DNA from: Clostridia bacterium
GTDB lineage: Bacteria; Bacillota; Clostridia; Christensenellales; Aristaeellaceae
Assembly (NCBI GenBank): GCA_017395685.1
Contig: JAFQOD010000073.1
Location: forward strand, 5,341-69,340
Direction: 5' to 3'
Length of the DNA: 64,000 nucleotides
In this document: one piece after another, positions 1 to 64,000 of the stretch
Layout of the letters: every line of letters starts with the position of its first letter
How positions within the stretch are numbered: position 1 is the first letter of the stretch
Position numbers and translations under genes: made by a program
Notes under the pieces: generated by a model
The model's input: the letters and a program-made list of their open reading frames with translations, nothing else
Database searches by the model: none
What the model was told of the DNA's origin: nothing

Positions 1-1093
1 CCTCCGGGCCGATGGAGCCGTCGGGCCTGGGCCCTACATTGAGCAGCAGCGTGCCGTTCTTGCTGACGATATCCATAAGATCGCACAGGATCACCCGGGC
101 GGATTTATAATCATTGCCCTCGGTGTAGCACCAGCTGTTCCGGGCAATGGCGGTATCGGATTGCCAGAAATAGGGCTTGGCCTCGGAAAACTGGCCCCGC
201 TCCACATCGGGCACGGCAGCGCCGAACATGAAGGCCTCATGCTTGTAGGTGATGGCCACCTCCGCCCCCCATTCCGCCGCCCTGTTGTAATAATAAGCGG
301 CGAATTTCTTCAGGTAGGGCTTGGCCCGGCTGTGCTGGATCCACCAATCGAAATAGACCAGCCGGGGCTGATACCGATCCACGATTTCGCAGCAGCGCAC
401 CAGCCAATCCTGCAGAAATTCATCGGAGGGCGGGGAATCATACAGATCGAAATGATTCTTTGGCTCCGGCATGGCGGGCCAGTAAAAATCCCCCCGCTCC
501 ATGGGATCATGGATATCGCTGTCAAAATCCCGGCCGTGGCTCATGAAGAACCAATGCTCCATCCGGTGGGAGGAGGCCCCCAGCACCATGCCCCGCTTTT
601 CCACCGCCTCTTTCAGTTCCCCCAGCACATTGCGGCAGGGGCCCATCCGGGCGGCATTCCAGCGGGAAATCTCGCTTTCATACATCTGGAAGCCGTCATG
701 ATGCTCCGCCACCGGCACCACATACCGGGCGCCCGCCTGCCGGAACAGATCCGCCCATGCATCGGGATCAAATTTTTCCGCCTTGAACAGGGGAATGAAA
801 TCCTTGTAGCCGAATTCCTTGTGGGGGCCCCAGGTTTTCACATGATGATCAAATTCCCGGCTGCCCTGGATATACATGCCCCGGGAATACCATTCATTGG
901 CAAAGCTGGGCACGCTGTAAATGCCCCAGTGGATGAAAATGCCGAATTTGGCATTTTTGTACCATTCAGGGGGCTGGAAGGCGGAAAGGGAATCCCATGT
1001 ATCCTTGAAGGGCCCCTTTTCGATCACTTCATCAATGCGATTCAGATAGGGCTGCATATCATACATATTCTGATGCTCCTCACCGGTATTCAT
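1..1093 (-). CDS. alpha-L-fucosidase, glycoside hydrolase family 29 (C-terminal part cut by window edge)
   Basis: Minus-strand translation from the ATG at complement 1091-1093 gives MNTGEEHQNMYDMQPYLNRIDEVIEKGPFKDTWDSLSAFQPPEWYKNAKFGIFIHWGIYSVPSFANEWYSRGMY...GARYVVPVAEHHDGFQMYES, typical GH29 fucosidase motifs. The + ORF 161..1108 is its low-complexity shadow. Confidence 0.8.
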   Translation of the reverse strand, partial: MNTGEEHQNMYDMQPYLNRIDEVIEKGPFKDTWDSLSAFQPPEWYKNAKFGIFIHWGIYSVPSFANEWYSRGMYIQGSREFDHHVKTWGPHKEFGYKDFIPLFKAEKFDPDAWADLFRQAGARYVVPVAEHHDGFQMYESEISRWNAARMGPCRNVLGELKEAVEKRGMVLGASSHRMEHWFFMSHGRDFDSDIHDPMERGDFYWPAMPEPKNHFDLYDSPPSDEFLQDWLVRCCEIVDRYQPRLVYFDWWIQHSRAKPYLKKFAAYYYNRAAEWGAEVAITYKHEAFMFGAAVPDVERGQFSEAKPYFWQSDTAIARNSWCYTEGNDYKSARVILCDLMDIVSKNGTLLLNVGPRPDGSIGPE

Positions 1094-1261
1094 AGATTTT
1101 TGCTTTGATCAGTATACCATATCAGCAAGGCCCCTGCAAGAAAAGAATGCTGCAGGGCAGCCGATGAAAAAAAGGGGGAAGACAGTGATTCTGACCACCT
1201 TTTCTCATGGAACAAAAAGCAGAATCCCTCTGCAGAAAATTACAGAGGGATTCTGATGGAT

Positions 1262-1897
1262 TCAGGGAACGGATACGCTGATTACGGGACGGGTTGCGAG
1301 CATGGGAATGAGTATGATCAGAAGGAAAAGCAGCTGAATCCCCAGGCCGATGCTGCTGCAGATGATACCGGCCTTTGCCTGGCCCCGGCAGCCCTTCTTT
1401 CTTGCGGAATTGCTCATGATCAGGCCGGGGATGCATACGATCAGCCCCAAAATGGGGAACCAGCTGAGGGCCAGTCCGTGGATGGCTACGATCATGCCGG
1501 CAATGCCCAGGCCCAGCCCGGGATTCTTTTCTTCCGGGATCTGCGGATGGGCCTGATATCCGCATTGGCCGCAGAACTGATAGCCCTGGGGCATGGCTGC
1601 TCCGCACTGGGGACAGAACTGGGGCTGGACGGGGCGGGGAAGACCGCAGGTATGGCAGAAATTTTCATTTTCCAGTATTTTGCCGCCGCACCGGGGGCAG
1701 CTGAGGATGGGCTGCGGCTGATCGGGGGAGATGGCTTCCCGGAGCGGAGGAGTACAGGAAGATTCATCGGCGGAGGAATTATCTGTATTTACAGGAACTC
1801 CGCCTGCATCATAGATTACATCCGGATCATCATCCATAAAACGGGCTTGATAGACGGGCGCTTCCTGCTGTGGATTGTGCTGCAGAGAATCATCCAT
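1262..1897 (-). CDS. zinc-ribbon domain protein with C-terminal DUF4190-like membrane region
   Basis: CxxC...CxxC pairs (CPRCGGKI...CHTCG; CPQCGAAM...CGQCG) are followed by a hydrophobic GxxxG-rich C-terminus. RBS AAGGAAGGA lies 8 nt upstream of the ATG. Confidence 0.7.
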   Translation of the reverse strand: MDDSLQHNPQQEAPVYQARFMDDDPDVIYDAGGVPVNTDNSSADESSCTPPLREAISPDQPQPILSCPRCGGKILENENFCHTCGLPRPVQPQFCPQCGAAMPQGYQFCGQCGYQAHPQIPEEKNPGLGLGIAGMIVAIHGLALSWFPILGLIVCIPGLIMSNSARKKGCRGQAKAGIICSSIGLGIQLLFLLIILIPMLATRPVISVSVP

Positions 1898-1985
1898 GGC
1901 ATATATCCTTCCTTTCGGAATTTTGCTTCTTTGAAAAAAGGCTTCCCATCCATTGCTGGCATGGGAAGCCTGTACTGTGGCAGTG

Positions 1986-2772
1986 TTACCAGTAATAGGA
2001 ACTGGAGTAGGAAGCGGCGGCGATGGCGCCTACAACCCAGGCGATGGTGAAAATCAGGCCGATGCCCATGCCGATGGCGCTGCAGATGATGCCGGCAGTG
2101 GCAACGCCGGTGCAGCCCTTCTTCTTGGCGACGATGCTCAAGATCAGGCCTACGACGCTCAGGATGAAGCCGAAGCACAGGAACCAGCAGAATACGATGC
2201 CCACAATGCCCAGCACCATGCCGGTTACGCCCAGGCCCATGGCCGGGGTCTTCTGCTGGGGCTGTACGGGCTGATAGGCAGGCTGCTGATAATCAGGCTG
2301 ATAGGCAGACTGCTGATATACGGGCTGCTGATAAGCAGGCTGGGGCTGATAGGCGGGCTGCTGAGGCTGCTGGGGCTGCAGGGTGTAGCCGCACTTGCCG
2401 CAGAAGCGCTGATTGGGGGCCAGCTCCGCGCCGCAGCCGGGGCACTGAGCCGCAGCCGGGGCAGGGGGGGCACTCCGCCGGCGGGCAACGCCGCAGGTGG
2501 GGCAGATATACTGATTGTCCTGCAGGGGGGTGCCGCACTGACGGCAGATATATTGATCGGCAGGGACGACGGGGGCGGCGGGAGCCTCAGGGGCTTCCTG
2601 CACGGGGGCTTCCTGCACGGCAGGGGCAGCCTCGGCCTGGTAGCCGCAGCCGCTTACGATGCAGCCGCCGTTCTTATCCCAGCATTCCTGATGATAAACG
2701 GCGCCGCACTGGGGGCACTGGACAGAAGGATGTTCCGCTTCAATGGGGTTGCGGCAATCCTGGCAATAGCTC
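1986..2772 (-). CDS. zinc-ribbon domain protein with Q/P/Y-rich linker and DUF4190-like membrane C-terminus (paralog of 1262..1897)
   Basis: Internal start MSYCQDCRNPIEAEH at complement 2770-2772 has a GAGGTG RBS. Three CxxC pairs, a QPAYQPQPAYQQPVYQQSAYQPDYQQ repeat tract and a hydrophobic C-terminus. The upstream extension of the track ORF lacks an RBS. Confidence 0.7.
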
Positions 2773-3002
2773 ATAGGGATGCACCTCACATTCTTATTGT
2801 ATTCTATATTATACCGTTTCCGGGGAATTATGTCAATAAATGGGCGGAATTTCATGCTGCCATACCGGATCATCAGGGCGAAATTTCAGTCGCCAGCCAG
2901 GCGATTTTTCTTCCCCGGCATGGGGTATGATGAATTTGCAGGAAGCAAAGCAGGAATATGATCCCTGCAAATTCATCAAATCATTAAAGGAGAGAAAAAC
3001 CA

Positions 3003-3599
3003 ATGAAGAAACTGATCGCCCTGATGCTGCTGGTATCCATGCTGGCTGTGCCCGCCCTTTCCCTGGCCCAGCAGGTAGATACCTATCACTACGAACTGGA
3101 TGATATCGGCGTATCCATGGATGCCCCCATTGGCTGGTACACCGCTACCACCGCCAACGCCGGCAATTGCTCCCTGGCTGCTGCCTATCAGATGACGGGC
3201 GCGGAAATCAGGGCCATGCTCAATGAAATGGGCGCCGGCTTCTATGCCGTGTGCGATGATTACGGCATTACCCATCTGGTGGTGCTCTGCGTTCCCGGCA
3301 TGGCCGGCGTTGATATGCGCAAGGATAACCTGAAAATGGATTCCTTCATGAAGGGCTTCCTGACCAATTATTCCGATGTTTCCGACAGCGGCGTATACAA
3401 GACCGATGCATCTACCTATGCCTATGTGCATTTCAAGCAGCCCGATGGCGCCGGCGGAACCATCGATACCGCTCAGTTCGTCACCAATTTTGACGGCAAG
3501 CTGTATATCGTGCAGATGATGAGCTACCTTGGCGTGGAACTCAATGATATTTCCATCGGCCTGGGCAAGCAGGTCGTCGACAGCATCGAATACAAGTAA
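3003..3599 (+). CDS. secreted hypothetical protein (signal peptide)
   Basis: RBS AAGGAGAG; N-terminal MKKLIALMLLVSMLAVPALSLAQQ looks like a signal peptide; GC-typical codon usage; terminator follows. Confidence 0.6.
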   Translation: MKKLIALMLLVSMLAVPALSLAQQVDTYHYELDDIGVSMDAPIGWYTATTANAGNCSLAAAYQMTGAEIRAMLNEMGAGFYAVCDDYGITHLVVLCVPGMAGVDMRKDNLKMDSFMKGFLTNYSDVSDSGVYKTDASTYAYVHFKQPDGAGGTIDTAQFVTNFDGKLYIVQMMSYLGVELNDISIGLGKQVVDSIEYK

Positions 3600-3615
3600 G
3601 GATTACATAACCACG

Positions 3616-3643
3616 AAAAAAGCCCCCGGCAGGGGGCTTTTTT
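3616..3643. terminator. bidirectional rho-independent terminator between convergent genes
   Basis: AAAAAAGCCCCCGGCAGGGGGCTTTTTT: GC stem with A-run and T-run on both sides; it overlaps the recG stop codon. Confidence 0.7.
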
Positions 3644-5658
3644 CAGTTCATGGCGATATCCTCCATCACCCGGGCGAAGGCGATGCGGGCGCTTTCCTTT
3701 ACCTGGGCCCATTCTTCTTCGTAGCCGGGGGAGCGCAGCCATTTGAGGCAGCTGCTGCTTTCCTCCAGCAATTGCACATCCGCCCCCATGGCCATGCCGG
3801 GGATCAGGGTATCCCCGTGCTGCCGGGTGCCCAGGAAATCCCCGGGGCCCCGCAGCTCCAGATCCTTTTTGGCAATCTTGAATCCGTCATTGGTTTCGCA
3901 TAGGGTTTTCAGCCGCTCATTGGGTGACGCCATCAGGAAGCACCAGCTTTCCCTGGCCCCTCTGCCCACCCTTCCCCGCAGCTGATGCAGCTGGGAAAGG
4001 CCGAACCGATCAGCATTTTCAATCACCATCACCGTGGCGCTGGGCACATTCACCCCCACCTCGATCACCGTGGTGGAAATGAGCACATCCAATTCCCCAT
4101 TGGAAAATTTCCGGATGGTTTCATCCTTTTCCGCCCCCTCCTGATCGCCGTAGGTGAGGCCCAGGCGCAGATCGGAAAGGGGGCCCATGGAAAGCTCCGC
4201 ATAGGTTTCCTGGGCGCTGCGGGCGTCGATCGCTTCGCTTTCCTCCACCAGGGGGCAGACAATATAGGTCTGCCGGCCCTGCCTGGCCTCGCTGCGGATG
4301 AAATCATACATTCCTTCCCGCTTTTCATCGGGCACAATCCGGGTTTTCACCGGGGTGCGGCCGGGGGGCAATTCATCCACGATGGAAAGATCCAGATCCC
4401 CGTAGAGCACCAGGGCCAGGGAGCGGGGGATGGGGGTGGCGGAGAGCACCAGGGCGTTGGGGCTTTTTTCTTCCTCCCCTTCTGCCTTCCGGGAGAGCAT
4501 CCGCCGCTGGCGCACACCGAAGCGATGCTGCTCATCGGTGATCACCAGCCCTAAGTTTTCATATTCCACCCCTTCGGAGATAAGGGCATGGGTACCGATG
4601 ACGGCCTGCCATTCCCCGGAGGAGATGCACTGCAGCGCTTCCCTGCGCTCCTTCGCCTTCATGCCGCCAATGAGCAGGCCGCACCGGATTCCTAAGGGGG
4701 CCAGGATTTTTTGTGCGCTTTCCAGGTGCTGCCGGGCCAGAATTTCCGTGGGGGCCATCAGGGCGCTCTGGTATCCTGCCCGGGCTGCCAGATACATGGC
4801 GCCGAAGGCCAGGGCGGTCTTGCCGCAGCCCACATCCCCCTGCACCAGCCGGCCCATGGCGTGGGGAGCGGAAAGATCCTTTGCAATTTCGGATAGCACC
4901 CGCTCCTGTGCCCCGGTGGGGGGAAAGGGCAGGGTATCCCAATAGGCCCTGCAGGCCCTTTCATCCGCCGGGATCACGGCGCCTTTTGTGCGCTCGCCCC
5001 GGAGGGAGGCGGCTGCTGCCTGATACAAAAGCATATTTTCAAAGGTGATGCGCTTGAGCGCGATCATCAGATTTTCCTTGGTTTCAGGGAAATGGGCCTG
5101 GCGCAGGGCAAAATTCCTTTCGCACAGGCCGTATTTCAGCCGCAGGATATCGGGCAGCGTTTCCTGGCAGCAATCCTCCAATTGGGAGAGGGCCTGGCGC
5201 ATCAGATCCCGCATCACCTTGGGGGGAATGCCGGAAAGGGCCTTATAGACGGGGGTGATGCCCCTTTCCTGCACCTTGACGGGGCTGGCCATCCTGATTC
5301 TTCCCTGCTTATCCCGGTCGATACGGCCGTAGAGGGTGAGGGGATCCTCCGGCTTTATCTGATTTTGCAGCCAGGGCTGATTGAACCAGACCACGGGGAT
5401 GGAGCCCGTTTCATCGCACAGCCGGAGGGTGACGGAGGTCATGCCCTTGAAGCGGGAAAGCCGGGGGGCAGCCTTGGGATATCCGCTCACGCAAATTTCC
5501 CCGCCGGGCACAATTTCGCCCAGCGGGGTGATCGTCGTGGTATCCTGATAGCGGGCGGGCAGGGTGAGCAGAAGATCGGTCAGATTGCGGATCCCTGCTT
5601 TTTCCAATGCCTCCAGCCGGGCCTTTCCCAGCCCCTTCAGTTCGCTCAGCGCCATCAT
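3643..5658 (-). CDS. recG: ATP-dependent DNA helicase RecG
   Basis: 671 aa with a wedge-domain N-terminus, Walker A GDVGCGKT, a DEQHRFG DEAH-like box and helicase C motifs QLHQLRGRVGRG. Confidence 0.9.
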   Translation of the reverse strand: MMALSELKGLGKARLEALEKAGIRNLTDLLLTLPARYQDTTTITPLGEIVPGGEICVSGYPKAAPRLSRFKGMTSVTLRLCDETGSIPVVWFNQPWLQNQIKPEDPLTLYGRIDRDKQGRIRMASPVKVQERGITPVYKALSGIPPKVMRDLMRQALSQLEDCCQETLPDILRLKYGLCERNFALRQAHFPETKENLMIALKRITFENMLLYQAAAASLRGERTKGAVIPADERACRAYWDTLPFPPTGAQERVLSEIAKDLSAPHAMGRLVQGDVGCGKTALAFGAMYLAARAGYQSALMAPTEILARQHLESAQKILAPLGIRCGLLIGGMKAKERREALQCISSGEWQAVIGTHALISEGVEYENLGLVITDEQHRFGVRQRRMLSRKAEGEEEKSPNALVLSATPIPRSLALVLYGDLDLSIVDELPPGRTPVKTRIVPDEKREGMYDFIRSEARQGRQTYIVCPLVEESEAIDARSAQETYAELSMGPLSDLRLGLTYGDQEGAEKDETIRKFSNGELDVLISTTVIEVGVNVPSATVMVIENADRFGLSQLHQLRGRVGRGARESWCFLMASPNERLKTLCETNDGFKIAKKDLELRGPGDFLGTRQHGDTLIPGMAMGADVQLLEESSSCLKWLRSPGYEEEWAQVKESARIAFARVMEDIAMN

Positions 5659-5664
5659 GGATGG

Positions 5665-7416
5665 TTACCGCTTGATGGTGATTTCCACCCGTTCATCGGT
5701 GGCGGGATTGCCGAATACATCCTTCCCGCCCTTGATTTCGCGGATGATCACCAGCGTATCCTCATCGGGGGCCAATACGGTCAGATCCCCCGTCTGCAAG
5801 GCCTTGCTGTTCCGGCGCTGCCAGAGCATATCCTTGATTGTACGCTGCAGCTCCTTGTTTTCCCGGCCCCAGGGGAAGGTGCCCCGGCAATAGGGATCGG
5901 ATCCGCCCTGCATGCCCGCTTCATCCCCGTAATATACGCAGGGGATGCCGGGCAGGGCGCACAGCAGGCGCATCATTTCGATATAGCGGCCCAGGCCCAG
6001 ATCATATTTTTCCTTGGGCAGCCGCATGGCGCCCCGATCCTTGGGGGGCAATTCCTCCCAGGTGCAATCGCACAATTCATTGATGGCCCGGGGCCGGTCA
6101 TGGCTGCCGGCCAGATTCATCAGGGCATAATGGAATACCTTGGGGTAATTTTCCTTCTGGCTGTCGATCAGCCGCTTCAGGGCGGCGGCATTGCACCGGC
6201 CGTTGAAGAAATTCAGGGCGGCTTCCCGGAGGGGATAATTCATCACGCTGTCCAGGGTATCCCCCTGGCAATAGCAGCGCATTTCTCCATAGGCTTCCTT
6301 ATGACTGGCGTCTTCCCATACTTCGCCCAGCACGATGGCATCTTCATCCTGGGCTTTGACCGCCCGGCGCAATTTGCGCAGGAAATTCATGGTCAATTCA
6401 TCCGCCACATCCAGCCGCCAGCCGGCGCTGCCCTCTTTGATCCAATGGCGCACCACGCCCTTTTCCCCCAGGGCGAATTCCACATAGCCGGGATATTCCT
6501 TGTTCATGGCGGGCAGGGTATGGAATCCCCACCAGCATTCATACTGATCGGGGAAGCTGGTGAAACGATACCAGGGATAATAGGGGGATTGGGTGGATTG
6601 GCAGGCGCCCACGGAGGGATAGCGGCCGTAGCGGTTGAAATAAATGCTGTCCTCGCCGGTATGGCTGAATACCCCGTCCAGCATCACCCGGATGCCCAGG
6701 GCCTTTGCCTTTTCACACAGGGATACATAATCCGCCTGATTGCCCAGATGGGAATCGATCTGCATATAATCGGCGGTATCATAGCGGTGATTGGAGCGGG
6801 CCTGGAAGATGGGGTTGAGATAGAGCACCGTTACCCCCAGATCCGCAAGATATTCCAGCTTTTCTTCAATGCCCTTCAGATCGCCCTCAAAGAAATCCCG
6901 GGCGCAGTTGTCATCCCCGCCTTCGGGCATCAGGATGGGATCCTCATCCCAGCTTTCGTGATAGAAGCATTCCTCCCGCCGGGGGTGGGAAATGCCGCTC
7001 TTATAGAAGCGATCGGGGAAAATCTGATACATGATCCCGTCCCGCATCCAGTGGGGGGTATCGTATTGGGGATCGTATACCGTCACCTGCCAGGCCCGGG
7101 CGTCGGGGCTGATATGCCCTTCCCCGCCCATGCCGTCATGGGGGGCGCCGTAGGTGAAGATATTGCCGTCCTGATCCTCCACCCGGAAATCATACCAGCA
7201 CAGGATGGGAATTTTGGGCAATGTCACCTGAGCGGAAAACCAGTGATCCTCTTCCTTTTCCATGGGCAGCCATTTTTCGCTGCCGTCATAAAACCGCAGA
7301 AGGGCGCTGCGCACATCCTCATCGCCCTGAAGCCGCAAGGTGATTTGGGTCAGGCAGGGGGCAGCCCCCTGGGGCATGCGGCAGAGGGGGGATTGGGAAT
7401 GATGAAATACGTGCAT
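5665..7416 (-). CDS. glycoside hydrolase family 13 alpha-amylase-family enzyme (neopullulanase/cyclomaltodextrinase-like)
   Basis: GH13 conserved regions: DGVFSHT (region I), GWRLDVADE (region II, nucleophile Asp), EVWE (region III), AGSHD (region IV), plus an N-terminal extra domain. Confidence 0.85.
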   Translation of the reverse strand: MHVFHHSQSPLCRMPQGAAPCLTQITLRLQGDEDVRSALLRFYDGSEKWLPMEKEEDHWFSAQVTLPKIPILCWYDFRVEDQDGNIFTYGAPHDGMGGEGHISPDARAWQVTVYDPQYDTPHWMRDGIMYQIFPDRFYKSGISHPRREECFYHESWDEDPILMPEGGDDNCARDFFEGDLKGIEEKLEYLADLGVTVLYLNPIFQARSNHRYDTADYMQIDSHLGNQADYVSLCEKAKALGIRVMLDGVFSHTGEDSIYFNRYGRYPSVGACQSTQSPYYPWYRFTSFPDQYECWWGFHTLPAMNKEYPGYVEFALGEKGVVRHWIKEGSAGWRLDVADELTMNFLRKLRRAVKAQDEDAIVLGEVWEDASHKEAYGEMRCYCQGDTLDSVMNYPLREAALNFFNGRCNAAALKRLIDSQKENYPKVFHYALMNLAGSHDRPRAINELCDCTWEELPPKDRGAMRLPKEKYDLGLGRYIEMMRLLCALPGIPCVYYGDEAGMQGGSDPYCRGTFPWGRENKELQRTIKDMLWQRRNSKALQTGDLTVLAPDEDTLVIIREIKGGKDVFGNPATDERVEITIKR

Positions 7417-7511
7417 GGGATGCTTCTCTCCTCATGAGGAAAATTTAAATGCTATTTATTATCATATCACAGGAGGCGGGGAAAATCAATCGAGGGCGGG
7501 CATTTTTCGCC

Positions 7512-7541
7512 TTGTCAGGGAGGGCAGGAACGTGCTATACT
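7512..7541 (+). promoter_or_regulatory. candidate sigma70 promoter for the MBL hydrolase gene
   Basis: TTGTCA, 18-nt spacer, TATACT, about 35 nt upstream of the ATG at 7576. Confidence 0.35.
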
Positions 7542-7575
7542 GAGAAAAAAACAAGAAAGAAACGGGGGCGGGCCC

Positions 7576-8415
7576 ATGGATTGCCGCATCACTGCCAGGC
7601 AGGTATTGCCGGGGATTTTCCATCTTTCCGATCGGATGGGCATGCATTCCACCCTGATTGTGGGGGAAAGGGAGGCGCTGCTTTTTGATACGGGCTACGG
7701 CCTGGATGATCTGAAAAAGGCAGTGGCGGAAATCACCCCTCTGCCGTATCAGGTTATTCTGTCCCACGGCCATCATGATCATGCCTGCGGCAGTTTTCAG
7801 TTTGATCAGGTGCTGCTGGATGAAAGGGAATTCCCCGTCTGTGAAAAGTATGCCGGCTCCTTCCGCAAGCGGGTGTGGGATCAGGCGACGGCCAAGGGCC
7901 TGGATCTTTCCGACTGGCGGGAGGAGGATTTCCTCTCCCGGGGCTATGGGCATATGCAGGCCCTGGAGCAGGAGGTATTTCATCTGGGCCATCTCACTGC
8001 CCAGGTGATCCGCATGCCCGCCCACACCCCTGGCTCCATCGGCCTGTATATTCCGGAGCGGCAGCTGCTGCTTTCCGGGAATAATTTCAATCCCACCACC
8101 TGGCTCTTTTTCCCGGAGGCACAGCCCATGGCGGATTTCCTTTCGGCCATGGAAAAAATGCTGGCCCTTCCCTTCCGGCAGGTGCTCTGCTCCCATGGGG
8201 ATGCGCCCCTGGACCGGGCCCGGATGGAGGATTTTTACCGGGGCATTACAATGGAAAATATCGCCGCCCATGCCCTGCCCCAGCCGGGATTGGGCTTCGG
8301 GGCAAGGGTGTATGGCTTTGCCCCGGCGGAGGGAATGTGGTTTTGCTTTGACGGGGATAAGCTGCCCCCTGCCTGGCGGGAGGCGCTGATGAAAAATCAT
8401 CCCTTCCCTGGATGA
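7576..8415 (+). CDS. MBL-fold metallo-hydrolase
   Basis: HxHxDH motif SHGHHDHACG, a downstream His (HTPGS) and a further metal-ligand His/Asp; 279 aa. Confidence 0.75.
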   Translation: MDCRITARQVLPGIFHLSDRMGMHSTLIVGEREALLFDTGYGLDDLKKAVAEITPLPYQVILSHGHHDHACGSFQFDQVLLDEREFPVCEKYAGSFRKRVWDQATAKGLDLSDWREEDFLSRGYGHMQALEQEVFHLGHLTAQVIRMPAHTPGSIGLYIPERQLLLSGNNFNPTTWLFFPEAQPMADFLSAMEKMLALPFRQVLCSHGDAPLDRARMEDFYRGITMENIAAHALPQPGLGFGARVYGFAPAEGMWFCFDGDKLPPAWREALMKNHPFPG

Positions 8416-8475
8416 TCCGGGCATTTTTCCGGCCGGAATGGGCCCCTTCCCGGCGCGCTTTTGCCCGGCCGGGGG

Positions 8476-8504
8476 TTGACTTTTTTTCCTGTATTGGCTA
8501 TACT
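8476..8504 (+). promoter_or_regulatory. sigma70 promoter of tRNA-Ser
   Basis: TTGACT (8476-8481), 17-nt spacer, TATACT (8499-8504), 45 nt upstream of the mature tRNA 5' end. Confidence 0.55.
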
Positions 8505-8549
8505 AAAAAACGGCGCATTCCCCGGTTCCGGGCGCTGCGCCAAGGGCAT

Positions 8550-8641
8550 GGAGACGTATCGAAGCGGTCATAACGGGGCTGACTCGAAATCAGTTTGCCG
8601 GTAACTCCGGCACGTGGGTTCGAATCCCACCGTCTCCGCCA
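8550..8641 (+). tRNA. tRNA-Ser (anticodon CGA), class II with long variable arm
   Basis: Manual fold: acceptor GGAGACG/CGTCTCC; D-arm with GG; anticodon stem GCTGA/TCAGT with loop CTCGAAA (U33, CGA, A37); variable arm GCCGG-TAACT-CCGGC; T-arm GTGGG-TTCGAAT-CCCAC; discriminator G; encoded CCA. Confidence 0.85.
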
Positions 8642-8704
8642 TAAGAAAAAGGACGCCAGAATTGGCGTCTTTTTTCTTATCCGAAAAGTGGGATTCGAAG
8701 GGCG
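8622..8704 (+). repeat. 83-bp direct repeat, copy 1 (tRNA-Ser 3' end + terminator + flank)
   Basis: GAATCCCACCGTCTCCGCCATAAGAAAAAGGACGCCAGAATTGGCGTCTTTTTTCTTATCCGAAAAGTGGGATTCGAAGGGCG. Confidence 0.8.
8645..8677 (+). terminator. rho-independent terminator after tRNA-Ser
   Basis: AAAAAGGACGCCAGAATTGGCGTCTTTTTTCTT: stem GACGCCA/TGGCGTC followed by a T-run. Confidence 0.7.
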
Positions 8705-8789
8705 CATCCCTGCCTGCAGGGCAAAACAGTCCAGTGGACTGTTTTGAGCGCCCCGGGCTGGCGGCGGGGTCGCCCTCGTCCCCGCCGGG

Positions 8790-8872
8790 GAATCCCACCG
8801 TCTCCGCCATAAGAAAAAGGACGCCAGAATTGGCGTCTTTTTTCTTATCCGAATAGTGGGATTCGAAGGGCG
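8790..8872 (+). repeat. 83-bp direct repeat, copy 2 (partial tRNA-Ser 3' end + terminator, no 5' tRNA half)
   Basis: Identical to copy 1 except one mismatch (CCGAATAG vs CCGAAAAG). The 85-bp unique spacer contains two perfect hairpins. Confidence 0.8.
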
Positions 8873-8896
8873 TATAAATGGGTGGGGAATGGGGAT

Positions 8897-9466
8897 TCAG
8901 CGTGCCTGATGCATTTGAATGGCAGCGGCAATGGTCTCTGCGGCCAGGCGGGAGCCGGCTGCCGAGGGATGATAGTGATCGCCGGCATCATAGAGATTCA
9001 TTGCTTTGCGGGCGGCTGCAAATACCTGGCCCACCGGGGCGAGCAGCCCATGATTGGCTGCCGCGGCGGTATGATAGCCCGCCGACAGCTTCCGCTGCAT
9101 TTCAAAAAACGTCATTCCCGTGGACGCCAGGGTATCGCTGCCCTCCTCGTAGGCCCAGGTTTCATACAGCACGGGCGTTCCGCCGGCCCCACGGATCATC
9201 TCAGATAATACGGATACCGCCCGACTGAATTCTTCCGGATGGGTGATCGGCCCCCGGCTCTGATCCTGCAGGACGACATAATCCCATTTTTCCTCCGTCA
9301 GCAGCCTGCGGGTAACGGCGCACAGATCATCGGAAGGATCGAGATGCTGATACAGATAAGCGCCTCCCCGCAGATTGCCCTTTACTTCCGCATGCAGAAT
9401 TTCCGCTACCATATCCGGCATATCGTGAAAAAAGGTGAAGCTGTTTCCAAGGAACAGAATTTTCAT
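8897..9466 (-). CDS. SGNH/GDSL-family hydrolase
   Basis: Internal start MKILFLGNSFTFF (block I Ser) with RBS AGGAAGGAAA; DHYHPS near the C-terminus (block V Asp/His). The longer track ORF has no RBS. Confidence 0.7.
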   Translation of the reverse strand: MKILFLGNSFTFFHDMPDMVAEILHAEVKGNLRGGAYLYQHLDPSDDLCAVTRRLLTEEKWDYVVLQDQSRGPITHPEEFSRAVSVLSEMIRGAGGTPVLYETWAYEEGSDTLASTGMTFFEMQRKLSAGYHTAAAANHGLLAPVGQVFAAARKAMNLYDAGDHYHPSAAGSRLAAETIAAAIQMHQAR

Positions 9467-9569
9467 AAAATGATTTCCTTCCTTCTGATGAAATTGATCG
9501 CTGCCTGCAGGAAACGGTAAAGTGCTTTTCATCGCATGCAGGGGAATTGTTTGCACTGTATACAGGCAT

Positions 9570-11324
9570 TTAACGCTGTCTGTTGATGCGGCGGATCTCA
9601 TCGATATTCGCCTTGGGGTTGCGGTTCATATCCAGCAGGCCGTTGACCTCCTGGAATACATCCGTCAGCTGGGTGTAGCAATAGCCCACAAAGCCGGGCA
9701 TATGCTTGAAGGCCTGGGTAATGGCTTCAAACCGCTTGAGGAAGGCTTCTTCATCCTTCACGGCGCCGTTGTAGCCCCAGTTATCGCCCTCGGAATCCTT
9801 TGCCATGGCGATGCCGCCGTATTCGGTCAGCAGCATGGGCTTGCCCACGTGATCATAGCCGCAGGCCGTCACGATGCGGCCGGCACCGGGATTGCCGTTG
9901 CAGATGGTATCTGCGCTGCCGTATTCGGGGCTGAGCTGCTCCGGCCAGGCGGTGTAATCGTGCACGGTCAGAAGATCGGTGGATGCCTGTTCCCAGCCGT
10001 CGTTGCCGGATACGATGCGGGTGCCGTCCAGGGAATGCACCATATGATAGAGGGCATCGGCCAGCTGCTGGGCTTCTTCCTGGGTCTGGATATAGGGAAC
10101 GCCCCAGCTTTCATTGATGGGCACCCAGGTGATCAGGCAGGGATGATTGTAATCCCGCCGGATAGCCTCGGAAAGATCCCGCATCATATTGCGCTTTTCG
10201 CTGTCCCGCAGCCAGTAGGCGCTGGGCAGTTCCCCCCAGACCAGCAGCCCCAGCTTATCCGCCCAGTACAGATACCGGGGATCCTCAAATTTCTGATGCT
10301 TGCGGGCGCCATTATAGCCCAGGGCCTTGGTCAGTTCCACGTCCTTGCGCAGGGCGTCATCGCTGGGAGCGGTGAGCAGGCCGTCGGGCCAGTAGCCCTG
10401 ATCCAGGATCAGCTTCTGGAACAGCACATGATTGTTCAGCAGGATCTTGCCGTTCACCACTTCGATCTTGCGCATGCCAAAGTAGGTATCCACCTGATCC
10501 TGCTTTTGGCCACCCACCATGGTTTCGATGGTCAGATCATACAGGCGGGGATCATGGGGCCACCACATGTGGAAGCCCTCCAGCCGCTCGTTATGGCGCA
10601 GGAAAAGCTCCGTCTGCACGCAGCGGTCGGTGAGCACCTTTACTTCGCTCACGGCCACCACATCCCCCTTGTAGGAGGCGGTCAGCCGGATGGAGGCATC
10701 CCTGGGCAGCTCATTCAGATAGATTTCTGCCTTCACGCTGGAACGCTCCAGGCAGGGGGTCAGCCGGAAATCCACGGGATAATATTCCCCCACGCCTTCC
10801 AGCCATACGCTCTGCCAGATGCCGGTCACAGGGGTGTACCAGCATTCGAAGGGCTCAGGGCGGAAGGATTGCTTGCCCCGGGGCTGATCGCAATCCAGCC
10901 GGTCCTCTGCCCGGACGGCCAGGGTATATTCGCCGCCGGCCTCCGTCAGATCCGTGATATCGAAGGTAAAGGGGGTATAGCCGCCCTCATGGCCCCCCAG
11001 ATACTGGCCGTCCAGCCATACATCGGCGATATAATCCACCGCACCGAAGTGAAGCAGGCGGCGGGCCGTCATTTCCGCAGGAACGGTGATCTTCCGGGCA
11101 TACCACACTACATCGCAATGCTGCTGGCTGTTGATGCCGGAAAGCTTGCTCTGATAGCAGAAGGGCACTTCAATTTTGTGGGTGGCAGGCAGATTGCGAT
11201 ACCATTTTTCTTTTTTTCCGGCCTTTTCATGGTCAAAAGCAAAATCCCATTGGCCGTTCAGGGTGCACCAGGTATTCCGGACCCGATCGGGACGGGGATG
11301 ATCCGTGCGCAGGGCTTCATTCAT
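9570..11324 (-). CDS. glycoside hydrolase family 2 (beta-galactosidase/beta-glucuronidase/beta-mannosidase-like)
   Basis: GH2 sugar-binding N-terminal domain (DGQYLGGHEGGYTPFTFDIT) and a TIM-barrel with WVPINESWG (acid/base Glu in NE) and TEYGG (nucleophile Glu). Confidence 0.85.
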   Translation of the reverse strand: MNEALRTDHPRPDRVRNTWCTLNGQWDFAFDHEKAGKKEKWYRNLPATHKIEVPFCYQSKLSGINSQQHCDVVWYARKITVPAEMTARRLLHFGAVDYIADVWLDGQYLGGHEGGYTPFTFDITDLTEAGGEYTLAVRAEDRLDCDQPRGKQSFRPEPFECWYTPVTGIWQSVWLEGVGEYYPVDFRLTPCLERSSVKAEIYLNELPRDASIRLTASYKGDVVAVSEVKVLTDRCVQTELFLRHNERLEGFHMWWPHDPRLYDLTIETMVGGQKQDQVDTYFGMRKIEVVNGKILLNNHVLFQKLILDQGYWPDGLLTAPSDDALRKDVELTKALGYNGARKHQKFEDPRYLYWADKLGLLVWGELPSAYWLRDSEKRNMMRDLSEAIRRDYNHPCLITWVPINESWGVPYIQTQEEAQQLADALYHMVHSLDGTRIVSGNDGWEQASTDLLTVHDYTAWPEQLSPEYGSADTICNGNPGAGRIVTACGYDHVGKPMLLTEYGGIAMAKDSEGDNWGYNGAVKDEEAFLKRFEAITQAFKHMPGFVGYCYTQLTDVFQEVNGLLDMNRNPKANIDEIRRINRQR

Positions 11325-11484
11325 GCTCCTGTACTCCTCTCGTAGATGCAGATAAGTTTATTTTGTTATACAATCCAGACGCATCACAATCGCCTGGTTA
11401 TAATCGCCGAATTTTTCCCTGTGTGGATGGTGCATTCATCCGACAGGGAGAAAACTCCCGGCCGCAGCTGGATGGGGGGAAAAA

Positions 11485-12153
11485 TCATTTCAGGGCGGTG
11501 CGGAGCGTCTGGATATTATCGCGGATGGCGCCGGCCTGGGAAAAGATGCTGGAGGTGCCGCCCACGAAAATATTGGCCCCGGCCCTGCGCATTTTTACCG
11601 CATTTTCAAAGCTGACGTTGCCGTCGGCCTGAATATCCACATCGGGCCTTCCCCGTTCATCCAGATAGGCGCGTACCTGAGCGATTTTCTCCAGGGTGGC
11701 GGGTACCATTTTCTGTCCGGAAAAGCCGGGGTTCACCGTCATCACCAGCACGCCGTCGATATCATCCAGCACATAATCCAGCATATGGATGGGGGTGCCG
11801 GGATTGAGGGCGATCATGGGCCTGGCGCCGTATCTGCGGATTTCGGCAAGGGCCCGGGGGATGTGGGGGGTGCTTTCCGCATGGACGGAGATATATTCCC
11901 CCGGCCGGGGATGGAACCAATGAATTTTCAGCTCGGGATTTTTGATCATCAGATGGATATCCAGGGGGATGGAGGTATGCTTGCGCAGAGATTCGCAGAA
12001 TTCGGGACACAGGGCGAAATTCTGCACGAATTCCCCATCCATGATATCCACATGCAGATATTCGATGGCGCTTTCCTCCATCAGGCGCAGCGTTTCCTGC
12101 AGATTGAAAAAATCCATGCATACCAGGGATGCTGAAATAAGGGCGGGTTTCAT
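11485..12153 (-). CDS. ribulose-phosphate 3-epimerase family protein (Rpe/AlsE-like)
   Basis: MKPALISASLVCMDF...HVDIMDGEFVQN...GTPIHMLDYVLDDIDGVLVMTVNPGFSGQK matches the Rpe TIM-barrel motifs. Confidence 0.8.
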   Translation of the reverse strand: MKPALISASLVCMDFFNLQETLRLMEESAIEYLHVDIMDGEFVQNFALCPEFCESLRKHTSIPLDIHLMIKNPELKIHWFHPRPGEYISVHAESTPHIPRALAEIRRYGARPMIALNPGTPIHMLDYVLDDIDGVLVMTVNPGFSGQKMVPATLEKIAQVRAYLDERGRPDVDIQADGNVSFENAVKMRRAGANIFVGGTSSIFSQAGAIRDNIQTLRTALK

Positions 12154-12165
12154 GGGCAGCTCTCC

Positions 12166-13833
12166 TTAAATGAAAGTGGGGCGTCTGATTTCCTCGGTCA
12201 TTTCTTTCTGATCCACGCCGAAATGCTGATGCATCTGGCAATAATGCCGGTAGCGGCGGCGATAGGCGGCCTGATGCCGGCTGCAGGGCTGATAGGTGCG
12301 TACCATGGGGCATTGCATGGCGGCGACGGCCATCAGGATATCATCATAGCCCCCGTTTTGGCTGCCTGCGGCCATGGCGCCCATGATGGCGGAGCCCTGG
12401 GCGTTGGGCTGGCTGCAGGAGGAGGTGCTGATGGGCAGCTCCAGAATATCGGCATAGATCTGCATGATTTCCGGGCTCTTATAGGCGATGCCGCCGCAGG
12501 CACGGATGGATTTTACCGATACGCCGGCCTCCCTGGCCGCATCCAGCATTTTTTTCAGGCCGAAGGCGGTGGCCTCAATCAGCGCCCGGTAGATCTGATC
12601 GGCGGTGGTGGACAGGGTGAGGCCTGCCATCACCCCGGAAAGATTGGCATTCTGCAGCAGGCAGCGGTTGCCGTTCATCCAGTCCAGGGCGATGGGCAGG
12701 GGGCTGTCCGGAGGGATGGCGGCGATTTTCCTGTTCAGCAGCTGATAGATGGATTCGCCCTTTTCCTGGGCCTCCAGATAATAGGAATGGGGCGCCAGAT
12801 GATTGACAAACCATTGGTATATATCGCCCACTGCCGATTGCCCGAACAGGTGCAGGGTATGCCCGGGCAGCAGCGCATTTTCCGCAGTGCCCATGGCGCC
12901 GGGGATGCAGACATCCTTTTTGCTGTAAAACATCAGCATTCCGGAGGTGCCCATGATCAGCACGGCGTCCTCCTCCCGGGTAATGCCCATGCTCAGCATG
13001 GCGATGGGGCTGTCGGTACAGGCGACGGCCACGGCGGTGCCGGGGATCAGTCCGGTGCGGGCGGCCAGATCGGCCTGAAGCCCGCCGGTTCTGGTGAGGA
13101 GCTTCTGCTGGGGCCAGCGCTGATTTTTTTCCGCCTGCCGGATCAGAAGGGGATCCAGGGCGCGCAGAAAATCCTCATCCATGCCATAATCGCTCTGATA
13201 ATCATGGGCGTGGAAGGCGGCAATGAATTGGCAGCGCTTTTTTTCATGGGTCAGCAAAAAGGCGATCCAATCGGCCAGCTCCACAATGGAATGGGCGTTT
13301 TCGTATACCTCCGGCGCTTCCTTTGCAATTTCCATCACCTTGGGCCAGTACCATTCGGCGGATACCTTGCCGCCGCAGCGCTGCAGGAAGCCCTTCTTCT
13401 GCTCCTGGGCCAGGGCGTTGAGCCGGTCGGCCTGGGGCTGGGTGGTGTGATGCTTCCATAATTTGATCCAGGCATGGGGATTATTCCGGAATTCCTCCCG
13501 GAAGCAAAGGGGCATATCCTGATCATCCAGCGGGATGATGGTGGTGGCGGTGGTATCCACCCCGATGCCGGTAATATCCCTTGGATCCACCCCGCTTTTT
13601 TCCAGTATTCCTTTCAGCAGGGCGGGCAGGGCATCCAGATAATCCTGGGGATGATGCAGCGCATAGCCCTCCGGCAGGGGCCGATCCTCTCCGGGCAGGG
13701 TTTTTTCCATCACCGCATGGGGATATACATAATCACAGGAGGCGATTTCACGGCCGCTTTGATGATCGATCAGCACGGCCCGGCCGGACAGGGTGCCAAA
13801 ATCCAGGCCGATGGAATAGGTGGAATGGGGCAT
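12166..13833 (-). CDS. FGGY-family carbohydrate kinase (ribulokinase-like)
   Basis: Start MPHSTYSIGLDFGTLSGRAV with RBS GGAGG. 556 aa, FGGY N- and C-terminal domains, similar to AraB-type ribulokinases. The long 719-aa track ORF includes non-coding leader. Confidence 0.8.
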   Translation of the reverse strand: MPHSTYSIGLDFGTLSGRAVLIDHQSGREIASCDYVYPHAVMEKTLPGEDRPLPEGYALHHPQDYLDALPALLKGILEKSGVDPRDITGIGVDTTATTIIPLDDQDMPLCFREEFRNNPHAWIKLWKHHTTQPQADRLNALAQEQKKGFLQRCGGKVSAEWYWPKVMEIAKEAPEVYENAHSIVELADWIAFLLTHEKKRCQFIAAFHAHDYQSDYGMDEDFLRALDPLLIRQAEKNQRWPQQKLLTRTGGLQADLAARTGLIPGTAVAVACTDSPIAMLSMGITREEDAVLIMGTSGMLMFYSKKDVCIPGAMGTAENALLPGHTLHLFGQSAVGDIYQWFVNHLAPHSYYLEAQEKGESIYQLLNRKIAAIPPDSPLPIALDWMNGNRCLLQNANLSGVMAGLTLSTTADQIYRALIEATAFGLKKMLDAAREAGVSVKSIRACGGIAYKSPEIMQIYADILELPISTSSCSQPNAQGSAIMGAMAAGSQNGGYDDILMAVAAMQCPMVRTYQPCSRHQAAYRRRYRHYCQMHQHFGVDQKEMTEEIRRPTFI

Positions 13834-14085
13834 GGGGAACCTCCGCTTTTTCTTGACGGTTGATATGGGGTTATTTGCTGAAAAAATGGATTTTGCTTGC
13901 TTCAGTATACAATTTTGCCGGGAAAGTGTCAATGACGGCGGCTGCTGTTTATGGGATGGGGCGGGGAAAGGAGGGGCGGTTTTTCTTTTGTTCTGGATGG
14001 AGGGGGGAAGGGAAGATGCGTTGACGGGGAAATGGAAGTGGAATATAATGGATCGGATAATCCCCCTGCCGGCAGAGGGATGGAA

Positions 14086-14983
14086 AGGAATCGCCATGAA
14101 AAAAACCATGAATCCCCGGCTGATGCTGATTGCAGCCATGGCCATCTTCGGCACTCTGGCCCCCTTTGTGAGAAAGATCGGGGTTTCCTCCGGGGAGCTG
14201 GCGCTGTACAGGGCCATCCTGGCGGCGGTGCTGATCGGGCTGTTTTTGCTGGTGACGGGGCAGCGAATCCCCTTTGCCCGGATCAGAAAAGGGGCGCCGC
14301 TGCTGCTGGTTTCCGGCATGGCCATGGGCTTTAACTGGATTTTGCTGTTTGAGGCTTACAAGTATACCACCGTTTCCGTGGCCACCCTCAGCTATTATTT
14401 TGCCCCGGTGATTGTGATGGTGGTATGCCCGCTTTTATTCAGGGAAAAGCTGACGGGCAGACAGATCCTCTGCTTTGCCGCCGCCACTGCCGGGCTGGTG
14501 ATGATCACCGGCGCAGGCATGAAGGGAGAGGGCACCGATCTGATCGGCATTCTGTTCGGGCTGGGGGCGGCGGTGCTGTATGCCACGGTGATCCTGCTCA
14601 ATAAATTTATCCGGAATGTGGAGGGCATCCATCGCACCTTTCTGCAGTTTATTGCCGCCATTGCGGTGCTGCTGCCTTATGTGATTTTTACCGGCGGCTT
14701 TACTCTGGGCACCCTGGATCCGGCCGGCTGGCTTTCTCTTTTGCTTGTGGGCCTGGTGCACAGCGGCATTGCCTACTGTCTGTATTTTTCTGCGCTCAAG
14801 GAACTGCCGGGGCAGAAGGCCGCCATCCTCAGCTATATCGATCCTTTGGTTGCAGTGATCATTTCGGTAACGGTGCTGGATGAAAAAATCACGCTTCTGC
14901 AGATCATCGGCGGCGTGCTGATCCTGGGCTTTACCCTGTGGAATGAGATCGCCCCGGAACCAAAGAACCAATTGAAAGCATAG
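14086..14983 (+). CDS. EamA/DMT-family transporter
   Basis: Start MKKTMNP with RBS GGAAAGGAA; 10 predicted TM helices in two EamA repeats. Confidence 0.8.
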
Positions 14984-15007
14984 GCCCCTGTTTCAGGGGC
15001 TTTTTTG
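14984..15007 (+). terminator. rho-independent terminator after EamA gene
   Basis: GCCCCTGTTTCAGGGGC followed by TTTTTT. Confidence 0.7.
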
Positions 15008-15032
15008 GTGCTTGAATTTACAATGTAAGTGA

Positions 15033-15060
15033 AAAAAATCCCCTCCGCAAGGGAGGGGAG
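15033..15060 (-). terminator. rho-independent terminator after serS
   Basis: Minus strand CTCCCCTCCCTTGCGGAGGGGATTTTTTT. Confidence 0.7.
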
Positions 15061-15070
15061 AATGCAATGA

Positions 15071-16333
15071 TTACTTGATCACATCGCAGCCCATGTAGGG
15101 ACGCAGTACCTCCGGCACGGTGACGGAGCCGTCGGAATTCTGGTAGGTTTCCAGGATGACGGCCACGGTGCGGCCCACGGCCACGCCGGAACCGTTCAGG
15201 GTGTGGCACAGCTGGGCCTTGCCCTTGGGGCCTTCCTTATAGCGGATGGCGGCGCGGCGGGCCTGGAAATCCTCGCAGTTGGAGCAGGAGGAGATTTCCA
15301 CATACCGGCCGTAGGAAGGCATCCACACTTCGATATCATAGGTTTTGGCGGCGGAGAAGCCCATATCGCCGGTGGACAGGCATACCACCCGGTGGGGCAG
15401 GCCCAGCAGCTTCAGTACCTTTTCTGCCTGGGCGGTCATGGATTCCAATTCTTCATAGCTCTGTTCGGGCTTGGTGATCTTCACCATTTCTACCTTATTG
15501 AACTGATGCTGACGGATCAGGCCCCTGGTATCCCGGCCGGCGCTGCCCGCTTCGGCACGGAAGCAGGCGGAATAGGCGCAGTGACGGATGGGCAGCTTAT
15601 CCCCATCCAGGATCATATCCCGGTACAGGTTGGTAACGGGCACCTCAGCGGTGGGGATGAGGAAGGTATCCTGATCCACCTTGTAGGCGTCTTCTTCAAA
15701 TTTGGGCAATTGGCCGGTGCCGGTCATGGTGGCGCGGGATACCATGTAGGGGGGCAGCACTTCTTCGTAACCGTCGGCGGCGTGGGTATCCATGAAGAAA
15801 TTGATCACGGCCCGCTCCAGCCTTGCGCCCAGGCCCTTGTATACGGTGAACCGTGCGCCGGAAATCTTGGCGGCGGATTCAAAATCCAGAATGCCCAGAT
15901 CGGTGCCGATATCCCAGTGGGCCTTGGGCTCCCAATCAAATTTCCGGGGCTCGCCCCAGCGGCGCTGCTCCACATTTTCGGTATCATCCTTGCCGATGGG
16001 CACGGATTCATGGGGCAGATTGGGCAGGCGCATCAGGATGAAATTGATTTTTTCATCAATTTCATTCACCTGCTTATCCAGGGCGGTGATTTCATCGCCC
16101 ACTTTGCGCATTTCTTCCATGATGGCGGAAGCGTCGCCGCCGGCCTTTTTCACCTGGGCGATCTTCTTGCTTTCTTCATTGCGACGGTTCTTCAGCGCCT
16201 CCACCTGGCCCAGGGCATCCCGGCGGGCAGCGTCCAGGGTCAAAAGCTCGCTTACATCGATGGTGGAATTGCGCTTCTTGAGCGCATCCAGCAGCTCCTG
16301 GGGATTCTGGCGGATCCGTTTGATATCCAGCAT
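15071..16333 (-). CDS. serS: seryl-tRNA synthetase
   Basis: 420 aa; N-terminal coiled coil [21 protein letters not shown]; class II motifs 2 ([25 protein letters not shown]) and 3 ([15 protein letters not shown]). Confidence 0.95.
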
Positions 16334-16361
16334 GATAATTTTCTCCCTTCATTTTTCAGCA

Positions 16362-16580
16362 AATAAAAAAACCGCCCGTTCACAGGGACGGAAGTACCGC
16401 GTTGCCACCCCGATTGGCGCTTCGGAATGAAACGCCCTCTCGCCTGCGCTGTAAGGGGCGCGCCCCGGCGGCTCATCGCCGCCCGCTCCAGGGTGGATCA
16501 CGGCCCTGCGCCCCCGCCTTGCACCAACCGGCGTTTCTCTAAGCGCGCTTTCGGCCGCCATTCCCTTTCTTTGCGGTATG
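16362..16580 (-). promoter_or_regulatory. T-box riboswitch leader of serS (Ser specifier UCC)
   Basis: Minus-strand leader has AGAGA (AG box), distal loop GGUGCAA, specifier UCC-A (complement of 16495-16497), T-box sequence AAUCGGGGUGGCAACGCGG, and a terminator hairpin with U-run just 5' of the serS RBS. Confidence 0.75.
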
Positions 16581-16585
16581 GATGC

Positions 16586-16614
16586 ATTATAGCGCGAAGC
16601 GCCGGAAAATGCAA
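16586..16614 (-). promoter_or_regulatory. sigma70 promoter of serS leader
   Basis: Minus strand TTGCAT, 17-nt spacer, TATAAT. Confidence 0.55.
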
Positions 16615-16624
16615 GAGGGAAAAG

Positions 16625-16668
16625 AAGAATAAAGCTGAAGGGCAGATTTGCCCCTCAGCTTAAAATCT
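16625..16668 (-). terminator. rho-independent terminator of upstream minus-strand gene
   Basis: Minus strand AAGCTGAGGGGCAAATCTGCCCTTCAGCTTTATTCTTCTTTT. Confidence 0.6.
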
Positions 16669-16690
16669 TCCTTGGTTTTCTGAAAGCTGT

Positions 16691-17695
16691 TTATTTCAGC
16701 GTCACGCAATCCTCCGGCAGCCATACCCGTACCATGCCGTAGCGAAAGGTATTATAGTCAACGCATACCCAGCCATCCATTTTGATATATGCATTGACAT
16801 TTTCACCTGTAAAGATATTCTGGGAATACTGGGCATAGCCTGTGCCGGGCCCCAGCCTGGGGGTGGTATCATAAGCGACCGTTGCGGGAATGGGATAAAG
16901 CGTCAGCTGCGTGGCGCGATTGGCGCCGATATAGGCCTTTTCGCTCCGATACACAAATGCATCACCGGCATTCAATCTCACCTGTACGCATACCATATCA
17001 CCTTCCCGCCAAATCGCCTTTGCGCTTGCGGATTCATTTACGATATAGAACTTGTCATCATTCCCTGTGCCGTGTACATCATCCGGGCCCCAGCGGAATT
17101 TGCCGTAGCGGTTGGAATCATGAGAAACAGAAATGGGCGTACCGGAATATTCGGGAATGCCCTGGGCCATGCTGGCAAGGGCTGCGTCCAGAGCGGCAAT
17201 CCGGGCCTTACTGTCAAAGAAACCGTCTGCTTTTTCAAAGGCCTCTTTCGCAGCTTTGATATCCAGTTCATATTCTGCTTTGCATCCCTGCATATAGGCT
17301 TCCAGTTGCTCCACGCTGCCAATGGCCGGATGCTCCTTCCTTACCCGTTCCAGTTCATCGGGGAATGCAGGATTGAGCTTCACCTCGTTCATCCATGTTT
17401 TCGCCCAGGTGTAATCGTTATATTCAATATAACTCAGAACACGGCAATACGCTTCAAAGGATCTTGCATTGCGGATATGGTGTTCCAGCTCTGCAAAATC
17501 ACCGATGGGCTGGGCGATGCTTATGCTGTCAGGATTCAGCAGATATTGCTCCAGTTTGGAAATACCGGCCTGATAAGCCAATTCCTCGGGGGTTAAAGGC
17601 TTTTCCCGCAAAAACACAAACAGAAGGGAGCCTGCAACGGCAAGCACAACGCAAATGGACAGAAGGATCAGACGCTTCTTTTTCATCATGTACAC
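16691..17695 (-). CDS. hypothetical membrane-anchored protein
   Basis: N-terminal MKKKRLILLSICVVLAVAGSLLFVFL looks like a TM anchor; the rest is soluble. No family recognised. Confidence 0.55.
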   Translation of the reverse strand: MYMMKKKRLILLSICVVLAVAGSLLFVFLREKPLTPEELAYQAGISKLEQYLLNPDSISIAQPIGDFAELEHHIRNARSFEAYCRVLSYIEYNDYTWAKTWMNEVKLNPAFPDELERVRKEHPAIGSVEQLEAYMQGCKAEYELDIKAAKEAFEKADGFFDSKARIAALDAALASMAQGIPEYSGTPISVSHDSNRYGKFRWGPDDVHGTGNDDKFYIVNESASAKAIWREGDMVCVQVRLNAGDAFVYRSEKAYIGANRATQLTLYPIPATVAYDTTPRLGPGTGYAQYSQNIFTGENVNAYIKMDGWVCVDYNTFRYGMVRVWLPEDCVTLK

Positions 17696-17841
17696 CTCTG
17701 GTTTTATTTGTTGAGTGCAGCAGCGCTTAAGCTATTTTCACTTGTTTATATTGTATGTCTGAATGATTTTACTGTCAAGTTTTTCAAAAACCGCCATAGG
17801 AAGAAATCTGATAAATATGCTGCGAATCATCCTGGTTGATA

Positions 17842-17870
17842 TTGATGTAATGGGAAATCTGCGGTATACT
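17842..17870 (+). promoter_or_regulatory. candidate sigma70 promoter of rpiB
   Basis: TTGATG, 17-nt spacer, TATACT, about 40 nt upstream of the ATG. Confidence 0.35.
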
Positions 17871-17911
17871 GTCCATGGAAATCCATGCTAATGTGAAAGG
17901 AAATTTTTGAT

Positions 17912-18367
17912 ATGAAAGTTGCCGTTGCCTGCGATCCTGCGGGGATTGTATTAAAGGAAGCCATTGAGGAACAGCTGCGGGAAATGGGCCATGAGCCCGT
18001 ATACTTTGGCATGCATGAAAATGATACCACCCGGGATTATCCCATTTTCGGCTATCGTGCGGCCAGGGCTGTGGCACAGGGCGAATGCCAGATGGGCATC
18101 ATCGCCTGCGGCACGGGGGTGGGCATTTCCATGGCGGCCAATAAGGTAAAGGGTATCCGCTGCTGCTGCTGCTCCGATTATTTCAGCGCCAAGATGACCC
18201 GGGCCCATAACGACGCCAATATGCTGTCCCTGGGGGGCCGGGTGATCGCCCCGGAAACGGCGAAAACGCTGGTGGAGGTATTCATGACCACCGAATTTAT
18301 GGGCGATCGCCATCAAAAGCGCATTGATATGCTGCCCCTGATTGAAGAGGGAAAGGAACTGGAATAA
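17912..18367 (+). CDS. rpiB: ribose-5-phosphate isomerase B / LacAB-family sugar-phosphate isomerase
   Basis: MKVAVACDPAGIVLKE...GIIACGTGVGISMAANKVKGIRCC matches the RpiB/LacAB signature; 151 aa. Confidence 0.85.
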   Translation: MKVAVACDPAGIVLKEAIEEQLREMGHEPVYFGMHENDTTRDYPIFGYRAARAVAQGECQMGIIACGTGVGISMAANKVKGIRCCCCSDYFSAKMTRAHNDANMLSLGGRVIAPETAKTLVEVFMTTEFMGDRHQKRIDMLPLIEEGKELE

Positions 18368-18371
18368 GCCC

Positions 18372-18854
18372 ATGGCCAAGCAGGAAAAAACCAATGTGAT
18401 GCGCACCCTGGAGCGGCTGAAAATCCCCTTCAGGGAGCATTGCTATGCCGGCTCCGGGGCCATCAGCGGGGTGGAGGTGGCCGCCTTTCTGGGCCAGGAT
18501 CCCGCCTGCACCTTCAAAACCCTGGTGACGGTGGGCAAGAGCCGCAATCATTATGTATTTATGATCCCCGTGGCGGAGGAGCTGGATCTGAAAAAGGCCG
18601 CCGCCGCTGCCGGGGAAAAGGCGCTGGAAATGCTGCCCGCCAGGGAGCTTCTGCCCCTCACCGGCTATGTGCACGGGGGCTGCTCCCCCATCGGGATGAA
18701 AAAGCAGTTTGCCACCTTCATCCACAGTACCGCTGAAAATCTGGATACCATCATGTTCAGCGCCGGAAAAATCGGCTATCAGGTGGAATGCACCCTGGAG
18801 GGATTGCGCCGGGCCATCCGGGTGGAAAGCGCAGATGTGACGGTGGCGGGATGA
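18372..18854 (+). CDS. ybaK: Cys-tRNA(Pro)/Cys-tRNA(Cys) deacylase YbaK
   Basis: Start MAKQEKTNVMRTLERLKIPF; YbaK/ProX-domain motifs (TLVTVGKSRNHYVFMIP, GYVHGGCSPIG). Confidence 0.8.
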   Translation: MAKQEKTNVMRTLERLKIPFREHCYAGSGAISGVEVAAFLGQDPACTFKTLVTVGKSRNHYVFMIPVAEELDLKKAAAAAGEKALEMLPARELLPLTGYVHGGCSPIGMKKQFATFIHSTAENLDTIMFSAGKIGYQVECTLEGLRRAIRVESADVTVAG

Positions 18855-19130
18855 GGGTGTTTTTTCCCTTTTCCGGGGCGTTTCTTCATTTATTTATTTG
18901 GAAAACCGCTTGTAATTGGGGAAAGTCTATGGTATACTGATCAGGAGGGAAGAAGGCCCTTGCCTTTTTTCTGTGCAATGCAACCAATACCTGATTTGAA
19001 AGAAGGGTTTAACGAAGAGTGGGAACTGCATGGAGTGAAATGCCTGGATGGGTGGCTTTGTTCCCTGTCCCCGTATTTTGCTGTGCGTGCAGGTAAGTCC
19101 CGCTCTTTCTGTATGTAAAGGAGCAAGAAT

Positions 19131-19619
19131 ATGCCCCCCAAAAACGCCAATATGCAGAAAATCACCGCCATCTGCGAAAAGCATGCCGCCAAGCTGGGCT
19201 ATGAGCTGTGCGAAGCCGCCATGGAAAAGGAGCCCACCGGCCGTTACCTGCGCATCTATATCGATGTGGACAGGGAAGGCGGCGTGACGCTGGATGACTG
19301 TGAAAAATACCATCGGGCGGTGCAGCCCTCTCTGGAGGATTTCGATTATGATTTCCTGGAGGTATGCTCCCCCGGCATCGACCGGCCCCTCAAGAGCAAG
19401 CGGGATATCGAAAAATCCCTGGGGCTGCTGGTGGAGGCCCGGCTCTACAAGCCCATGGAGGGGCAGAAGGCCATCCAGGGCTTCCTCCGGGAAATGAATG
19501 ATGAGCATGTATTGCTTTCCCAGGGGGAAAAGGAATGGGATCTGCCCAGGAAAGCGGTGGCCCAGGTGCGCCTGGTGCCCGATCTGAGCGCCCTGGAAGG
19601 GGCGGAGGATGAAATCTGA
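19131..19619 (+). CDS. rimP: ribosome maturation factor RimP
   Basis: RBS AAGGAG; RimP N-terminal fold (LGYELCEA...YLRIYID); immediately upstream of nusA. Confidence 0.85.
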   Translation: MPPKNANMQKITAICEKHAAKLGYELCEAAMEKEPTGRYLRIYIDVDREGGVTLDDCEKYHRAVQPSLEDFDYDFLEVCSPGIDRPLKSKRDIEKSLGLLVEARLYKPMEGQKAIQGFLREMNDEHVLLSQGEKEWDLPRKAVAQVRLVPDLSALEGAEDEI

Positions 19620-19658
19620 TCCCGTCGGTTATTATTTGAAAAGGCAGGTTAAAGGAAA

Positions 19659-20831
19659 ATGGCTCACAAGTCTGAAATGATGGATGCAATCGAGGCGCTG
19701 GCCAAAGCAAAGGATATCAGCGTGGATCAGATCGTAAGCGCAGTGGAGGAAGGCTGCAAGGCCGCTTACCGCAAGTATGTAAAGCGGGGCGCCACCGCCC
19801 CCATGAATCTTTCCGTCATCCTCTCCCGGGAGCATGATGTGCAGATTTTTGCCCGCAAGGTGGTCTCTGAAGTGGTGGAGGATGACAGCCAGCAGATTCT
19901 GCTTTCCGACGCCCGGAAGATCCGCCCCAATTACGAACTGGGCGATATCGTGGAAATCGATGTCACCCCCGCCGATTTCGGCCGTGTGGCCGCCCAGACC
20001 GCCAAGCAGGTGATGCTCCAGCGGCTGCGGGAAGCAGAGCGGGGCAAGATCTACGATGAATATATCGAAAAAGAAAATGAAATTCTCACCGGCATCGTGG
20101 AGCGGGTGGAGCCCAAGGCCGTTTATGTGGAACTGGGCCGCACCGCCGGCATCCTGGAAGCCAGCGAATTCATGCCCGGGGAAGAATACCGCCCCGGCGA
20201 TCATATCAAGGTATATGTGCTGCAGGTATACCGCTCTGGCCGTGATGTGGGCAAGGCCCCTCAGGTGGCGGTAAGCCGCATCCATACCGGCCTGGTCAAG
20301 CGCCTCTTTGAAATGGAAGTGCCTGAAATCGCCACCGGTATCGTGCAGATCAAATCCATCGCCCGTGAGGCCGGCAGCCGCACCAAGATGGCCGTTTCCT
20401 CCCTGGATGCCATGATCGATCCTGTGGGTGCCTGCGTAGGCCCCCGGGGCAGCCGCGTGGATAAGGTGGTAGCGGAACTGAAGAACGAAAAGATTGATAT
20501 CATCAAGTGGTCCCAGGATCCTGCGGAATTTGTGGCCAATGCCCTCAATCCCGCCCATGTGGTCAGCGTGTTCGTTTCCGATCAGGAAAAGATCTGCCGC
20601 GTGGTGGTGCCCGATAACCAGCTGTCCCTGGCCATCGGCAAGGAAGGGCAGAATGCCCGCCTGGCTGCCAAGCTCACCGGCTGGAAGATTGATATCAAAT
20701 CCCAGACCCAGGTGGCCGAACTGATGCGCCAGGAAATGCCTGAGCTGCAGGAAGGCAATGGCCAGGTCATCGCCGACGCCGATGAATACGACGATTACGA
20801 AATTCCGCTCACCGACGACGATATCGAATAA
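19659..20831 (+). CDS. nusA: transcription termination/antitermination factor NusA
   Basis: N-terminal domain, S1 domain and two KH domains ([34 protein letters not shown]). Confidence 0.95.
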
Positions 20832-20846
20832 ACAGGGGATGAACCC

Positions 20847-21128
20847 ATGAAAGAAAAAAAGGTGCCCATGCGGATGTGCGTGGGCTGCCGGGAAATGAAG
20901 CCCAAGCGGGAATTGATCCGGGTGGTGAAATCCCCGGAGGGGGCCGTTTCCATGGATCCCACGGGCCGCAAGCCGGGCAGGGGCGCCTATGTATGCAAAA
21001 GCGCCGAATGCCTGAAGAAGGCCATCAAGCATAAGCAGCTGGAAAGGGCGTTCGAATGCGCCCTGGGCGAGGAAACAAGCGCTTCGCTGCTCAATGAACT
21101 GCATACCCTGGAGGGGAAGACGGAGTGA
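20847..21128 (+). CDS. ylxR: YlxR/RnpM-family RNA-binding protein (DUF448)
   Basis: RMCVGCREMKPKRELIRVV...GRGAYVC is the conserved DUF448 motif; positioned in the nusA-infB operon. Confidence 0.8.
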   Translation: MKEKKVPMRMCVGCREMKPKRELIRVVKSPEGAVSMDPTGRKPGRGAYVCKSAECLKKAIKHKQLERAFECALGEETSASLLNELHTLEGKTE

Positions 21129-21490
21129 AGAAAATCGCGGGTCTTCTGGGCTTATGCAGCCGGGCCGGCCAGATCACCCTGGGCGCCGATCTTTCCCTGC
21201 GCCAGATCAAGGCGGGGAAGGCCGGATTGGCGCTGCTGGATGAAGGGGCCTCCCAGGGAACAAAGAAAAAAATCACCGATGCCTGCGCTTACCGGCATGT
21301 GCCCTTGCATATGCTGCCAGCAGGGGAAATATCCCGCGCCTGCGGCCGGGATGACCGGATGGCCGCGGTGATCGCACCGGGAAAACTATGCCAGCAGATG
21401 ATCCTTCTGCTTTCTGAGGCCGGGATCGCCGGCGTTCCAATGGATCAAAGGGAAAACAATGACAAATGCGGGGGTGCAAGCATCCAATGA
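21125..21490 (+). CDS. L7Ae-family ribosomal-protein-like protein (YlxQ-like)
   Basis: GTG start overlapping the ylxR stop; [16 protein letters not shown] matches L7Ae; conserved position before infB. Confidence 0.7.
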
Positions 21491-24400
21491 CCAAGGTAAA
21501 ACTGACTGAAGCCACCAAGGAAATCAATCAGCAGGCGGGCGTTATGCTGGAGGAGGCTGCGCGCATTAAGCGCAATATCGATAATGTGATGCAGTCGCTG
21601 CGCAAGCAGGAAGCAAAATTCCAGCGGGAAGAAGAAGAGGCCCGTGCCCGGAAACGGCAGGAGGAGCAGCAGCTCCTGGCCCAGCAGCATACCAAGGCCT
21701 GGACCATGCCGGATGAAGAGGAGGCCGCTCCCGTGAAGGAAGCGCCCAAGGCTGAGGAAAAGCCCGCCCCCAAGAAGGAAGAAAAGCCTGCGCCCAAGCA
21801 GGAAGCGCGCCCCGCTGAAAAGAAGAGCGCGCCTGTTGAAGCGCCTAAAAAGGAAGAAAAGCCTGCGGAAGTGAAGCCTGCCGCCGAAAAGAAAGCGGAA
21901 GAAAAGGCCCCCGCTCCCAAGGCCGCTGAAAAGCCTGCCGAGAAGAAGCCGGAGGAAAAGCCCCAGGTGAAGGCCGCCGAAAAGAAGGCAGAAGAAAAGC
22001 CTGTGGAAAAGAAGCCGGAAGAAAAGCCCCAGGCCAAGCCTGCTGAAAAGAAAGCGGAAGAAAAGCCCGCCCCCAAAGCCCCCGAGGCTCCCAAGACCCC
22101 CGAGGCCCCCAAGGCTGCCGCTCCCGCCGCTCCTGCTCAGCAGCAGCCCCAGGCTGCCCGGCCTGCAGCTCCCCAGGGAAGCCGCCCCGCTCCCGCCCCC
22201 GGCGCCCCCCGGCCCCAGGGCCCCTATGGCCGTCCCGCCAATCCTCAGGGCCCCTACGGCCGTCCCGCCAATCCCCAGGGCCCCTACGGCCGTCCTGCCA
22301 ATCCTCAGGGCCCCTACGGCCGTCCTGCCAATCCTCAGGCTGCCCAGGGCGGCCCCTATGGCCGTCCCGCCAATCCCCAGGGCCCCTATGGCCGTCCTGC
22401 CAATCCCCAGGCCCAGGGCCAGCCCGGCCAGTTTGGCCGCCCTGCTAACGGCCAGTTCGGCCGTCCCGCCGGCGGCCCCGGCGGCGCACCCCAGGGCGGC
22501 AATCGTCCCCCCATGGGCGGCGGAAATGCCGGCGGCAATCGCCCCATGGGCGGCAACCGGCCTATGGGCGGCGGCCGCAGCCGCGGCCCCGAACTGACCC
22601 CCGTGGTGGAAAAGGAAAGGGTCAGCAATTACGATCCCAATAAGAAAAATTATATCCGCCAGCACGATCCTGAGCATGTGGCCAAGAATCGTAAGCAGCT
22701 GGTGAAGGAATCCTTCAACGGCTACGATGATGAAACCGTCCGCGGCGGCAAGCGTGCCCGGGCCAGCAAGAAGCAGCCCTCCGCCCAGCAGATGATGGCC
22801 CCCATCAAGATCGAAAAGGCCTATATGACTGCTGAAACCATCACCGTCAAGGATCTGACCGAGCGCATCGGCAAGCCCGCCGGTGAAATCCTCAAAAAGC
22901 TTCTGATGCTGGGCATCATGTCCAATATCAACAGCGAGCTGGATTTTGATACCGCATCCCTGGTCTGCTCCGAATTCGAAGTGGAGCTGGAAATGAAGCT
23001 GGATAAGACTGCTGAAGACGCCCTCTCCGAAACCAATGTGCAGGATGCGGAAGAGGATCTGCAGCCCCGTCCCCCCGTCATCACCATCATGGGCCACGTT
23101 GACCACGGCAAGACCAGCCTGCTGGACTATATCCGCAAGGCCCACGTCACCACCACCGAGGCCGGCGGCATCACCCAGCATATCGGCGCTTATACCGTCA
23201 AGCTGAACGGCCGTCAGATCACCTTCCTGGATACCCCCGGCCACGAGGCCTTCACCGCCATGCGTATGCGCGGTACCCAGGCCACCGATATCGCCGTGCT
23301 GGTGGTTGCCGCCGATGACGGCGTAATGCCCCAGACCATCGAATCCATCAACCACGCCAAGGCTGCCGACGTGCCCATCGTGGTTGCCATCAACAAGATG
23401 GATAAACCCACCGCCAATCCTGACCGGATCATGCAGGATCTGACCAAGTATAACCTGGTGCCTGAAGCCTGGGGCGGCGAAACCATCATGGTGCCCGTTT
23501 CCGCCCTCACCGGCGAAGGCGTGGAAGATCTGCTGGAAATGATCCTGCTCCAGGCCGATGTGCAGCAGCTGCGGGCCAATCCCGATCGTATGGCCACCGG
23601 CGTTATCATCGAAGCCAAGCTGGATAAGGCAAGGGGCCCCCTGGCCACCGTGCTGATCCAGAACGGCACCCTGAAGGTGGGCGATAACATCGTTGCCGGT
23701 ATGGCGTCCGGCCGTGTCCGCGCCATGCTCAATGACCGGGGCGAACGGGTGCAGACCGCCGGCCCCTCCACCCCTGTGGAAATTGCCGGCTTTACCGAAG
23801 TGCCCCTGGCCGGTGATGAAATGCTGGCGGTGAAGGATGATCATCTGAGCCGTCAGGTGGCCCAGGAGCGCAAGGATAAGGAAAAGGCTGCCCGGGTCAA
23901 TGCCTCTGCCAAGGTATCCCTGGATAATCTGTTTGCCGGCATCTCCGAAGGCAAGGTGCAGAACCTGAATATCATCGTCAAGGCTGACGTGCAGGGCTCC
24001 GTGGAAGCTGTGAAGCAGGCCCTGGAAAAGCTGAGCAATGATGAAGTGAAGATCCGCATCCTCCACTCCGCCGTGGGCGCCGTGACCAAGGATGACGTAA
24101 ACCTGGCCTCCGCCTTCAATGCCATCATTATCGGCTTCAATATCCGCCCCGATGCTACCGCCCGGGAAGCCGCGGAGAAGGAAGAAGTGGATATCCGCCT
24201 CTACCGCATCATCTATCAGGCCATCGAGGATGTGGAGAAGGCCATGAAGGGCCTGCTGGCCCCCGAATATAAGGAAGTGCTGCTGGGCCATGCTCAGGTG
24301 CGCAATGTGTTCAAGATCACGGGCGCAGGCACCATCGCCGGTTCCTATGTGACCGACGGCAAGGTGCAGCGCAATGCCTCCGTTCGTCTGCTGCGGGATA

Positions 24401-24564
24401 ACGTGGTTATCTTCGAAGGCAAGCTTTCCTCCCTGCGCCGCTTCAAGGATGACGTGCGCGAGGTCAATTCCGGCTATGAATGCGGTATCGGCCTGGAGGG
24501 CTACAACGATATCAAGGAAAATGACGTTGTGGAATGCTTCGTGATGGAAGAAATCGAACGATAA
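21487..24564 (+). CDS. infB: translation initiation factor IF-2 with expanded low-complexity N-terminal region
   Basis: Start MTKVKLTE overlapping the L7Ae stop. G-domain [24 protein letters not shown], plus C-terminal IF2 domains. N-terminal [11 protein letters not shown] and [10 protein letters not shown] tandem repeats. Confidence 0.95.
22201..22440 (+). repeat. in-frame 30-bp tandem repeats (about 7 copies, [10 protein letters not shown]) within infB
   Basis: GGCCCCTA(T/C)GGCCGTCC(C/T)GCCAATCC(T/C)CAG is repeated head-to-tail. A second, degenerate [14 protein letters not shown] repeat set spans 21770-22090. Confidence 0.85.
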
Positions 24565-24815
24565 GAAACGTGGGATATTTGCGGGAGGATGCTTTTGAAG
24601 TCAAAAGCACCCTCCTGCACCCTCCAGAAAACCAATCCGGGATGAAACAACAGAAAGTCAAGTTTTTTCTTTCCCCGTGCTTTAGCATAACAAGCAATTA
24701 GAAACAGCGACAGTAATTTTCTGAAAGGAAAAGGGATGGCTTTCTTTGGGAGAGCGCGAGAGGGTCTTTCTTTCTCCTGAAAGAAAGGCCTTCTCGCATG
24801 AAGAAAGGGATATTC

Positions 24816-25181
24816 ATGGCAAGTTTTCGTATTGATAGAATTTCTGAGGAAGTGCGCCACGCCATCGATGCCATCATCCGGGAAATGAATGATCCCCGCA
24901 TCTGCGGCACCTATTGCGTCACTCGTGTTGATGTGACCCGGGATCTGCGCTTTGCCAAGGTATTTGTAAGCGTGCTGGAGGATGACAAGGCGGATGATAT
25001 GATCAAGGCGCTGAAGAAGGCGGCAGGCTTTATCCGCAGGGAGCTGGGCTTCCGGGTGGATCTGCGCTACACCCCCGAATTGATCTTTGAACGGGATCGG
25101 AATATCGCCTATGGCGTACATATTGCCCAGGTGCTGCGGGATGTGGCGCCCAAGGAGGATCAGAATGCAGGCGAAGAATAA
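24816..25181 (+). CDS. rbfA: ribosome-binding factor A
   Basis: MASFRIDRISEEVRHAIDAII...VTRVDVTRDLRFAKVFVSV matches RbfA. The ATG at 24816 has RBS AAAGGGA; the alternative start 24798 is less supported. Confidence 0.9.
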   Translation: MASFRIDRISEEVRHAIDAIIREMNDPRICGTYCVTRVDVTRDLRFAKVFVSVLEDDKADDMIKALKKAAGFIRRELGFRVDLRYTPELIFERDRNIAYGVHIAQVLRDVAPKEDQNAGEE

Positions 25182-26154
25182 TCTGCCCTGCGAAGAAATG
25201 CTGTCCGCGCTGAAAGGTGCGAACAGCATCTTACTTTGCACCCATATTTCCCCGGACGGGGACGCCATCGGATCCACCCTGGCCATGGGCATGGCCCTGG
25301 AGGGCATGGGCAAAAAGGTGACCTATGCCTGTCAGGATCCGGTGCCCGGTTATCTGCAGTTTCTGCCGGGCTGGGAAAAATTCATCCAGGCAGAGGCGCT
25401 GGAAGGAATGAAATTTGACGCCGCCCTGGCCATTGACGCATCCGATCTGGGGCGACAGGGAAAAATCGGGGTATATTATCAGGGGGCGCCTGTTACCCTG
25501 CAGATTGATCATCATGTGACCAATCCCCTGTATGCCGCCCACAATTTTGTGGATGGGGACGCCGCTGCCAGCGGCTGCCTGATCGGCCGGATGCTGGATG
25601 CCCTGGGCGCGGCCATCACAAAAGAGATGGCCGTCTGCCTGTATGCGGCCATCAGCACCGATACGGGCAATTTCTGCTTCAAGAATACGGATGGGGAGGC
25701 ATTTTACTGGGCTTCCCGGCTGATGGAGGCTGGGCTGGATCTGAATGACGCCGCCCGGCGGCTGCATCTGATGCGGGAGGAGGCCCATGTGCGCCTGCTG
25801 GGCCGGGCGCTGCTTTCCCTGAGAATTTTCGGGAATGGGAAATGCGCCTGCATGCGCCTTACCCATCAGGATTATCTGGATGCAGGGGCGGGCCCGGAGC
25901 ATACCGATAAGATCGTCAATTATGCCCTGGATCTTCCCGGGGTGGAGATGGCCTATCTGGCGGATGAGCGGAAAATCGGGGAAACCAAGGTGAGCCTGCG
26001 GGCACAGCCTCCCCGGGATGTGGCCTCCATCGCCCGGCAATTGGGGGGCGGCGGCCATGTGCTGGCGGCAGGATGCCGTGGGGAGATGCCCCTGGATGAA
26101 ATGTGCGCCCTGCTGGAAAAGGCATTTCTTGCACAGATTGAGGAAGAAAAATGA
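25165..26154 (+). CDS. nrnA: DHH-family phosphoesterase (NrnA-like bifunctional oligoribonuclease/pAp phosphatase)
   Basis: Start MQAKNN overlapping the rbfA end. DHH motifs (CTHISPDGDAIGS, IDHHVT) and a DHHA1 C-terminal GGGH. Confidence 0.8.
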   Translation: MQAKNNLPCEEMLSALKGANSILLCTHISPDGDAIGSTLAMGMALEGMGKKVTYACQDPVPGYLQFLPGWEKFIQAEALEGMKFDAALAIDASDLGRQGKIGVYYQGAPVTLQIDHHVTNPLYAAHNFVDGDAAASGCLIGRMLDALGAAITKEMAVCLYAAISTDTGNFCFKNTDGEAFYWASRLMEAGLDLNDAARRLHLMREEAHVRLLGRALLSLRIFGNGKCACMRLTHQDYLDAGAGPEHTDKIVNYALDLPGVEMAYLADERKIGETKVSLRAQPPRDVASIARQLGGGGHVLAAGCRGEMPLDEMCALLEKAFLAQIEEEK

Positions 26155-27038
26155 ATGGATTTTTGAATCTGCTCAAGCCCCCGGGTATGTCCTCCGGGGC
26201 GGCGGTGGCTGTGGTGAAGCGGCTCTGCGGGGAAAAGGTGGGCCATGCGGGCACCCTGGATCCGGAGGCCAGCGGCGTTTTGCCCATTATGGTGGGCAGG
26301 GCCACCAGGCTGTTGGATTACTTCACCGATAAGAGCAAATCTTACGTGGCGGAAATCGCCTTTGCCGGGGCTACCGATACCCAGGACGCCCAGGGTACAG
26401 TGATTGAAAAATGCGGCCGCGTGCCCGACAGGGAAGAGATTGAAGGTATTCTGCCTCAGTTCCGGGGAGATATTCTGCAATGCCCCCCTGCTTATTCCGC
26501 CCTGAAAAGGGATGGGGTGCCCCTCTATGCCCTGGCAAGAAAGGGGCAGATGGTGGAAACGGAAGGCCGGCTCACCCTGATCCGGCAGCTGGAACTGGGC
26601 GAAAAAACCGGGAAAGACGGCTATATGCTGCATGTGGATTGCGGCAGCGGCACCTATATCCGCACCCTGTGCCATGATATCGGCAGGGCGCTGAACGCCC
26701 CTTCCCATATGCGCTTTCTTTTGCGCACCCGGCACGGATCCTTCTCCCTGGAGAATGCATATACAATTGAAGAAATCCAGCAGGCGGCAGCGGAAGGCCA
26801 TCTGGCGAAGATGCTGCTTCCCCTGGATCATCCCCTGCAGGGAATGCCCCTGATCCATGTACCCCCCAGGTTCGGCAAGATGGCCCTCAACGGATCCAAG
26901 CTGCCGGGCCGTCTTTCCGGGGATATCCCGGAGGGGGAAAAATTCCGGGTCTGCCTGGAGGGACGCTTCATCGGCATTGCCCACCGGAGCGGGGAGGAAA
27001 TCCGCTTTGATATGGGCCTGACCGGAGGGGACGCATGA
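26151..27038 (+). CDS. truB: tRNA pseudouridine(55) synthase TruB
   Basis: GFLNLLKPPGMSS...HAGTLDPEASGVLPI (catalytic Asp) and a PUA-like C-terminus. Confidence 0.9.
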   Translation: MNGFLNLLKPPGMSSGAAVAVVKRLCGEKVGHAGTLDPEASGVLPIMVGRATRLLDYFTDKSKSYVAEIAFAGATDTQDAQGTVIEKCGRVPDREEIEGILPQFRGDILQCPPAYSALKRDGVPLYALARKGQMVETEGRLTLIRQLELGEKTGKDGYMLHVDCGSGTYIRTLCHDIGRALNAPSHMRFLLRTRHGSFSLENAYTIEEIQQAAAEGHLAKMLLPLDHPLQGMPLIHVPPRFGKMALNGSKLPGRLSGDIPEGEKFRVCLEGRFIGIAHRSGEEIRFDMGLTGGDA

Positions 27039-27787
27039 AGATTTTTGCAATCAAGCCCCTGCGCTGCCTTATTGTGGCGCTGTTCTGGCTGGGGATATGG
27101 TATCTGGCGGCGTATCGGATCAATCTGCCCCTGATTCTGCCGGGGCCGGTGGATACGGTAAAGGCGCTGATCCGTTTGGCCCAGACCCTGGATTTCTGGA
27201 AAAGCACGGGCTATACCCTGGTACGGGTGATCGTGGGTTTTTCAGTGGCAGTGATCCTGGGAGCGGCTTTGGGGGCGCTGTGCCATTTTTTTGCCCTGGC
27301 GGAGATTTTTCTATCCCCCCTCCGCACCATCATCAAGGCCACGCCGGTCACCTCCTTTATCATGCTGGTGCTTTTGTGGGTGGCCAAGGGGCAGGTGCCT
27401 GCCTTTATTTCCTTTCTGATGGTGCTGCCCATCGTATGGACGGGGATGCAGGGGGCGCTGTCCGCAACGGACAGGAATCTGCTGGAGATGGGGGCGGCCT
27501 ATCGCTTTTCCTTCTGGAAAAAGCTGCGGTGGATCTACTGGCCCTCGGTGCGGCCCCATTTTATGGCCTCCTCCATGACGGGGCTGGGCTTTGCCTGGAA
27601 ATCCGGCATTGCGGCGGAGGTTATCGCCCTGCCCGCCTTCGGGGTGGGATCCAATCTGTATAACACCAAGATTTATCTGGAGCGGGAGGAGCTGTTCGCC
27701 TGGACGCTGACGGTGATCCTTTTATCCATGGCCCTGGAAATGCTGCTGAAAAAGGCCGTTGGCCGGGTGCGGGGAGGGAAAGCCTGA
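27035..27787 (+). CDS. ABC transporter permease (NitT/TauT/SsuC-like)
   Basis: Six TM helices and a BPD_transp_1 EAA-like loop; overlaps the truB stop by 4 nt. Confidence 0.8.
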   Translation: MKIFAIKPLRCLIVALFWLGIWYLAAYRINLPLILPGPVDTVKALIRLAQTLDFWKSTGYTLVRVIVGFSVAVILGAALGALCHFFALAEIFLSPLRTIIKATPVTSFIMLVLLWVAKGQVPAFISFLMVLPIVWTGMQGALSATDRNLLEMGAAYRFSFWKKLRWIYWPSVRPHFMASSMTGLGFAWKSGIAAEVIALPAFGVGSNLYNTKIYLEREELFAWTLTVILLSMALEMLLKKAVGRVRGGKA

Positions 27788-28338
27788 TGGAACTTGTGCA
27801 TGTGACGGCGGGCTATCCCGGGAAGACCGTTTTTCAGGATCTGTGCCTGCAATTGCCCGATGCCGGGGCGGTGGCGCTGATGGGCCCCTCCGGCTTTGGC
27901 AAAACCACCCTGCTGCGATTGATCGGGGGGCTTCTGCGGCCGGAAAGCGGGGAAATAACCGGCATTCAGGGCAAAAAAATATCCTTCCTTTTTCAGGAGG
28001 ACCGGCTGCTGCCCTGGGCTACGGCGGAAAAGAATGTGGCCCTGGTCAGTGATGAAGACAAGGCCCGGTACTGGCTTTCCCGGATGGAAATTGAAAACGC
28101 CGCTCAATACCCTGCCCAGATGAGCGGGGGCATGCAGCGGCGGGTGGCCCTGGCCAGGGCCATGGCATTTGGGGGCGATATTCTGATTCTGGATGAGCCC
28201 TTCAAGGGCCTGGATGAGGCGCTCAGGGAAAGGATCGCAGGCCGCATCCGGGATGTATTCCCCCTCACCATCCTCTCCGTGCATGATAAGGCGGAGGCGG
28301 AACTGATGGGGGCTGCCATCATCCAATTGGATCAATAA
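27787..28338 (+). CDS. ABC transporter ATP-binding protein (compact, 183 aa)
   Basis: Walker A GPSGFGKTT, signature MSGGMQRRVALARA, Walker B ILILDEP, H-loop SVHD. Confidence 0.8.
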   Translation: MELVHVTAGYPGKTVFQDLCLQLPDAGAVALMGPSGFGKTTLLRLIGGLLRPESGEITGIQGKKISFLFQEDRLLPWATAEKNVALVSDEDKARYWLSRMEIENAAQYPAQMSGGMQRRVALARAMAFGGDILILDEPFKGLDEALRERIAGRIRDVFPLTILSVHDKAEAELMGAAIIQLDQ

Positions 28339-28342
28339 GGGT

Positions 28343-28885
28343 TCATTCCGCCGGGGGAATGGTGACGAATGCGGGCACTTTCCCCACGGCGGGCAGAAAA
28401 ATTTCAAAAAAATCCTGCATTTCAAGGCGGATGGATGCGGTGTTCACGCAAGGGTGGCACCCAAGCATCTCCGCCTTTTTGATATCCTCATCTATAACCA
28501 GGCGGATATCTTTTGCGCTGTCAAAGATCAGGCCCATGGGGCTGACCGCCCCGGGGGCGATGTGCAGAATGCGCTGCATATCCTCCGCTGTTCCGAAGGA
28601 AAGGCGGCTGACCCCCAGCTGCCTGGATACATCCTTGGTTTTGAAGGATTTGGTTTCCTGGATCATCAGCAGATAAAATACCGTCTTCTGGGCATTGCAC
28701 AGGAATAAATTTTTGCAGATTTCGCCCCCCAGCGCCCGGTCGATGGCCAGGCAATCCTCCATGGTGTGCACCGGCTCATGATCGATGCGATGGAAGGGAA
28801 TGCGATGGGCATCGAGAAACTGATAGACTGCCGCTTCATTTTCGGGCCGGGGATCGGATGGGGCGCCAGACTGGAGAAGATACAT
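28343..28885 (-). CDS. YbaK/ProX-like aminoacyl-tRNA deacylase domain protein
   Basis: Start MYLLQSG (complement 28883-28885). YbaK/ProX fold motifs (KNLFLCNAQKTVFYLLM, HIAPGAVSPMG). The track ORF begins at a TTG further upstream. Confidence 0.6.
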   Translation of the reverse strand: MYLLQSGAPSDPRPENEAAVYQFLDAHRIPFHRIDHEPVHTMEDCLAIDRALGGEICKNLFLCNAQKTVFYLLMIQETKSFKTKDVSRQLGVSRLSFGTAEDMQRILHIAPGAVSPMGLIFDSAKDIRLVIDEDIKKAEMLGCHPCVNTASIRLEMQDFFEIFLPAVGKVPAFVTIPPAE

Positions 28886-29002
28886 CAATAAACCCTCCTG
28901 AAAATCATACATATGGGTAAGGTAGCACAGCCAAAGAAAAAATGCAAGGATGCCCTGGGACAAGAAAATTAGAAAAAATCAGAAAAGACCTGTGCCAGAT
29001 TA

Positions 29003-29031
29003 TTGACAAGGATTGATAATCCTATTATAAT
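29003..29031 (+). promoter_or_regulatory. consensus sigma70 promoter upstream of LacI-family regulator / sugar locus
   Basis: TTGACA, 17-nt spacer, TATAAT in an AT-rich 200-bp intergenic region. Confidence 0.5.
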
Positions 29032-29037
29032 GTAAAT

Positions 29038-29051
29038 AGAAACCGGTTACT
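29038..29051. promoter_or_regulatory. candidate LacI-family operator (imperfect palindrome)
   Basis: AGAAACC|GGTTACT, one mismatch, centred about 15 nt downstream of the -10 hexamer. Confidence 0.3.
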
Positions 29052-29186
29052 CAAACCAGAAAACACATGGATATAGACAATTGTTATGATGAAAGCCTTT
29101 CTTTCCTTAAAAAGCTTTTGAATAACAAAGGAATTATTTCATTTCATCCGTCGCCTTGATCGAGGCAGCTGAAAAGGATGTGGGAT

Positions 29187-30188
29187 ATGAATTACAGCAT
29201 TTCCGATGTGGCGCGACGTGCAGGGGTTTCCACCGCCACGGTGTCCCGGGTGATGAATAATAAAACCAACGGCGTCAGCAGCAGCACCCGGGAGCGGGTA
29301 CTGGCGATCATGGAGGAAATGAATTACCGTCCCAGCCAGCTGGCCAGAAGCATTGCGCTGAATCATTCCAATATTATCGGCGTGATCATTCCGGATGTAT
29401 CCAATCTGTTTTATCCCCAGATGCTGCGGGGAATCGATGATTATCTGAACACCAGGGGCTATTCCATGATGCTGTTCAATTCCGATTCCGATCCGGAGAG
29501 GGAAAAGAAACAGCTGCTTTCCATGGTGGATAACCGGGTGGACGGGGTGATTCTCTGCTCCGGCGTCAGCAATGAAGCCTTTCTGAAGGAATACCGCACC
29601 TACGGCATGCCCCTGGCCCTGATCGGCCGTACCTTTGACAGCGCCTATGCCGATTGCAGCATTATCGGCGATAATGAGCAGGGCATGTATGATTCTGCCA
29701 GCCTGATGCTCAGCCACGGGCATAAGCGCATCCTGTATCTGGATGGCACGGCGGGGGCGGCGGGCCCTATTTACCGGCTGCGTGGATATCGCCACGCATT
29801 GCAGGATGGGGGCGTAACCCCGGATGAAGGGCTGATCCTGCGGGGGGAATTTTCCATTCAGTTTGGCTACGATATGGTGCTGAGCCTGCTGGATGAGGGC
29901 AAGGAATTTACGGCTATCGTATCGGGCAGCGATCTGGTGGCCATCGGGGCCATCAAGGCCCTGCGCAGCCGGGGCATCCGGGTGCCGGAGGATATTGAGG
30001 TGATGGGCTTTGATAATATCGAGCTTTCTGAGATTTTCGAGCCCAAACTATCCACTGTTTCCAAACCCCATTACGAAATTGCATCCCAGGCGGCAAAAAT
30101 GCTGATTTCAACCATTGAAAATGAGGAATTGCCCATCCGCCGCATGACGGTCGCATCCACGCTGATTCTGCGGGATACCACCCGCTGA
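29187..30188 (+). CDS. LacI-family transcriptional regulator
   Basis: HTH MNYSISDVARRAGVSTATVSRVMN followed by a periplasmic-binding-like sugar-binding domain. Start 29187 is preferred over 29178 on RBS spacing. Confidence 0.85.
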   Translation: MNYSISDVARRAGVSTATVSRVMNNKTNGVSSSTRERVLAIMEEMNYRPSQLARSIALNHSNIIGVIIPDVSNLFYPQMLRGIDDYLNTRGYSMMLFNSDSDPEREKKQLLSMVDNRVDGVILCSGVSNEAFLKEYRTYGMPLALIGRTFDSAYADCSIIGDNEQGMYDSASLMLSHGHKRILYLDGTAGAAGPIYRLRGYRHALQDGGVTPDEGLILRGEFSIQFGYDMVLSLLDEGKEFTAIVSGSDLVAIGAIKALRSRGIRVPEDIEVMGFDNIELSEIFEPKLSTVSKPHYEIASQAAKMLISTIENEELPIRRMTVASTLILRDTTR

Positions 30189-30203
30189 TTAATAAATAAG
30201 GAG

Positions 30204-31139
30204 ATGGAGCCGGTGATTGGTACTGTGAATACCCGGAAACCCAAATCAAAATCCCTCCTCAGACGGGTGTGGGATTATCGCGTCATTTATTTGATGCTGC
30301 TGCCTACGGTGGCCTATTTCATTCTGTTCAAGTGCAGGGCGGTAGCCGGAATGACGCTGGCATTCTATGATTACAAGCCCCGCGGCTCCAATGTGTGGGT
30401 GGGCCTGAAATACTTCCAGCAGCTTTTTTCTTCCCCCACCTTTGGAACGATCATTCTCAATACCATCAAGATTAGCCTGCTGCGCATGATCCTCAACTGG
30501 ATTTTCCCTGTGATGTTTGCCATCATGCAGCATCAGGTGCGCAAGGGCCCCTTCCGCAAGAGCGTGCAGGTAATTTCTTACCTGCCCCACTTCCTCAGCT
30601 GGATTGTTATCTTCGGTATCTGGCGGGGCGCACTGGAATACGGCGGGCTGCTCAACAATATCTATGATCTGTTCGGCGTGGAATACAAGAATCTTCTGCT
30701 GCGCAGCGATACCATTGTGGGTGTAATCGGCCTGAGCTCCCTGTGGCGGGGCATCGGCTGGGATTCCATCATCTATCTGGCCGCCATTCTGGCCATTGAT
30801 ACCACCCAGTTTGACGCCGCTACTGTGGACGGCGCATCCAGGCTGCAGGTGATCCGTCATATCATCCTGCCCTCTCTGGTGCCCACCATGGCTACCATCC
30901 TCATTCTCAACTGCGGCTCCATTCTGGATGCGGGCGTGGATCAGATCCTGGCCTTCCAGAATTCCGCTGTGCAGAATTACATCGAAGTACTGGATACCTA
31001 TGTATATCGCGTCGGCGTGGTGCAGGGCAACTATTCCTTCTCCACGGCGGCCGGCCTGTTCAAGAGTGTTGTGGGCCTGATCTTTGTTACCGCTGCCCGC
31101 TGGGGATCCGGCAAGCTGGATAGCGGCAGCGCCGTTTGA
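30204..31139 (+). CDS. sugar ABC transporter permease (LplB/YtcP-like)
   Basis: BPD_transp_1 with about 6 TM helices, LplB-like. Alternative GTG start at 30213 has better spacing to the AAGGAG RBS. Confidence 0.8.
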   Translation: MEPVIGTVNTRKPKSKSLLRRVWDYRVIYLMLLPTVAYFILFKCRAVAGMTLAFYDYKPRGSNVWVGLKYFQQLFSSPTFGTIILNTIKISLLRMILNWIFPVMFAIMQHQVRKGPFRKSVQVISYLPHFLSWIVIFGIWRGALEYGGLLNNIYDLFGVEYKNLLLRSDTIVGVIGLSSLWRGIGWDSIIYLAAILAIDTTQFDAATVDGASRLQVIRHIILPSLVPTMATILILNCGSILDAGVDQILAFQNSAVQNYIEVLDTYVYRVGVVQGNYSFSTAAGLFKSVVGLIFVTAARWGSGKLDSGSAV

Positions 31140-31154
31140 TAGGAGGGAAGAAGT

Positions 31155-32075
31155 ATGGAAAAGAATGCTGTATCCAAACGTATTCCCCGCAGGAGCAGGC
31201 TGAACAGGCTTAGCTTCGGCATGATAATGGTTCATGTGTTCATGGTGTTTCTCTCGCTGGTGATTATGGTGCCCATCCTGAATCTGGTGGCCAAATCCTT
31301 CAGCTCGCCCCAGTCCGTGGCCCATATGAGCGGCTTTGCCATCTGGCCCAAGGAATTTTCCTTCGTGCATTATCAGGTGGTGCTTTCCTCCTCCAGTATC
31401 TGGACGGCGCTGAAAAACTCCCTGATCATTACCGTCGGCGGCACCGGGCTGAGCGTGCTGCTCACCTGCGCTTCCGCCTATGCCCTCACCCGCCCCGGTT
31501 TGCCGGGTAAAAAGCTGCTGATGTTCTTCTTCATTGCCATGATGGTGCTTTCCGCCCCCATCGTGCAGTGGTACATGGTCATGAAGGATTACAGGCTGCT
31601 CAATAACCGGTGGAGCATGATTCTCTACGGCTGCGTGGGCGTTTACAACATGATTCTGCTGATGCGCTTCTTTGAAGATACCCCGCCCTCCATTCTGGAG
31701 GCCGCCCGTGTGGACGGCGCCGGGGACTGGACGCTGCTGTTCCGGATTTTCCTGCCCCTGAACAAGGTGCCCATCATCACCATCATGCTGTTCTATGTGG
31801 TGCCCAAGTGGAATGAATATTTCGCTTCCGGCGTATTCCTTACAGAGCAGAATATGCGGGTGCTGCAGGTCTATCTGAGAGAATTCGTGGTCAACAACAG
31901 CACGGCGGAAATGGGCAATGACAACCTTTCCCAGTATGCCATGTTCCGCGATCTGAATTTGACCGCCCTGCAGAATGCCACCATTTTCATCTCCATCGTG
32001 CCCCTTCTGTGCCTGTATCCCACCATCCTCAAATACTTCACTTCCGGCGTGCTGGCCGGCGGCGTGAAGGAATAA
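31155..32075 (+). CDS. carbohydrate ABC transporter permease (LplC/YteP-like)
   Basis: RBS GGAGGGA; 6 TM helices; EAA-like loop EAARVDGAGDWTLLFRIFLP. Confidence 0.85.
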   Translation: MEKNAVSKRIPRRSRLNRLSFGMIMVHVFMVFLSLVIMVPILNLVAKSFSSPQSVAHMSGFAIWPKEFSFVHYQVVLSSSSIWTALKNSLIITVGGTGLSVLLTCASAYALTRPGLPGKKLLMFFFIAMMVLSAPIVQWYMVMKDYRLLNNRWSMILYGCVGVYNMILLMRFFEDTPPSILEAARVDGAGDWTLLFRIFLPLNKVPIITIMLFYVVPKWNEYFASGVFLTEQNMRVLQVYLREFVVNNSTAEMGNDNLSQYAMFRDLNLTALQNATIFISIVPLLCLYPTILKYFTSGVLAGGVKE

Positions 32076-32196
32076 TTCCATTCATGTTCAGTCCCGCGTG
32101 ACGGCGGGGATCAGGGTATTTTCCGCGTGCCCTGCCTCTCGCTGCACAGGATGCGGTTTCATTCAGCGGAAGAATAATTGAACAGGAGGTTACCCC

Positions 32197-33654
32197 ATGA
32201 AGAAACTTTTGGCTATCCTGATGGTTCTCACTCTGGCGCTGGGCCTTGTTGGCACCGCTGCCGCCGATGAAGTGGTCACCCTGAAGATCCTGGCCCGTAC
32301 CAGCGATCTGACCGCCAATCAGCCCGGTATCGATGCGCTGAATGAAAAGCTGGAAAAGGCTATCGGCGTGCGTCTGGAATGGCACAACCAGGCTTCCTCC
32401 GGCTATCCGGATTTCGTTAACAACATGCTGCAGACCTGGGAACCCGAAGATGTGTATGATCTGATTTATGTGCAGAGCACTTCCATCAATCCCATGTATC
32501 TGGGCAAGGATCTGGAAACCCTGGTGGATATGACCGAACTGGTTGAAAATTCCACCTATCTGAAGCCCGCCATGGAAAAGGATGCCATCTTTGCTGCGCA
32601 GTTCGCTGCCTGCCCCTACCTGCTGTGGCCCTCTGATGTGAATCAGGTGCTGCAGTTCCGTACCGACGCTCTGGAAGCCTGCCCCTCCTGGGAAGCTTTC
32701 CAGCAGAAGCCTGATCAGGCTGCCTACACCCAGCTGCTCAAGGAACTGAAGGCCCAGGGTTATGAAGCTGCTTTCACCACCCAGGCTTCCATCGATTACC
32801 TGGTCAAGACCGGCGTTGATTCCGGCTTCGGCATCACCAACACCTGGCTGAAGAATGAAGACGGCTCCTACACCTACTGCCGCGTCAGCGAAAACTTCCT
32901 CAAGGAACTGCAGTGGTATCGTCAGCTGTATGTGGATGGCGTTCTGTCCAAGAACTGGGCCACTGACAACTGGGAATCCATGGAAAACTCCCTGTACACC
33001 GGCGTTGTGGCTGGTATCGCCATGAAGGGCGGCGCCTACACCGTGTACTATGATAACAACACTGTCACCAACTACGGCGAAGGCGCTCACCTGACCATCC
33101 TGCCTCCCATGGTTGGCGAAAACGGCGAACAGTGCTATGCCATCACCTCCCAGAAGTTTGACCGCGGCTGGTGCATTTCCTCCTCTTCCGCCAATGTGGA
33201 AAAGGCTTTCGAAGTGCTGGATTGGATGATGAGCGATGAAGGCCGTATGTTCGATCTGTTCGGCGTAGAAGGCACCGACTACACCGTCAATGAAGACGGC
33301 ACCCTGAACCTGCTGTGCTCCTCCGACGCCACCAGCATCTACCGCATCTTTGACGCTGACGTGTTCGGCGATATCGATGTGCGCAAGGTTGCCACCACCG
33401 GCGCCAAGTATTGGCCCGATGCTTCCTTCGCTTCTGCTGAAATGGTTGCCAAGTACGGCAAGGCCGATAACGATTTCGTGATCCCCGATGAACACGTAAT
33501 CAACTGGACTGCCTGCGAATCCCTGTGGAAGGAATTTGCCACCCAGTACATCCTGGGCGAAAAGACCGATGCCGATTGGGCCACCTTCGTGGAAACCTGG
33601 CATAACTACGGCGGCGAAGCTGTGGAAGAATACGCTGCTGAAGTGATCGAATAA
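32197..33654 (+). CDS. extracellular solute-binding protein (LplA-like sugar ABC substrate-binding protein)
   Basis: Signal peptide MKKLLAILMVLTLALGLVGTAAA; 485 aa SBP_bac_1-like. Confidence 0.85.
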   Translation: MKKLLAILMVLTLALGLVGTAAADEVVTLKILARTSDLTANQPGIDALNEKLEKAIGVRLEWHNQASSGYPDFVNNMLQTWEPEDVYDLIYVQSTSINPMYLGKDLETLVDMTELVENSTYLKPAMEKDAIFAAQFAACPYLLWPSDVNQVLQFRTDALEACPSWEAFQQKPDQAAYTQLLKELKAQGYEAAFTTQASIDYLVKTGVDSGFGITNTWLKNEDGSYTYCRVSENFLKELQWYRQLYVDGVLSKNWATDNWESMENSLYTGVVAGIAMKGGAYTVYYDNNTVTNYGEGAHLTILPPMVGENGEQCYAITSQKFDRGWCISSSSANVEKAFEVLDWMMSDEGRMFDLFGVEGTDYTVNEDGTLNLLCSSDATSIYRIFDADVFGDIDVRKVATTGAKYWPDASFASAEMVAKYGKADNDFVIPDEHVINWTACESLWKEFATQYILGEKTDADWATFVETWHNYGGEAVEEYAAEVIE

Positions 33655-33690
33655 TTCCCAATCGCAAATTGATGTAAAACCATGCTTCCT

Positions 33691-33728
33691 GTTCCGGAGC
33701 GGGGGCTCCCCGCTCCGGAACTTTTCTT
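33691..33728 (+). terminator. rho-independent terminator after transporter genes
   Basis: GTTCCGGAGCGGGGGCTCCCCGCTCCGGAAC followed by TTTTCTT. Confidence 0.7.
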
Positions 33729-33738
33729 AACAGCCTGT

Positions 33739-33760
33739 GGAAAAGCATCCCTGCTTTTCC
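33739..33760. promoter_or_regulatory. perfect 9-4-9 inverted repeat (candidate operator or 5'-UTR hairpin) upstream of the HAD-ARH operon
   Basis: GGAAAAGCA-TCCC-TGCTTTTCC, 29 nt upstream of the ATG at 33789. Confidence 0.35.
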
Positions 33761-33788
33761 CATCCCTTTCTTTTGCAGAGGTGGCGTA

Positions 33789-34565
33789 ATGAAGCCAACC
33801 GATTTTTCATCCGTCCGGCTGATTGCCATGGATCTGGATGGAACGCTTCTGAACAAGGAAAAGACCATTTCTCCCCGTACCCTTCAGGCATTGGAAGAAT
33901 GCCGGAGGAGGGGGATCAAACTGGCCTTTGTGACGGGCCGCAGCCGGAAGGCGGCCCGGCAGTATGAGGAAATGCTCCGGCCGGAGGGCGCTGTGTTTTC
34001 CTATGGTGCTCAAATCATGCTCCAGGGCGAAACCATCGCCAGGCGGCATATGTCTCCCCAGGTGGCCGGCAGGGTGCTGGCGGGGGCAAAGGCGGCCGCC
34101 AAGATACGCTATCAATTAAAAGACGGCCCTTATTTTTCTTCTGTGCCCATGGAGGGATGCCTTCCCATGGAGGAGGATGCCCCTCTATTGCAGCCCGTTG
34201 AGCATATTGCCCTGTGGGATTTTCCGGAAAATGCGGCCCGTACCCTGGCAAAAAAATGCGGCTGCGCTCTCACCCAGGCGGTGGGGGACCGGTGGTGCAA
34301 TTTTTCCGCCAGGGGAACTGGAAAGGGCCCTGGTATGGGGCGATTGATGAATGCCCTGGGCCTTGAAAAGGGCCAGGCGCTGGCATTCGGGGATGAAAGC
34401 TGCGATGTGGAATTTTTCCGCATCTGCGGCATTGGCGTCGCCATGGAAAACGGTGATGCTTTCACCCGTGCTCATGCCGATTATCAGACCGAGAATAATG
34501 ATTGCGACGGTATAGCGATATTCCTGGAAAAATATCTGCTTTCCATGCCATCCAATATGTTATAA
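33789..34565 (+). CDS. HAD-IIB Cof-type sugar phosphatase
   Basis: Motif I IAMDLDGTLL, motif II VTGR, and C-terminal GDESCDVEFFRICGIGVAMENG (motifs III/IV). Confidence 0.8.
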   Translation: MKPTDFSSVRLIAMDLDGTLLNKEKTISPRTLQALEECRRRGIKLAFVTGRSRKAARQYEEMLRPEGAVFSYGAQIMLQGETIARRHMSPQVAGRVLAGAKAAAKIRYQLKDGPYFSSVPMEGCLPMEEDAPLLQPVEHIALWDFPENAARTLAKKCGCALTQAVGDRWCNFSARGTGKGPGMGRLMNALGLEKGQALAFGDESCDVEFFRICGIGVAMENGDAFTRAHADYQTENNDCDGIAIFLEKYLLSMPSNML

Positions 34566-34603
34566 AATTCAAAACGATATACAATGAATGGAGGTAAACC
34601 CAT

Positions 34604-35593
34604 ATGATTACCCGAGAAGATCTGCGCGCCAATCCTGAACTGCTTGCCGATAAGACCCGGGGCGCCCTGTGCGGCCTTGCCATCGGCGATTCCTTCGGCG
34701 ATGCTGCCCGCAAGCCTGATTATCAGCGGGATTACGGCATTACCACCGATTTCCACCGGGGCGACGCCTGGTCCACCGATGATACGGAATTTGCCCTGCT
34801 GGTAGCGGAAACCATCATTCAGGCCGGCGGCGATTTCACCTCTGAAGATGTGGAAAAAATGTGGAAAAAGCACGTTGTGGTGCAGGATGAACTGCGCCGT
34901 GGCGGCGTGAGCGAAATGGATGCGGCTGCCAATCTGCGCAAGGGCCTGCATGCCCCTATTTCCGGCATGTTCGGCACCCATAACCACAGTGACGGCGCTG
35001 CCATGCGCTGCGGCCCCATCGGCATTTATTGCGCCGGTGATGTGGAAAAGGCCAAGGAACTGTGCCGCATTGACGCTGAAATCAGCCATTGCCGGGACGG
35101 CGTCTGGGGCGCCCAGATGGTAGCGGTTGCCGTGGCCCTGGCCATGGTGGACGCCCCCTGGGAAGTGATCTTTGAGGAAGTGCTCAAGTGCGCCCCCGAA
35201 GAGTCCTGGCTGTATGACCGGATGAAGGCCGCCTATAAAGTGGTGGAAGAAAACAATTATGACGTGGCCGATACCTGGATGAAGCTGCATGATCTTTTGT
35301 TCTGCTCCTATCGTGCCGCCACCCCCGAGGCCATGCCCGAAGCCTTCGGCTGCCTGATGCTCAAGCATGATACCTTCAAATCCGGCGTGCTGCTGGCCTC
35401 CAATTTCGGCCGGGATGCAGATACCATCGGCGCGGTGGTGGGCTGCATTCTGGGCGCCCGTTACGGCGCCAAGGCCATTCCGCCCTACTGGCTGGAGCAT
35501 ACCCGCTATCCCTCCGGCACCTGCCTGCAGTTCACCAAGGGTGTGGATCTGTTCGAAAAGGCGGAGCGGCTGGCTGAATTGATCGCCAAATAA
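34604..35593 (+). CDS. ADP-ribosylglycohydrolase (ARH) family protein
   Basis: ARH fold motifs: GALCGLAIGDSFGDA, the STDDTEF Asp pair, and C-terminal GRDADTIGAVVGCILGARYG (second metal site). Confidence 0.8.
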   Translation: MITREDLRANPELLADKTRGALCGLAIGDSFGDAARKPDYQRDYGITTDFHRGDAWSTDDTEFALLVAETIIQAGGDFTSEDVEKMWKKHVVVQDELRRGGVSEMDAAANLRKGLHAPISGMFGTHNHSDGAAMRCGPIGIYCAGDVEKAKELCRIDAEISHCRDGVWGAQMVAVAVALAMVDAPWEVIFEEVLKCAPEESWLYDRMKAAYKVVEENNYDVADTWMKLHDLLFCSYRAATPEAMPEAFGCLMLKHDTFKSGVLLASNFGRDADTIGAVVGCILGARYGAKAIPPYWLEHTRYPSGTCLQFTKGVDLFEKAERLAELIAK

Positions 35594-36495
35594 TGAAATT
35601 AACCTTTCTGGGCACGGCAGCAGCGGAAATGTATCCAGCTCCCTTCTGCCAGTGCCCTCATTGCACTCAGGCCCGGAAAGAGGGCGGCAAAAACATCCGC
35701 GCCAACAGCGCCGCCCTGATCGATGATGATATTCTGCTGGATATGAATGTGACCAGTCACTATGTGGCGGCCCGGCTGGGGATTTCCCTGGCCGGGGTGC
35801 GCCATCTGCTGGTCACCCATCCCCACACCGATCATTTTGAGCCCGATCGCCTGCGCTGGCGCAGAACCACCGCCAAAGGCGTGCCCCCCTTTGATCCGGC
35901 CGCCGGCCTCTGGTCCGCCCGATTTACGGAAACACCGGAAATGACCATTCACGGCAATGCCTATGTCCGGGAGCGGCTGGATGGGGTGATCCTTCCTGAG
36001 GTAAAGGCCACGGCGGAATACGATTTCCATTTCGAACTGATCGAAGAAGGAAAATGGCAGGATTGCGGAGATTTTGCATTCCTGCCCCTGCGCTCCAATC
36101 ACGGAAAGCAGGAAGGCATGGCCCATACCTACCTGATCCGCAGGGGAGGGAAAACCCTCTTTTACTGCACGGACTGCGGCGGCTTTGATCCGGATCAGCT
36201 GGATATCCTGGCCCGGCAGAAGATCGATCTGGTGGTGATGGAGGGCACCTTCGGCCTGGGCGCATATGCCAATGAGGATGCGCCCCTGCCCACCGGAAAA
36301 GGGCATATGAATCTGAAAAAGAATGAGGTGCTGCGGGCCTTCCTGCTGGATCATGGCTGCATCACCCCGGATACCCCCTGCATTCTTACCCATCTGTGTC
36401 CCCATTATACGCCGCCCCATGCGCAATTTGAAAAGATTGCCCGTCAATCAGGGTTCGGGGTTGCCTATGACGGCCTGGAAATCATGATTGAATAA
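35593..36495 (+). CDS. MBL-fold metallo-hydrolase, PhnP-like (CxCxxC structural zinc motif)
   Basis: N-terminal LTFLGTAAAEMYPAPFCQCPHC (CxCxxC as in PhnP cyclic-phosphate phosphodiesterases); HxHxDH as VTHPHTDHF. Confidence 0.65.
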   Translation: MKLTFLGTAAAEMYPAPFCQCPHCTQARKEGGKNIRANSAALIDDDILLDMNVTSHYVAARLGISLAGVRHLLVTHPHTDHFEPDRLRWRRTTAKGVPPFDPAAGLWSARFTETPEMTIHGNAYVRERLDGVILPEVKATAEYDFHFELIEEGKWQDCGDFAFLPLRSNHGKQEGMAHTYLIRRGGKTLFYCTDCGGFDPDQLDILARQKIDLVVMEGTFGLGAYANEDAPLPTGKGHMNLKKNEVLRAFLLDHGCITPDTPCILTHLCPHYTPPHAQFEKIARQSGFGVAYDGLEIMIE

Positions 36496-36515
36496 GTATA
36501 CGGAGGAAGTACAGT

Positions 36516-38651
36516 ATGTCGAAGATACCATCCGGCTATATGGAACGGGTTTATGCCGGCTGGCTGGGAAAAATCATCGGCGTTCGGCTGGGCGCAGCCA
36601 TTGAGGCCTGGGATTTTGAATGCATCCGGCAAAGCTTCGGAGAATTGAATGATTATCCCGCATGGTATAAGCATTTTGCCGCCGATGATGATACCACCGG
36701 CCCATTGTATCTCTTCCGTGCCCTGGAGGAAAAAAAGGGGGATACCCTGACCTCCCAGGATGTGGCGGACGCATTTCTCAATTACTGTGCAGACGGCCAC
36801 GGCTTTATCTGGTGGGGCGGCTACGGCACATCCACTATGCATAATGCCTATGTCAATCTGCGCTCCGGTATGAAGCCCCCGCAGAGCGGCGCCAGGGAAA
36901 CCAATGGCCCGGTGCTGTCGGAAATGATTGCCGGGCAGATCTTTGTGGATCCCTGGGGCCTGGTCGCCCCGGCCAATCCCTCCCTTGCGGCGGAGATGGC
37001 AGAAAAGGCGGCCCGCGTCACCCATGACGGCAATTCTGTTCAGGGGGCCCGGTTTGTGGCGGCGGCCATTTCAGCGGCATTTGCGGCTGAAAATATCCGG
37101 GAGATCATCGAAACGGCCCTTGCCCTGATCGATCCTTCCTGTGATTATGCCCGGGTGGCCCGGTTCGTGATGGATTATTATGATCAACATCCGGATTGCA
37201 CCTGGCAGGATTGTTTCCTTCAGGTGAAGGAGCATTACGGATATGATAAGTATCCCGGGGCCACGCCGGTGGTGCCCAATGCCGGGGTGATGGTGCTTTC
37301 CATGCTCTATGGCGGCGGAGATTTCGAAAAAACGCTGCTTATCTGCGCCAACTGCGGCTGGGATACCGATTGCAATGCAGGCAATATCGGCACCATCATG
37401 GGCGTGCTCTGCGGCCTGGATCAGATGGATTATCAGAAATGGCGCAAGCCCGTCAATGATCTTCTGATCCGTTCCGGCGTGCTGGGCGATATGAACAATA
37501 CCGATATTCCCTACGGCGCCTGCTATATTGCAAGGCTGGCCTACCAGCTGGCAGGGGAGGAAATCCCCGAAAAATGGAAGGATATTCTGCTGAACCGCAG
37601 CCATGAATGCCATTTCGAATTCCCGGGCAGCACCCATGCCCTGGAAGTGCGCACCGATGGCCGGGATAATACCTTCCAGATGATCAATACCGATGAAGAT
37701 GCCTATTCAGGCGACCGATGCATGAAATTTTTCGGCACCCGTCTTCTGGGCGGTCAGGAACTGTATCTGCATCGCAGAACCTATTACTGGAAAGATGATT
37801 TTTCCGATTCCCGGTATGATCCCTGCTTTGCCCCCATTTTCTATCCGGGGCAAACGGTGGAAGCGGCGGTGAAGCTGCCCCCCTACAGCGATCCCTTCTA
37901 TGCCTGGGCTTATGCCCGGGATGGGCGCACGGGAAAGATCTATGCCGGGGAAAAAACGCTGATGACCCGGGAAAAATGGCAGGTGCTGAAGGTGACGGTG
38001 CCCCCCGGGGACGGCGTCATCATAGATGAAGCCGGGATCTGCATGCAGGTTCCCTTTGAAAAGACGGGCCGGCGGGGCGGATTCCAGGTGCAATTGTTCA
38101 TTGACGATCTCAGGTTCACAGGGGCAGCGGATTATACCCTGGATCTGACCCGGGAAACCAAAGAGGTGTGGAGCGCACGCCACCAGGATATCACCCAGGT
38201 GACAAGGCTGAAGCACTGCGGCGAAATCGTGCCCCATGGGATGCTGATGGCCTGCCAGGAGGAGGCCGAATGGTATACCGGCTGCCATAGCTGGCGGGAT
38301 CTGGATGCATCCTATACCCTGATTCCCCAGGAAGGAAGGGCGCATTTTGCGCTGTTCAGGGTGCAGGGCGCCATGCGCAGCTATGGGGCTGGCTTCCTGG
38401 ACGGGCAGTTTGTCATCCGCAAGAATGATTATGGATGGCGCACCCTGGCCGCCGTTCCCTGCGATCCTCCCCTGGGGGATACGGTGACCATATCCGTCAG
38501 CGTCCGGGGCAATCAGATTGAAGCCCGGTGCGGCGGCACTATCCTGCGCATTACGGATGAGGATCATCCCTTAATGGAGGGCGCCGTGGGCGCAGGGGTG
38601 GAAAAGGGCGCTGCAGTATTGGAGCGCATCCGCATCAGATGCGTGAACTGA
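36516..38651 (+). CDS. ADP-ribosylglycohydrolase-family domain fused to about 380-aa uncharacterized C-terminal domain
   Basis: N-terminal about 330 aa ARH domain (GWLGKIIGVRLGAAIE, FAADDDTTGP, CGWDTDCNAGNIGTIMGV); the C-terminal half has no recognisable family. Confidence 0.75.
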   Translation: MSKIPSGYMERVYAGWLGKIIGVRLGAAIEAWDFECIRQSFGELNDYPAWYKHFAADDDTTGPLYLFRALEEKKGDTLTSQDVADAFLNYCADGHGFIWWGGYGTSTMHNAYVNLRSGMKPPQSGARETNGPVLSEMIAGQIFVDPWGLVAPANPSLAAEMAEKAARVTHDGNSVQGARFVAAAISAAFAAENIREIIETALALIDPSCDYARVARFVMDYYDQHPDCTWQDCFLQVKEHYGYDKYPGATPVVPNAGVMVLSMLYGGGDFEKTLLICANCGWDTDCNAGNIGTIMGVLCGLDQMDYQKWRKPVNDLLIRSGVLGDMNNTDIPYGACYIARLAYQLAGEEIPEKWKDILLNRSHECHFEFPGSTHALEVRTDGRDNTFQMINTDEDAYSGDRCMKFFGTRLLGGQELYLHRRTYYWKDDFSDSRYDPCFAPIFYPGQTVEAAVKLPPYSDPFYAWAYARDGRTGKIYAGEKTLMTREKWQVLKVTVPPGDGVIIDEAGICMQVPFEKTGRRGGFQVQLFIDDLRFTGAADYTLDLTRETKEVWSARHQDITQVTRLKHCGEIVPHGMLMACQEEAEWYTGCHSWRDLDASYTLIPQEGRAHFALFRVQGAMRSYGAGFLDGQFVIRKNDYGWRTLAAVPCDPPLGDTVTISVSVRGNQIEARCGGTILRITDEDHPLMEGAVGAGVEKGAAVLERIRIRCVN

Positions 38652-38715
38652 ACGGGAATTCCCTGCCGCCTGCGGGCGGCCAGGCCATAAACAGAGATAA
38701 AATACATAGGTTGAG

Positions 38716-40857
38716 GTGAATAAAATGTCTAAGATTCCGTCGAATTATATGGAACAGGTATATGCCGGCTGGCTGGGCAAGATTGTGGGTATCCGCCTGG
38801 GCGCTGCGGTGGAAGGCTGGGAATACCAGCGGATCAAGGAATTGTTCGGGGAACTGACCTATTATCCCGCCACCTACAAGCGTTTTGCCGCCGATGATGA
38901 CAGCAATGGCCCCCTCTATTTCCTGCGCGGCCTGGAAGATAGGCGGGGCGAAGTGATGACCCCTCAGGATGTGGGGGAAGCGCTGCTCAATTATGCCGCT
39001 TATGAGCATGGCTTTTTCTGGTGGGGCGGCTACGGCGTCTCCACCGAGCATACCTCCTATCTGAATCTGCGCCGGGGCATCAAGGCCCCCGACAGCGGAT
39101 CCATCGCCACCAACGGCGCCGCCATTGCCGAGCAGATCGGCGGCCAGATTTTCATCGATACCTGGGGCCTGGTTGCCCCCGGCAATCCTGATCTGGCGGC
39201 GGATCTGGCGGCCAAGGCTGCCTCCGTTACCCACGGCGGCAACGGCGTATACGGCGGCGTATTCGTGGCCACCTGCATTGCGGCGGCCTTTGTGGAAAAG
39301 GATATCCGCAAGGTAATGGAAATTGCCCTTTCCCATATTCCCGGCGATTGTGAATATACCCGTGTAGCCCGGGCGGTATTGAATTTCCATGATACCAAGC
39401 CCGAGGCCAGCTGGCGGGATTGCTTCCAGTTCCTGTATGATAATTTCGGCTATGATCGTTATCCCGGGGTGTGCCATATCATTCCCAATGCGGGCGTGAT
39501 GGTGCTTGCCATGGCATACGGCAACGGTGATTTTGAAGATACCCTGAATATCTGCAATATGTGCGGCTGGGATACCGACTGCAATGTGGGTAATGTGGGC
39601 ACCATCATGGGCGTACTGTGCGGCATTGAGGCCATCGATTATCAGAAGTGGCTGCGGCCCATCAACGATCTGTGCATCCGCTCCGGCGTGCTGGGGGATA
39701 TGAATATTGTGGATGTTCCCTACGGTGCCTGCTATATCGCCCGGCTTGCCTACCAGATGGCAGGGGAAGAAATCCCCGGCAAATGGAAGGATATTCTGGA
39801 AAACCGCATCCACGACTGTCATTTCGAATTTGAAAAGAGCACCCATGCCCTGGAAGTGCGCACCGTGGGCCGGGATAATACCTGGCATTTCGTCAATACC
39901 GATGAATCCGCCTATACGGGCGACCGGTGCCTGAAATTCTTTGCCACCCGTCTGGAGCCCGGCCAGGAATTGTATCTGCACCGCAGGAATTATTACTGGA
40001 TGAAGGATTTTTCCGATTCCCGGTATGATCCTTGCTTCTCTCCCATCTTCTATCCCGGCCAGACCGTGGAAGTGGCTGTGGGCGTGCCGGAATACGGCGA
40101 TGATATTGAAGTATGGGCCTATGCCCGGGATACCCGGATGGGCAAGGATTTCACCGGAGAAAAGGTGATCATCAAGCGGGGTGAATGGCAGAAGCTGTCC
40201 CTTACCGTGCCCGGCTATGAAGGCGGCCTGGTGGATGAATGCGGCGTATGCCTGGTGGCTCCCACCGAAAAGCGGCGGAAGGGCTTCCAGCTGGTTGCCT
40301 ATATCGATGATCTGCATTATTCCGGTCAGCCCGATTACACTGTGGAGCTGAAGAACGAAGTAAAGGAATACTGGACTGAGCGGCATCAGGATATCACCCA
40401 GATGACCCGTATGCGGGGCATGGCCGAAATGGCAGAGCGAGGCATGCGGATTGCCTGCGAGGAAGAGGGCGAATGGTATACCGGCTGCCACAGCTGGAAG
40501 GATTATGATGCCTCCTTCACTTTTACCCCCGAATCCGGCAATGAGCATCTGGCCCTTTTCCGGGTGCAGGGCGCCATCCGCAGCTATGCTGCCGGCTTTG
40601 TTGACGGAAAATTTGTCATCCAGAAGAATGATAACGGCTATACCACCCTGGCCGAAACCGATTGCCCCATCCGGATGGGTGAAACGCTGACGGTATCGGT
40701 GAGTGTCCGGGGCAACAAGATCGAAGCCCGCTGCGCCGGCATCATTCTGAATGTGGAGGATACCTCTGCCCGGCCCTATCTGGAGGGCGAAGTGGGCGTG
40801 GCTGTGCGCAATCAATCCACCGCTGTTGTTGAGCGGATCCGTGTCAAAGGGGTGTAA
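38716..40857 (+). CDS. ADP-ribosylglycohydrolase-family fusion protein (tandem paralog of 36516..38651)
   Basis: Collinear with the preceding gene at roughly 55-60% aa identity; the same ARH metal-site motifs (FAADDDSNGP, CGWDTDCNVGNVG) and homologous C-terminal domain. Confidence 0.75.
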   Translation: MNKMSKIPSNYMEQVYAGWLGKIVGIRLGAAVEGWEYQRIKELFGELTYYPATYKRFAADDDSNGPLYFLRGLEDRRGEVMTPQDVGEALLNYAAYEHGFFWWGGYGVSTEHTSYLNLRRGIKAPDSGSIATNGAAIAEQIGGQIFIDTWGLVAPGNPDLAADLAAKAASVTHGGNGVYGGVFVATCIAAAFVEKDIRKVMEIALSHIPGDCEYTRVARAVLNFHDTKPEASWRDCFQFLYDNFGYDRYPGVCHIIPNAGVMVLAMAYGNGDFEDTLNICNMCGWDTDCNVGNVGTIMGVLCGIEAIDYQKWLRPINDLCIRSGVLGDMNIVDVPYGACYIARLAYQMAGEEIPGKWKDILENRIHDCHFEFEKSTHALEVRTVGRDNTWHFVNTDESAYTGDRCLKFFATRLEPGQELYLHRRNYYWMKDFSDSRYDPCFSPIFYPGQTVEVAVGVPEYGDDIEVWAYARDTRMGKDFTGEKVIIKRGEWQKLSLTVPGYEGGLVDECGVCLVAPTEKRRKGFQLVAYIDDLHYSGQPDYTVELKNEVKEYWTERHQDITQMTRMRGMAEMAERGMRIACEEEGEWYTGCHSWKDYDASFTFTPESGNEHLALFRVQGAIRSYAAGFVDGKFVIQKNDNGYTTLAETDCPIRMGETLTVSVSVRGNKIEARCAGIILNVEDTSARPYLEGEVGVAVRNQSTAVVERIRVKGV

Positions 40858-40863
40858 GCTGAT

Positions 40864-42222
40864 ATGAAGACTACCATTCTCTCTCCCTGTGGTATTCTGG
40901 GCTATGGTTTTCCCGAAAGTTCCTTCCGGGCGGCCATTGCCCAGCGGCCGGACGCCATCGTGGTGGATGCCGGCAGCACCGACGCAGGCCCTCATAAGCT
41001 GGGCGCAGGAACGGCCATTGTCAGCCGGATGGCCTGCAAAAAGGATCTGAAGCTGCTGATGGAAGGGGCCAAGGCCCTTTCCATCCCCCTGGTGATCGGC
41101 TCTGCCGGCGGCTCCGGCGCCCGGACCCATGTGAACTGGACGCTGAGCATCATTGAAGAATTGGCCCGGGAAATGGATTGGCAGGCCTCTCTGGCGGTGA
41201 TCTGGGCGGATATTCCCAAGGATCATATCCTGGCCCAGCAGGAAAAGGGCGGGGTAACCAAAATGAGCCCCAATGTGCCCGATATCACCAAAGAAAGCCT
41301 GGACGCCACCAACGGCGTAGTGGCCCAGATGGGCGCAGAGCCCATCATCAAGGCCCTGGAGGCCGGCGCCCAGATCATCGTCTGCGGCCGTGCCTACGAT
41401 CCTGCGCCCTTTGCCGCCGTTGCCATGCACAGGGGCCATGACGCCGCCCTGGGCTTCCATCTGGGCAAGATCCTGGAATGCGGCACCCTCTGCGCCGAGC
41501 CCGGAACAGCCAAGGACTGCATGCTGGGCATGCTGGATGATACCGGCTTTGAAGTATGGCCGGCTGATCCCAAGCGCAAGTGCACCCCCGTTACCGTGGC
41601 CGCCCACACCTTCTATGAAAAGGATCATCCCTACATTCTGAAGGGCCCCGGCATGGTGCTCAATCTGGAAGGCTGCATCTTTACCGACTGCGGCGAAGGC
41701 CGTGTGCGGGTGGAAGGCAGCAGGCTGGAATGGATCCCCTATACCATCAAGCTGGAGGGGGCCAGGCTCAGGGCATACCGCACCTTCGTATTGGCCGGGA
41801 TCCGGGATCCCCTGCTTATCAGCCGTCTGGATGAAGTGGAGGCGGAAGTGCGCCGCCAGGTGAAGGAATATTATTCGGAAATCCCGGAAGATCAGTATCA
41901 GATCAATTTCTATCATTACGGTATTGACGGCGTAATGGGCGAATTGGAGCCCGATCGCACGCTGCCCCATGAAGTGGGATTGATGTTTGAGGTGCTGGCG
42001 GGCACCCAGGAAATGGCCAACGCCATCTGCGCCACCGTCCGTTCCAGCTATCTGCATTACGGCTATCCCGGGCGCAAATCCACGGCGGGCAATCTGGCCT
42101 TCCCCTTCGCCCCCAGCGATGTGCAGTTTGGGGCGGTATATATGTTCTCCGTATATCATCTGATGCAGGTGGCAGATCCCTGCGCTCTGTTCCCCATTGA
42201 ATACAGGGAGGTGGGCGTATGA
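40864..42222 (+). CDS. DUF1446 (acyclic terpene utilization AtuA-like) family protein
   Basis: 452 aa; N-terminal ILSPCGILGYGFP and overall architecture resemble AtuA-like proteins. Called from recollection of the family, not from a search. Confidence 0.6.
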   Translation: MKTTILSPCGILGYGFPESSFRAAIAQRPDAIVVDAGSTDAGPHKLGAGTAIVSRMACKKDLKLLMEGAKALSIPLVIGSAGGSGARTHVNWTLSIIEELAREMDWQASLAVIWADIPKDHILAQQEKGGVTKMSPNVPDITKESLDATNGVVAQMGAEPIIKALEAGAQIIVCGRAYDPAPFAAVAMHRGHDAALGFHLGKILECGTLCAEPGTAKDCMLGMLDDTGFEVWPADPKRKCTPVTVAAHTFYEKDHPYILKGPGMVLNLEGCIFTDCGEGRVRVEGSRLEWIPYTIKLEGARLRAYRTFVLAGIRDPLLISRLDEVEAEVRRQVKEYYSEIPEDQYQINFYHYGIDGVMGELEPDRTLPHEVGLMFEVLAGTQEMANAICATVRSSYLHYGYPGRKSTAGNLAFPFAPSDVQFGAVYMFSVYHLMQVADPCALFPIEYREVGV

Positions 42223-42530
42223 CCATTTATGAAGCAGCCCATGTGGTGCGTTCCAAGAACAGCGGCCCCTTTGCCGTGACGCTGGATATCCTGTTTGACC
42301 GAAGCGAGGAATATTTCCGCCTGAAAAATTCCGGGATGATCACCCCGGAGTTTGTTGCCGGCCTGTACCGGATTTCCCCGGAAGATATTACCGATTTTGC
42401 CTGGTTTGATGCGGGGCTTGGGGTCAAGATCACGTATCTGAGAAAGGTTGCCTCCGGTACGGTGGGCGATCGGGATGTATATGGCGCTCAGCAGCATGCG
42501 CCCCTGCTCATGCTGGAAATGCCTGAATAA
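42219..42530 (+). CDS. DUF4387-like small protein, translationally coupled to the DUF1446 gene
   Basis: 103 aa; its start overlaps the upstream stop (ATGA); RBS GAGGTGG. DUF1446/DUF4387 commonly occur as pairs. Confidence 0.55.
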   Translation: MTIYEAAHVVRSKNSGPFAVTLDILFDRSEEYFRLKNSGMITPEFVAGLYRISPEDITDFAWFDAGLGVKITYLRKVASGTVGDRDVYGAQQHAPLLMLEMPE

Positions 42531-42543
42531 GGAGGCGGAACCT

Positions 42544-43515
42544 GTGCGCAGAGGAATTGCCTGTCTCATGATTTTGCTGCTGCTGTGCCCGGCAATTCCG
42601 GGGTATTGTGCGGAGGATGATGAAATGACGATCATGGAAAAAATCCTGTCCGTTAAAAAGACGATGCCGGATAAATCCCTGTTTGATAATCTGCCCATTC
42701 TTTCCAAAAAGGAAATGGGAATGCCCATCGGGGCGATCACCTACCAATGGAAGGAAGGCCGCTTTACGGCCGATGTGCACTTTGGGGCCAATATGCCCGT
42801 AACACCCCTTCGGGATATCCACGGCCGCTTTAAGGCAATCAGCGGCGAAGCGGAATACGGCTATCTTCTGTATCTGCCGGAAAATTTCGATCCCGCCCGG
42901 GAATATCCCACCATTCTTTTCCTCCACGGCATCGGGGAAAGGGGAAGCAATCCTGCGGATCTGATCCCCTACGGGCCCTTCCAGTATATTCTGGCGGGCA
43001 ATGAACTGGATATGATCATCATTGCCCCCCAGGTGGAAAAGGAAAATCACTGGGTGGAGGATCCCAATGAAGGGGAAGTGGATACCCAGATGAAGCGGCT
43101 TTCCCTCTTCCTGGATCAGATGAAGCAAAAATATCCCATCGATGAAAGCCGCATTTATCTCACCGGCCTTTCCATGGGCGGCCGGGGCACCTATAAGCTG
43201 GCCTGCTATCTGCCCGATACCTTTGCCGCGGTGGCGGCCTGCTGCGGCCGTGCCGGTGTGCGGGAGGAGCCCTATCATTTCTTCTATGATCTTAGCAAAA
43301 TGGCGGATCAGCCCGTCTGGCTGATCCATGGCCTGGCGGATACCACGGTGGACGCCAATCATTCCCTGGCGGCCATGGACAGGCTGCTTTCGCTGAATGA
43401 GGAGGGCAATTTCCGCCTGACCTTGTATCCCGGGGTAGGCCATGCCAGCTATGATATCATCTATCGGGATCCTGCCCTGTATACATGGCTCAGCCAATGG
43501 CGCCGGGGCGAATAA
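42544..43515 (+). CDS. secreted alpha/beta-hydrolase esterase (carboxylesterase / PHB-depolymerase-like)
   Basis: GTG start with RBS AAGGAGG; signal peptide MRRGIACLMILLLLCPAIPGYCA; GLSMGG nucleophile elbow; ILFLHGIGERG. Confidence 0.7.
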   Translation: MRRGIACLMILLLLCPAIPGYCAEDDEMTIMEKILSVKKTMPDKSLFDNLPILSKKEMGMPIGAITYQWKEGRFTADVHFGANMPVTPLRDIHGRFKAISGEAEYGYLLYLPENFDPAREYPTILFLHGIGERGSNPADLIPYGPFQYILAGNELDMIIIAPQVEKENHWVEDPNEGEVDTQMKRLSLFLDQMKQKYPIDESRIYLTGLSMGGRGTYKLACYLPDTFAAVAACCGRAGVREEPYHFFYDLSKMADQPVWLIHGLADTTVDANHSLAAMDRLLSLNEEGNFRLTLYPGVGHASYDIIYRDPALYTWLSQWRRGE

Positions 43516-43531
43516 CATGAGGTGATGCAAT

Positions 43532-44413
43532 ATGAAAATGCTTGTCTTTGGATCACTGAATATTGATCATACCTATCGGATGCCCCATCTGGTGCGGGCA
43601 GGGGAAACCCTGGCCTCAGCCAGCTATCAGCGCAATGCGGGGGGCAAGGGCCTCAATCAGACCATTGCCCTGGCCCGGGCAGGGCAGCCGGTTTCCATGG
43701 CCGGGGCCATCGGCGAGGATGGATTATTCCTCAAGGCCTATCTGGATTCCTTTGGGGTGGATACCAGCCTGATCCGCATCTGCGAGGAGGCCACCGGCCA
43801 TGCCATCATCCAGCTGGATGCGGAGGGGCAGAATGCCATCATGCTGTACGGCGGCGCCAATCAGCAGATGACGAAGGAAAGCGTATCCGATGCGCTCAGC
43901 GGATTCGGCCCGGGGGATTATCTGCTTTTGCAGAATGAAATCAACTGCCTGGATGAAATCGTCCGCCTGGCGAAGGAGAAGGGAATGAAGGTCATCCTCA
44001 ATCCCAGCCCCATGAGCGACAGCCTTCCTGCGCTGCTGCCTCAGGTGGATTGGCTGATTCTCAATGAAGTGGAAGGGGCGGATCTGACCGGCACATCCGA
44101 TCCGGATGCCATTGTGGATGCCCTGCTGGCCCGTTATCCCGCCTGCCGCATCGTGCTGACCCTGGGCACCCAGGGATCCATGTATGCAGACGGCGAAAAC
44201 CGGTATTTCCAGCCGGTGATCAAGGTGGAAGCGGTGGATACCACGGCGGCCGGCGATACCTTTACGGGCTTCTTTTTCCAGAGCGTGCTCAGCGGCAGGG
44301 ATATTCCCTATGCCCTCCGTCTGGCGGCCAATGCATCCGCCATTGCGGTAACGCGCCCTGGCGCCGGTGGCTCCATTCCTTCTCTGGATGAAGTGCTTGA
44401 AAAAATGAAATAA
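43532..44413 (+). CDS. rbsK: ribokinase
   Basis: PfkB fold with NxxG and the ribokinase signature AVDTTAAGDTFTG near the C-terminus; 293 aa. Confidence 0.85.
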   Translation: MKMLVFGSLNIDHTYRMPHLVRAGETLASASYQRNAGGKGLNQTIALARAGQPVSMAGAIGEDGLFLKAYLDSFGVDTSLIRICEEATGHAIIQLDAEGQNAIMLYGGANQQMTKESVSDALSGFGPGDYLLLQNEINCLDEIVRLAKEKGMKVILNPSPMSDSLPALLPQVDWLILNEVEGADLTGTSDPDAIVDALLARYPACRIVLTLGTQGSMYADGENRYFQPVIKVEAVDTTAAGDTFTGFFFQSVLSGRDIPYALRLAANASAIAVTRPGAGGSIPSLDEVLEKMK

Positions 44414-44422
44414 AGGAAAAAT

Positions 44423-44459
44423 GCGGGCTGCCCGTTTGTTTGGCAAGCCCGCTTTTTTA
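44423..44459 (+). terminator. candidate rho-independent terminator after ribokinase (possibly partial read-through)
   Basis: GCGGGCTGCCCGTTTGTTTGGCAAGCCCGC followed by TTTTTTATT. Confidence 0.5.
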
Positions 44460-44473
44460 TTGGGGAGAATTAG

Positions 44474-45169
44474 ATGATTGAAAATCAGTGGCTGAATATT
44501 CCTGCATCAAGGATGCTCTATATGGTTCGCCACAGGATCATGGAGGGCGATTGCCAGGCGGAGCATGGCCCGGTGGTGCTGCATCTGGATGCCTATCAGA
44601 TCCAGAAATACCCCGTCACCAATGCCCAGTATATGCGGTTTGTGGAGCAGACCGGGTATTGCCCGGCGGATGGAAGCGGCTTTCTGCGGCATCTGCAGGG
44701 CGGATTGAATGGGGAGAATGCCGATCTGCCCGTCACCTGGATCAATCAGGGGGATGCTGCGGCCTATGCGGCCTGGATCGGGGGCCGCCTGCCTACCCAG
44801 GCCCAGTGGCAGCATGCAGCCGAAGGCCCTGACGGGCTGATCTGGCCCTGGGGCAATCAATTTGACGCCTCCTGCGCCAATGGGGACAGCCCGTCCCTGA
44901 CGCCTGTGGACCGTTACCCCCAGGGGGCCAGCCCCTTTGGGGTGATGGATCTGTGCGGCAATGCATGGGAATGGACGGATGAGATCATGGATGACGGCAT
45001 GCATCGCTTTGCTCTGCTGCGGGGCGGCTGCCATTATCGGGGGGAGCATTTCTGGCATATGGAGGGCGGCTGTCACAGCAATCAGAATCATGAAAAAATG
45101 CCGCTGCTGGGCGGGGGCCTGGATCGGTCCGCTACTGTATCCTTTCGCTGTGTCAGGGAGGTGAAATAA
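44474..45169 (+). CDS. formylglycine-generating-enzyme (FGE/SUMF1) family protein
   Basis: FGE-sulfatase domain motifs: YPVTNAQYMRFVEQTGY, LPTQAQWQHAAEG, GNAWEWT, RGGCHY. The exact start within 44474-44530 is uncertain. Confidence 0.7.
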   Translation: MIENQWLNIPASRMLYMVRHRIMEGDCQAEHGPVVLHLDAYQIQKYPVTNAQYMRFVEQTGYCPADGSGFLRHLQGGLNGENADLPVTWINQGDAAAYAAWIGGRLPTQAQWQHAAEGPDGLIWPWGNQFDASCANGDSPSLTPVDRYPQGASPFGVMDLCGNAWEWTDEIMDDGMHRFALLRGGCHYRGEHFWHMEGGCHSNQNHEKMPLLGGGLDRSATVSFRCVREVK

Positions 45170-45171
45170 GC

Positions 45172-46902
45172 ATGGAAATGATCCGGGCAGGCGCATTGCA
45201 CATGGAAATTCAGGATGGCATGCTTTCTGCTTATCTGGATGATCTGCCCTTATTTCAGGGCCCTGAGGAATTATTCGCCCTGTGGCTGGAGGGAGTGGGG
45301 AATTATTCCCCCGGAGATATGGAAATGACCGCAGATCGCGAAGCAGGGCCGGGGTGGGAGCTGCTTACTGCCGCCTTCCGGAAGGAAGGGGCACTGCTTC
45401 GCATGGATTTTTTGAGCCGGGAGGAAGAAATCCGGGTATCTGCATCCATTACGGTGGATTGGCCGGAGGGCATTCCCGGGCGTGCATCCCTTCGCCTGCC
45501 CTGGCTGGCCGCTTTCCGGATGGAAAATGGGGCGGAGCGCTTTCCGGCAAAGATCGGCCGGAAGCGCAGCGGCGCCACTGCCCTGCAGATGAAAAAGCTG
45601 TGCCCGCCGCCCTATTGCCTGGAAGGGCCGGACGGCAGGGGCATCGGGGCGTATTTCCCGCTGGATGCGGCCAATATTTCCTGGGATCCCTGCCGGAATT
45701 TTGAATTATGTGATATCGCCTCCAGAAAGGATCTGGAAAATCATTGCCTGCATCTGCGGCTGTCCCCAACCCCAACCCTGGCTGTGGATATCCGCCTGTG
45801 GCCCCTTTCGGACGGCTGGCGGCAGTGCTTCCGCCGTTTCCGGGAAATCATCCGGGCACGGGTGCCCCAGGATCAGTATGCCAGGGAGGATCTCAGATGG
45901 ATCCGGGATACCTGCCTGTGCCATTTCACTTATGCATTCAGCCGGGAATTTTTTGATTATGAAAGTGGCAAACCGGATCTGGATAAGCTGCTGCAGGAGG
46001 GAGAGGCCTTCGGCGGATATGACTGCATTCTCTTGTGGCATGAATATCCCCGCCTGGGGCTGGACAGCCGAACTCAATGGGATTTTTATGATGATTATCC
46101 CGGCGGGCGGGAAGGGCTGAAGCAATTGATTGCCCGGGCCCATGAAAAGGGGGTCAGGGTGATGCTGCCCTTCAAGCCCTGGGACAGCACCCCCGATGAA
46201 AACAGCCATCAGACCACCGCCCGTATTGCCGCACTGATCCGGGAACTGGATGTGGACGGTATCTTTTACGATACCATGAATACCGTGCCGGAATCCTTCC
46301 GTGCGGCCATTGACGCCGCCCGGCCCGGGGTGGTATTCGTCAGTGAATCAGAGCCCCATGAAACACGGGCCCTGGAGATGATCACCTGCTCCTGGAATCA
46401 GTACCGCACCGATTGGTCCATGCCGGAAAGCAATCTGATCCGTTTTCTGTTTCCGCTGCATACCCGGCATGCCATTTCCCGGTGGCATATGGGGGCGCAG
46501 AAGGATATTGCCATCCAGCGTGCCGTATTCAACGGGGAAGGAATGGTCATCTGGCAGGATATTTTCGGGGCATGGCTGCCCTATTCCCCGGCCCAGAAGC
46601 AGGAAATTGCCCGGTGGAAGCAGCTGCGGAAGGAATTTTTACCCCTGCTGGAAACGATGGATTGCGTTCCGCTGCTGACCACGCTGGCCCCGGATGTGCA
46701 TGCCAATGGCTTTTTCTGCGGGGATAAGGCCATTATCACTTTGTGGCTGGATGGGGATGAGCCCTGGGAGGGAGAGTTGATCAGCCGCCTGCCCTATGCC
46801 TCCGCCTGCGATCGCTGGGGCGGCCAGCCCATGAAGATGGAGGATGGGGTGCTGTCCGGCCGGCTGGAGCCGGGAAGGGCCGCCTTTGTGGTGCTGGAAT
46901 AA
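45172..46902 (+). CDS. hypothetical protein, possible TIM-barrel glycoside-hydrolase-like
   Basis: 576 aa; RBS GGAGGTG. The central segment LWHEYPRLGLDS...GGREGLKQLIARAHEKGVRVMLPFKPWD...DGIFYDTMN resembles a (beta/alpha)8 hydrolase core; no confident family. Confidence 0.45.
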   Translation: MEMIRAGALHMEIQDGMLSAYLDDLPLFQGPEELFALWLEGVGNYSPGDMEMTADREAGPGWELLTAAFRKEGALLRMDFLSREEEIRVSASITVDWPEGIPGRASLRLPWLAAFRMENGAERFPAKIGRKRSGATALQMKKLCPPPYCLEGPDGRGIGAYFPLDAANISWDPCRNFELCDIASRKDLENHCLHLRLSPTPTLAVDIRLWPLSDGWRQCFRRFREIIRARVPQDQYAREDLRWIRDTCLCHFTYAFSREFFDYESGKPDLDKLLQEGEAFGGYDCILLWHEYPRLGLDSRTQWDFYDDYPGGREGLKQLIARAHEKGVRVMLPFKPWDSTPDENSHQTTARIAALIRELDVDGIFYDTMNTVPESFRAAIDAARPGVVFVSESEPHETRALEMITCSWNQYRTDWSMPESNLIRFLFPLHTRHAISRWHMGAQKDIAIQRAVFNGEGMVIWQDIFGAWLPYSPAQKQEIARWKQLRKEFLPLLETMDCVPLLTTLAPDVHANGFFCGDKAIITLWLDGDEPWEGELISRLPYASACDRWGGQPMKMEDGVLSGRLEPGRAAFVVLE

Positions 46903-46999
46903 ATGGCTGCGGTTATGACATTGCCGGATGAATAAAAATGTGATAAGGTAAGGGCGGAAATAAGCGCATCGTTTGATTTTTATAGCGGAGGGATTCATC

Positions 47000-47824
47000 A
47001 TGGAAAAGATTCTGATCGGTTATCAGCTGTATTCTGCCCGGGAAGAAATGGCCAATGATTTCAGGGGCACGCTGGAAAAGGTGAAGGCCCTTGGCTATGA
47101 TGCGGTGGAATTTGCCGGCCTGTTCGGCAGGGCGCCCGGGGAAATCCGTAAAATGCTGGATGAAGTGGGGCTGACCGCCATCTCTGCCCATGTGCCCTAT
47201 GATGTGATCAGGGCGGATATGGATCAGGCCATCCGGGATTATCAGCAGATCGGCTGCCGGTATATCACCGTTCCCTTCCTGGGGGATCAGGACCGGCCCG
47301 GCGCCCCCGGCTTTGCCAAAGTGATTGCCCTCATCCGTCAGTTCGGGGAAAAATGCAAAAAGGCGGGCATCACCCTGCTCTATCACAATCATGATTTTGA
47401 ATTTGTGCAGGTTTCCGGCATGTACGGCCTGGATTTTTTGTATGATGCGGTGCCGGCGGAATATCTGGAAACGGAAATCGATACCTGCTGGGTGCGCTAT
47501 GCCGGGGAGGATCCCGCCGCCTATATCCGCAGGTATGCTTCCCGCTGCCCCATCGTGCATCTCAAGGATTATGTGGGCGTCAAGGGCGGCGCACAGCCCT
47601 ATGCCCTCATCAATGCGGATGGCAGCGATGACGGAAAGAATGAAAATGTGGCCTTCCAGTTCATGCCCGTGGGATACGGATGCCAGGATGTGGCCGCCAT
47701 CATCCGGGCGGGGCTGGAAAGCGGCGCCCATACCTTCATTGTGGAGCAGGATCAGTGGTATGACCGCCATCCCCTGGAGGCGGCCAGGATGAGCCTGGAA
47801 ACGGTGAAGAGACTGCTGAAATAA
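47000..47824 (+). CDS. sugar phosphate isomerase/epimerase (xylose-isomerase-like TIM barrel)
   Basis: Start MEKILIGYQLYS with RBS GGAGGGA; AP_endonuc_2/XylA-like motifs (AVEFAG, LLYHNHDFEF, HLKD). Confidence 0.8.
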   Translation: MEKILIGYQLYSAREEMANDFRGTLEKVKALGYDAVEFAGLFGRAPGEIRKMLDEVGLTAISAHVPYDVIRADMDQAIRDYQQIGCRYITVPFLGDQDRPGAPGFAKVIALIRQFGEKCKKAGITLLYHNHDFEFVQVSGMYGLDFLYDAVPAEYLETEIDTCWVRYAGEDPAAYIRRYASRCPIVHLKDYVGVKGGAQPYALINADGSDDGKNENVAFQFMPVGYGCQDVAAIIRAGLESGAHTFIVEQDQWYDRHPLEAARMSLETVKRLLK

Positions 47825-47837
47825 AAATGGTGAAAAT

Positions 47838-47868
47838 GCCGGGTCTCCTGCGGGGGGCCCGGTTTTTT
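47838..47868 (+). terminator. rho-independent terminator at end of the long sugar operon
   Basis: GCCGGGTCTCCTGCGGGGGGCCCGG followed by TTTTTT. Confidence 0.6.
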
Positions 47869-47914
47869 GATGGAAGTTTTGCTGCCAGCTTCCACCTTTT
47901 GCGGCCTGGGCTTA

Positions 47915-47943
47915 TTGCTTTTATCATGCCGGAATGATATAAT
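47915..47943 (+). promoter_or_regulatory. candidate sigma70 promoter for the SPFH-TIR gene block in an AT-rich intergenic island
   Basis: TTGCTT, 17-nt spacer, TATAAT. The 150-bp region 47871-48024 is markedly AT-rich against a GC-rich background. Confidence 0.4.
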
Positions 47944-48024
47944 AAATTGATATGTCGTATTTTGTCATAATAATGTATGATTTTTTTAAACTGTCTGTTG
48001 AACGATTGAAAGCGGAGTGAAAAC

Positions 48025-49860
48025 ATGAGTAAATTCATCATTGCCTGCCCGGTCTGCCATAACTATACCCAGGCGTCCACCGGCTTTTTTGCATCCAAGC
48101 ATATCCGCTGCACCTGCGGCCATGTGATCAATGTGAAAACGGAGCGGATGGCCACCATGGCCTGCCCTTCCTGCGGCAATCACGTGGTCTATGATCAGGC
48201 CGAAGGAAAGGATGCCAAGTGCCCGGTATGCCATGCCCAGCTGGTTTCCGATGCCAGCTTCAAGAATCTGGTGCATTTCCGCTGCGGCACCTGCGGCTGC
48301 CAGCTGCATGCTGAAAAGAATGCAAAGCATATTACCTGCCCCATCTGCGATACGGTGGCGGATGTGCAGCAGGAAATCAAAAAGGCGGAGGTGCGGGATG
48401 CCGCCGTTCCCGCCATCATCAATTATGAAGGGGATAATCAAACCTTCGTCTGGAAGCATCCCATGACGGATTTTGTCACCGGCAGCCAGCTGATCGTGCA
48501 TGAAAGCCAGGAGGCGGTATTCTTCCGTAACGGCGAAGCGCTGGATTCCTTCGGCGCCGGCCGCTATACCCTGGAAACCGGCGTGCTGCCCAAGATGGAA
48601 AGCGCGTATAAGCTGCCCATGCAGGGCATGCCCTTCCATGCAGAGGTCTATTTCGTCAATATGACCACCCAGATGGGCATCAAATGGGGCACCCCCAGCA
48701 AGGTGGGCCTGTTTGATCCTGCCACCGGCATGCATGTGGAGCTGGGGGCCTCCGGTTCCTTCAATCTGCGGGTAACCGATGCCCGCCGCCTGCTGGTCAA
48801 ACTGGTGGGCACCACCGGCGGCCTGACCCGGGAGGAAGTATTCGGCCAGAATGGCGCCGGGCATTTCCGTAGCATCATCATGACCCAGGTAAAGGCCCAT
48901 CTGGCCAAGGTGATCAAGGCCAATCATATCAGCGTGCTGGAATTGGACGGCCATATTGATACCCTGTCCGTTGCCCTGCGGGATGCCATCAATCCCATCC
49001 TGGCGGAATACGGCATGGAAATGCCGGAATTCCTGGTCAATAACATTGTTACCCCGGATGATGATCCCAATTTCCGCCGCATGAAGCAGCAGCATGCCGA
49101 TAATTATCTGCGGGTGCGGGAAGAGGAAATCCGCAAGGCAGAGGCGGAGGCCGCCTTTGAGCGCAAGGCCATCGAGGCCCAGACCGCCGCCCGGATGAAG
49201 GTGATCGGCGCCCAGGGAGACGCCGACGTGGTGCGTATCAAGGCCCAGGCGGACGCAGAGGCCTATCGGATGATGGCGGAAGCGGAAGCCCAGGAAATGC
49301 ATATGAAGGGCTATTCTTATCAGCAGGAAACCAGCCGCCAGGTGGGGCTGGAGGCCATGCGGAATATGGGCGCCGGCGGCACTGCCGGTGCAGGCAATGT
49401 AAGCGGCGTTGTAGGGGATATGATGCAGCTGGGCGTGGGCCTGGGCACCATGGGCACCGTGATGGGCGCCATGGGCAGCGTAGTGGGCATGACCAAGGAG
49501 GCCGTCAATCCCGTTCTGCAGCAGGCCGCTGCCATCGGCGGATGGGATTGCGCCTGCGGCCAGAAGGGCATCACCAGCAATTTCTGCCCCGGCTGCGGCA
49601 GCAAAAAGCCCTCTGCCTCCCCCCTGTGGAACTGCGGCTGCGGTCAGCAGGGCATTGCCAGCAATTTCTGCCCCAATTGCGGCGCCAGGAAGCCGGAGCC
49701 CCCTGCCCTGTGGGATTGCGCCTGCGGCCAGCAGGGCATTGCCAGCAATTTCTGTCCCAACTGCGGCGCCAAAAAGCCGGAAGCCTGGGATTGTGCCTGC
49801 GGTCAGAAAGGGATCAAAACCCCCTTCTGCCCCAATTGCGGCGGTAAAAAGGAGGAATAA
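48025..49860 (+). CDS. SPFH/Band-7-like domain protein flanked by zinc-ribbons (3 N-terminal, 4 C-terminal)
   Basis: Three N-terminal CxxC...CxxC ribbons; central SPFH-like domain (NYEGDNQTFVWKHPMTDFVTGSQLIVHESQEAVFF...); coiled coil; Gly/Met-rich segment; four repeats of WDCACGQ(Q/K)GI.SNFCP.CG.KKP. Confidence 0.7.
   Translation: MSKFIIACPVCHNYTQASTGFFASKHIRCTCGHVINVKTERMATMACPSCGNHVVYDQAEGKDAKCPVCHAQLVSDASFKNLVHFRCGTCGCQLHAEKNAKHITCPICDTVADVQQEIKKAEVRDAAVPAIINYEGDNQTFVWKHPMTDFVTGSQLIVHESQEAVFFRNGEALDSFGAGRYTLETGVLPKMESAYKLPMQGMPFHAEVYFVNMTTQMGIKWGTPSKVGLFDPATGMHVELGASGSFNLRVTDARRLLVKLVGTTGGLTREEVFGQNGAGHFRSIIMTQVKAHLAKVIKANHISVLELDGHIDTLSVALRDAINPILAEYGMEMPEFLVNNIVTPDDDPNFRRMKQQHADNYLRVREEEIRKAEAEAAFERKAIEAQTAARMKVIGAQGDADVVRIKAQADAEAYRMMAEAEAQEMHMKGYSYQQETSRQVGLEAMRNMGAGGTAGAGNVSGVVGDMMQLGVGLGTMGTVMGAMGSVVGMTKEAVNPVLQQAAAIGGWDCACGQKGITSNFCPGCGSKKPSASPLWNCGCGQQGIASNFCPNCGARKPEPPALWDCACGQQGIASNFCPNCGAKKPEAWDCACGQKGIKTPFCPNCGGKKEE
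49540..49850 (+). repeat. four in-frame tandem repeats of about 80-90 bp encoding zinc-ribbon units at the 3' end of the SPFH gene
   Basis: Repeated TGGGATTGCGCCTGCGGCCAG...AATTTCTGCCCCAATTGCGGCGCC...AAGCCG. Confidence 0.8.
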
Positions 49861-49863
49861 ACC

Positions 49864-50505
49864 GTGAAACTGACCAAGCATGTCTGGATTCTGTGGGGTA
49901 TTTCGCTGGGGGTTGTGCTGGCCCTGGCCTTTCTCATTCCTTTCCTGCATACGCCTGCTTACTGGGTGGGCCTGGCAGGGATTGTGGTCATGTTCGCCCT
50001 GAGTGCCGGGGTTTTCTATCGTGCCTTCCGGCAGGATGAAAAGCTGGAAAGCAAGCTGCTGGGCTGGCCCATTTTCAGGGTTGCCCTGGTGGGCCTGCTG
50101 GTGCAGGTGTTGGTTGGCTTCATCCTGATGACCTCCTCCGGCCTCTGCCCGCTGTGGGGCGCCCTTCTTGCCGAAATCCTGATTTTTGCCGGGGTATTGA
50201 GCTGCCTTACGGTGCAGGATGCGGCACGGGAAGCTGTGGCGCAGGGGGAAGCCGCCGTCGTCGATCAGACGAAGGCATGGAAGGCCATCCGGGCAAAGGC
50301 TGCGGCCCTGGCCGCCAGGACCGGCGCCCCGGAGCTGAAAAAGCTGGCGGAGGATATCCGTTATGCCGATCCCATGCCCACGGAGCTGGATGCGCAGATT
50401 GCGGCCCAGCTGGAAATGCTGGAAAGCTATGCCGGATCCGAAAATATCATGAAGGCTGTCCAATTGGTGGAGCAAAGAAAATTTGCTGCCAAGCTGGGCA
50501 AATAA
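49864..50505 (+). CDS. hypothetical membrane protein (4 TM helices + amphipathic cytoplasmic tail), translationally coupled to SPFH gene
   Basis: GTG start 4 nt after the SPFH stop with RBS AAGGAGG; hydrophobic N-terminal 120 aa; Ala/Glu-rich helical C-terminus. Confidence 0.6.
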   Translation: MKLTKHVWILWGISLGVVLALAFLIPFLHTPAYWVGLAGIVVMFALSAGVFYRAFRQDEKLESKLLGWPIFRVALVGLLVQVLVGFILMTSSGLCPLWGALLAEILIFAGVLSCLTVQDAAREAVAQGEAAVVDQTKAWKAIRAKAAALAARTGAPELKKLAEDIRYADPMPTELDAQIAAQLEMLESYAGSENIMKAVQLVEQRKFAAKLGK

Positions 50506-50698
50506 TCGAAAATTAATCAGGCAAGAAAAGGGCCGGCGGTCATCTGATCGATCCGCCTTTTTCTTGCTTTTGCATGGCGGGGCGGATGATGCCGCTGCCT
50601 GGAATCGGCCAGAAAAAAAGATCGTATGCGGGTATCACCCGGATCAAAGAAATGGATGAAATGACGGCTCAGGTACGCTGAGGAATGGGAGATTTGTG

Positions 50699-53494
50699 AT
50701 GATTCTGAAATGCAAAATGTGCGGCGGAGATCTGAATATTGAAAATGGCGCAGTCATCTGTGAATGTGAATTCTGCGGAACGATGCAGACCATCCCTGCC
50801 CTGGATAACGAGAAGAAGGGCAATCTGTTCAACCGTGCCAACCGGCTGCGGCGGGCCAGTGAATTTGATAAGGCAGCTGCGGTATACGAATCCATCGTGG
50901 CGGAATTCCCGGAGGAGGCGGAGGCCTATTGGGGGCTTTGCCTGTGCGCCTACGGCATCGAATATGTGGATGATCCCGCCAGCGGCAAAAAGATGCCCAC
51001 CTGCCACCGCACCCGGCAGGGCAGCATCATGCGGTATGAAAATTTCAGCCTGGCCTGTGAGTATGCCGACGCCGTGGCCAAAAAGCTGTACCGGGAAGAG
51101 GCCAAGGAAATCGATCGTATCCAGCAGGCCATCCTGGAAATCGTGGCGGGGGAAGCACCCTATGATGTATTCATCTGCTACAAGGAAACGGGGGCCGACG
51201 GCAGCCGCACGGAGGATAGTGTGCTGGCCCAGGATATGTATGACGCCCTGACAGAGAAGGGGCTGAAGGTATTTTTTGCCCGGATCACCCTGGAGGATAA
51301 GCTGGGGCAGCAGTATGAGCCTTATATTTACGCTGCGCTCCATTCCGCCAGGGTCATGCTGGCAGTGGGCACCTCATTCGAGCATTACGATGCGGTCTGG
51401 GTGAAGAATGAATGGAGCCGCTTTATCGGCATGATGAAGGAAGACCGCAAGAAAATGCTGATCCCCTGCTTCAAGGGCATTGACGCCTATGATATTCCCG
51501 AGGAATTCCAGGGGCTGCAGGCCCAGGATATGGGAAAGCTGGGCTGGCTGCAGGATCTGACCCGGGGGGTCATGAAGCTGTGCGGTAAAGATCAGCCGCT
51601 TCCTGCGGTATCGCAGCCGGTATCCCTTTCCGGCCAGCCGGCAGATCCCCTGATCCGCCGTGCCATGATTGCGTTGGAGGATGGGGATTTCAGGAAAGCG
51701 GATGAATTGTGCGAACAGGCCCTGAATCTGGAACCGGAAAATGCCCGGGCCTATCTGTGCAAGCTGATGGCGGAATTGCAGGTGCGCAGGCCGGAGCAGC
51801 TGGCCAAGCAGAATAAGCATTTCGATAACAGAAATAATTATAAGAAAATTCTTCGCTTCGGCGATGACGCCCTCAAGGCCCAGGTGCAGGGCTATCATCA
51901 GGCTATTATTGACCGGCAGGAAAATGAACGGAAAGAAGGCATCCTGCAGAGCGCCATGCAGCTGCTGAATCGTGCCCAGTCCTATCAGGCTTTCCTGGGG
52001 ATCAGGGAACAGGTGCAGCAGAAGCTGGCTTCCGTTGCCGGCCTGGAGGCCGTAAAGGAAATTGAACGGGCCTTCCTGGAAAAGGGCCAGGCCCTGCAGG
52101 AGGCTCAGTATCAGCTGGCCCGGGAAAAAATGGCCCGGATGGATTGGGAGGGCGCCAGGGCGGCCTTCCTGATTCTCAAGGGTTACCGGGACAGCCGGGA
52201 AATGGCGGAGCGGTGCCGGGAGGCTGCCCTCAGCGCCGCCTATGAAAATGCCCGGGTGCTGATGAACCTGCAGAAATATGAGGCGGCAGAGGCGGCATTT
52301 GCCAAACTGGAGGATTATCAGGACAGCCGGAATATGGCGGCCCGGTGCCGTGATGAGGCAAAAAAGCAGCTGGCCGCTCAGCAGAAAGCTGAGGAAGAGG
52401 AGCGGCAGCGGCAGCTGGCCGAAGAAAAGAAAAGGGCCGCAGCGGCAGCCAGGAAAAAATGGATCCTTGCAATTGCGGTGCTGGCAGTGGCCGCAGCGGC
52501 AGCCTTTTTCTTCGTATCTTCCAGGGCAACTGCCACCAAGGAAAACTATGAAAGGGCCGAGGCGCTGCTGGCGGAAGGAAAAGAAATGGAAGCGCTGGCC
52601 CTGTATCAGAAGGCGGGCAATTATCAGGAAAGTATGGCCCGGCAGCGCAGCATCCTTTCTTCCCTGGCTGTCAAATTGGATGCAGGGGATAAGCATACCC
52701 TGGGGCTGCAAACCAATGGTAACATGAAAACGGCGGGCAGCAATGACAGCGGCCAGTGCTATGTAAGCATGCGCTATTCCGGGAATCTTGTGGCCGTTGC
52801 CGCCGGCGGCTATCATACCGTAGGCCTGAAAGCGGATGGCACGGTGGTAGCGGAAGGCGATAATGATTATGGCCAGTGCAATACCCGCGCCTGGAAGGAT
52901 ATTAAGGCCATTTCTGCCGGCGCTTTCCATACTGTGGGGCTGAAAGCGGATGGCACGGCGATTGCAGTTGGCGAGAAAAGCGGCGGCTATTTCAGCAAAG
53001 GCCAGAGCAATGTGGCATCCTGGCGGAATCTTGCCGCCATTGTGGCCGGCGGATACCATACCGTGGGCCTGAAAACGGATGGCACGGTGGTGGCGGTAGG
53101 GGATAATGAAGAGGGCCAGTGCAATGTGGGCGCCTGGCGGGGTATTGTGGCCGTTGCCGCCGGCTCTGCGCATACCGTGGGCCTGAAAGCGGATGGCACG
53201 GTGGTGGCTGTGGGACGCAACAGCGTCAAGCAGTGCAATGTGAGCGGCTGGCGGGATATCGTGGCCATTGAATGCGGGGATTATTATACCCTGGGCCTGA
53301 AGGCGGATGGCACGGTAGTGGCCGTGGGCGCCAATGCGGATGGCCAGTGCAAGGTAAGCGGATGGCGGGATATTGTGGCCGTTTCCGGCGGCAATTCCCA
53401 TACCGTGGGCCTGAAAGCCGATGGCACGGTGGTGGCCGTGGGCAGCAATATGGATTTCAAATGTAATGTGGATGAATGGGATCTTATCAAATAA
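50699..53494 (+). CDS. multidomain protein: N-terminal zinc ribbon - TIR domain - coiled-coil/TPR-like region - predicted TM helix - RCC1-like beta-propeller repeats
   Basis: Zinc ribbon KCKMCGGDLN...CECEFCG. TIR block YDVFICYKET...GLKVFFARITLEDKLGQ...VMLAVGTSFEHYDAVWVKNEWSRF (conserved Glu in WxKNEW at 51410-51412). Hydrophobic WILAIAVLAVAAAAAFFFV at about 52461-52517. C-terminal repeats like HTVGLKADGTVVAVG-N-GQCNVSGWRDIVAV (RCC1-like). Confidence 0.8.
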   Translation: MILKCKMCGGDLNIENGAVICECEFCGTMQTIPALDNEKKGNLFNRANRLRRASEFDKAAAVYESIVAEFPEEAEAYWGLCLCAYGIEYVDDPASGKKMPTCHRTRQGSIMRYENFSLACEYADAVAKKLYREEAKEIDRIQQAILEIVAGEAPYDVFICYKETGADGSRTEDSVLAQDMYDALTEKGLKVFFARITLEDKLGQQYEPYIYAALHSARVMLAVGTSFEHYDAVWVKNEWSRFIGMMKEDRKKMLIPCFKGIDAYDIPEEFQGLQAQDMGKLGWLQDLTRGVMKLCGKDQPLPAVSQPVSLSGQPADPLIRRAMIALEDGDFRKADELCEQALNLEPENARAYLCKLMAELQVRRPEQLAKQNKHFDNRNNYKKILRFGDDALKAQVQGYHQAIIDRQENERKEGILQSAMQLLNRAQSYQAFLGIREQVQQKLASVAGLEAVKEIERAFLEKGQALQEAQYQLAREKMARMDWEGARAAFLILKGYRDSREMAERCREAALSAAYENARVLMNLQKYEAAEAAFAKLEDYQDSRNMAARCRDEAKKQLAAQQKAEEEERQRQLAEEKKRAAAAARKKWILAIAVLAVAAAAAFFFVSSRATATKENYERAEALLAEGKEMEALALYQKAGNYQESMARQRSILSSLAVKLDAGDKHTLGLQTNGNMKTAGSNDSGQCYVSMRYSGNLVAVAAGGYHTVGLKADGTVVAEGDNDYGQCNTRAWKDIKAISAGAFHTVGLKADGTAIAVGEKSGGYFSKGQSNVASWRNLAAIVAGGYHTVGLKTDGTVVAVGDNEEGQCNVGAWRGIVAVAAGSAHTVGLKADGTVVAVGRNSVKQCNVSGWRDIVAIECGDYYTLGLKADGTVVAVGANADGQCKVSGWRDIVAVSGGNSHTVGLKADGTVVAVGSNMDFKCNVDEWDLIK

Positions 53495-53530
53495 CCGTTC
53501 ATCCGGATATACCAAAGGAGCAAATGATCC

Positions 53531-56356
53531 ATGATCCTGAAATGCAAAATGTGCGGCGGGGATCTGAATATTGAAAATGGGGCAGTCATCTGCGAATGTG
53601 AATTCTGCGGAACGATGCAGACCATCCCTGCCGTGGATAATGAAAAGAAGGGCAATCTGTTCAATCGTGCCAACCGGCTGCGGATGGCCAGCGAATTTGA
53701 TAAGGCGGCCGCGGTATACGAATCCATCGTGGCGGAATTCCCGGAGGAGGCGGAGGCCTACTGGGGGCTTTGCCTTTGCGCCTATGGCATCGAATATGTG
53801 GATGACCCTGCCACGGGGAAGAAAATGCCCACCTGCCACCGCACCCGTCAGATTTCCATCATGGATGAAAATAATTTTGATATGGCCTGCGAATATGCGG
53901 ATGGGGTGGCCCGGAAATTATACCGGGAAGAGGCCAAGGAAATCGATCGTCTGCAGCGGGCGATCCTGGAAATTGTGGCAGGGGAAGAGCCCTATGACGT
54001 ATTCATCTGCTATAAAGAAACGGACGAGGACGGAAGCCGCACGGAGGACAGCGTGCTGGCCCAGGATATGTATGACGCCCTGACAGAGAAGGGACTGAAG
54101 GTATTTTTCGCCCGGATTACCCTGGAGGATAAGCTGGGGCAGCAGTATGAGCCCTATATTTATGCTGCGCTCCATTCTGCCAAGGTGATGCTGGCGGTGG
54201 GCACCTCATTCGAGCATTACGATGCGGTCTGGGTGAAGAATGAATGGAGCCGCTTTCTGGCCATGGGCAAGGAGGATCATCACAAGACGCTGATCCCCTG
54301 CTTCAAGGGCATTGATGCTTATGATATCCCCCGTGAATTCCGCAATCTGCAGGCCCAGGATATGGGAAAACTGGGCTGGCTGCAGGATCTGACCCGGGGG
54401 GTTATGAAGCTGTGCGGCAAGGATCAGATAGCCCCTGCCCCCATTGCCCCCGTTCCCGCAGCGGTGATGGCGCCCATGATGGGGGGCAATGCCCTGGGCC
54501 TGATCAAGCGCATTTTCATTTTCCTGGAGGATAAGGCCTGGGATACCGCCGATGAATATTGCGAAAAGGTGCTGGATTTGGATCCGGAATGCGGCGAGGC
54601 CTATCTTGGCAAGCTGATGGCAGCGCTGCGGGTGAGCAGGCGGCAGGATCTGGGCGATCTGGCCAAGCCCTTTGACGAAAATGCCCATTATCAGAAAATC
54701 CTTCGCTACGGTTCCGCCGCCCTGAAGCAGGAAATGCAGGGCTGCCTGGATCGCATTCGTGCCGCCAGAATGGAAAGAATATATCAATCCGTCAGGCAGG
54801 ATATGGCCGGCGCTGCAGATGCGGCCCAATGGCTGAAGCTGGCCCGGCGATTGGAAGAAATTACGGGGTATAAGGATGCGGATCAGCTGGCGGAGCAGTG
54901 CATGCAGAGGCATAACGAATTATCCCTGGAGGAAGGCTATCAGCAGGCTTTGTCTGTCATGCAGAGGGCGGCATCGATAAGGGATTATGCCGATGCGGCC
55001 TGGAAATTTGAAGCGCTGCAGGATTATCGGGATGCCCCCCATCTGCGGGAGGAATGCATGCGCCTGGGCCGGGAGCTGGCCCAGCGGCAGGAGGAGGCCC
55101 GGCTGCTGGAGGAAAAACGGCAGCGGGAGGCGGCCGAGCAGCAGGAAGCCCAGCGCAGAAAAGAGGAAGAATTGAAAAAAGCCCAGGAAGAGAAGATGGC
55201 CAATGGGCAGAAGAAGGGCAGAATTTTCAAGGATCTGCTGGTCTGCTCCCCCAATGCGAAACTGCCCCTGCATGCGGCGGTAACATCCTCCGGCCAGGTG
55301 TGCGTCTCCAACTGGGATGAATACCGGAATACCCTGACCTCCTGGCAGCGTATCTATGCGGTCTCCCTGGGTGAATTTCATGCCCTGGGCCTGAGAACGG
55401 ATGGGGCGGTCGTGGCATCCGGGGATAATCAGTACGGCCAGAACAATGTGCAGGGCTGGAAAAATATCATCGCCATTGCTGCCGGCGGCTGGCATTCTGT
55501 GGGCCTCGGGGCAGACGGCACGGTGGTGGCAACCGGCAATTATGAATACGGGCAATGCGACGTCAGGGGCTGGAAGGATATCATCGCCATCGCCGCCGGC
55601 AAAAATCATACCGTGGGACTGAAAAAGGATGGCACGGTGGTGGCGACCGGGCTGAGGATCAACGGCCGGTGCGATGTGGGTTCCTGGCGGGATATTGCCG
55701 CAATCTATGCCTTCAACGGCTATACCGTGGGCCTGAAAAAAGACGGCACCGTGGAATGCACCGAGGAAAAATTCAGGAATTCCGCCTGGCGGAATATCGT
55801 GGATATCGCCACCGGCTATGAATATATCCTGGGCCTGAAAAAGGATGGCACGGTGGTATCCGCCGGCGCCTCCGAAAAAGGGCAGTGCCGGGTGGGCGAG
55901 TGGAAGGATGTGGTGGCCGTCAGCGCGAAAAACTGCCACAGCGCTGCCCTTCGGCTGGATGGCACCGTCTGCGTCACGGGATATAACGGATACGGCCAAT
56001 GCGATGTGCAATCCTGGCGGGATATCGTGGCGGTGAGCGTAGGGGATTTCTGCACCCTGGGCGTCCGGCGCGATGGCACCGTGCTGATGGCCGGCCGGGA
56101 TAACAGACAGCCCTATACCCAATTGAGCAAATGGGGCCATCTGTTTGATAACGATGATGCCTATTGCCGGGATCGGGAGGAAAAATGCAAGCGGATGATG
56201 GAGGACGCCCTGGAGCGTCTGCACATCCAGGAGCAGGAGGCCCATGCCCGGCAGGAACGCCGCAGCAGGGGCGTATGCCAGCATTGCGGCGGGGAATTCA
56301 AAAAAACCCTGTTTGCATTCAAATGCTGCTCCTGCGGCCGGGCCAGGGATTATTGA
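53531..56356 (+). CDS. paralogous zinc ribbon - TIR - coiled-coil - RCC1-repeat protein with C-terminal zinc ribbon (no obvious TM helix)
   Basis: The first ~300 aa are nearly identical to the upstream gene (~93% nt identity over ~330 bp aligned by eye) and include the same TIR motifs. The middle is divergent and Gln/Glu/Arg-rich; RCC1-like repeats follow; terminal CQHCGG...CCSCG. Confidence 0.8.
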   Translation: MILKCKMCGGDLNIENGAVICECEFCGTMQTIPAVDNEKKGNLFNRANRLRMASEFDKAAAVYESIVAEFPEEAEAYWGLCLCAYGIEYVDDPATGKKMPTCHRTRQISIMDENNFDMACEYADGVARKLYREEAKEIDRLQRAILEIVAGEEPYDVFICYKETDEDGSRTEDSVLAQDMYDALTEKGLKVFFARITLEDKLGQQYEPYIYAALHSAKVMLAVGTSFEHYDAVWVKNEWSRFLAMGKEDHHKTLIPCFKGIDAYDIPREFRNLQAQDMGKLGWLQDLTRGVMKLCGKDQIAPAPIAPVPAAVMAPMMGGNALGLIKRIFIFLEDKAWDTADEYCEKVLDLDPECGEAYLGKLMAALRVSRRQDLGDLAKPFDENAHYQKILRYGSAALKQEMQGCLDRIRAARMERIYQSVRQDMAGAADAAQWLKLARRLEEITGYKDADQLAEQCMQRHNELSLEEGYQQALSVMQRAASIRDYADAAWKFEALQDYRDAPHLREECMRLGRELAQRQEEARLLEEKRQREAAEQQEAQRRKEEELKKAQEEKMANGQKKGRIFKDLLVCSPNAKLPLHAAVTSSGQVCVSNWDEYRNTLTSWQRIYAVSLGEFHALGLRTDGAVVASGDNQYGQNNVQGWKNIIAIAAGGWHSVGLGADGTVVATGNYEYGQCDVRGWKDIIAIAAGKNHTVGLKKDGTVVATGLRINGRCDVGSWRDIAAIYAFNGYTVGLKKDGTVECTEEKFRNSAWRNIVDIATGYEYILGLKKDGTVVSAGASEKGQCRVGEWKDVVAVSAKNCHSAALRLDGTVCVTGYNGYGQCDVQSWRDIVAVSVGDFCTLGVRRDGTVLMAGRDNRQPYTQLSKWGHLFDNDDAYCRDREEKCKRMMEDALERLHIQEQEAHARQERRSRGVCQHCGGEFKKTLFAFKCCSCGRARDY

Positions 56357-56384
56357 GGAATGCTGCATTTTCCAGCAATGAATA

Positions 56385-56419
56385 AAAAAGCCGGGCTTCC
56401 GCAATGGAAGCCCGGCTTG
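56385..56419. terminator. bidirectional rho-independent terminator
   Basis: AAAAAAGCCGGGCTTCCGCAATGGAAGCCCGGCTT with A/T runs on both sides, between convergent genes. Confidence 0.7.
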
Positions 56420-56470
56420 CTTATATGGATTTTTTCATCTGCCGGAAAGCGGCGATGAAAGATGGGTGCA

Positions 56471-56791
56471 TCAGCCTTCGATGGCGGTCCGGATCCGCTG
56501 GATCACCTTGGCGGCCATTTTCTTGGGCAGGCCGCCGAAGATGCCGTCCAGGTTCATTTCGCCGCCCACGGTGCCCTTTACCCAGCCCTCAATATGCAGC
56601 GTGGCATGATCCACAGGGATCAGGCGGATATAGCGCACGGCAGCCCAGGCGGCGTTGCCGTTCTTCCATACGCTCTGGCCGTTTTCCTGGATATAATCGT
56701 ATTTTTCCTCCCGCAGGATTTTTTCTGCGGTCTGGATGGCGGCGCAGGCATCCTGGCATTTGATGATGTAAGTGGTTCTGGCCATGGGCAT
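56471..56791 (-). CDS. hypothetical protein
   Basis: 106-aa ORF with GC-typical codon usage and terminator downstream; no family recognised. Confidence 0.45.
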   Translation of the reverse strand: MPMARTTYIIKCQDACAAIQTAEKILREEKYDYIQENGQSVWKNGNAAWAAVRYIRLIPVDHATLHIEGWVKGTVGGEMNLDGIFGGLPKKMAAKVIQRIRTAIEG

Positions 56792-56806
56792 CCTCCTGAC
56801 AAATGA

Positions 56807-58153
56807 TTATTCTTTCACAAACTGCAGCACATTTTCCACATGCCCGGTATGGCAGAACATATCCACGCTCTGGCATTTGGTCACATGGTAGCCGTGGGCA
56901 CACAGGTATTTGGCGTCCCGGGCCTGGGTGGCCACATCGCAGCTGACGTATACGATGCGTTTGGGGCCTGCCTGGGCGATGGCGGCAAGCACCTTTTCTT
57001 CGCAGCCCTTCCGGGGAGGATCCAGCACCACCACATCCGGCCGCAGCCCCTGCTGCACCATCTGGGGCAGCAGATCCTCCGCCGCAGCGGCATAAAAGCG
57101 GGCGTTTTCCACGCCGTTGACCCTGGCATTCTCCTCCGCATCCCGGATGGCCTCCGGCACGATTTCAATGCCGATTACCTGCTTTGCCTTCCGGGCCAGC
57201 AGCAGGGAAATGGTGCCTGCGCCGCAGTACAGATCGGCAACCAGCTCATCCCCGGTCAGCTCTGCAAAATCCAGGGCGGTCTGATACAGCGTTTCCGTCT
57301 GCACAGGATTCACCTGGAAGAAGGAAAGGGGGGAGAGGGCATAGCGGAAGCCGCAGAGGGTATCCTGCAGCCTTTCTTCGCCGAAAAGCAGCCGGTTTTC
57401 CAGGCCCAGGATCACATTATCCCCCCGCTTGTTCACATTCAGATACAGGGAAGAAAGCCCCGGCACCCCCGCCCGCAGCATGGCGGTTAATTCCCGCTCA
57501 TGGGGCAGGGTATTCTGGGTGGCCACCACCACCGCCATCACCTGGCCGGAGCGGGATACCCGGCTCATGATATGACGGATCAGGCCCTTCCGGCTCTGCT
57601 CCTCATAGGGGGCAATCTGGAATTTTTCCATCCACAGCCGGAAAACGGCCAGCACCTGATCGCTCTCTTCCCTTGCAATCAGGCATTTTTCTACATCAAT
57701 GATCCTGTGGCTGCGGGGGGCAAAAAAGCCGATCTGGGGCGTTCCCTTCACGCCGCCTACCGGCAGCGCCGTCTTATTGCGGTAATGCCAGGGATTTTCC
57801 ATGCCTTTGACGGGAGGCACATCAATGGAAAGGCCCCCCAGCCGGGTCAGTGCATCCTGCACCCGCGCCCGTTTCATTTCCAGGGAGAGGGGATAGGCCA
57901 TATGCTGGCATACGCAGCCCCCGCATTTTTCATAATAGGGGCAGGGGGGATGGATGCGCTGGGGATGGGCATCCACAACCTTCAGGGTCTTGAGAAAGGC
58001 ATGGGTCTTTTCCACCCGCTGGGCCCGGGCAATCACCTTTTCTCCGGGCAGCGCCCCCTGCACAAATAAGGTCATCCCCTCCAGATGGGCAATGCCCATT
58101 TCGCCGCCGAAGCGCTCGATGGTGAGGGTCAGTTCGTCATTTTTTTTCAACAT
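56807..58153 (-). CDS. rlmD: 23S rRNA (uracil-5-)-methyltransferase RlmD/RumA family (TRAM + SAM-MTase)
   Basis: TRAM domain N-terminus; 4Fe-4S Cys cluster CPYYEKCGGCVCQHM; SAM motif DLYCGAGTISL; catalytic Cys near the C-terminus (DMFCHTGHVE). Confidence 0.85.
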   Translation of the reverse strand: MLKKNDELTLTIERFGGEMGIAHLEGMTLFVQGALPGEKVIARAQRVEKTHAFLKTLKVVDAHPQRIHPPCPYYEKCGGCVCQHMAYPLSLEMKRARVQDALTRLGGLSIDVPPVKGMENPWHYRNKTALPVGGVKGTPQIGFFAPRSHRIIDVEKCLIAREESDQVLAVFRLWMEKFQIAPYEEQSRKGLIRHIMSRVSRSGQVMAVVVATQNTLPHERELTAMLRAGVPGLSSLYLNVNKRGDNVILGLENRLLFGEERLQDTLCGFRYALSPLSFFQVNPVQTETLYQTALDFAELTGDELVADLYCGAGTISLLLARKAKQVIGIEIVPEAIRDAEENARVNGVENARFYAAAAEDLLPQMVQQGLRPDVVVLDPPRKGCEEKVLAAIAQAGPKRIVYVSCDVATQARDAKYLCAHGYHVTKCQSVDMFCHTGHVENVLQFVKE

Positions 58154-58170
58154 ATTTTCTCCGTGGATAT

Positions 58171-59640
58171 TTATTTCCGGATGGTATATTGGATTTTATT
58201 CGCTACGCAATAGTCTTCCCCGGCGCTGCCCTCCTCCACGCTGACGGTGAGCAGATTGCATTCCGCAAAAATATTTTTGCCAAGGGTGGTAACGCCGGCG
58301 GGCAGATTGATCTTTTTCAGCTTGCTGCAGCCCCAGAAGGCCCCCTGATCCAGCTGCTTCAGCCCATCCGGCAGCGCAATTTCGGTAAGCGCCCCGGCGT
58401 CATGGAAGGCATACTGGCCGATGGCGGTGAGGGAGGCGGGCAGATTGATCTGTCTGAGGGCATAGCAGGATGCAAAGGCCCTTTCCTCAATGGCGGTAAG
58501 GCTCGTTGGCAGGGTGACCGTTTCCAGGGCGGTGCAGCCTCTGAACATATTTTTCCCAAGGATAGTAATGGATTCGGGGATCACAATTTCCTTCAGATTC
58601 CGGCAGTCGGTGAAGGCGGAATTGCCCAGGGATTGCAGCCCGGAGGGCAATTGAACGGATTCCAGCTCTTTGCACGAATCAAAGGCGCAGGAATCAATGG
58701 CGGCCAGGGAACCGGGAAGATGAATGGATTGAAGTGCGGTGCAGTTGTAAAAGGCATAGGTGCCGATGGCTTCAAGGCCCTCCGGCAGGATAACCTGCTG
58801 CAGCTTATTGGCGTCGGCAAAGGCCCACTCGCCGATGGAGCGCACCCCTTCGGGCGCCGTAAAGGAGGCGCCTTCCAGGCCGGAGGGATAGGAAATGAGG
58901 GAAGCGGTCTGCTTATTGTAGAGCACGCCGTCAATTACCTCAAATACCGGATGATTTTCATCCGCCTCAAGGGTCAGGCGATAGCATCGTGTGAAAGGAT
59001 TGGGCCCGATGGCGGTAATACTGCTGTGGATGGTAAGGCCTTTTAAATGGCTGCAGCTGCTGAAGGCGGAATCCTCGATGGTATGGATGGATTGGGGCAG
59101 GGCAATTTCCTCCAGGGAGGAGCAGCCGCTGAACATGGCGAAGGGGATTTTTTCCATGCTCTTGGGCAGGGTGACGGATTTCAGGCTGCTACAGCCCGAG
59201 AAAACGCTGGTGCCGATTTCAGTAACGCTGTCGGGGATTACGATGCTCGCCAGCGATTCGCAATCGGAAAAGGCGGCGCTTTCAATGGTGGTCAGCCCCT
59301 TGGGCAGGGTGACGGATTTCAGGTTCTTGCAGCCGTCAAAGGCGTTCCTGCCGATGGTGGTGACGGTATCGGGCAGGATCAGTTCCTTCACGGTGTAGGG
59401 ATGATAGAGGGCATGGGCGCGGAAGGCCTCGCTCCCGATGGCCACCACCTTTTTTCCGTAGAGCTTGGAGGGGATCCTCAGCGTTTCGGGCAGTGTATCC
59501 TTATAGCCTGTGACAGCCACGCCTCCAGGCACATTTTCTACCGTAAAGCTGTGGAAAAAATAATTGCCGGTGAGGATGTATACCCCCGCCATCATCAGCA
59601 GGGATGCGACGGCAAAGAAGAGGGTCAGCTTTTTTTTCAT
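58171..59640 (-). CDS. BspA-type leucine-rich-repeat surface protein with N-terminal membrane anchor
   Basis: About 18 tandem 23-aa repeats (L.SV.LP.SLT.IG..AF..C..L); N-terminal MKKKLTLFFAVASLLMMAGVYIL. Confidence 0.75.
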   Translation of the reverse strand: MKKKLTLFFAVASLLMMAGVYILTGNYFFHSFTVENVPGGVAVTGYKDTLPETLRIPSKLYGKKVVAIGSEAFRAHALYHPYTVKELILPDTVTTIGRNAFDGCKNLKSVTLPKGLTTIESAAFSDCESLASIVIPDSVTEIGTSVFSGCSSLKSVTLPKSMEKIPFAMFSGCSSLEEIALPQSIHTIEDSAFSSCSHLKGLTIHSSITAIGPNPFTRCYRLTLEADENHPVFEVIDGVLYNKQTASLISYPSGLEGASFTAPEGVRSIGEWAFADANKLQQVILPEGLEAIGTYAFYNCTALQSIHLPGSLAAIDSCAFDSCKELESVQLPSGLQSLGNSAFTDCRNLKEIVIPESITILGKNMFRGCTALETVTLPTSLTAIEERAFASCYALRQINLPASLTAIGQYAFHDAGALTEIALPDGLKQLDQGAFWGCSKLKKINLPAGVTTLGKNIFAECNLLTVSVEEGSAGEDYCVANKIQYTIRK

Positions 59641-59684
59641 GGTTTCTCTCCGTTCTTCAGGGGATGAATGGGCCGGGCAGGCCG

Positions 59685-60920
59685 TTACCTGCGGGTGATC
59701 CTTCTTGCCTCCATATAGTAGCGCTTTTCGTTGGCCTCGCCCATGGAGAAGGTTTTGCGGGGGAGGGGGCCGCCCTTTTCCACAGCGGGGAAGAGCAGCG
59801 CCTTATCCATGGCAGGCAGCAGAATGCCCACGGCGTTTTCCTCCTCTACGATATGGCGGACGGCGTCTTCGCCGTGCACATAATCCAGATTCAGGGAGGT
59901 ATCCCCATCCAATAATTTCTGCACCGTGCCCACCGGCAGGGTATGTTGCGGATTTGTGATCCGGTAGGGCAGATCGCCCCGGGCGCCCACGATCACCAGA
60001 TCGGGCTGCTCCATATCCAGGGTAAGGCCGGCATCCTGAAGCAGGGCCTTGATATGGCTTACTGTGGTATCGAAGATCACCCGGTGAATGGGCTCAAAAA
60101 TCAGGGCCTCATCATAAATGTTATTCAGCTCCACCATGGCGAACCGGGCAGGATGATCCGCCCATTCCGTCTGGGGCAGGCCGGCCTTCACTTCCATCCA
60201 GTGGGCCTTGGCGGTGGCCAGGGAATGATTGCCGTCCCCTACGGCAAAGAGGATGCCCCCTTGCGGGGTGCGTTCCTTCAAGGCCTCCATGGCGGCGGCG
60301 ATCCGGGCAAGCAGGCCTTCATCCTCCACTGCCCAGCCCCGGGCACGGCCCCCATCCAGCATCAGATCCACATCATAGAGGGGACGCAGCTGATGGCGGA
60401 TCTCATAGACGGGCTCAATGATGGAGCGGGCCTTGTCATCGCACAGCAGCAGCACATGGGAAAGCTCCAGGGCGGCGCCCCTTCGCACCTTCTGCCGGGG
60501 GGGAATGCGGGAAAGGATGGTGCCCTCTGTAGGCCGGACGGGGGAATGGGAATGGGGCGAAAAATCATAGGCCTCCAGATCCACCGTCAGCACCAGCCCC
60601 AGCCGGCTGCCGGACTGGGTGGTGCGCTCCAGCAGCACCATACCCCGGACGGTCTCCTCCAGCACCCCCTGATCCAGATAATTCTGCATGGCGGCCTGGG
60701 CCAGGGGCACCCTTTGATCGCTTTCATCCAGATATGCCTCCGGGATGATCAGGCGCAGGGCAGAGGGATGATCCCCCGCAAGTTGATCCGCCTTTTCCCA
60801 TTGATCCTTCTGGGCGGTATATTGATCACAGGCCACTACCGGCCAGATACTCATATTTTCATCCTTCCGGGGCAGATAAAAAACCCCCGGCTTTACACAT
60901 AAATGATCAAATGCATGCAT
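59685..60920 (-). CDS. DUF1015-family protein
   Basis: N-terminal VKPGVFYLPRKDE...VVACDQY resembles the DUF1015 N-terminal motif; 411 aa. A shorter alternative start at complement 60854 has a better RBS. Confidence 0.65.
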   Translation of the reverse strand: MHAFDHLCVKPGVFYLPRKDENMSIWPVVACDQYTAQKDQWEKADQLAGDHPSALRLIIPEAYLDESDQRVPLAQAAMQNYLDQGVLEETVRGMVLLERTTQSGSRLGLVLTVDLEAYDFSPHSHSPVRPTEGTILSRIPPRQKVRRGAALELSHVLLLCDDKARSIIEPVYEIRHQLRPLYDVDLMLDGGRARGWAVEDEGLLARIAAAMEALKERTPQGGILFAVGDGNHSLATAKAHWMEVKAGLPQTEWADHPARFAMVELNNIYDEALIFEPIHRVIFDTTVSHIKALLQDAGLTLDMEQPDLVIVGARGDLPYRITNPQHTLPVGTVQKLLDGDTSLNLDYVHGEDAVRHIVEEENAVGILLPAMDKALLFPAVEKGGPLPRKTFSMGEANEKRYYMEARRITRR

Positions 60921-61067
60921 AACGATCGCCTCCTTTTATATGATACCATTTTTGCCGCCTCATCCGCAAGGGATGCGCCGCCTTTATCCCGTTTTTTCTT
61001 GAGGAAATTGACTTTTTATGCTGCACATGATAGACTAAAAACGGAATTTGATCCGGGAGGACAGCCA

Positions 61068-62123
61068 ATGAAATATTTGCGTGCTTTATTGATCGGGCTG
61101 ATGCTGGTGATGATGGCATCATCCGCCCTGGCCGAAACCCAGGTGATCACCCTGACCTGCACCGGCGATTTTATGCCCGGCAGCAATGACCGGGTGAAGC
61201 ATGAGGAATTTGCTTTCCAGCGGTATATTGAAAAATACGGCTACAGCTATCCCTTTGAAAAGCTGCAGGGATTGTTTGCTGAGGATGATATCACGCTGGT
61301 CAATCTGGAATGCGTGCTCAATGATGACGCCGCTGATTCCACCAGCCGCCTGCGCTTCCGGGGGCCCACGGAATATGCCCAGATCCTGAAGGAATGCAGC
61401 ATCGAAGTGGCCAATCTGGCCAATAATCATTACAGCGATTACGGCAAGGATGCCCATCAATCCACCCTCCAGGCCCTGGAAGGCGTGGGGGTGAAATACT
61501 GTGGATCCACCGAATACGGGGATTGGGGCTGCTATGTGGAAGTGGATGGCATCCGGATCGGCTTTGCCGGGGTGCTGCCCCTGTATCATAAGGATCACGC
61601 CAAAAAGGTGGAACAGGTATTCAAGGATCTGAAGGCGGAGGGCTGCCAGGTGATCGTGGCCTCCCTCCACTGCGGGGCGGAATATAACGCCATCCACGGC
61701 AACATCCATGATTCCTATGCCAAGAAGCTGAAAAATTACGGCGCCAATCTGATCATCGGCAATCATCCCCATGTGCCCCAGGGGATCAATGTATTTGACG
61801 GCATCACCCAGATTTATTCCCTGGGCAATGCCTCCTTCGGGGGCAATACCGGCGTGGATGAAGAAGTGCGCTGCATCCAGGCCACCATCGCCCAGTTCCA
61901 ATTGCATTTTGAGGATGGGCAGTATACCGGCCATCAACTGACGATCTGGCCCATTCATATCAGCGGCACTTCCCCGGAAAATAATTATCAGCCCGTGCTG
62001 GTGGAAGGGGATCAGGCCCAGAAGGTGATGAAGATGGTGCAGAAGGATACCGCCTTCCGGCTGAAGCCCTATGTGGATGGCCAGGGCGCCGTGCAGGATT
62101 TTGTGCCCTGGAAGAAAAAATAA
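61068..62123 (+). CDS. CapA-family metallophosphatase-like protein (poly-gamma-glutamate synthesis CapA-like), secreted
   Basis: Start MKYLRALLIGLMLVMMASSALA (signal peptide) with RBS GGGAGG; CapA/PGA_cap motifs (GDFMPG, NLECVL, ANNHYSDYG, GNHPHVPQG). The track ORF's upstream extension is rejected. Confidence 0.8.
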   Translation: MKYLRALLIGLMLVMMASSALAETQVITLTCTGDFMPGSNDRVKHEEFAFQRYIEKYGYSYPFEKLQGLFAEDDITLVNLECVLNDDAADSTSRLRFRGPTEYAQILKECSIEVANLANNHYSDYGKDAHQSTLQALEGVGVKYCGSTEYGDWGCYVEVDGIRIGFAGVLPLYHKDHAKKVEQVFKDLKAEGCQVIVASLHCGAEYNAIHGNIHDSYAKKLKNYGANLIIGNHPHVPQGINVFDGITQIYSLGNASFGGNTGVDEEVRCIQATIAQFQLHFEDGQYTGHQLTIWPIHISGTSPENNYQPVLVEGDQAQKVMKMVQKDTAFRLKPYVDGQGAVQDFVPWKKK

Positions 62124-62135
62124 ATCTGCTGATGA

Positions 62136-62164
62136 AAATCGCCCTTTGATGGGCGGTTTTTTTA
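62136..62164 (+). terminator. rho-independent terminator after CapA-like gene
   Basis: AAAATCGCCCTTTGATGGGCGG followed by TTTTTTT. Confidence 0.65.
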
Positions 62165-62383
62165 TGTGTAAAGAATATGCATAGATGCTGAATGGAGGGC
62201 ATAGGCTGATCTTGTCCAATGCAGGAAGGAGGGGAGAAGAGAAAAAATCCAAAAATAAGACGAAAAACAAAAATATATTTCAAAATAGTTGTAAACATTA
62301 AAAAGAATGACTTGATTTTTTAATAATTTTGTAATAAAATAAGAACGTAAAAATACGTGAAAGTGCGGGTGATTTGAGTGAGC

Positions 62384-63631
62384 ATGAAACAGCGGGCCCT
62401 CGCCCTGATTGCAGCATTTGTTTTATTCCTTGGGGCGCTTCCCACTGCCCTGGCCGCCAGCTATACCGGCACGGTGAATGCCAAAGATGTATTTTTCCGG
62501 AAAAAGCCCAATACCAGCAGCATCTATTTTTATCGGCTGCAAAAAGGGGATCAGGTTACCGTCACCGGGACAAGCGGTGATTTCTATGCGGTAAAGCATA
62601 AGAATCAGACGGGTTATGTGATGAAGAAATTCGTCAATCTGTCCTCCTCTGCCGAAAAGGCGCTGGATGCATCCCAGAGTAAGAGCAAATATGCCTCTGT
62701 CACTTCTATTTCCAAGCTGGGCGACGCCCCCAAGTATACCCAGAAGGGTTCCTCCGGCGAGGATGTGGAAAAGCTGCAGCAGGCGCTGAAAATCAAAGGC
62801 TATTATAAGGGCGTGGTAGACGGCAAATACGGCAATAACACCGTTTCCGCCGTCAAGGCCTATCAGAAGGCCATGAAGCTGAGCCAGACCGGCAAGGCCG
62901 ATTATGATACCATCAAAAAGCTCTTCGGCAAGGTATCCTATACCACGGTTGCCAATGATCCCAAGATGAACGGGATCACAAAGATTTCCCAGATTGTGGT
63001 GCCCAATACCACCCGCAAGGGCAATTCCGGCAAGCATGTCATCGCCCTGCAGCAGGCGCTGAAGATCAAAGGCTTCTATACCCAGCCCATTGACGGCAAA
63101 TACGGAAATGATACCGTGGCTGCTGTGAAGGCCTTCCAGAAATCCAAGGGCCTTACCCAGGATGGCTCCGCCGGCAATGATACCATCAAGGCCCTCTTTG
63201 GCAAGAACGCCGCCAATTATACCTATAAGACCGAGCGGCTGGATTGGTTCAACGGCAAGCAGAATGTGATTCCCCGGGGCGCCACCTTCGAAGTGAAGGA
63301 TGTGGCCACCGGCAAGGTATTCAAGGTAAGGCGCTGGGCCGGGGCCAATCATATCGACGCCGAGCCCCTCACCGCATCCGATACCGCCATCATGAAATCC
63401 GTTTACGGCGGCAGCTGGAGCTGGGCCCGCCGGGCCGTGCTGGTGAAATACAACGGGCATGTGTATGCCGCTTCCATGAACGGCATGCCCCACGGAACCA
63501 CCACCATTTCCAATAACAATTTCAACGGCCATTTCTGCATCCATTTCTATAAGAGCCGCACCCACGAAACCAACAAAGTGGACGCTGCCCATCAGAATGC
63601 CGTGGCCCGTGCCATGAATGCCACCTGGTAA
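62384..63631 (+). CDS. secreted SH3 + two peptidoglycan-binding (PG_binding_1) domain protein with uncharacterized C-terminal domain
   Basis: Signal peptide MKQRALALIAAFVLFLGALPTALA; SH3-like segment (GDQVTVTG...FYAVK); two repeats GSSGEDVEKLQQALKIKGYY..DGKYGN.TV.AVKA.QK; novel C-terminus. Confidence 0.75.
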   Translation: MKQRALALIAAFVLFLGALPTALAASYTGTVNAKDVFFRKKPNTSSIYFYRLQKGDQVTVTGTSGDFYAVKHKNQTGYVMKKFVNLSSSAEKALDASQSKSKYASVTSISKLGDAPKYTQKGSSGEDVEKLQQALKIKGYYKGVVDGKYGNNTVSAVKAYQKAMKLSQTGKADYDTIKKLFGKVSYTTVANDPKMNGITKISQIVVPNTTRKGNSGKHVIALQQALKIKGFYTQPIDGKYGNDTVAAVKAFQKSKGLTQDGSAGNDTIKALFGKNAANYTYKTERLDWFNGKQNVIPRGATFEVKDVATGKVFKVRRWAGANHIDAEPLTASDTAIMKSVYGGSWSWARRAVLVKYNGHVYAASMNGMPHGTTTISNNNFNGHFCIHFYKSRTHETNKVDAAHQNAVARAMNATW

Positions 63632-63800
63632 GGCGGCCGTGCCGATGAAAATTCGGAATTTGGAATGCGGAATTCGGAATTGAAATTTGATGAATAGAAG
63701 CATCGATAATTTCAATTTTGAGTTTCCAATTCAGGATGCCGAATTCCTCCGCTTCAGCGGAGACTGATATTGACATTCTCTACCTTCCTTTCCTTTCTTC

Positions 63801-63836
63801 GGAGAGGGGCTTGCCCGGCCCCTCTCCACTTTTTAT
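63801..63836 (+). terminator. rho-independent terminator
   Basis: GGAGAGGGGCTTGCCCGGCCCCTCTCC followed by ACTTTTTAT. Confidence 0.6.
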
Positions 63837-63919
63837 GCAAAAAAAGCTCCCTTTCGGATTGAACTGCCCCAGAATATACGGACTGCACAAAAAAGCCCCT
63901 GAGTAGGAGAAGTGCTTAC

Positions 63920-63958
63920 CTGGCGTGCCGAAGCGAGAGAGGAGGCACGCCAGTTTTT
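63920..63958 (+). terminator. rho-independent terminator-like hairpin
   Basis: CTGGCGTGCC-GAAGCGAGAGAGGAGG-CACGCCAG followed by TTTTT. Confidence 0.5.
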
Positions 63959-64000
63959 AGCTGGATGCGCTCATGATTGTAAAAATGGATGTATCTATCA

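Follow-up and report, generated by a model that had tools for sequence, protein, structure and literature searches.

Ribose-utilisation (rus) loci of Bacteroides bring ribokinases together with hydrolases of the ADP-ribosylglycohydrolase (ARH) type, a link that a preliminary description of the DNA studied here had drawn and that proved real. No ABC-transporter-based Firmicutes counterpart with this gene content was known to its author, and our literature search found no paper describing a Firmicutes counterpart. A second relevant system is citramalate lyase (Cml): according to a preprint, the Raoultella enzyme yields pyruvate and acetate from citramalate by direct cleavage. Chemical precedent for a substrate made of ribosyl units and an acid is provided by ribocitrin (triribosyl-homocitrate), a tririboside of (S)-homocitric acid (PMC12381216).

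We analyzed a locus of a gut Clostridia bacterium within a window (i.e., the whole stretch of DNA analyzed) of 64,000 nucleotides. Pfam searches returned 16 plus-strand genes whose places and families match those described earlier. The locus is a real nutrient-breakdown operon, and we class it as a variant among ribose-utilisation loci; its lyase is of a type described only recently. Its most likely function is to import a ribose-carrying compound, from which ARH-type enzymes clip the ribose, leaving an organic acid to be split by the lyase. The genes for import, ribose release and acid cleavage are as follows.

30204..31139, + strand: ABC permease 1, CUT1 type, LplB-like (BPD_transp_1)
31155..32075, + strand: ABC permease 2, LplC-like (BPD_transp_1)
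32197..33654, + strand: large extracellular solute-binding protein, 485 aa (SBP_bac_1)
34604..35593, + strand: small ARH-family hydrolase, 329 aa, core (ADP_ribosyl_GH, E 8e-50)
36516..38651, + strand: ARH fusion 1, 711 aa (ARH, E 2e-54)
38725..40857, + strand: ARH fusion 2, 710 aa (ARH, E 1e-55)
40864..42222, + strand: CmlA-like lyase large subunit, AtuA/DUF1446 family, core (homology to PDB 9erq/9evf)
42219..42530, + strand: CmlB-like lyase small subunit, DUF4387, core (homology to 9erq chain B)
43532..44413, + strand: ribokinase-like PfkB kinase (PfkB, E 4e-51)

The two lyase genes, which overlap by 4 bases, had been placed in the correct families but treated as unknowns; the latter view did not stand, since their products are closely related to citramalate lyase CmlAB, whose structure is solved. 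The large subunit matched chain A of 9erq/9evf ("citramalate lyase subunit A") with an E value of 1.3e-138 and 49% identity, and the small subunit matched chain B of 9erq ("citramalate lyase subunit B") with an E value of 2e-30 and 53% identity. Both systems have two subunits. The AtuA proteins linked to ARHs group in a separate clade (at least 52% identity among its members), and the characterised CmlA falls outside it as an outgroup (44-52%). The substrate of this lyase may therefore not be citramalate, and its chemistry could differ, a point against our main reading.

A survey by the AtuA protein alone retrieved 80 metagenomic loci at 58-76% identity. The 19 "long" lyase-type loci, each of at least 20 kb, all contained DUF4387 and both permeases, permease 2 accompanying the lyase in every one; the binding protein and an ARH fusion were each found in 18, orthologues of the small ARH (53-64% identity) in 16, and a ribokinase in only 11, a count that weighs against our main reading. 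The conserved core is thus an ABC importer, a small ARH, an ARH fusion and a CmlAB-like lyase, joined by the ribokinase in those 11 loci. Dozens of distant metagenomic loci share it, as does one cultured Clostridium. In the related loci L007-L010, gene content is kept and the order is shuffled. The compact operon of the cultured organism, Clostridium sp. BSD9I1, reads GntR/FCD-AtuA-DUF4387-permease-permease-binding protein-ARH (700 aa)-esterase-ARH (328 aa). Regulators of the GntR/FCD type, whose usual effectors are carboxylates, adjoin AtuA in 22 of 29 loci, and we count this putative acid-type regulator toward an organic-acid substrate. No other gene pair was coupled as tightly to the ARHs and the transporter as that of the lyase, which suggests that the substrate has an organic-acid moiety.

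The metal motifs of the small ARH, STDDT and DADT, do not vary across 22 orthologues; its GDAxGxxxE motif is missing the canonical Glu, and this counts against the main reading. ARH fusion 1, in which the Pfam ARH domain spans residues 15-303, has E30, D57-D59, D283 and D285 invariant in 20 homologues. Comparison of its AF2 model (pLDDT 86) showed an N-terminal part resembling MJ1187, DraG and ARH3, and C-terminal CBM22-like and CBM66-like folds. Judging from the model, both fusions of about 710 aa are predicted to consist of an ARH domain followed by two carbohydrate-binding-like β-sandwiches. The two are paralogues (62% identical): fusion 2 is the orthologue of the lone fusion in related loci (64-72% identity to that in L007-L010), and fusion 1 is an extra, lineage-specific copy.

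The assignment of the PfkB protein as a ribokinase was borne out at the family level and by its ligand contacts, and fell short of the equivalog cut-off of TIGR02152 (238.7 against 299.65), which weighs against the main reading. It conserves 7 of 7 ribose contacts of E. coli RbsK. Of 42 kinases encoded next to ARH fusions, 33-35 likewise keep all of these contacts, as does every one of 13 kinases in lyase-type loci, so that the release of ribose is well supported. The comparison of gene neighbourhoods that had been proposed earlier covered the best 80 among the species loci that carry the 710-aa ARH fusion, of which there are at least 577. Among these 80 best-matching loci, the fusion adjoined ABC permeases in 45 and a PfkB kinase in 37, and nucleoside hydrolases were present in 11, RbsA in 7 and RbsC in 6.

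Import and dismantling of a ribose compound is a better reading than de-ADP-ribosylation of proteins, as the preliminary description had held. A regulatory or defensive role in which ADP-ribose is taken off proteins or nucleic acids, as in the classical functions of DraG, ARH1 and ARH3, would fit the membership of the ARH family, and about 3 kb downstream there are genes for TIR-domain proteins; those genes, however, are separated from the operon by a strong terminator and stand beside no other ARH locus. PADLOC returned no matches, the fusion protein has CBM-like domains, and the ARH genes share their operon with those for a lyase, an esterase, a kinase and an ABC importer. We consider this role extremely improbable.

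Furanosides other than ribosides should also be weighed. The ARH-type proteins could be non-ribose furanosidases acting on branched or acidic furanosides of plant walls (e.g., the side chains of rhamnogalacturonan II that contain aceric acid or apiose), with the esterase removing acetyl groups and the lyase cleaving a tertiary-hydroxy sugar acid. Carriers of the ARH fusion (Lachnospiraceae, Oscillospiraceae, Paenibacillus, Cohnella and termite Treponema) are typical plant-glycan degraders, one CBM-like domain resembles the fructofuranose-binding CBM66, and in locus L090 an ARH adjoins a GH127 gene. Aceric acid, like citramalate, has a carboxylate-bearing tertiary carbinol. Nevertheless, the linked kinases retain all RbsK ribose contacts, RbsA/C and nucleoside hydrolases are found alongside, and Pfam searches detected no pectin-related GH or PL genes in the locus, which makes a plant-wall substrate very unlikely.

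The signal peptide of the binding protein contains no lipobox Cys. The closest solved relatives of the protein are the oligosaccharide binders Smon0123, FusA and AlgQ1/2, and by homology it belongs to the oligosaccharide class. Permease 1 shares 41-52% identity with its orthologues in lyase-type loci, and no ABC ATPase gene is present in the locus.

In its specific form, our main reading is that the locus, under LacI repression, serves the catabolism of an imported compound with one or more D-ribofuranose units on an organic hydroxy-acid, and we give it about an even chance. First, the secreted esterase would trim the substrate outside the cell. Second, uptake would proceed via the CUT1/LplABC-type importer and its large oligosaccharide-class binding protein, families that are evident from homology, with the ligand as predicted here. 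Third, the cytoplasmic small ARH and the ARH-CBM-like fusions, which belong to the ARH family and have an intact metal site, would hydrolyse bonds at C1 of ribose, their presumed substrate. Fourth, the ribokinase, given its ribose-contact residues, would turn freed ribose into ribose 5-phosphate. Finally, the CmlAB-type lyase, by homology, would split a putative acid of the 2-substituted-malate type into a 2-oxo acid and acetate. To our knowledge, "ribosyl plus 2-alkylmalate" matches no known abundant gut compound, which counts against this reading; ribocitrin is made by Streptomyces.

The signals noted earlier, i.e., a consensus promoter, an operator-like palindrome and two terminators, are all present.

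29003..29031, + strand: sigma-70-type promoter, TTGACA-17-TATAAT (12/12 consensus matches)
29039..29050, no strand assigned: candidate LacI-family operator GAAACCGGTTAC, an imperfect palindrome 8 bases past the -10 box
29178..30188, + strand: LacI-family repressor (Pfam LacI and Peripla_BP_1/3)
33691..33721, + strand: terminator-like hairpin after the binding-protein gene (14-pair stem, 11 GC pairs, T-rich tail)
47838..47863, + strand: terminator-like hairpin closing the operon (11-pair stem, 8 GC pairs, T tail)

Transcription would start at the promoter, which is the sole perfect site within the 20 kb from 28300 to 48200; the orthologous loci L007, L008 and L010 likewise have a TTGACA...-10 arrangement 5' of the LacI gene. 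In L007 and L008 a near-identical palindrome, GAAAGCGGTTAAC, lies directly past the -10 box, as in the window, and the LacI protein probably holds transcription off at this site just 3' of the promoter. A search across the locus for a second operator copy with at most 2 mismatches found none beyond chance level. The LacI protein reached the cut-off of none of its best NCBIfam matches, which were RbsR (234.7 bits, cut-off 382), CcpA, CytR and PurR. The interval from the first hairpin to the HAD gene that follows it showed no promoter; hence the 14-kb block may be transcribed through from the upstream promoter, and the hairpin may be a partial terminator or an mRNA stabiliser.

The remaining genes vary among loci.

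33789..34565, + strand: Cof-type HAD-IIB phosphatase, accessory (Hydrolase_3, E 4e-35)
35593..36495, + strand: MBL-fold hydrolase with a PhnP/PqqB-like N-terminus, accessory (Lactamase_B_2)
42544..43515, + strand: secreted α/β-hydrolase esterase (Abhydrolase_2, Esterase and PHB-depolymerase-family matches)
44474..45169, + strand: FGE-sulfatase-fold protein (Pfam, E 4e-34)
45172..46902, + strand: 576-aa protein with a glycoside-hydrolase fold (rare, unnamed family)
47000..47824, + strand: xylose-isomerase-like TIM barrel, accessory, window only (AP_endonuc_2, E 1e-18)

The preliminary description, which drew on the PhnP-like MBL, laid emphasis on scavenging of a nucleotide-derived ribosyl compound, a reading under which the substrate would be ADP-ribose, an NAD-derived compound, poly- or oligo(ADP-ribose), or a ribose cyclic phosphate. 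Here the MBL would act, PhnP-like, on a cyclic or diester phosphate and the HAD would remove phosphate, with the ARHs cutting ribose-ribose or ribose-base bonds and the ribokinase salvaging ribose. ADP-ribose conjugates are indeed substrates of known ARH enzymes and the fold matches ARH3 and DraG; the MBL has PhnP-type CxCxxC and HxHxDH motifs, the HAD carries DxD and appears active from its sequence, the LacI protein is closest to RbsR, CytR and PurR, and some fusion loci have nucleoside hydrolases. Yet the MBL reached only 50.4 bits against a PhnP cut-off of 272, over residues 1-102 only, which leaves the cyclic-phosphate argument weak. Both genes lie outside the conserved core: the MBL occurs in 1 and the HAD in 3 of the 19 long lyase-type loci (the HAD is found in L007, L008 and L010), and both are missing from Lachnospiraceae-type loci. 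The importer is of the neutral or acidic oligosaccharide type rather than one for nucleosides or nucleotides, and the tightly coupled lyase and CBM-like domains would be left without a role. We regard a nucleotide-derived substrate as unlikely; of the preliminary interpretation, import and dismantling of a ribose compound stands, and the PhnP argument does not.

On the hydroxy-acid riboside reading, the HAD, the MBL, the FGE-like/GH-fold pair and the TIM barrel are lineage-specific and probably allow a broader set of decorated substrates to be used. The TIM barrel, weakly similar to IolE (55 bits vs a cut-off of 290), has no counterpart in any related locus examined. The esterase, with a signal-peptide-like N-terminus (RRGIACLMILLLLCPAIPGYCA/EDDE), is present in L007-L010 and generally missing across the conserved loci; Clostridium sp. 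BSD9I1 has a different, divergent one.

Such variation among close relatives would also fit a mosaic operon, in which one regulator controls three modules for separate compounds: the ARHs with ribokinase and importer, the CmlAB-like lyase, and the FGE-like/GH-fold pair with a kinase. In L093 and L092 the last pair has its own ABC transporter and PfkB kinase without an ARH, and Lachnospiraceae ARH-fusion loci lack the lyase. The two fusions of the window group with the clade typical of these lyase-free loci, not with the usual lyase-linked clade, so the window locus, which joins them to a lyase-type transporter and small ARH, is a hybrid; this also weighs against the main reading. However, in the sampled clade the lyase pair almost always comes with this transporter type and with ARHs (18-19 of 19 long loci, across the 58-76% sequence range), and compact operons are limited to a regulator, the lyase, the importer, two ARHs and the kinase. 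A locus with no single substrate therefore seems improbable. As for the 576-aa protein, listed earlier as an unknown TIM-barrel-like product, the gene is confirmed, and the protein, which has no Pfam match, is now assigned a glycoside-hydrolase fold in a rare family sometimes fused to the FGE-like domain: homologues from other organisms carry the FGE domain in P0144 and P0173-P0178, and L090, L092, L093 and the P0156 contig have the two as neighbouring genes.

Sixteen co-oriented genes occupy positions 29178-47824, and the ORF listing and profile searches placed all of them in the families, and at the place, that the preliminary description had named. The genes, in their order on the forward strand, and the signals around them are:

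First four genes, + strand: LacI repressor, two CUT1-type permeases, 485-aa binding protein
Next five genes, + strand: Cof-type HAD phosphatase, 329-aa ARH (ADP-ribosylglycohydrolase-family protein), MBL-fold hydrolase, two ARH fusions of ~710 aa
Next four genes, + strand: AtuA/DUF1446 protein, DUF4387 protein, α/β-hydrolase esterase with a signal-peptide-like N-terminus, PfkB kinase
Last three genes, + strand: FGE-sulfatase-fold protein, 576-aa protein without a family match, xylose-isomerase-like TIM barrel
29003-29031, + strand: promoter, perfect 12/12 consensus
29039-29050: palindrome GAAACCGGTTAC, just 3' of the -10 box, candidate operator
33691-33721 and 47838-47863, + strand: terminators (strong hairpin with T residues)

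Gene ends and starts overlap at 35593 and 42219-42222 and nearly abut at 45169/45172. The promoter and both terminators agree with those described earlier. The proposed operator palindrome is present as well. A near-identical sequence, GAAAGCGGTTAAC, occupies the equivalent position in two orthologous loci, which supports reading GAAACCGGTTAC as a candidate operator better than any other evidence available. No second copy beyond chance level was found 5' of the HAD gene. No promoter was found between the first hairpin and the HAD gene, so the downstream block may be transcribed by read-through past that hairpin. A second inverted repeat, GGAAAAGC-6 nt-GCTTTTCC, followed by a T-rich tract, lies at 33740-33761 between the binding-protein terminator and the HAD start codon and may serve as a small attenuator or as a site for a regulator. 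A riboswitch or other RNA element was rejected, there being no Rfam match in 28300-48300 at E ≤ 0.1. The window DNA matches metagenomic contigs (ENA, Logan assemblies), and the closest genomes are uncultured Oscillospiraceae/Clostridia MAGs.

Gene neighborhoods were analyzed in two independent scans. In the first, one genome per species was searched for relatives of the ARH fusions; at least 577 stretches contained them, in taxa that include Lachnospiraceae, Oscillospiraceae, Paenibacillus, Cohnella, Lentibacillus and Treponema, and neighbors were counted in the 80 best. In these 80 of at least 577 stretches, the recurrent neighbors were ABC permeases (45), PfkB kinases (37), binding proteins (31) and regulators in which LacI is fused to PfkB (29), and the occasional ones were nucleoside hydrolases (11), RbsA (7), RbsC (6) and small ARHs (7). 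In the second scan, the AtuA protein alone was searched against metagenome contigs, which gave 80 loci at 58-76% identity, 19 of them at least 20 kb long. DUF4387 and both permeases were present in all 19 long loci, the binding protein and an ARH fusion in 18 each, a small ARH in 16 and a ribokinase in 11. Typically, a GntR/FCD regulator gene is followed by AtuA, DUF4387, two permeases, the binding protein, the ARH fusion, the small ARH and the ribokinase, in that order. The cultured Clostridium sp. BSD9I1 has an operon of this type, with an esterase inserted between its two ARH genes. Given the 19 of 19 loci with DUF4387 and the permeases and the 18 with ARH fusions, the lyase encoded by AtuA and DUF4387 (see below) is not a passenger but the gene pair most faithfully linked to the transporter and the ARHs.

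The operon as a whole is not such a unit. HAD was found in three of the 19 long loci, MBL and a window-type esterase in one each, and the FGE, GH-fold (576-aa) and TIM genes in none. Conservation of the entire 16-gene operon was rejected, as most of the gene set is common to only the four closest MAGs and the core is smaller. Among loci L007-L010, gene content is kept and order shuffled.

The window kinase is 33% identical to E. coli RbsK, and N14, D16, G42, K43, N46, E143 and D255, which we take from the crystal structure to be the ribose-contact and catalytic residues of RbsK, are all identical in it. The contact residues are also kept in 33-35 of 42 kinases adjoining ARH fusions, in 17-18 of 18 kinase domains of LacI-PfkB regulators and in 13 of 13 kinases of lyase-type loci, that is, loci carrying AtuA. 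The assignment as ribokinase therefore holds for the sugar site but not at the level of the NCBI equivalog TIGR02152, against which the protein scores 238.7 bits (cut-off 299.65); we accordingly name it ribokinase-like, with an intact ribose site. In 29 of the 80 ARH-fusion loci, a LacI repressor is fused to a complete ribokinase-like domain (~635 aa in total) with intact ribose contacts. Examples of these regulators are:

L017, 2326-4248, - strand: LacI-ribokinase fusion regulator
L087, 3597-5498, - strand: LacI-ribokinase fusion regulator
L169, 7893-9809, + strand: LacI-ribokinase fusion regulator

Elsewhere in the window (12166-14325, - strand) is a 719-aa FGGY-family sugar kinase in which the N-terminal extension before the kinase domain, ~170 residues, is of unusual length.

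The three window ARH proteins score 170.5, 185.4 and 189.6 bits against PF03747 (cut-off 26.2), and none has a signal peptide. In the fusions, which are paralogues with 62% identity to each other, E30, D57-D59, D283 and D285 are invariant among 20 sequences and align with the GDALGMPTE and GGDTDS motifs of MJ1187. In the small ARH, STDDT and DADT are invariant, the position of the Glu in the N-terminal motif is not conserved and the canonical Glu is absent. The fusions have a canonical ARH fold (as in MJ1187, DraG and ARH3) followed by two β-sandwiches resembling CBM22 and CBM66; a search of solved structures with the single fusion sequence gave nothing, and the profile search reached only MJ1187. 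The locus proteins thus share with ARH3, DraG and MJ1187 the all-helical fold and the Asp-rich di-metal motifs of PF03747. They differ in their low identity (only ~15%), in the two extra β-sandwich domains of the fusions, in the missing canonical N-terminal Glu of the small ARH, and in a context that is catabolic rather than regulatory. This context argues for a non-protein ribosyl substrate. With the C-terminal 347 residues of the fusion as query, 292 clusters were retrieved among 1.8 billion representatives, and in nearly all full-length matches inspected the module follows an N-terminal region whose length, ~360 aa, is that found in ARH fusions. The module appears, from these sequence matches, to be specific to the family, and domain swaps therefore gave no clue to the substrate.

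Two clades can be distinguished among the ARH fusions. Both window copies belong to the clade typical of lyase-free loci, and the other clade is the usual one in lyase-type loci, so that the window locus is a hybrid with a lineage-specific duplication. In L010, a close relative of the window locus, a second ARH fusion (14823-16919) lies 3' of the lyase genes beside the orthologous one and is 34% identical to the window copies. In Oscillospiraceae bacterium PP1C4 (L089, 4175-12148), NanE, a ROK kinase and an RpiR regulator precede an ARH fusion and an ABC importer, and there is no ribokinase. Since these are sialic-acid/ManNAc-type genes in place of a ribokinase, some members of the fusion family may be specific for other sugars. 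Sulfatase genes directly adjoin the ARH fusion in 5 of the 80 loci, including L086 (12363-13742).

The importer was described as LplABC-like and of the oligosaccharide type, and its composition agrees: two BPD_transp_1 permeases, as in CUT1/LplABC-type systems, and a large SBP_bac_1 binding protein. The closest relatives of the latter with solved structures are binders of di- to oligosaccharides, including acidic ones. These relationships imply a transported species larger than ribose, and free ribose is probably not the cargo. There is no ABC ATPase gene within 29003-47868; in Firmicutes, one MsmX-type ATPase is often shared among importers. The binding protein has a signal peptide (MKKLLAILMVLTLALGLVGTAAA/DE, window 32197-32280) without a lipobox cysteine, an uncommon arrangement among the ABC binding proteins of Gram-positive bacteria. 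Of the profile models, RbsR, CcpA, CytR and PurR come closest to the LacI protein, with every score below the cut-off. In lyase-type loci, FCD-type regulators adjoin AtuA; the ligands of FCD regulators are usually carboxylates, and this location fits a carboxylate signal.

DUF1446 and DUF4387, treated earlier as unknowns, both match solved proteins. For the AtuA/DUF1446 protein the match is chain A of PDB 9erq/9evf, whose deposited name is citramalate lyase subunit A (cmlA), with E 1.3e-138 and 49% identity over 435 residues; for the DUF4387 protein it is chain B (cmlB) of the same entries, with E 2.2e-30 and 53% identity. Both alignments are full-length, and the two genes are adjacent and overlap by 4 bases. 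According to a 2026 preprint in which this Raoultella planticola enzyme, Cml, is used, citramalate is cleaved directly to pyruvate and acetate (bioRxiv 10.64898/2026.01.16.699985). The locus proteins share the two-subunit architecture and gene adjacency of CmlAB, but they appear to form a clade of their own and are encoded in a sugar-type import operon. Among 72 sampled relatives from this one AtuA subfamily, CmlA is the outgroup, with 44-52% identity versus at least 52% inside the ARH-linked group. Because of this placement, the substrate of the ARH-linked lyase, and even details of the reaction, may differ from those of CmlA; it may act on another 2-substituted malate, such as homocitrate. 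Full-text literature searches found no mention of DUF4387, or of AtuA together with citramalate lyase.

In the pathway that we propose, a conjugate larger than ribose would enter through the importer. Cleavage at ribose C1 by the intracellular ARH proteins would then free ribose, to be trapped by the kinase, and leave an acid for the lyase to split. We see an even chance that ribose release and lyase cleavage of the acid part act on one substrate. The simplest substrate using every core gene would be an oligoribosyl conjugate of a 2-substituted malate, a specific suggestion that is probably wrong in this form. A precedent compound exists in ribocitrin, described as a tririboside of (S)-homocitric acid (PMC12381216). 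CmlAB-type cleavage of homocitrate would be expected to yield acetate and 2-oxoglutarate. Equally speculative, and in our view unlikely, is that the conserved core forms a pathway devoted to oligoribosylated 2-alkylmalates (ribocitrin-like compounds with ribofuranose chains on homocitrate or citramalate). Such a pathway would comprise an oligosaccharide-type ABC importer, two kinds of ARH acting as cytoplasmic O-ribofuranosidases, a ribokinase and a CmlAB-type lyase that would cleave the freed tertiary hydroxy-acid, independently of CoA, to a 2-oxo acid and acetate; in addition, the rare FGE-fold and GH-fold proteins would together make up a second glycosidase, of a new two-component kind. If true, ribosylated organic acids would be a widespread and overlooked class of nutrients in gut and soil.

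Among described systems, the rus family of Bacteroidetes comes closest in concept, and we class the window locus as a ribose-conjugate utilization locus. The rus loci link ribokinases to variable hydrolases, in some species with ARHs, esterases and nucleoside hydrolases, which agrees with the pairing named in the preliminary description; their ARH members are themselves uncharacterized (Glowacki et al., bioRxiv 10.1101/574913). Shared features are a ribokinase with variable hydrolases including ARH, LacI-type regulators, and the idea of releasing ribose from diverse conjugates. However, rus uptake is by a SusC/SusD outer-membrane pair and the RusT permease, whereas the window locus has a Gram-positive CUT1 ABC importer, and no SusC/SusD-type pair lies beside its ribokinase in the locus. 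It also contains ~700-aa ARH-CBM fusions and a coupled CmlAB-type lyase, neither of which is described in the text of the rus paper. The E. coli rbs system resembles the locus in the seven RbsK residues and in the relation of the LacI protein to RbsR-type repressors, but RbsD, RbsA, RbsC and RbsB are absent and the importer is of the oligosaccharide type. In line with the earlier statement on Firmicutes counterparts, full-text literature searches found no description of a system with ABC uptake, ARH-CBM fusions and a CmlAB-type lyase, and no mention of ARH with Lachnospiraceae.

To our knowledge, almost all known functions of ARH enzymes lie in the removal of ADP-ribose marks. To this, a catabolic system of ARHs spread over hundreds of species from gut and soil would add a second major role, and the uncharacterized ARH genes in rus loci of Bacteroides would gain a function as well. 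The close linkage with a CmlAB-type lyase provides a chemical clue to the nutrient (ribose plus a tertiary hydroxy-acid), and it puts a recently solved family of lyases into a physiological context new to that family. Two unstudied families are also brought to attention, the ~700-aa ARH-CBM fusion (at least 577 species genomes) and the rare GH-fold protein, which has an FGE-fold domain as its partner or within the same polypeptide. With Clostridium sp. BSD9I1 (GCA_900185645.1, operon on FYAM01000011.1) as a cultured carrier, the system can be tested directly.

The preliminary description also relied on a PhnP-like enzyme, and this argument is weak. The MBL protein has the MBL fold, the N-terminal CxCxxC and the HxHxDH of PhnP, but scores 50.4 bits against TIGR03307 (cut-off 272.25), with the match limited to residues 1-102. 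Its gene is not conserved with the core, being present in only one of the 19 long lyase-type loci, and profile searches found no phn genes or C-P lyase cluster in the locus.

The 576-aa protein, described as unknown and TIM-barrel-like, does have a (β/α)8 barrel in its AlphaFold model (pLDDT 92), flanked by two β-sandwiches. Its family, which has no Pfam domain, is very rare, with 59 clusters in a set of 5.8 billion proteins. The modeled layout, a (β/α)8 catalytic barrel between β-sandwiches, would be of the clan GH-H type. Unlike GH13, GH27 and GH36 (clans GH-H and GH-D), the family shows no detectable sequence membership (no Pfam/NCBIfam match to GH13/clan GH-H; best PDB sequence E 0.0096 over ~40 residues), is rare, and has an FGE-fold domain as neighbor or fusion partner. 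In several organisms, an FGE-sulfatase domain and a 576-aa homologue form a single polypeptide (P0144, P0173-P0178), and in four distant loci (L090, L092 and L093 among them) an FGE-like gene directly adjoins the homologue. These fusions and adjacencies indicate that the window FGE-like protein (FGE-sulfatase domain 118.9 bits, cut-off 23.3; C-terminal region RGGCHYRGEHFWHMEGGCH) is a functional partner of the 576-aa protein. There is no sulfatase gene in the locus, and the conserved partner of the FGE-like protein is the GH-fold protein. The FGE-fold/GH-fold pair (window 44474-46902) is a candidate new two-component glycosidase family; it is often accompanied by an ABC transporter of its own and by a PfkB kinase that departs from RbsK in the residues of the sugar site.

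Downstream of the operon are the following genes:

48025-49860: Band_7/SPFH gene, 5' of the TIR/RCC1 pair
49864-50505: unknown 213-aa ORF, 5' of the TIR/RCC1 pair
50696-53494, + strand: TIR domain and RCC1-repeat propeller, with TPR
53531-56356, + strand: TIR domain and RCC1-repeat propeller

TIR enzymes produce ADP-ribose derivatives, and a defence role of the locus was considered. It was rejected: seven proteins gave no PADLOC match, and no other ARH locus has a link to the TIR-RCC1 genes, which here start 3 kb downstream. As they lie past a strong terminator and beside no other ARH locus, their adjacency to the ARHs looks coincidental. The two tandem TIR/RCC1 proteins are paralogues, 53% identical, and possibly form a defence island.

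Follow-up and report, generated by a model that had tools for sequence, protein, structure and literature searches.

TIR domains are a currency of immunity common to bacteria, plants and animals. To our knowledge, the bacterial TIR systems described so far work in the cytoplasm, with nucleotide-sensing, Argonaute or STAND partners. Among SPFH proteins, YdjI of B. subtilis combines a PF13421 domain with C-terminal zinc ribbons and has as partners YdjG, a zinc-ribbon/TM protein, and YdjH, a membrane protein (PMC8581546, PMC11237479); YdjI-type proteins are known to act in the physiology of envelope stress rather than in immunity (PMC8581546). In other phyla there is a precedent for putative antigen sensors that are diversified by DGRs and coupled to TIR effectors, in the form of STAND NTPases or MoxR-vWA ternary systems of Proteobacteria and Cyanobacteria (PMC10907252).

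The window, the whole 64-kb stretch of DNA analyzed here, comes from an uncultured gut Clostridia bacterium and encodes two neighboring TIR proteins, A and B, whose genes are the final pair in a cluster of four at 48025-56356 (Table 1). The first-pass annotation had taken the two-gene tandem as the unit; that must be replaced by a unit of four, which includes genes for an SPFH/zinc-ribbon protein and a 4-TM protein. The four genes are probably a single transcription unit, since terminator-like hairpins flank the cluster and there is one good promoter-like site, 50 nt upstream of the SPFH gene.

Table 1. Features of the four-gene cluster, in window coordinates
Feature	Coordinates	Strand	Description
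Terminator-like hairpin, 5' border	47838..47863	+	ends upstream sugar-isomerase gene; 11-bp stem, 8 GC pairs, T-run
Best sigma-70-like promoter match	47947..47974	+	TTGATA-16-AATAAT, 10/12; consensus match only
SPFH/Band_7_1 protein	48025..49860	+	611 aa; PF13421; NCBI MBQ4075907 'SPFH domain-containing protein'
4-TM membrane protein	49864..50505	+	213 aa; 4 nt after SPFH gene; NCBI MBQ4075908 'hypothetical protein'
TIR protein A	50699..53494	+	931 aa; membrane-anchored paralog; NCBI MBQ4075909
A zinc ribbon and helical adaptor, residues 1-151	50699..51151	+	model pLDDT 91
A TIR domain, residues 152-295	51152..51583	+	
A WxxxE motif, W234-V-K-N-E238	51398..51412	+	E238 codon 51410-51412
A linker, residues 316-583	51644..52447	+	all-helical, TPR-like and coiled-coil; secondary structure from model, pLDDT about 90
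A predicted TM helix, residues 588-607	52460..52519	+	signal-anchor, N-terminus inside; from hydropathy, family charge bias and model
A RCC1-type beta-propeller, residues 659-915	52673..53443	+	seven blades, predicted extracytoplasmic
TIR protein B	53531..56356	+	941 aa; soluble paralog; NCBI MBQ4075910
B TIR domain, residues 152-295	53984..54415	+	E238 codon 54242-54244
B RCC1 propeller region, residues ~600-860	55328..56110	+	about 48% identical to that of A
B C-terminal zinc ribbon, residues 916-935	56276..56335	+	CxxC-12-CxxC
Palindromic terminator-like hairpin, 3' border	56388..56418	.	strong; 13-bp stem, 9 GC pairs; 32 nt past ORF B

The SPFH protein scores 134.6 bits against PF13421 (cut-off 24). 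It has N-terminal zinc ribbons (CxxC at residues 8, 47, 66, 87 and 105), four C-terminal zinc-ribbon repeats (CxxC at 521, 549, 577 and 602) and a Gly/Met-rich segment, and it has no TM segment. The 4-TM protein, with helices predicted to start near residues 7, 34, 70 and 99 and a soluble helical tail of ~95 aa, matched no Pfam family. The locus resembles PspA-YdjGHI in pairing a Band_7_1 SPFH protein that has a C-terminal zinc-ribbon region (CxxC 521-605) with a small membrane protein, and in having partner proteins that start with a zinc ribbon and in some cases contain a TM segment (PMC8581546, PMC11237479). It differs in the TIR and sensor domains of these zinc-ribbon partners, which YdjG lacks, and, unlike YdjI, the SPFH protein has the extra N-terminal zinc ribbons and as many as four C-terminal ones. 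Neither PspA nor a TPM-domain YdjH family was found in genes within about 10 kb, and the 4-TM protein lacks a TPM domain. A TPM_phosphatase gene, with the domain of YdjH, is present in one related cluster.

Protein A consists of a zinc ribbon, a helical adaptor, the TIR domain, a TPR/coiled-coil linker, a TM segment and a seven-bladed RCC1 propeller. The ribbon is CxxC-14-CxxC (C5, C8, C23 and C26), its cysteines invariant in the family, and the adaptor is modeled as three TPR-like helices, a beta-hairpin with a conserved PTCHR motif at its end, and a long helix. The linker gave a weak TPR_2 match at residues 316-348. Protein B has an A-like N-module, a diverged helical linker, an RCC1 propeller and a C-terminal zinc ribbon, and no TM segment. 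The two align without gaps from residue 1 to ~300 at 91% amino acid identity and, over 897 nt, 88% nucleotide identity, confirming the positions and the near-identical ~300-aa N-termini proposed for these neighboring paralogs; the first-pass figure of ~93% over ~330 bp is right in being high, but is nearer 90% across that stretch. Identity is uneven, ~94% over the first 270 nt and just 71% over the following 90 nt. Past residue 300 the proteins have diverged as described, to about 31–35% identity in the helical linker and about 48% in the propeller. Of the two origins that had been offered, recent duplication is unsupported, because the shared module has already reached a synonymous divergence (dS) of about 0.46; the data fit an old duplication with purifying selection (dN/dS 0.14 in the N-module, versus about 0.5 in the propeller) and patchy gene conversion.

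Both TIR domains match Pfam TIR_2 (PF13676) at residues 157–279, with 38.4 bits for A and 38.1 for B against a curated cut-off of 28; ten relatives score 41–47 bits. The domain has the flavodoxin-like TIR fold and matches TIR domains, the NADases SARM1 and AbTIR among them. A and B share the motif VWVKNEW. Its W234 and E238 are invariant in all 125 family members covering the position, and so are R170, D173, S174, E207, K236 and N237 (125–127 members scored per position). In a sequence alignment with a weak E-value of 0.2, E238 falls on the Glu of the 'WCLMELAEIV' segment ('LMEL') of the L6/L7 plant TIR, which we take to be the catalytic Glu. This alignment and the invariance agree with the earlier placement of the motif's Glu at the catalytic position of NAD+-cleaving TIRs. 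Adaptor TIRs do not have this Glu; for NADase activity it is necessary, not sufficient. By inference, the TIRs of A and B would be enzymes that cleave NAD+ or produce an NAD+-derived signal, inactive as monomers. Compared with ThsB of Thoeris, TIR-SAVED, TIR-STING, TIR-APAZ of SPARTA, SpbK, AbTIR and SARM1, there is no ThsA, SAVED, STING, Argonaute or cyclase here; the TIR is joined instead to a zinc ribbon and a helical adaptor peculiar to this family, and its partners are SPFH and 4-TM proteins.

The hydrophobic segment noted between TIR and propeller in A, and only there, is residues 588–607, WILAIAVLAVAAAAAFFFVS, with a mean hydropathy of 2.69 and RKK just before it; the maximum in B is 1.34. 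In the model it is the start of an isolated helix (593–625), not buried core, and across 40 single-TM family members K+R averages 5.9 before the TM and 1.6 after it, a positive-inside bias. Both lines agree with a transmembrane segment, and they predict a topology with the TIR inside and the propeller outside. The propeller is modeled as seven groups of three strands with pLDDT above 90. RCC1_2 (cut-off 22 bits) matches A at 172 bits with seven significant repeats and B at 129 bits with five, so that the profile searches put both the TIR and the RCC1 assignments above cut-off. B ends, as had been noted, in a second zinc ribbon and has no TM. In the family at large, 75 of 127 members have no TM and about 60% are fully cytoplasmic; C-terminal zinc ribbons occur in 21 of the 75 TM-less members and in none of the 52 with a TM.

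The topology of A had been likened to that of a Toll-like receptor. The likeness holds in that a repeat-domain sensor is predicted outside and the TIR inside, with a single TM helix between them, and it extends to B, the soluble paralog encoded beside A, which shares almost all of its TIR-module sequence with A and would correspond to MyD88. It fails for the order of the polypeptide, since A has an N-terminal TIR, a signal-anchor TM and a C-terminal sensor. The sensor of A is an RCC1 propeller where TLRs have an LRR solenoid; homology is confined to the TIR, and the TIRs of A and B keep the catalytic-type Glu that TLRs and MyD88 lack. We therefore reject membership among Toll-like receptors and keep the comparison as an analogy only.

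The zinc-ribbon-TIR-sensor architecture is not rare. Species-representative genomes contain at least 521 stretches that match the TIR module, which falls into thousands of protein clusters, is very common in gut and rumen Clostridia and is annotated merely as 'TIR domain-containing protein'; with thousands of homologs of the module, the features of A and B are not chance. The zinc-ribbon/adaptor part is joined to a TIR in 180 of 182 cases. Of 78 genome loci, 50 have an SPFH homolog beside the TIR gene, usually accompanied by a 4-TM gene, on the same strand and in varying order; there is no SPFH gene nearby in the other 28, some of them with full 10-kb flanks. The reverse search, from SPFH, found the TIR module in 14 and the 4-TM gene in 13 of 15 loci with enough flank. 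Homologs of the 4-TM partner co-occur at 23–50% identity. Arrays of 2–5 TIR paralogs were present at 36 of 78 loci, and membrane and soluble forms are mixed in 19 of 32 multi-copy loci. SPFH, 4-TM protein and 1–5 TIR paralogs together represent a widespread uncharacterized system of gut and rumen Clostridia; we found no published description of this gene cluster in the literature.

The C-terminal domains of 95 members were RCC1 (37), DUF6273 (20), and also TPR, LRR_5, WG, MORN, Flg_new and Ank. C-terminal domains are swapped between relatives across the family; in the closest genome relative (L002) the N-module is 82% and the SPFH protein 74% identical, and the C-terminus is unrelated. DGRs often diversify surface-displayed ligand-binding proteins. 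In one related species a complete cassette of bAvd, template repeat and reverse transcriptase follows a TIR-DUF6273 gene within an SPFH-MEM cluster. Four samples each had their own set of adenine-site substitutions in the target, with the remaining gene 98–99.4% identical. A variable repeat (VR), a template repeat (TR) with adenine-specific mismatches, and nearby RT and Avd genes occur in relatives L011, L088, L091 and L111. The proposal of a constant module on variable sensors thus has strong backing across the family, with a DGR acting on the sensor in one related species. The window itself has no TR/VR pair within its 64 kb, and A and B are not DGR targets; A is essentially invariant within the species, exact on 11 contigs plus one single-substitution variant. 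The relatives are like the described DGR antigen sensors in that a C-type-lectin-like domain, here DUF6273, is hypermutated on a TIR-effector protein (PMC10907252, PMC7159879, PMC7517822). They are unlike them in being NTPase-free, hosted by gut Clostridia and partnered with SPFH, and A and B have RCC1 and no DGR.

Known defense systems were sought with PADLOC-DB v2.0.0 (library dated 2023), which gave no system match above threshold for any of the four proteins; its sole match was B to PDC-S66, sub-threshold at E 1.3e-4 and 19.6 bits. No NCBIfam defense family scored above threshold. Thoeris was rejected: there was no PADLOC Thoeris match, ThcB4 matched at 16–18 bits against a cut-off of 220, and the neighbors are SPFH and 4-TM genes. 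Sensors of the STAND/NLR-like kind (Avs, bNACHT) were rejected as well, with no Pfam NTPase domain and an all-helical TPR/coiled-coil stretch between TIR and propeller. The cluster is chromosomal; none of 50,697 phage records or 72,556 plasmid records contains it, and among 2.9 million viral contigs a single one does, at the contig edge. Its flanks are mostly metabolic or housekeeping genes, and only about 5–7 of 74 sampled flanking ORFs match defense models, so it is not a typical defense-island resident. The survey of homologs for a defense setting bears out sensor variability and not defense-rich flanks. Conflict-type genes (HEPN, AbiH/SIR2_2-like, AbiEii-like AAA_21) do occur occasionally inside related clusters. 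We know of no established phage-sensor role for RCC1 propellers.

We give an even chance to the cluster being a TIR sensor system that is associated with the membrane, cleaves NAD and probably serves immunity. Ligand bound by the C-terminal propeller, on the extracytoplasmic side for A and the cytoplasmic side for B, would cause the N-modules to oligomerize, and mixed assemblies may form because the N-modules of A and B are kept 91% identical; oligomerization would switch on TIR catalysis. An SPFH oligomer, tethered by the 4-TM protein, could form a platform or cage beneath the membrane, where zinc-ribbon contacts would concentrate the TIR proteins or hold them in check. The most likely role would be to recognize invaders, whether phage or other molecules from foreign sources or competitors, and then to deplete NAD+ or send a signal. 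The immune or abortive-infection pattern recognized in the first-pass annotation survives as a constant module on variable sensors; the defense role stays conditional, and the sub-threshold PADLOC match, the housekeeping flanks and the invariance of A weigh against it. The family, very abundant in dominant Clostridia of human and animal guts, is set apart from known TIR systems by a catalytic-type TIR behind a TM helix with a predicted external sensor, by soluble paralogs alongside, by a genetic tie to an SPFH membrane scaffold, and in some species by a DGR-hypermutated sensor. If immune, it would bring extracellular or envelope-level sensing into bacterial immunity, give a function to the poorly understood YdjI-type SPFH proteins and add a new substrate class for gut-microbiome DGRs; if not, it would point to a physiological signaling role for bacterial TIR enzymes.

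A more specific proposal, which we offer tentatively and would sooner doubt than accept, is NTPase-free prokaryotic pattern recognition in the manner of TLRs and their adaptors. In gut Clostridia, signal-anchored TIR receptors with a ligand-binding domain exposed outside and soluble TIR paralogs that monitor the cytoplasm would co-assemble, through their homogenized zinc-ribbon/TIR module, on an SPFH microdomain platform and so switch on NAD+ chemistry, with receptors rewritten by DGRs in some lineages. If true, this would be a new class of system and the first functional SPFH-TIR link, with a germline-encoded, continuously diversified receptor repertoire.

Signaling of envelope or membrane stress, not immunity, is an unlikely alternative to an immune sensor system. 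SPFH and 4-TM proteins would form a YdjI/YdjH-like sub-membrane assembly, with the zinc-ribbon-TIR proteins as YdjG-like reporters of disturbances to the cell wall or membrane; in an elaboration that we likewise think unlikely, polymers of the envelope would be the ligands of the outer propeller, and within normal physiology the TIR would serve to make an NAD-derived signal or tune NAD+ levels. The YdjI architecture of the PF13421 protein with its C-terminal zinc ribbons (PMC8581546, PMC11237479) speaks for this, as do the TPM_phosphatase gene of the one related cluster, the chromosomal site with housekeeping flanks, the spread through the whole class and the invariance of A within its species. 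Missing, however, are a PspA gene in the window neighborhood and a TPM domain in the 4-TM protein, and the fully cytoplasmic majority of members fits it poorly. Massive paralog expansion, swapped repeats, a DGR-mutated sensor and the HEPN, AbiH/SIR2 and AbiEii-like inserts are instead hallmarks of conflict systems.

That the TIR is a non-enzymatic assembly domain of the MyD88/TIRAP kind, its N-modules scaffolding C-terminal repeats and their ligands onto SPFH with no NAD+ chemistry, strikes us as distinctly improbable. The near-identical N-modules of the paralogs are what a homotypic interaction surface would predict, and the cluster conserves no dedicated downstream effector to read a TIR-made signal. 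Against these stand the invariant WxxxE Glu, absent from adaptor TIRs, and the six other invariant residues. Least probable are surface proteins for host or community interaction, whether RCC1, DUF6273 or LRR adhesins and glycan binders or a released Tcp-like TIR interfering with host TLR signaling: the gut and rumen commensal hosts, the typically surface or receptor-binding BspA-type LRR, Flg_new and DUF6273 domains and the common action of DGRs on displayed ligand binders suit them, but a cytoplasmic location is predicted for the TIR, the zinc ribbons and most of the full-length proteins, TM-less members carry intracellular features (ankyrin repeats, C-terminal zinc ribbons), there is no linked signal peptide or secretion apparatus, and this reading does not account for the tie to an SPFH protein inside the cell.

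Sub-threshold Rfam matches at the 3' border of the cluster were set aside as the terminator-like hairpin itself. For A, an in-frame GTG at 50696 is a possible start; the ATG three nucleotides on (50699) is the one used by NCBI and by homologs.

ORF A and ORF B lie adjacent on the same strand, 36 nt apart in the ORF listing, and BLASTP aligns their products end to end, at ~91% identity and without gaps over the first ~300 residues and with a gap-rich remainder; tblastn gave 91% over 299 aa. Profile searches, proposed as a check in a first-pass annotation, placed TIR_2 at residues 157–279 of both proteins (38 bits, Pfam cut-off 28) and RCC1_2 repeats in each (172 bits in A and 129 in B, cut-off 22), so that the paired zinc-ribbon-TIR-RCC1 genes described there are confirmed by ORF listing, BLASTP and Pfam alike. 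At the DNA level the pair shares a single 897-nt segment with 88% identity; its first 270 nt reach ~94%, so the earlier estimate of ~93% over ~330 bp is fair for the extreme 5′ end. Downstream of this segment there are just short matches of 72–90%, RCC1 repeat to RCC1 repeat. Two differences between the copies were also seen correctly: only A has a strongly hydrophobic 19–20-residue segment (588–607, hydropathy 2.69, against a peak of 1.34 in B), and B ends in a second zinc ribbon, CxxC-12-CxxC. A family profile (A1) run against PDB sequences left the TIR part unmatched, and its apparent match to designed WD40 repeats was discarded as spurious, a sum of 3–5-bit matches.

The earlier annotation treated A and B as a two-gene tandem. 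They are adjacent, but the real unit is larger, with two further genes upstream encoding an SPFH (Band_7_1) protein and a protein with four transmembrane helices (4-TM), for which no known family was found in Pfam or NCBIfam. At NCBI the four are consecutive records of a Clostridia MAG, MBQ4075907-910, named 'SPFH domain-containing protein', 'hypothetical protein' and twice 'TIR domain-containing protein'. In an Rfam scan of 47300–57000, neither a riboswitch nor a leader scored above the gathering threshold. Sub-threshold matches at 56382–56511 (ylbH leader, 29 bits against 50; SorX, 26 against 47) fall on the terminator hairpin after ORF B and are most likely due to chance.

Features of the four-gene cluster in the window and of related loci (L-numbers)
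Locus	Feature	Coordinates	Position	Description
Window	Terminator-like hairpin	47838-47863	upstream edge of cluster	
Window	Best promoter-like site	47947-47974	upstream of cluster genes	
Window	SPFH (Band_7_1) gene	48025-49860	same strand as and upstream of A	611 aa, ~3 N-terminal and 4 C-terminal zinc ribbons
Window	4-TM gene	49864-50505	same strand, 4 nt after SPFH gene	213 aa, four TM helices
Window	ORF A	50699-53494	same strand as B	931 aa (ORF listing)
Window	ORF B	53531-56356	same strand as A	941 aa (ORF listing)
Window	13-bp hairpin	56388-56418	downstream edge of cluster	
L011	DGR repeats	4741-4863 and 5476-5598		
L088	Variable repeat (VR)	12397-12506		
L088	bAvd accessory gene	12700-13164		
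L088	Template repeat (TR)	13197-13306		
L088	Reverse transcriptase (RT)	13556-14605		
L157	TIR and SPFH genes	5001-9943	end of contig	IMG/VR UViG 3300023505_000289, sole viral-collection contig with the module

Linkage of these genes extends well beyond the window. We scanned species-representative genomes with the N-module, the ~300-aa unit of zinc ribbon, helical adaptor and TIR shared by A and B, and obtained at least 521 matching stretches, from which we retained 78 loci. Their hosts belong to Oscillospiraceae, Acutalibacteraceae, Christensenellales, Ruminococcus, Lachnospiraceae, Blautia and Pseudoflavonifractor, and most are gut and rumen MAGs; cultured carriers include Pseudoflavonifractor capillosus An827 (L034) and a Blautia (L078). 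An SPFH homologue was found within the flank in 50 of the 78, on the same strand and usually with the 4-TM gene coming after it; in these 50 the SPFH/4-TM genes stand before, after or between the TIR genes. Two to five TIR paralogs were present in 36 loci. The reverse test used the SPFH protein as query on metagenomes. Of 15 loci in which the SPFH gene was complete and followed by 3.5 kb or more of sequence, 14 contained the TIR module and 13 the 4-TM gene. The zinc-ribbon/helical sub-module was followed by TIR in 180 of 182 cases, and there were no TIR matches without it.

An AlphaFold2 model of residues 1–304, built with 58 homologues as input (mean pLDDT 91), shows in order a short-hairpin zinc ribbon, three TPR-like helices, a beta-hairpin ending in a conserved PTCHR, a long helix and a flavodoxin-like domain. 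In a phmmer search of PDB, 'AVWVKNEWSRF' aligned on 'SKWCLMELAEI' of the flax L6/L7 TIR at a weak E-value of 0.2, setting E238, the Glu of the WxxxE motif, on L6 E135, the residue that is catalytic in plant TIR NADases. SARM1 and AbTIR share the W-x-x-x-E spacing. W234, N237, E238 and W239 are invariant in all 125 family members (proteins with the N-module) that cover these positions, with position 236 a K in 121 and an R in 4; all four zinc-ribbon cysteines are kept in 126–127 of 127 complete members. The full-length model of A (pLDDT 86, pTM 0.40) is all-helical at 316–583, of low confidence at 579–602, and forms a seven-bladed propeller at 659–915. A long isolated helix (593–625) spans most of the hydrophobic segment, which in this model is thus not buried in a globular core.

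Family members fall into membrane and soluble classes: of 127 complete proteins, 75 have no TM helix, 40 have one at approximately residues 330–650, and 12 have several. Where there is a single TM, K+R average 5.9 in the 15 residues preceding the helix and 1.6 in the 15 following it, a strong positive-inside signal in these sequences, pointing to an N-in, C-out topology. An independent second line is the distribution of C-terminal zinc ribbons, found in 21/75 TM-less members and 0/52 TM-containing members. Both lines place the zinc-ribbon/TIR module of A very probably in the cytoplasm and its propeller outside; B is very probably wholly cytoplasmic. The Toll-like-receptor topology suggested earlier for A thus holds as an analogy, with TIR inside and propeller outside, but the order along the polypeptide is reversed. 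Both classes include RCC1 propellers: 18 follow a TM helix and 26 are in TM-less proteins. Membrane and soluble paralogs stand together in 19 of 32 multi-copy loci, as they do in the window.

The proposal of a constant module on variable sensors was borne out. Searched against Pfam, 95 C-terminal regions showed RCC1 in 37, TPR in ∼31 and DUF6273 in 20, with a few LRR_5 (BspA), WG, MORN, Flg_new and ankyrin matches; an additional sample of members held two ankyrin proteins and several without a known domain. The closest genome relative, L002, has 82% identity in the N-module and 74% in SPFH, with a C-terminus unrelated to that of A or B. When the full-length sequence was searched, NCBI contained the identical protein, with the next-best relative just ~53% identical overall. 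Within its species protein A is near-invariant, exact on 11 contigs with one single-substitution variant. Single-linkage clustering of the C-terminal regions gave one component only, joined through common coiled-coil/TPR segments. CIDE-N matches in 6 of the 95 C-termini, which seemed to offer an apoptosis-adaptor link, were rejected: they map inside RCC1 blades (for example P0192 residues 605–635), contain no significant stretch of their own, and are artefactual, produced by the 'DGTVV' repeat motif. A regular-expression hunt made alongside this question found nothing. At L155:10001-13640, a 512-aa TIR protein ends in FtsK_gamma, and the next gene opens with FtsK_gamma ahead of its RCC1 repeats. 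This reflects either one gene that is split or frameshifted, or a pairing mediated by the winged helix; similar truncations may account for many family matches of 530 aa or less.

A recent duplication, as had been supposed for A and B, is contradicted by a dS of 0.46 in the N-module (dN 0.064, ratio 0.14). In the linker and propeller dS is 0.9–1.5 and dN 0.5–1.0. Third-position identity is uneven along the N-module, 0.87–0.90 in some 30-codon blocks and 0.53–0.63 in others, and among 86 paralogs from multi-copy loci, the nearest N-module is at the same locus for 25, the window pair included. We read these substitution patterns as an old duplication under strong purifying selection, with recurrent N-module gene conversion or lineage-specific duplication.

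Because DUF6273 is known as a C-type-lectin-like target of diversity-generating retroelements (DGRs) in gut phages (PMC10743442, PMC11792537), all loci were screened for pairs of repeats whose mismatches fall specifically at adenines. Four loci gave a signal; the same screen found no such pair in the window. In L011 the VR lies within the final ~50 codons of its TIR-DUF6273 gene. The TR comes after a bAvd gene, and of 18 VR/TR mismatches 17 are at template adenines. The L088 locus reads SPFH, 4-TM, HEPN, a giant TIR-DUF6273 gene, bAvd, TR and RT (RVT_1), the giant being an 1829-aa zinc-ribbon/TIR/TPR/DUF6273 protein with the VR at its end. A complete DGR within SPFH/4-TM/TIR clusters targets the C-terminal DUF6273 of TIR-family proteins. 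In four samples of the L088 species, the gene is 98–99.4% identical outside the VR, and the VR of each sample carries a distinct set of 7–13 substitutions, nearly all of them at template adenines; the three samples that yielded the template have it in almost identical form. Sample-specific changes at adenine sites against a near-constant template indicate active hypermutation of the C-terminal domain of the TIR protein. We found no published account of DGR-diversified TIR proteins in Clostridia in our literature searches. L091, L111 and L086 also count among the DGR-bearing TIR loci. The 203-aa HEPN-domain protein of L088 (6438-7049; 25 bits, cut-off 22), encoded between the 4-TM and giant genes, could be an extra RNase effector of that cluster variant.

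PADLOC and NCBIfam gave nothing above cut-offs for the four window proteins, and feature tests on these proteins rejected membership in Thoeris, STAND/NLR and TLR. Literature searches, from whose scope most subscription papers fell out so that absence is no proof, found neither a bacterial TIR linked to SPFH/Band-7/flotillin nor, on TIR with RCC1 and SPFH with anti-phage defence, a description of the system; RCC1-TIR combinations in the literature searched were confined to eukaryotes. The 'Tir' of a PSP paper was rejected as a TIR link, since it denotes the CesT/Tir chaperone. The nearest concepts each have one element in common with the window system: TIR effectors of bacteria that act as enzymes; putative antigen sensors that are diversified by DGRs and come with TIR effectors, in the STAND or MoxR systems found in multicellular bacteria (PMC10907252); and YdjI, the SPFH protein with a zinc ribbon that the PspA operon of B. 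subtilis encodes (PMC8581546, PMC11237479). The window system belongs only to the TIR and RCC1 superfamilies and, by its partner gene, to the Band_7_1 family. The finding is real, and richer than first described. Among TIR-based sensor-effector systems it is best placed as a variant, set apart by its SPFH/4-TM partnership and fixed zinc-ribbon adaptor, and further by membrane-spanning and soluble paralogs and by modular sensors, DGR-diversified in some species. An immune interpretation is plausible; its main rival is a role in envelope stress. The overall mechanistic picture of this putative TIR sensor system has, in our judgement, about an even chance of being right.

The genomic setting is not a classical defence island, yet conflict-type genes recur. 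Annotated neighbourhoods of the window, L081, L154 and L156 hold chiefly metabolic and housekeeping genes; upstream of L155 are Schlafen-like, ABC_ATPase and DEAD-helicase genes. Among 74 ORFs lying no more than 6 kb from a cluster, only ~5–7 match PADLOC models; a single Pycsar pair and PDC-S01 are in this set. Genes occasionally found within clusters encode DUF2971, AbiH/SIR2_2-like, AbiEii-like AAA_21, TPM_phosphatase and small zinc-ribbon proteins. DUF2971 accounts for 5 of 31 non-family ORFs inside clusters (L028:10981-11838 and four other loci; alignment A5), and the TPM_phosphatase gene, in one cluster, has the domain of B. subtilis YdjH. The N-module was absent from phage and plasmid records and present in 1 of 2.9 million viral contigs, at the contig edge together with SPFH; these L157 genes are probably host DNA beside a predicted prophage.

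Several neighbouring genes were noted. At L153:13899-14771 (the L031 region) a 290-aa gene that weakly matches AbiH and SIR2_2 lies between TIR-RCC1 and SPFH genes, and after the 4-TM gene come RCC1 (529 aa) and DUF6273 (600 aa) genes that stand alone, with no TIR. In L081 (980-3908), from a common human-gut species, HSP70-family (703 aa) and MZB (PF09369) genes stand directly 5′ of a TIR-TPR-DUF6273 gene, after which come SPFH, 4-TM, TIR and DUF6273 genes, possibly an enlarged form of the system. ADP-ribose is a product of TIR NADases. Pfam places a 702-aa ADP-ribosylglycohydrolase-family gene (~38749-40857, plus strand) in the window, 7–10 kb upstream of the cluster, with a PfkB sugar/ribokinase gene (43532-44413, plus strand); its link to TIR chemistry may be coincidence. 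In L156 a NAPRTase gene and an adjacent HTH_11/3H-domain regulator gene, which we read as NiaR-like, lie ~6–8 kb from the cluster. The window gene at 58171-59640, on the minus strand and so not on that of the cluster, encodes a 489-aa protein that carries no Pfam mark and has an N-terminal hydrophobic segment and, by eye, ~23-residue leucine-rich BspA-type repeats.
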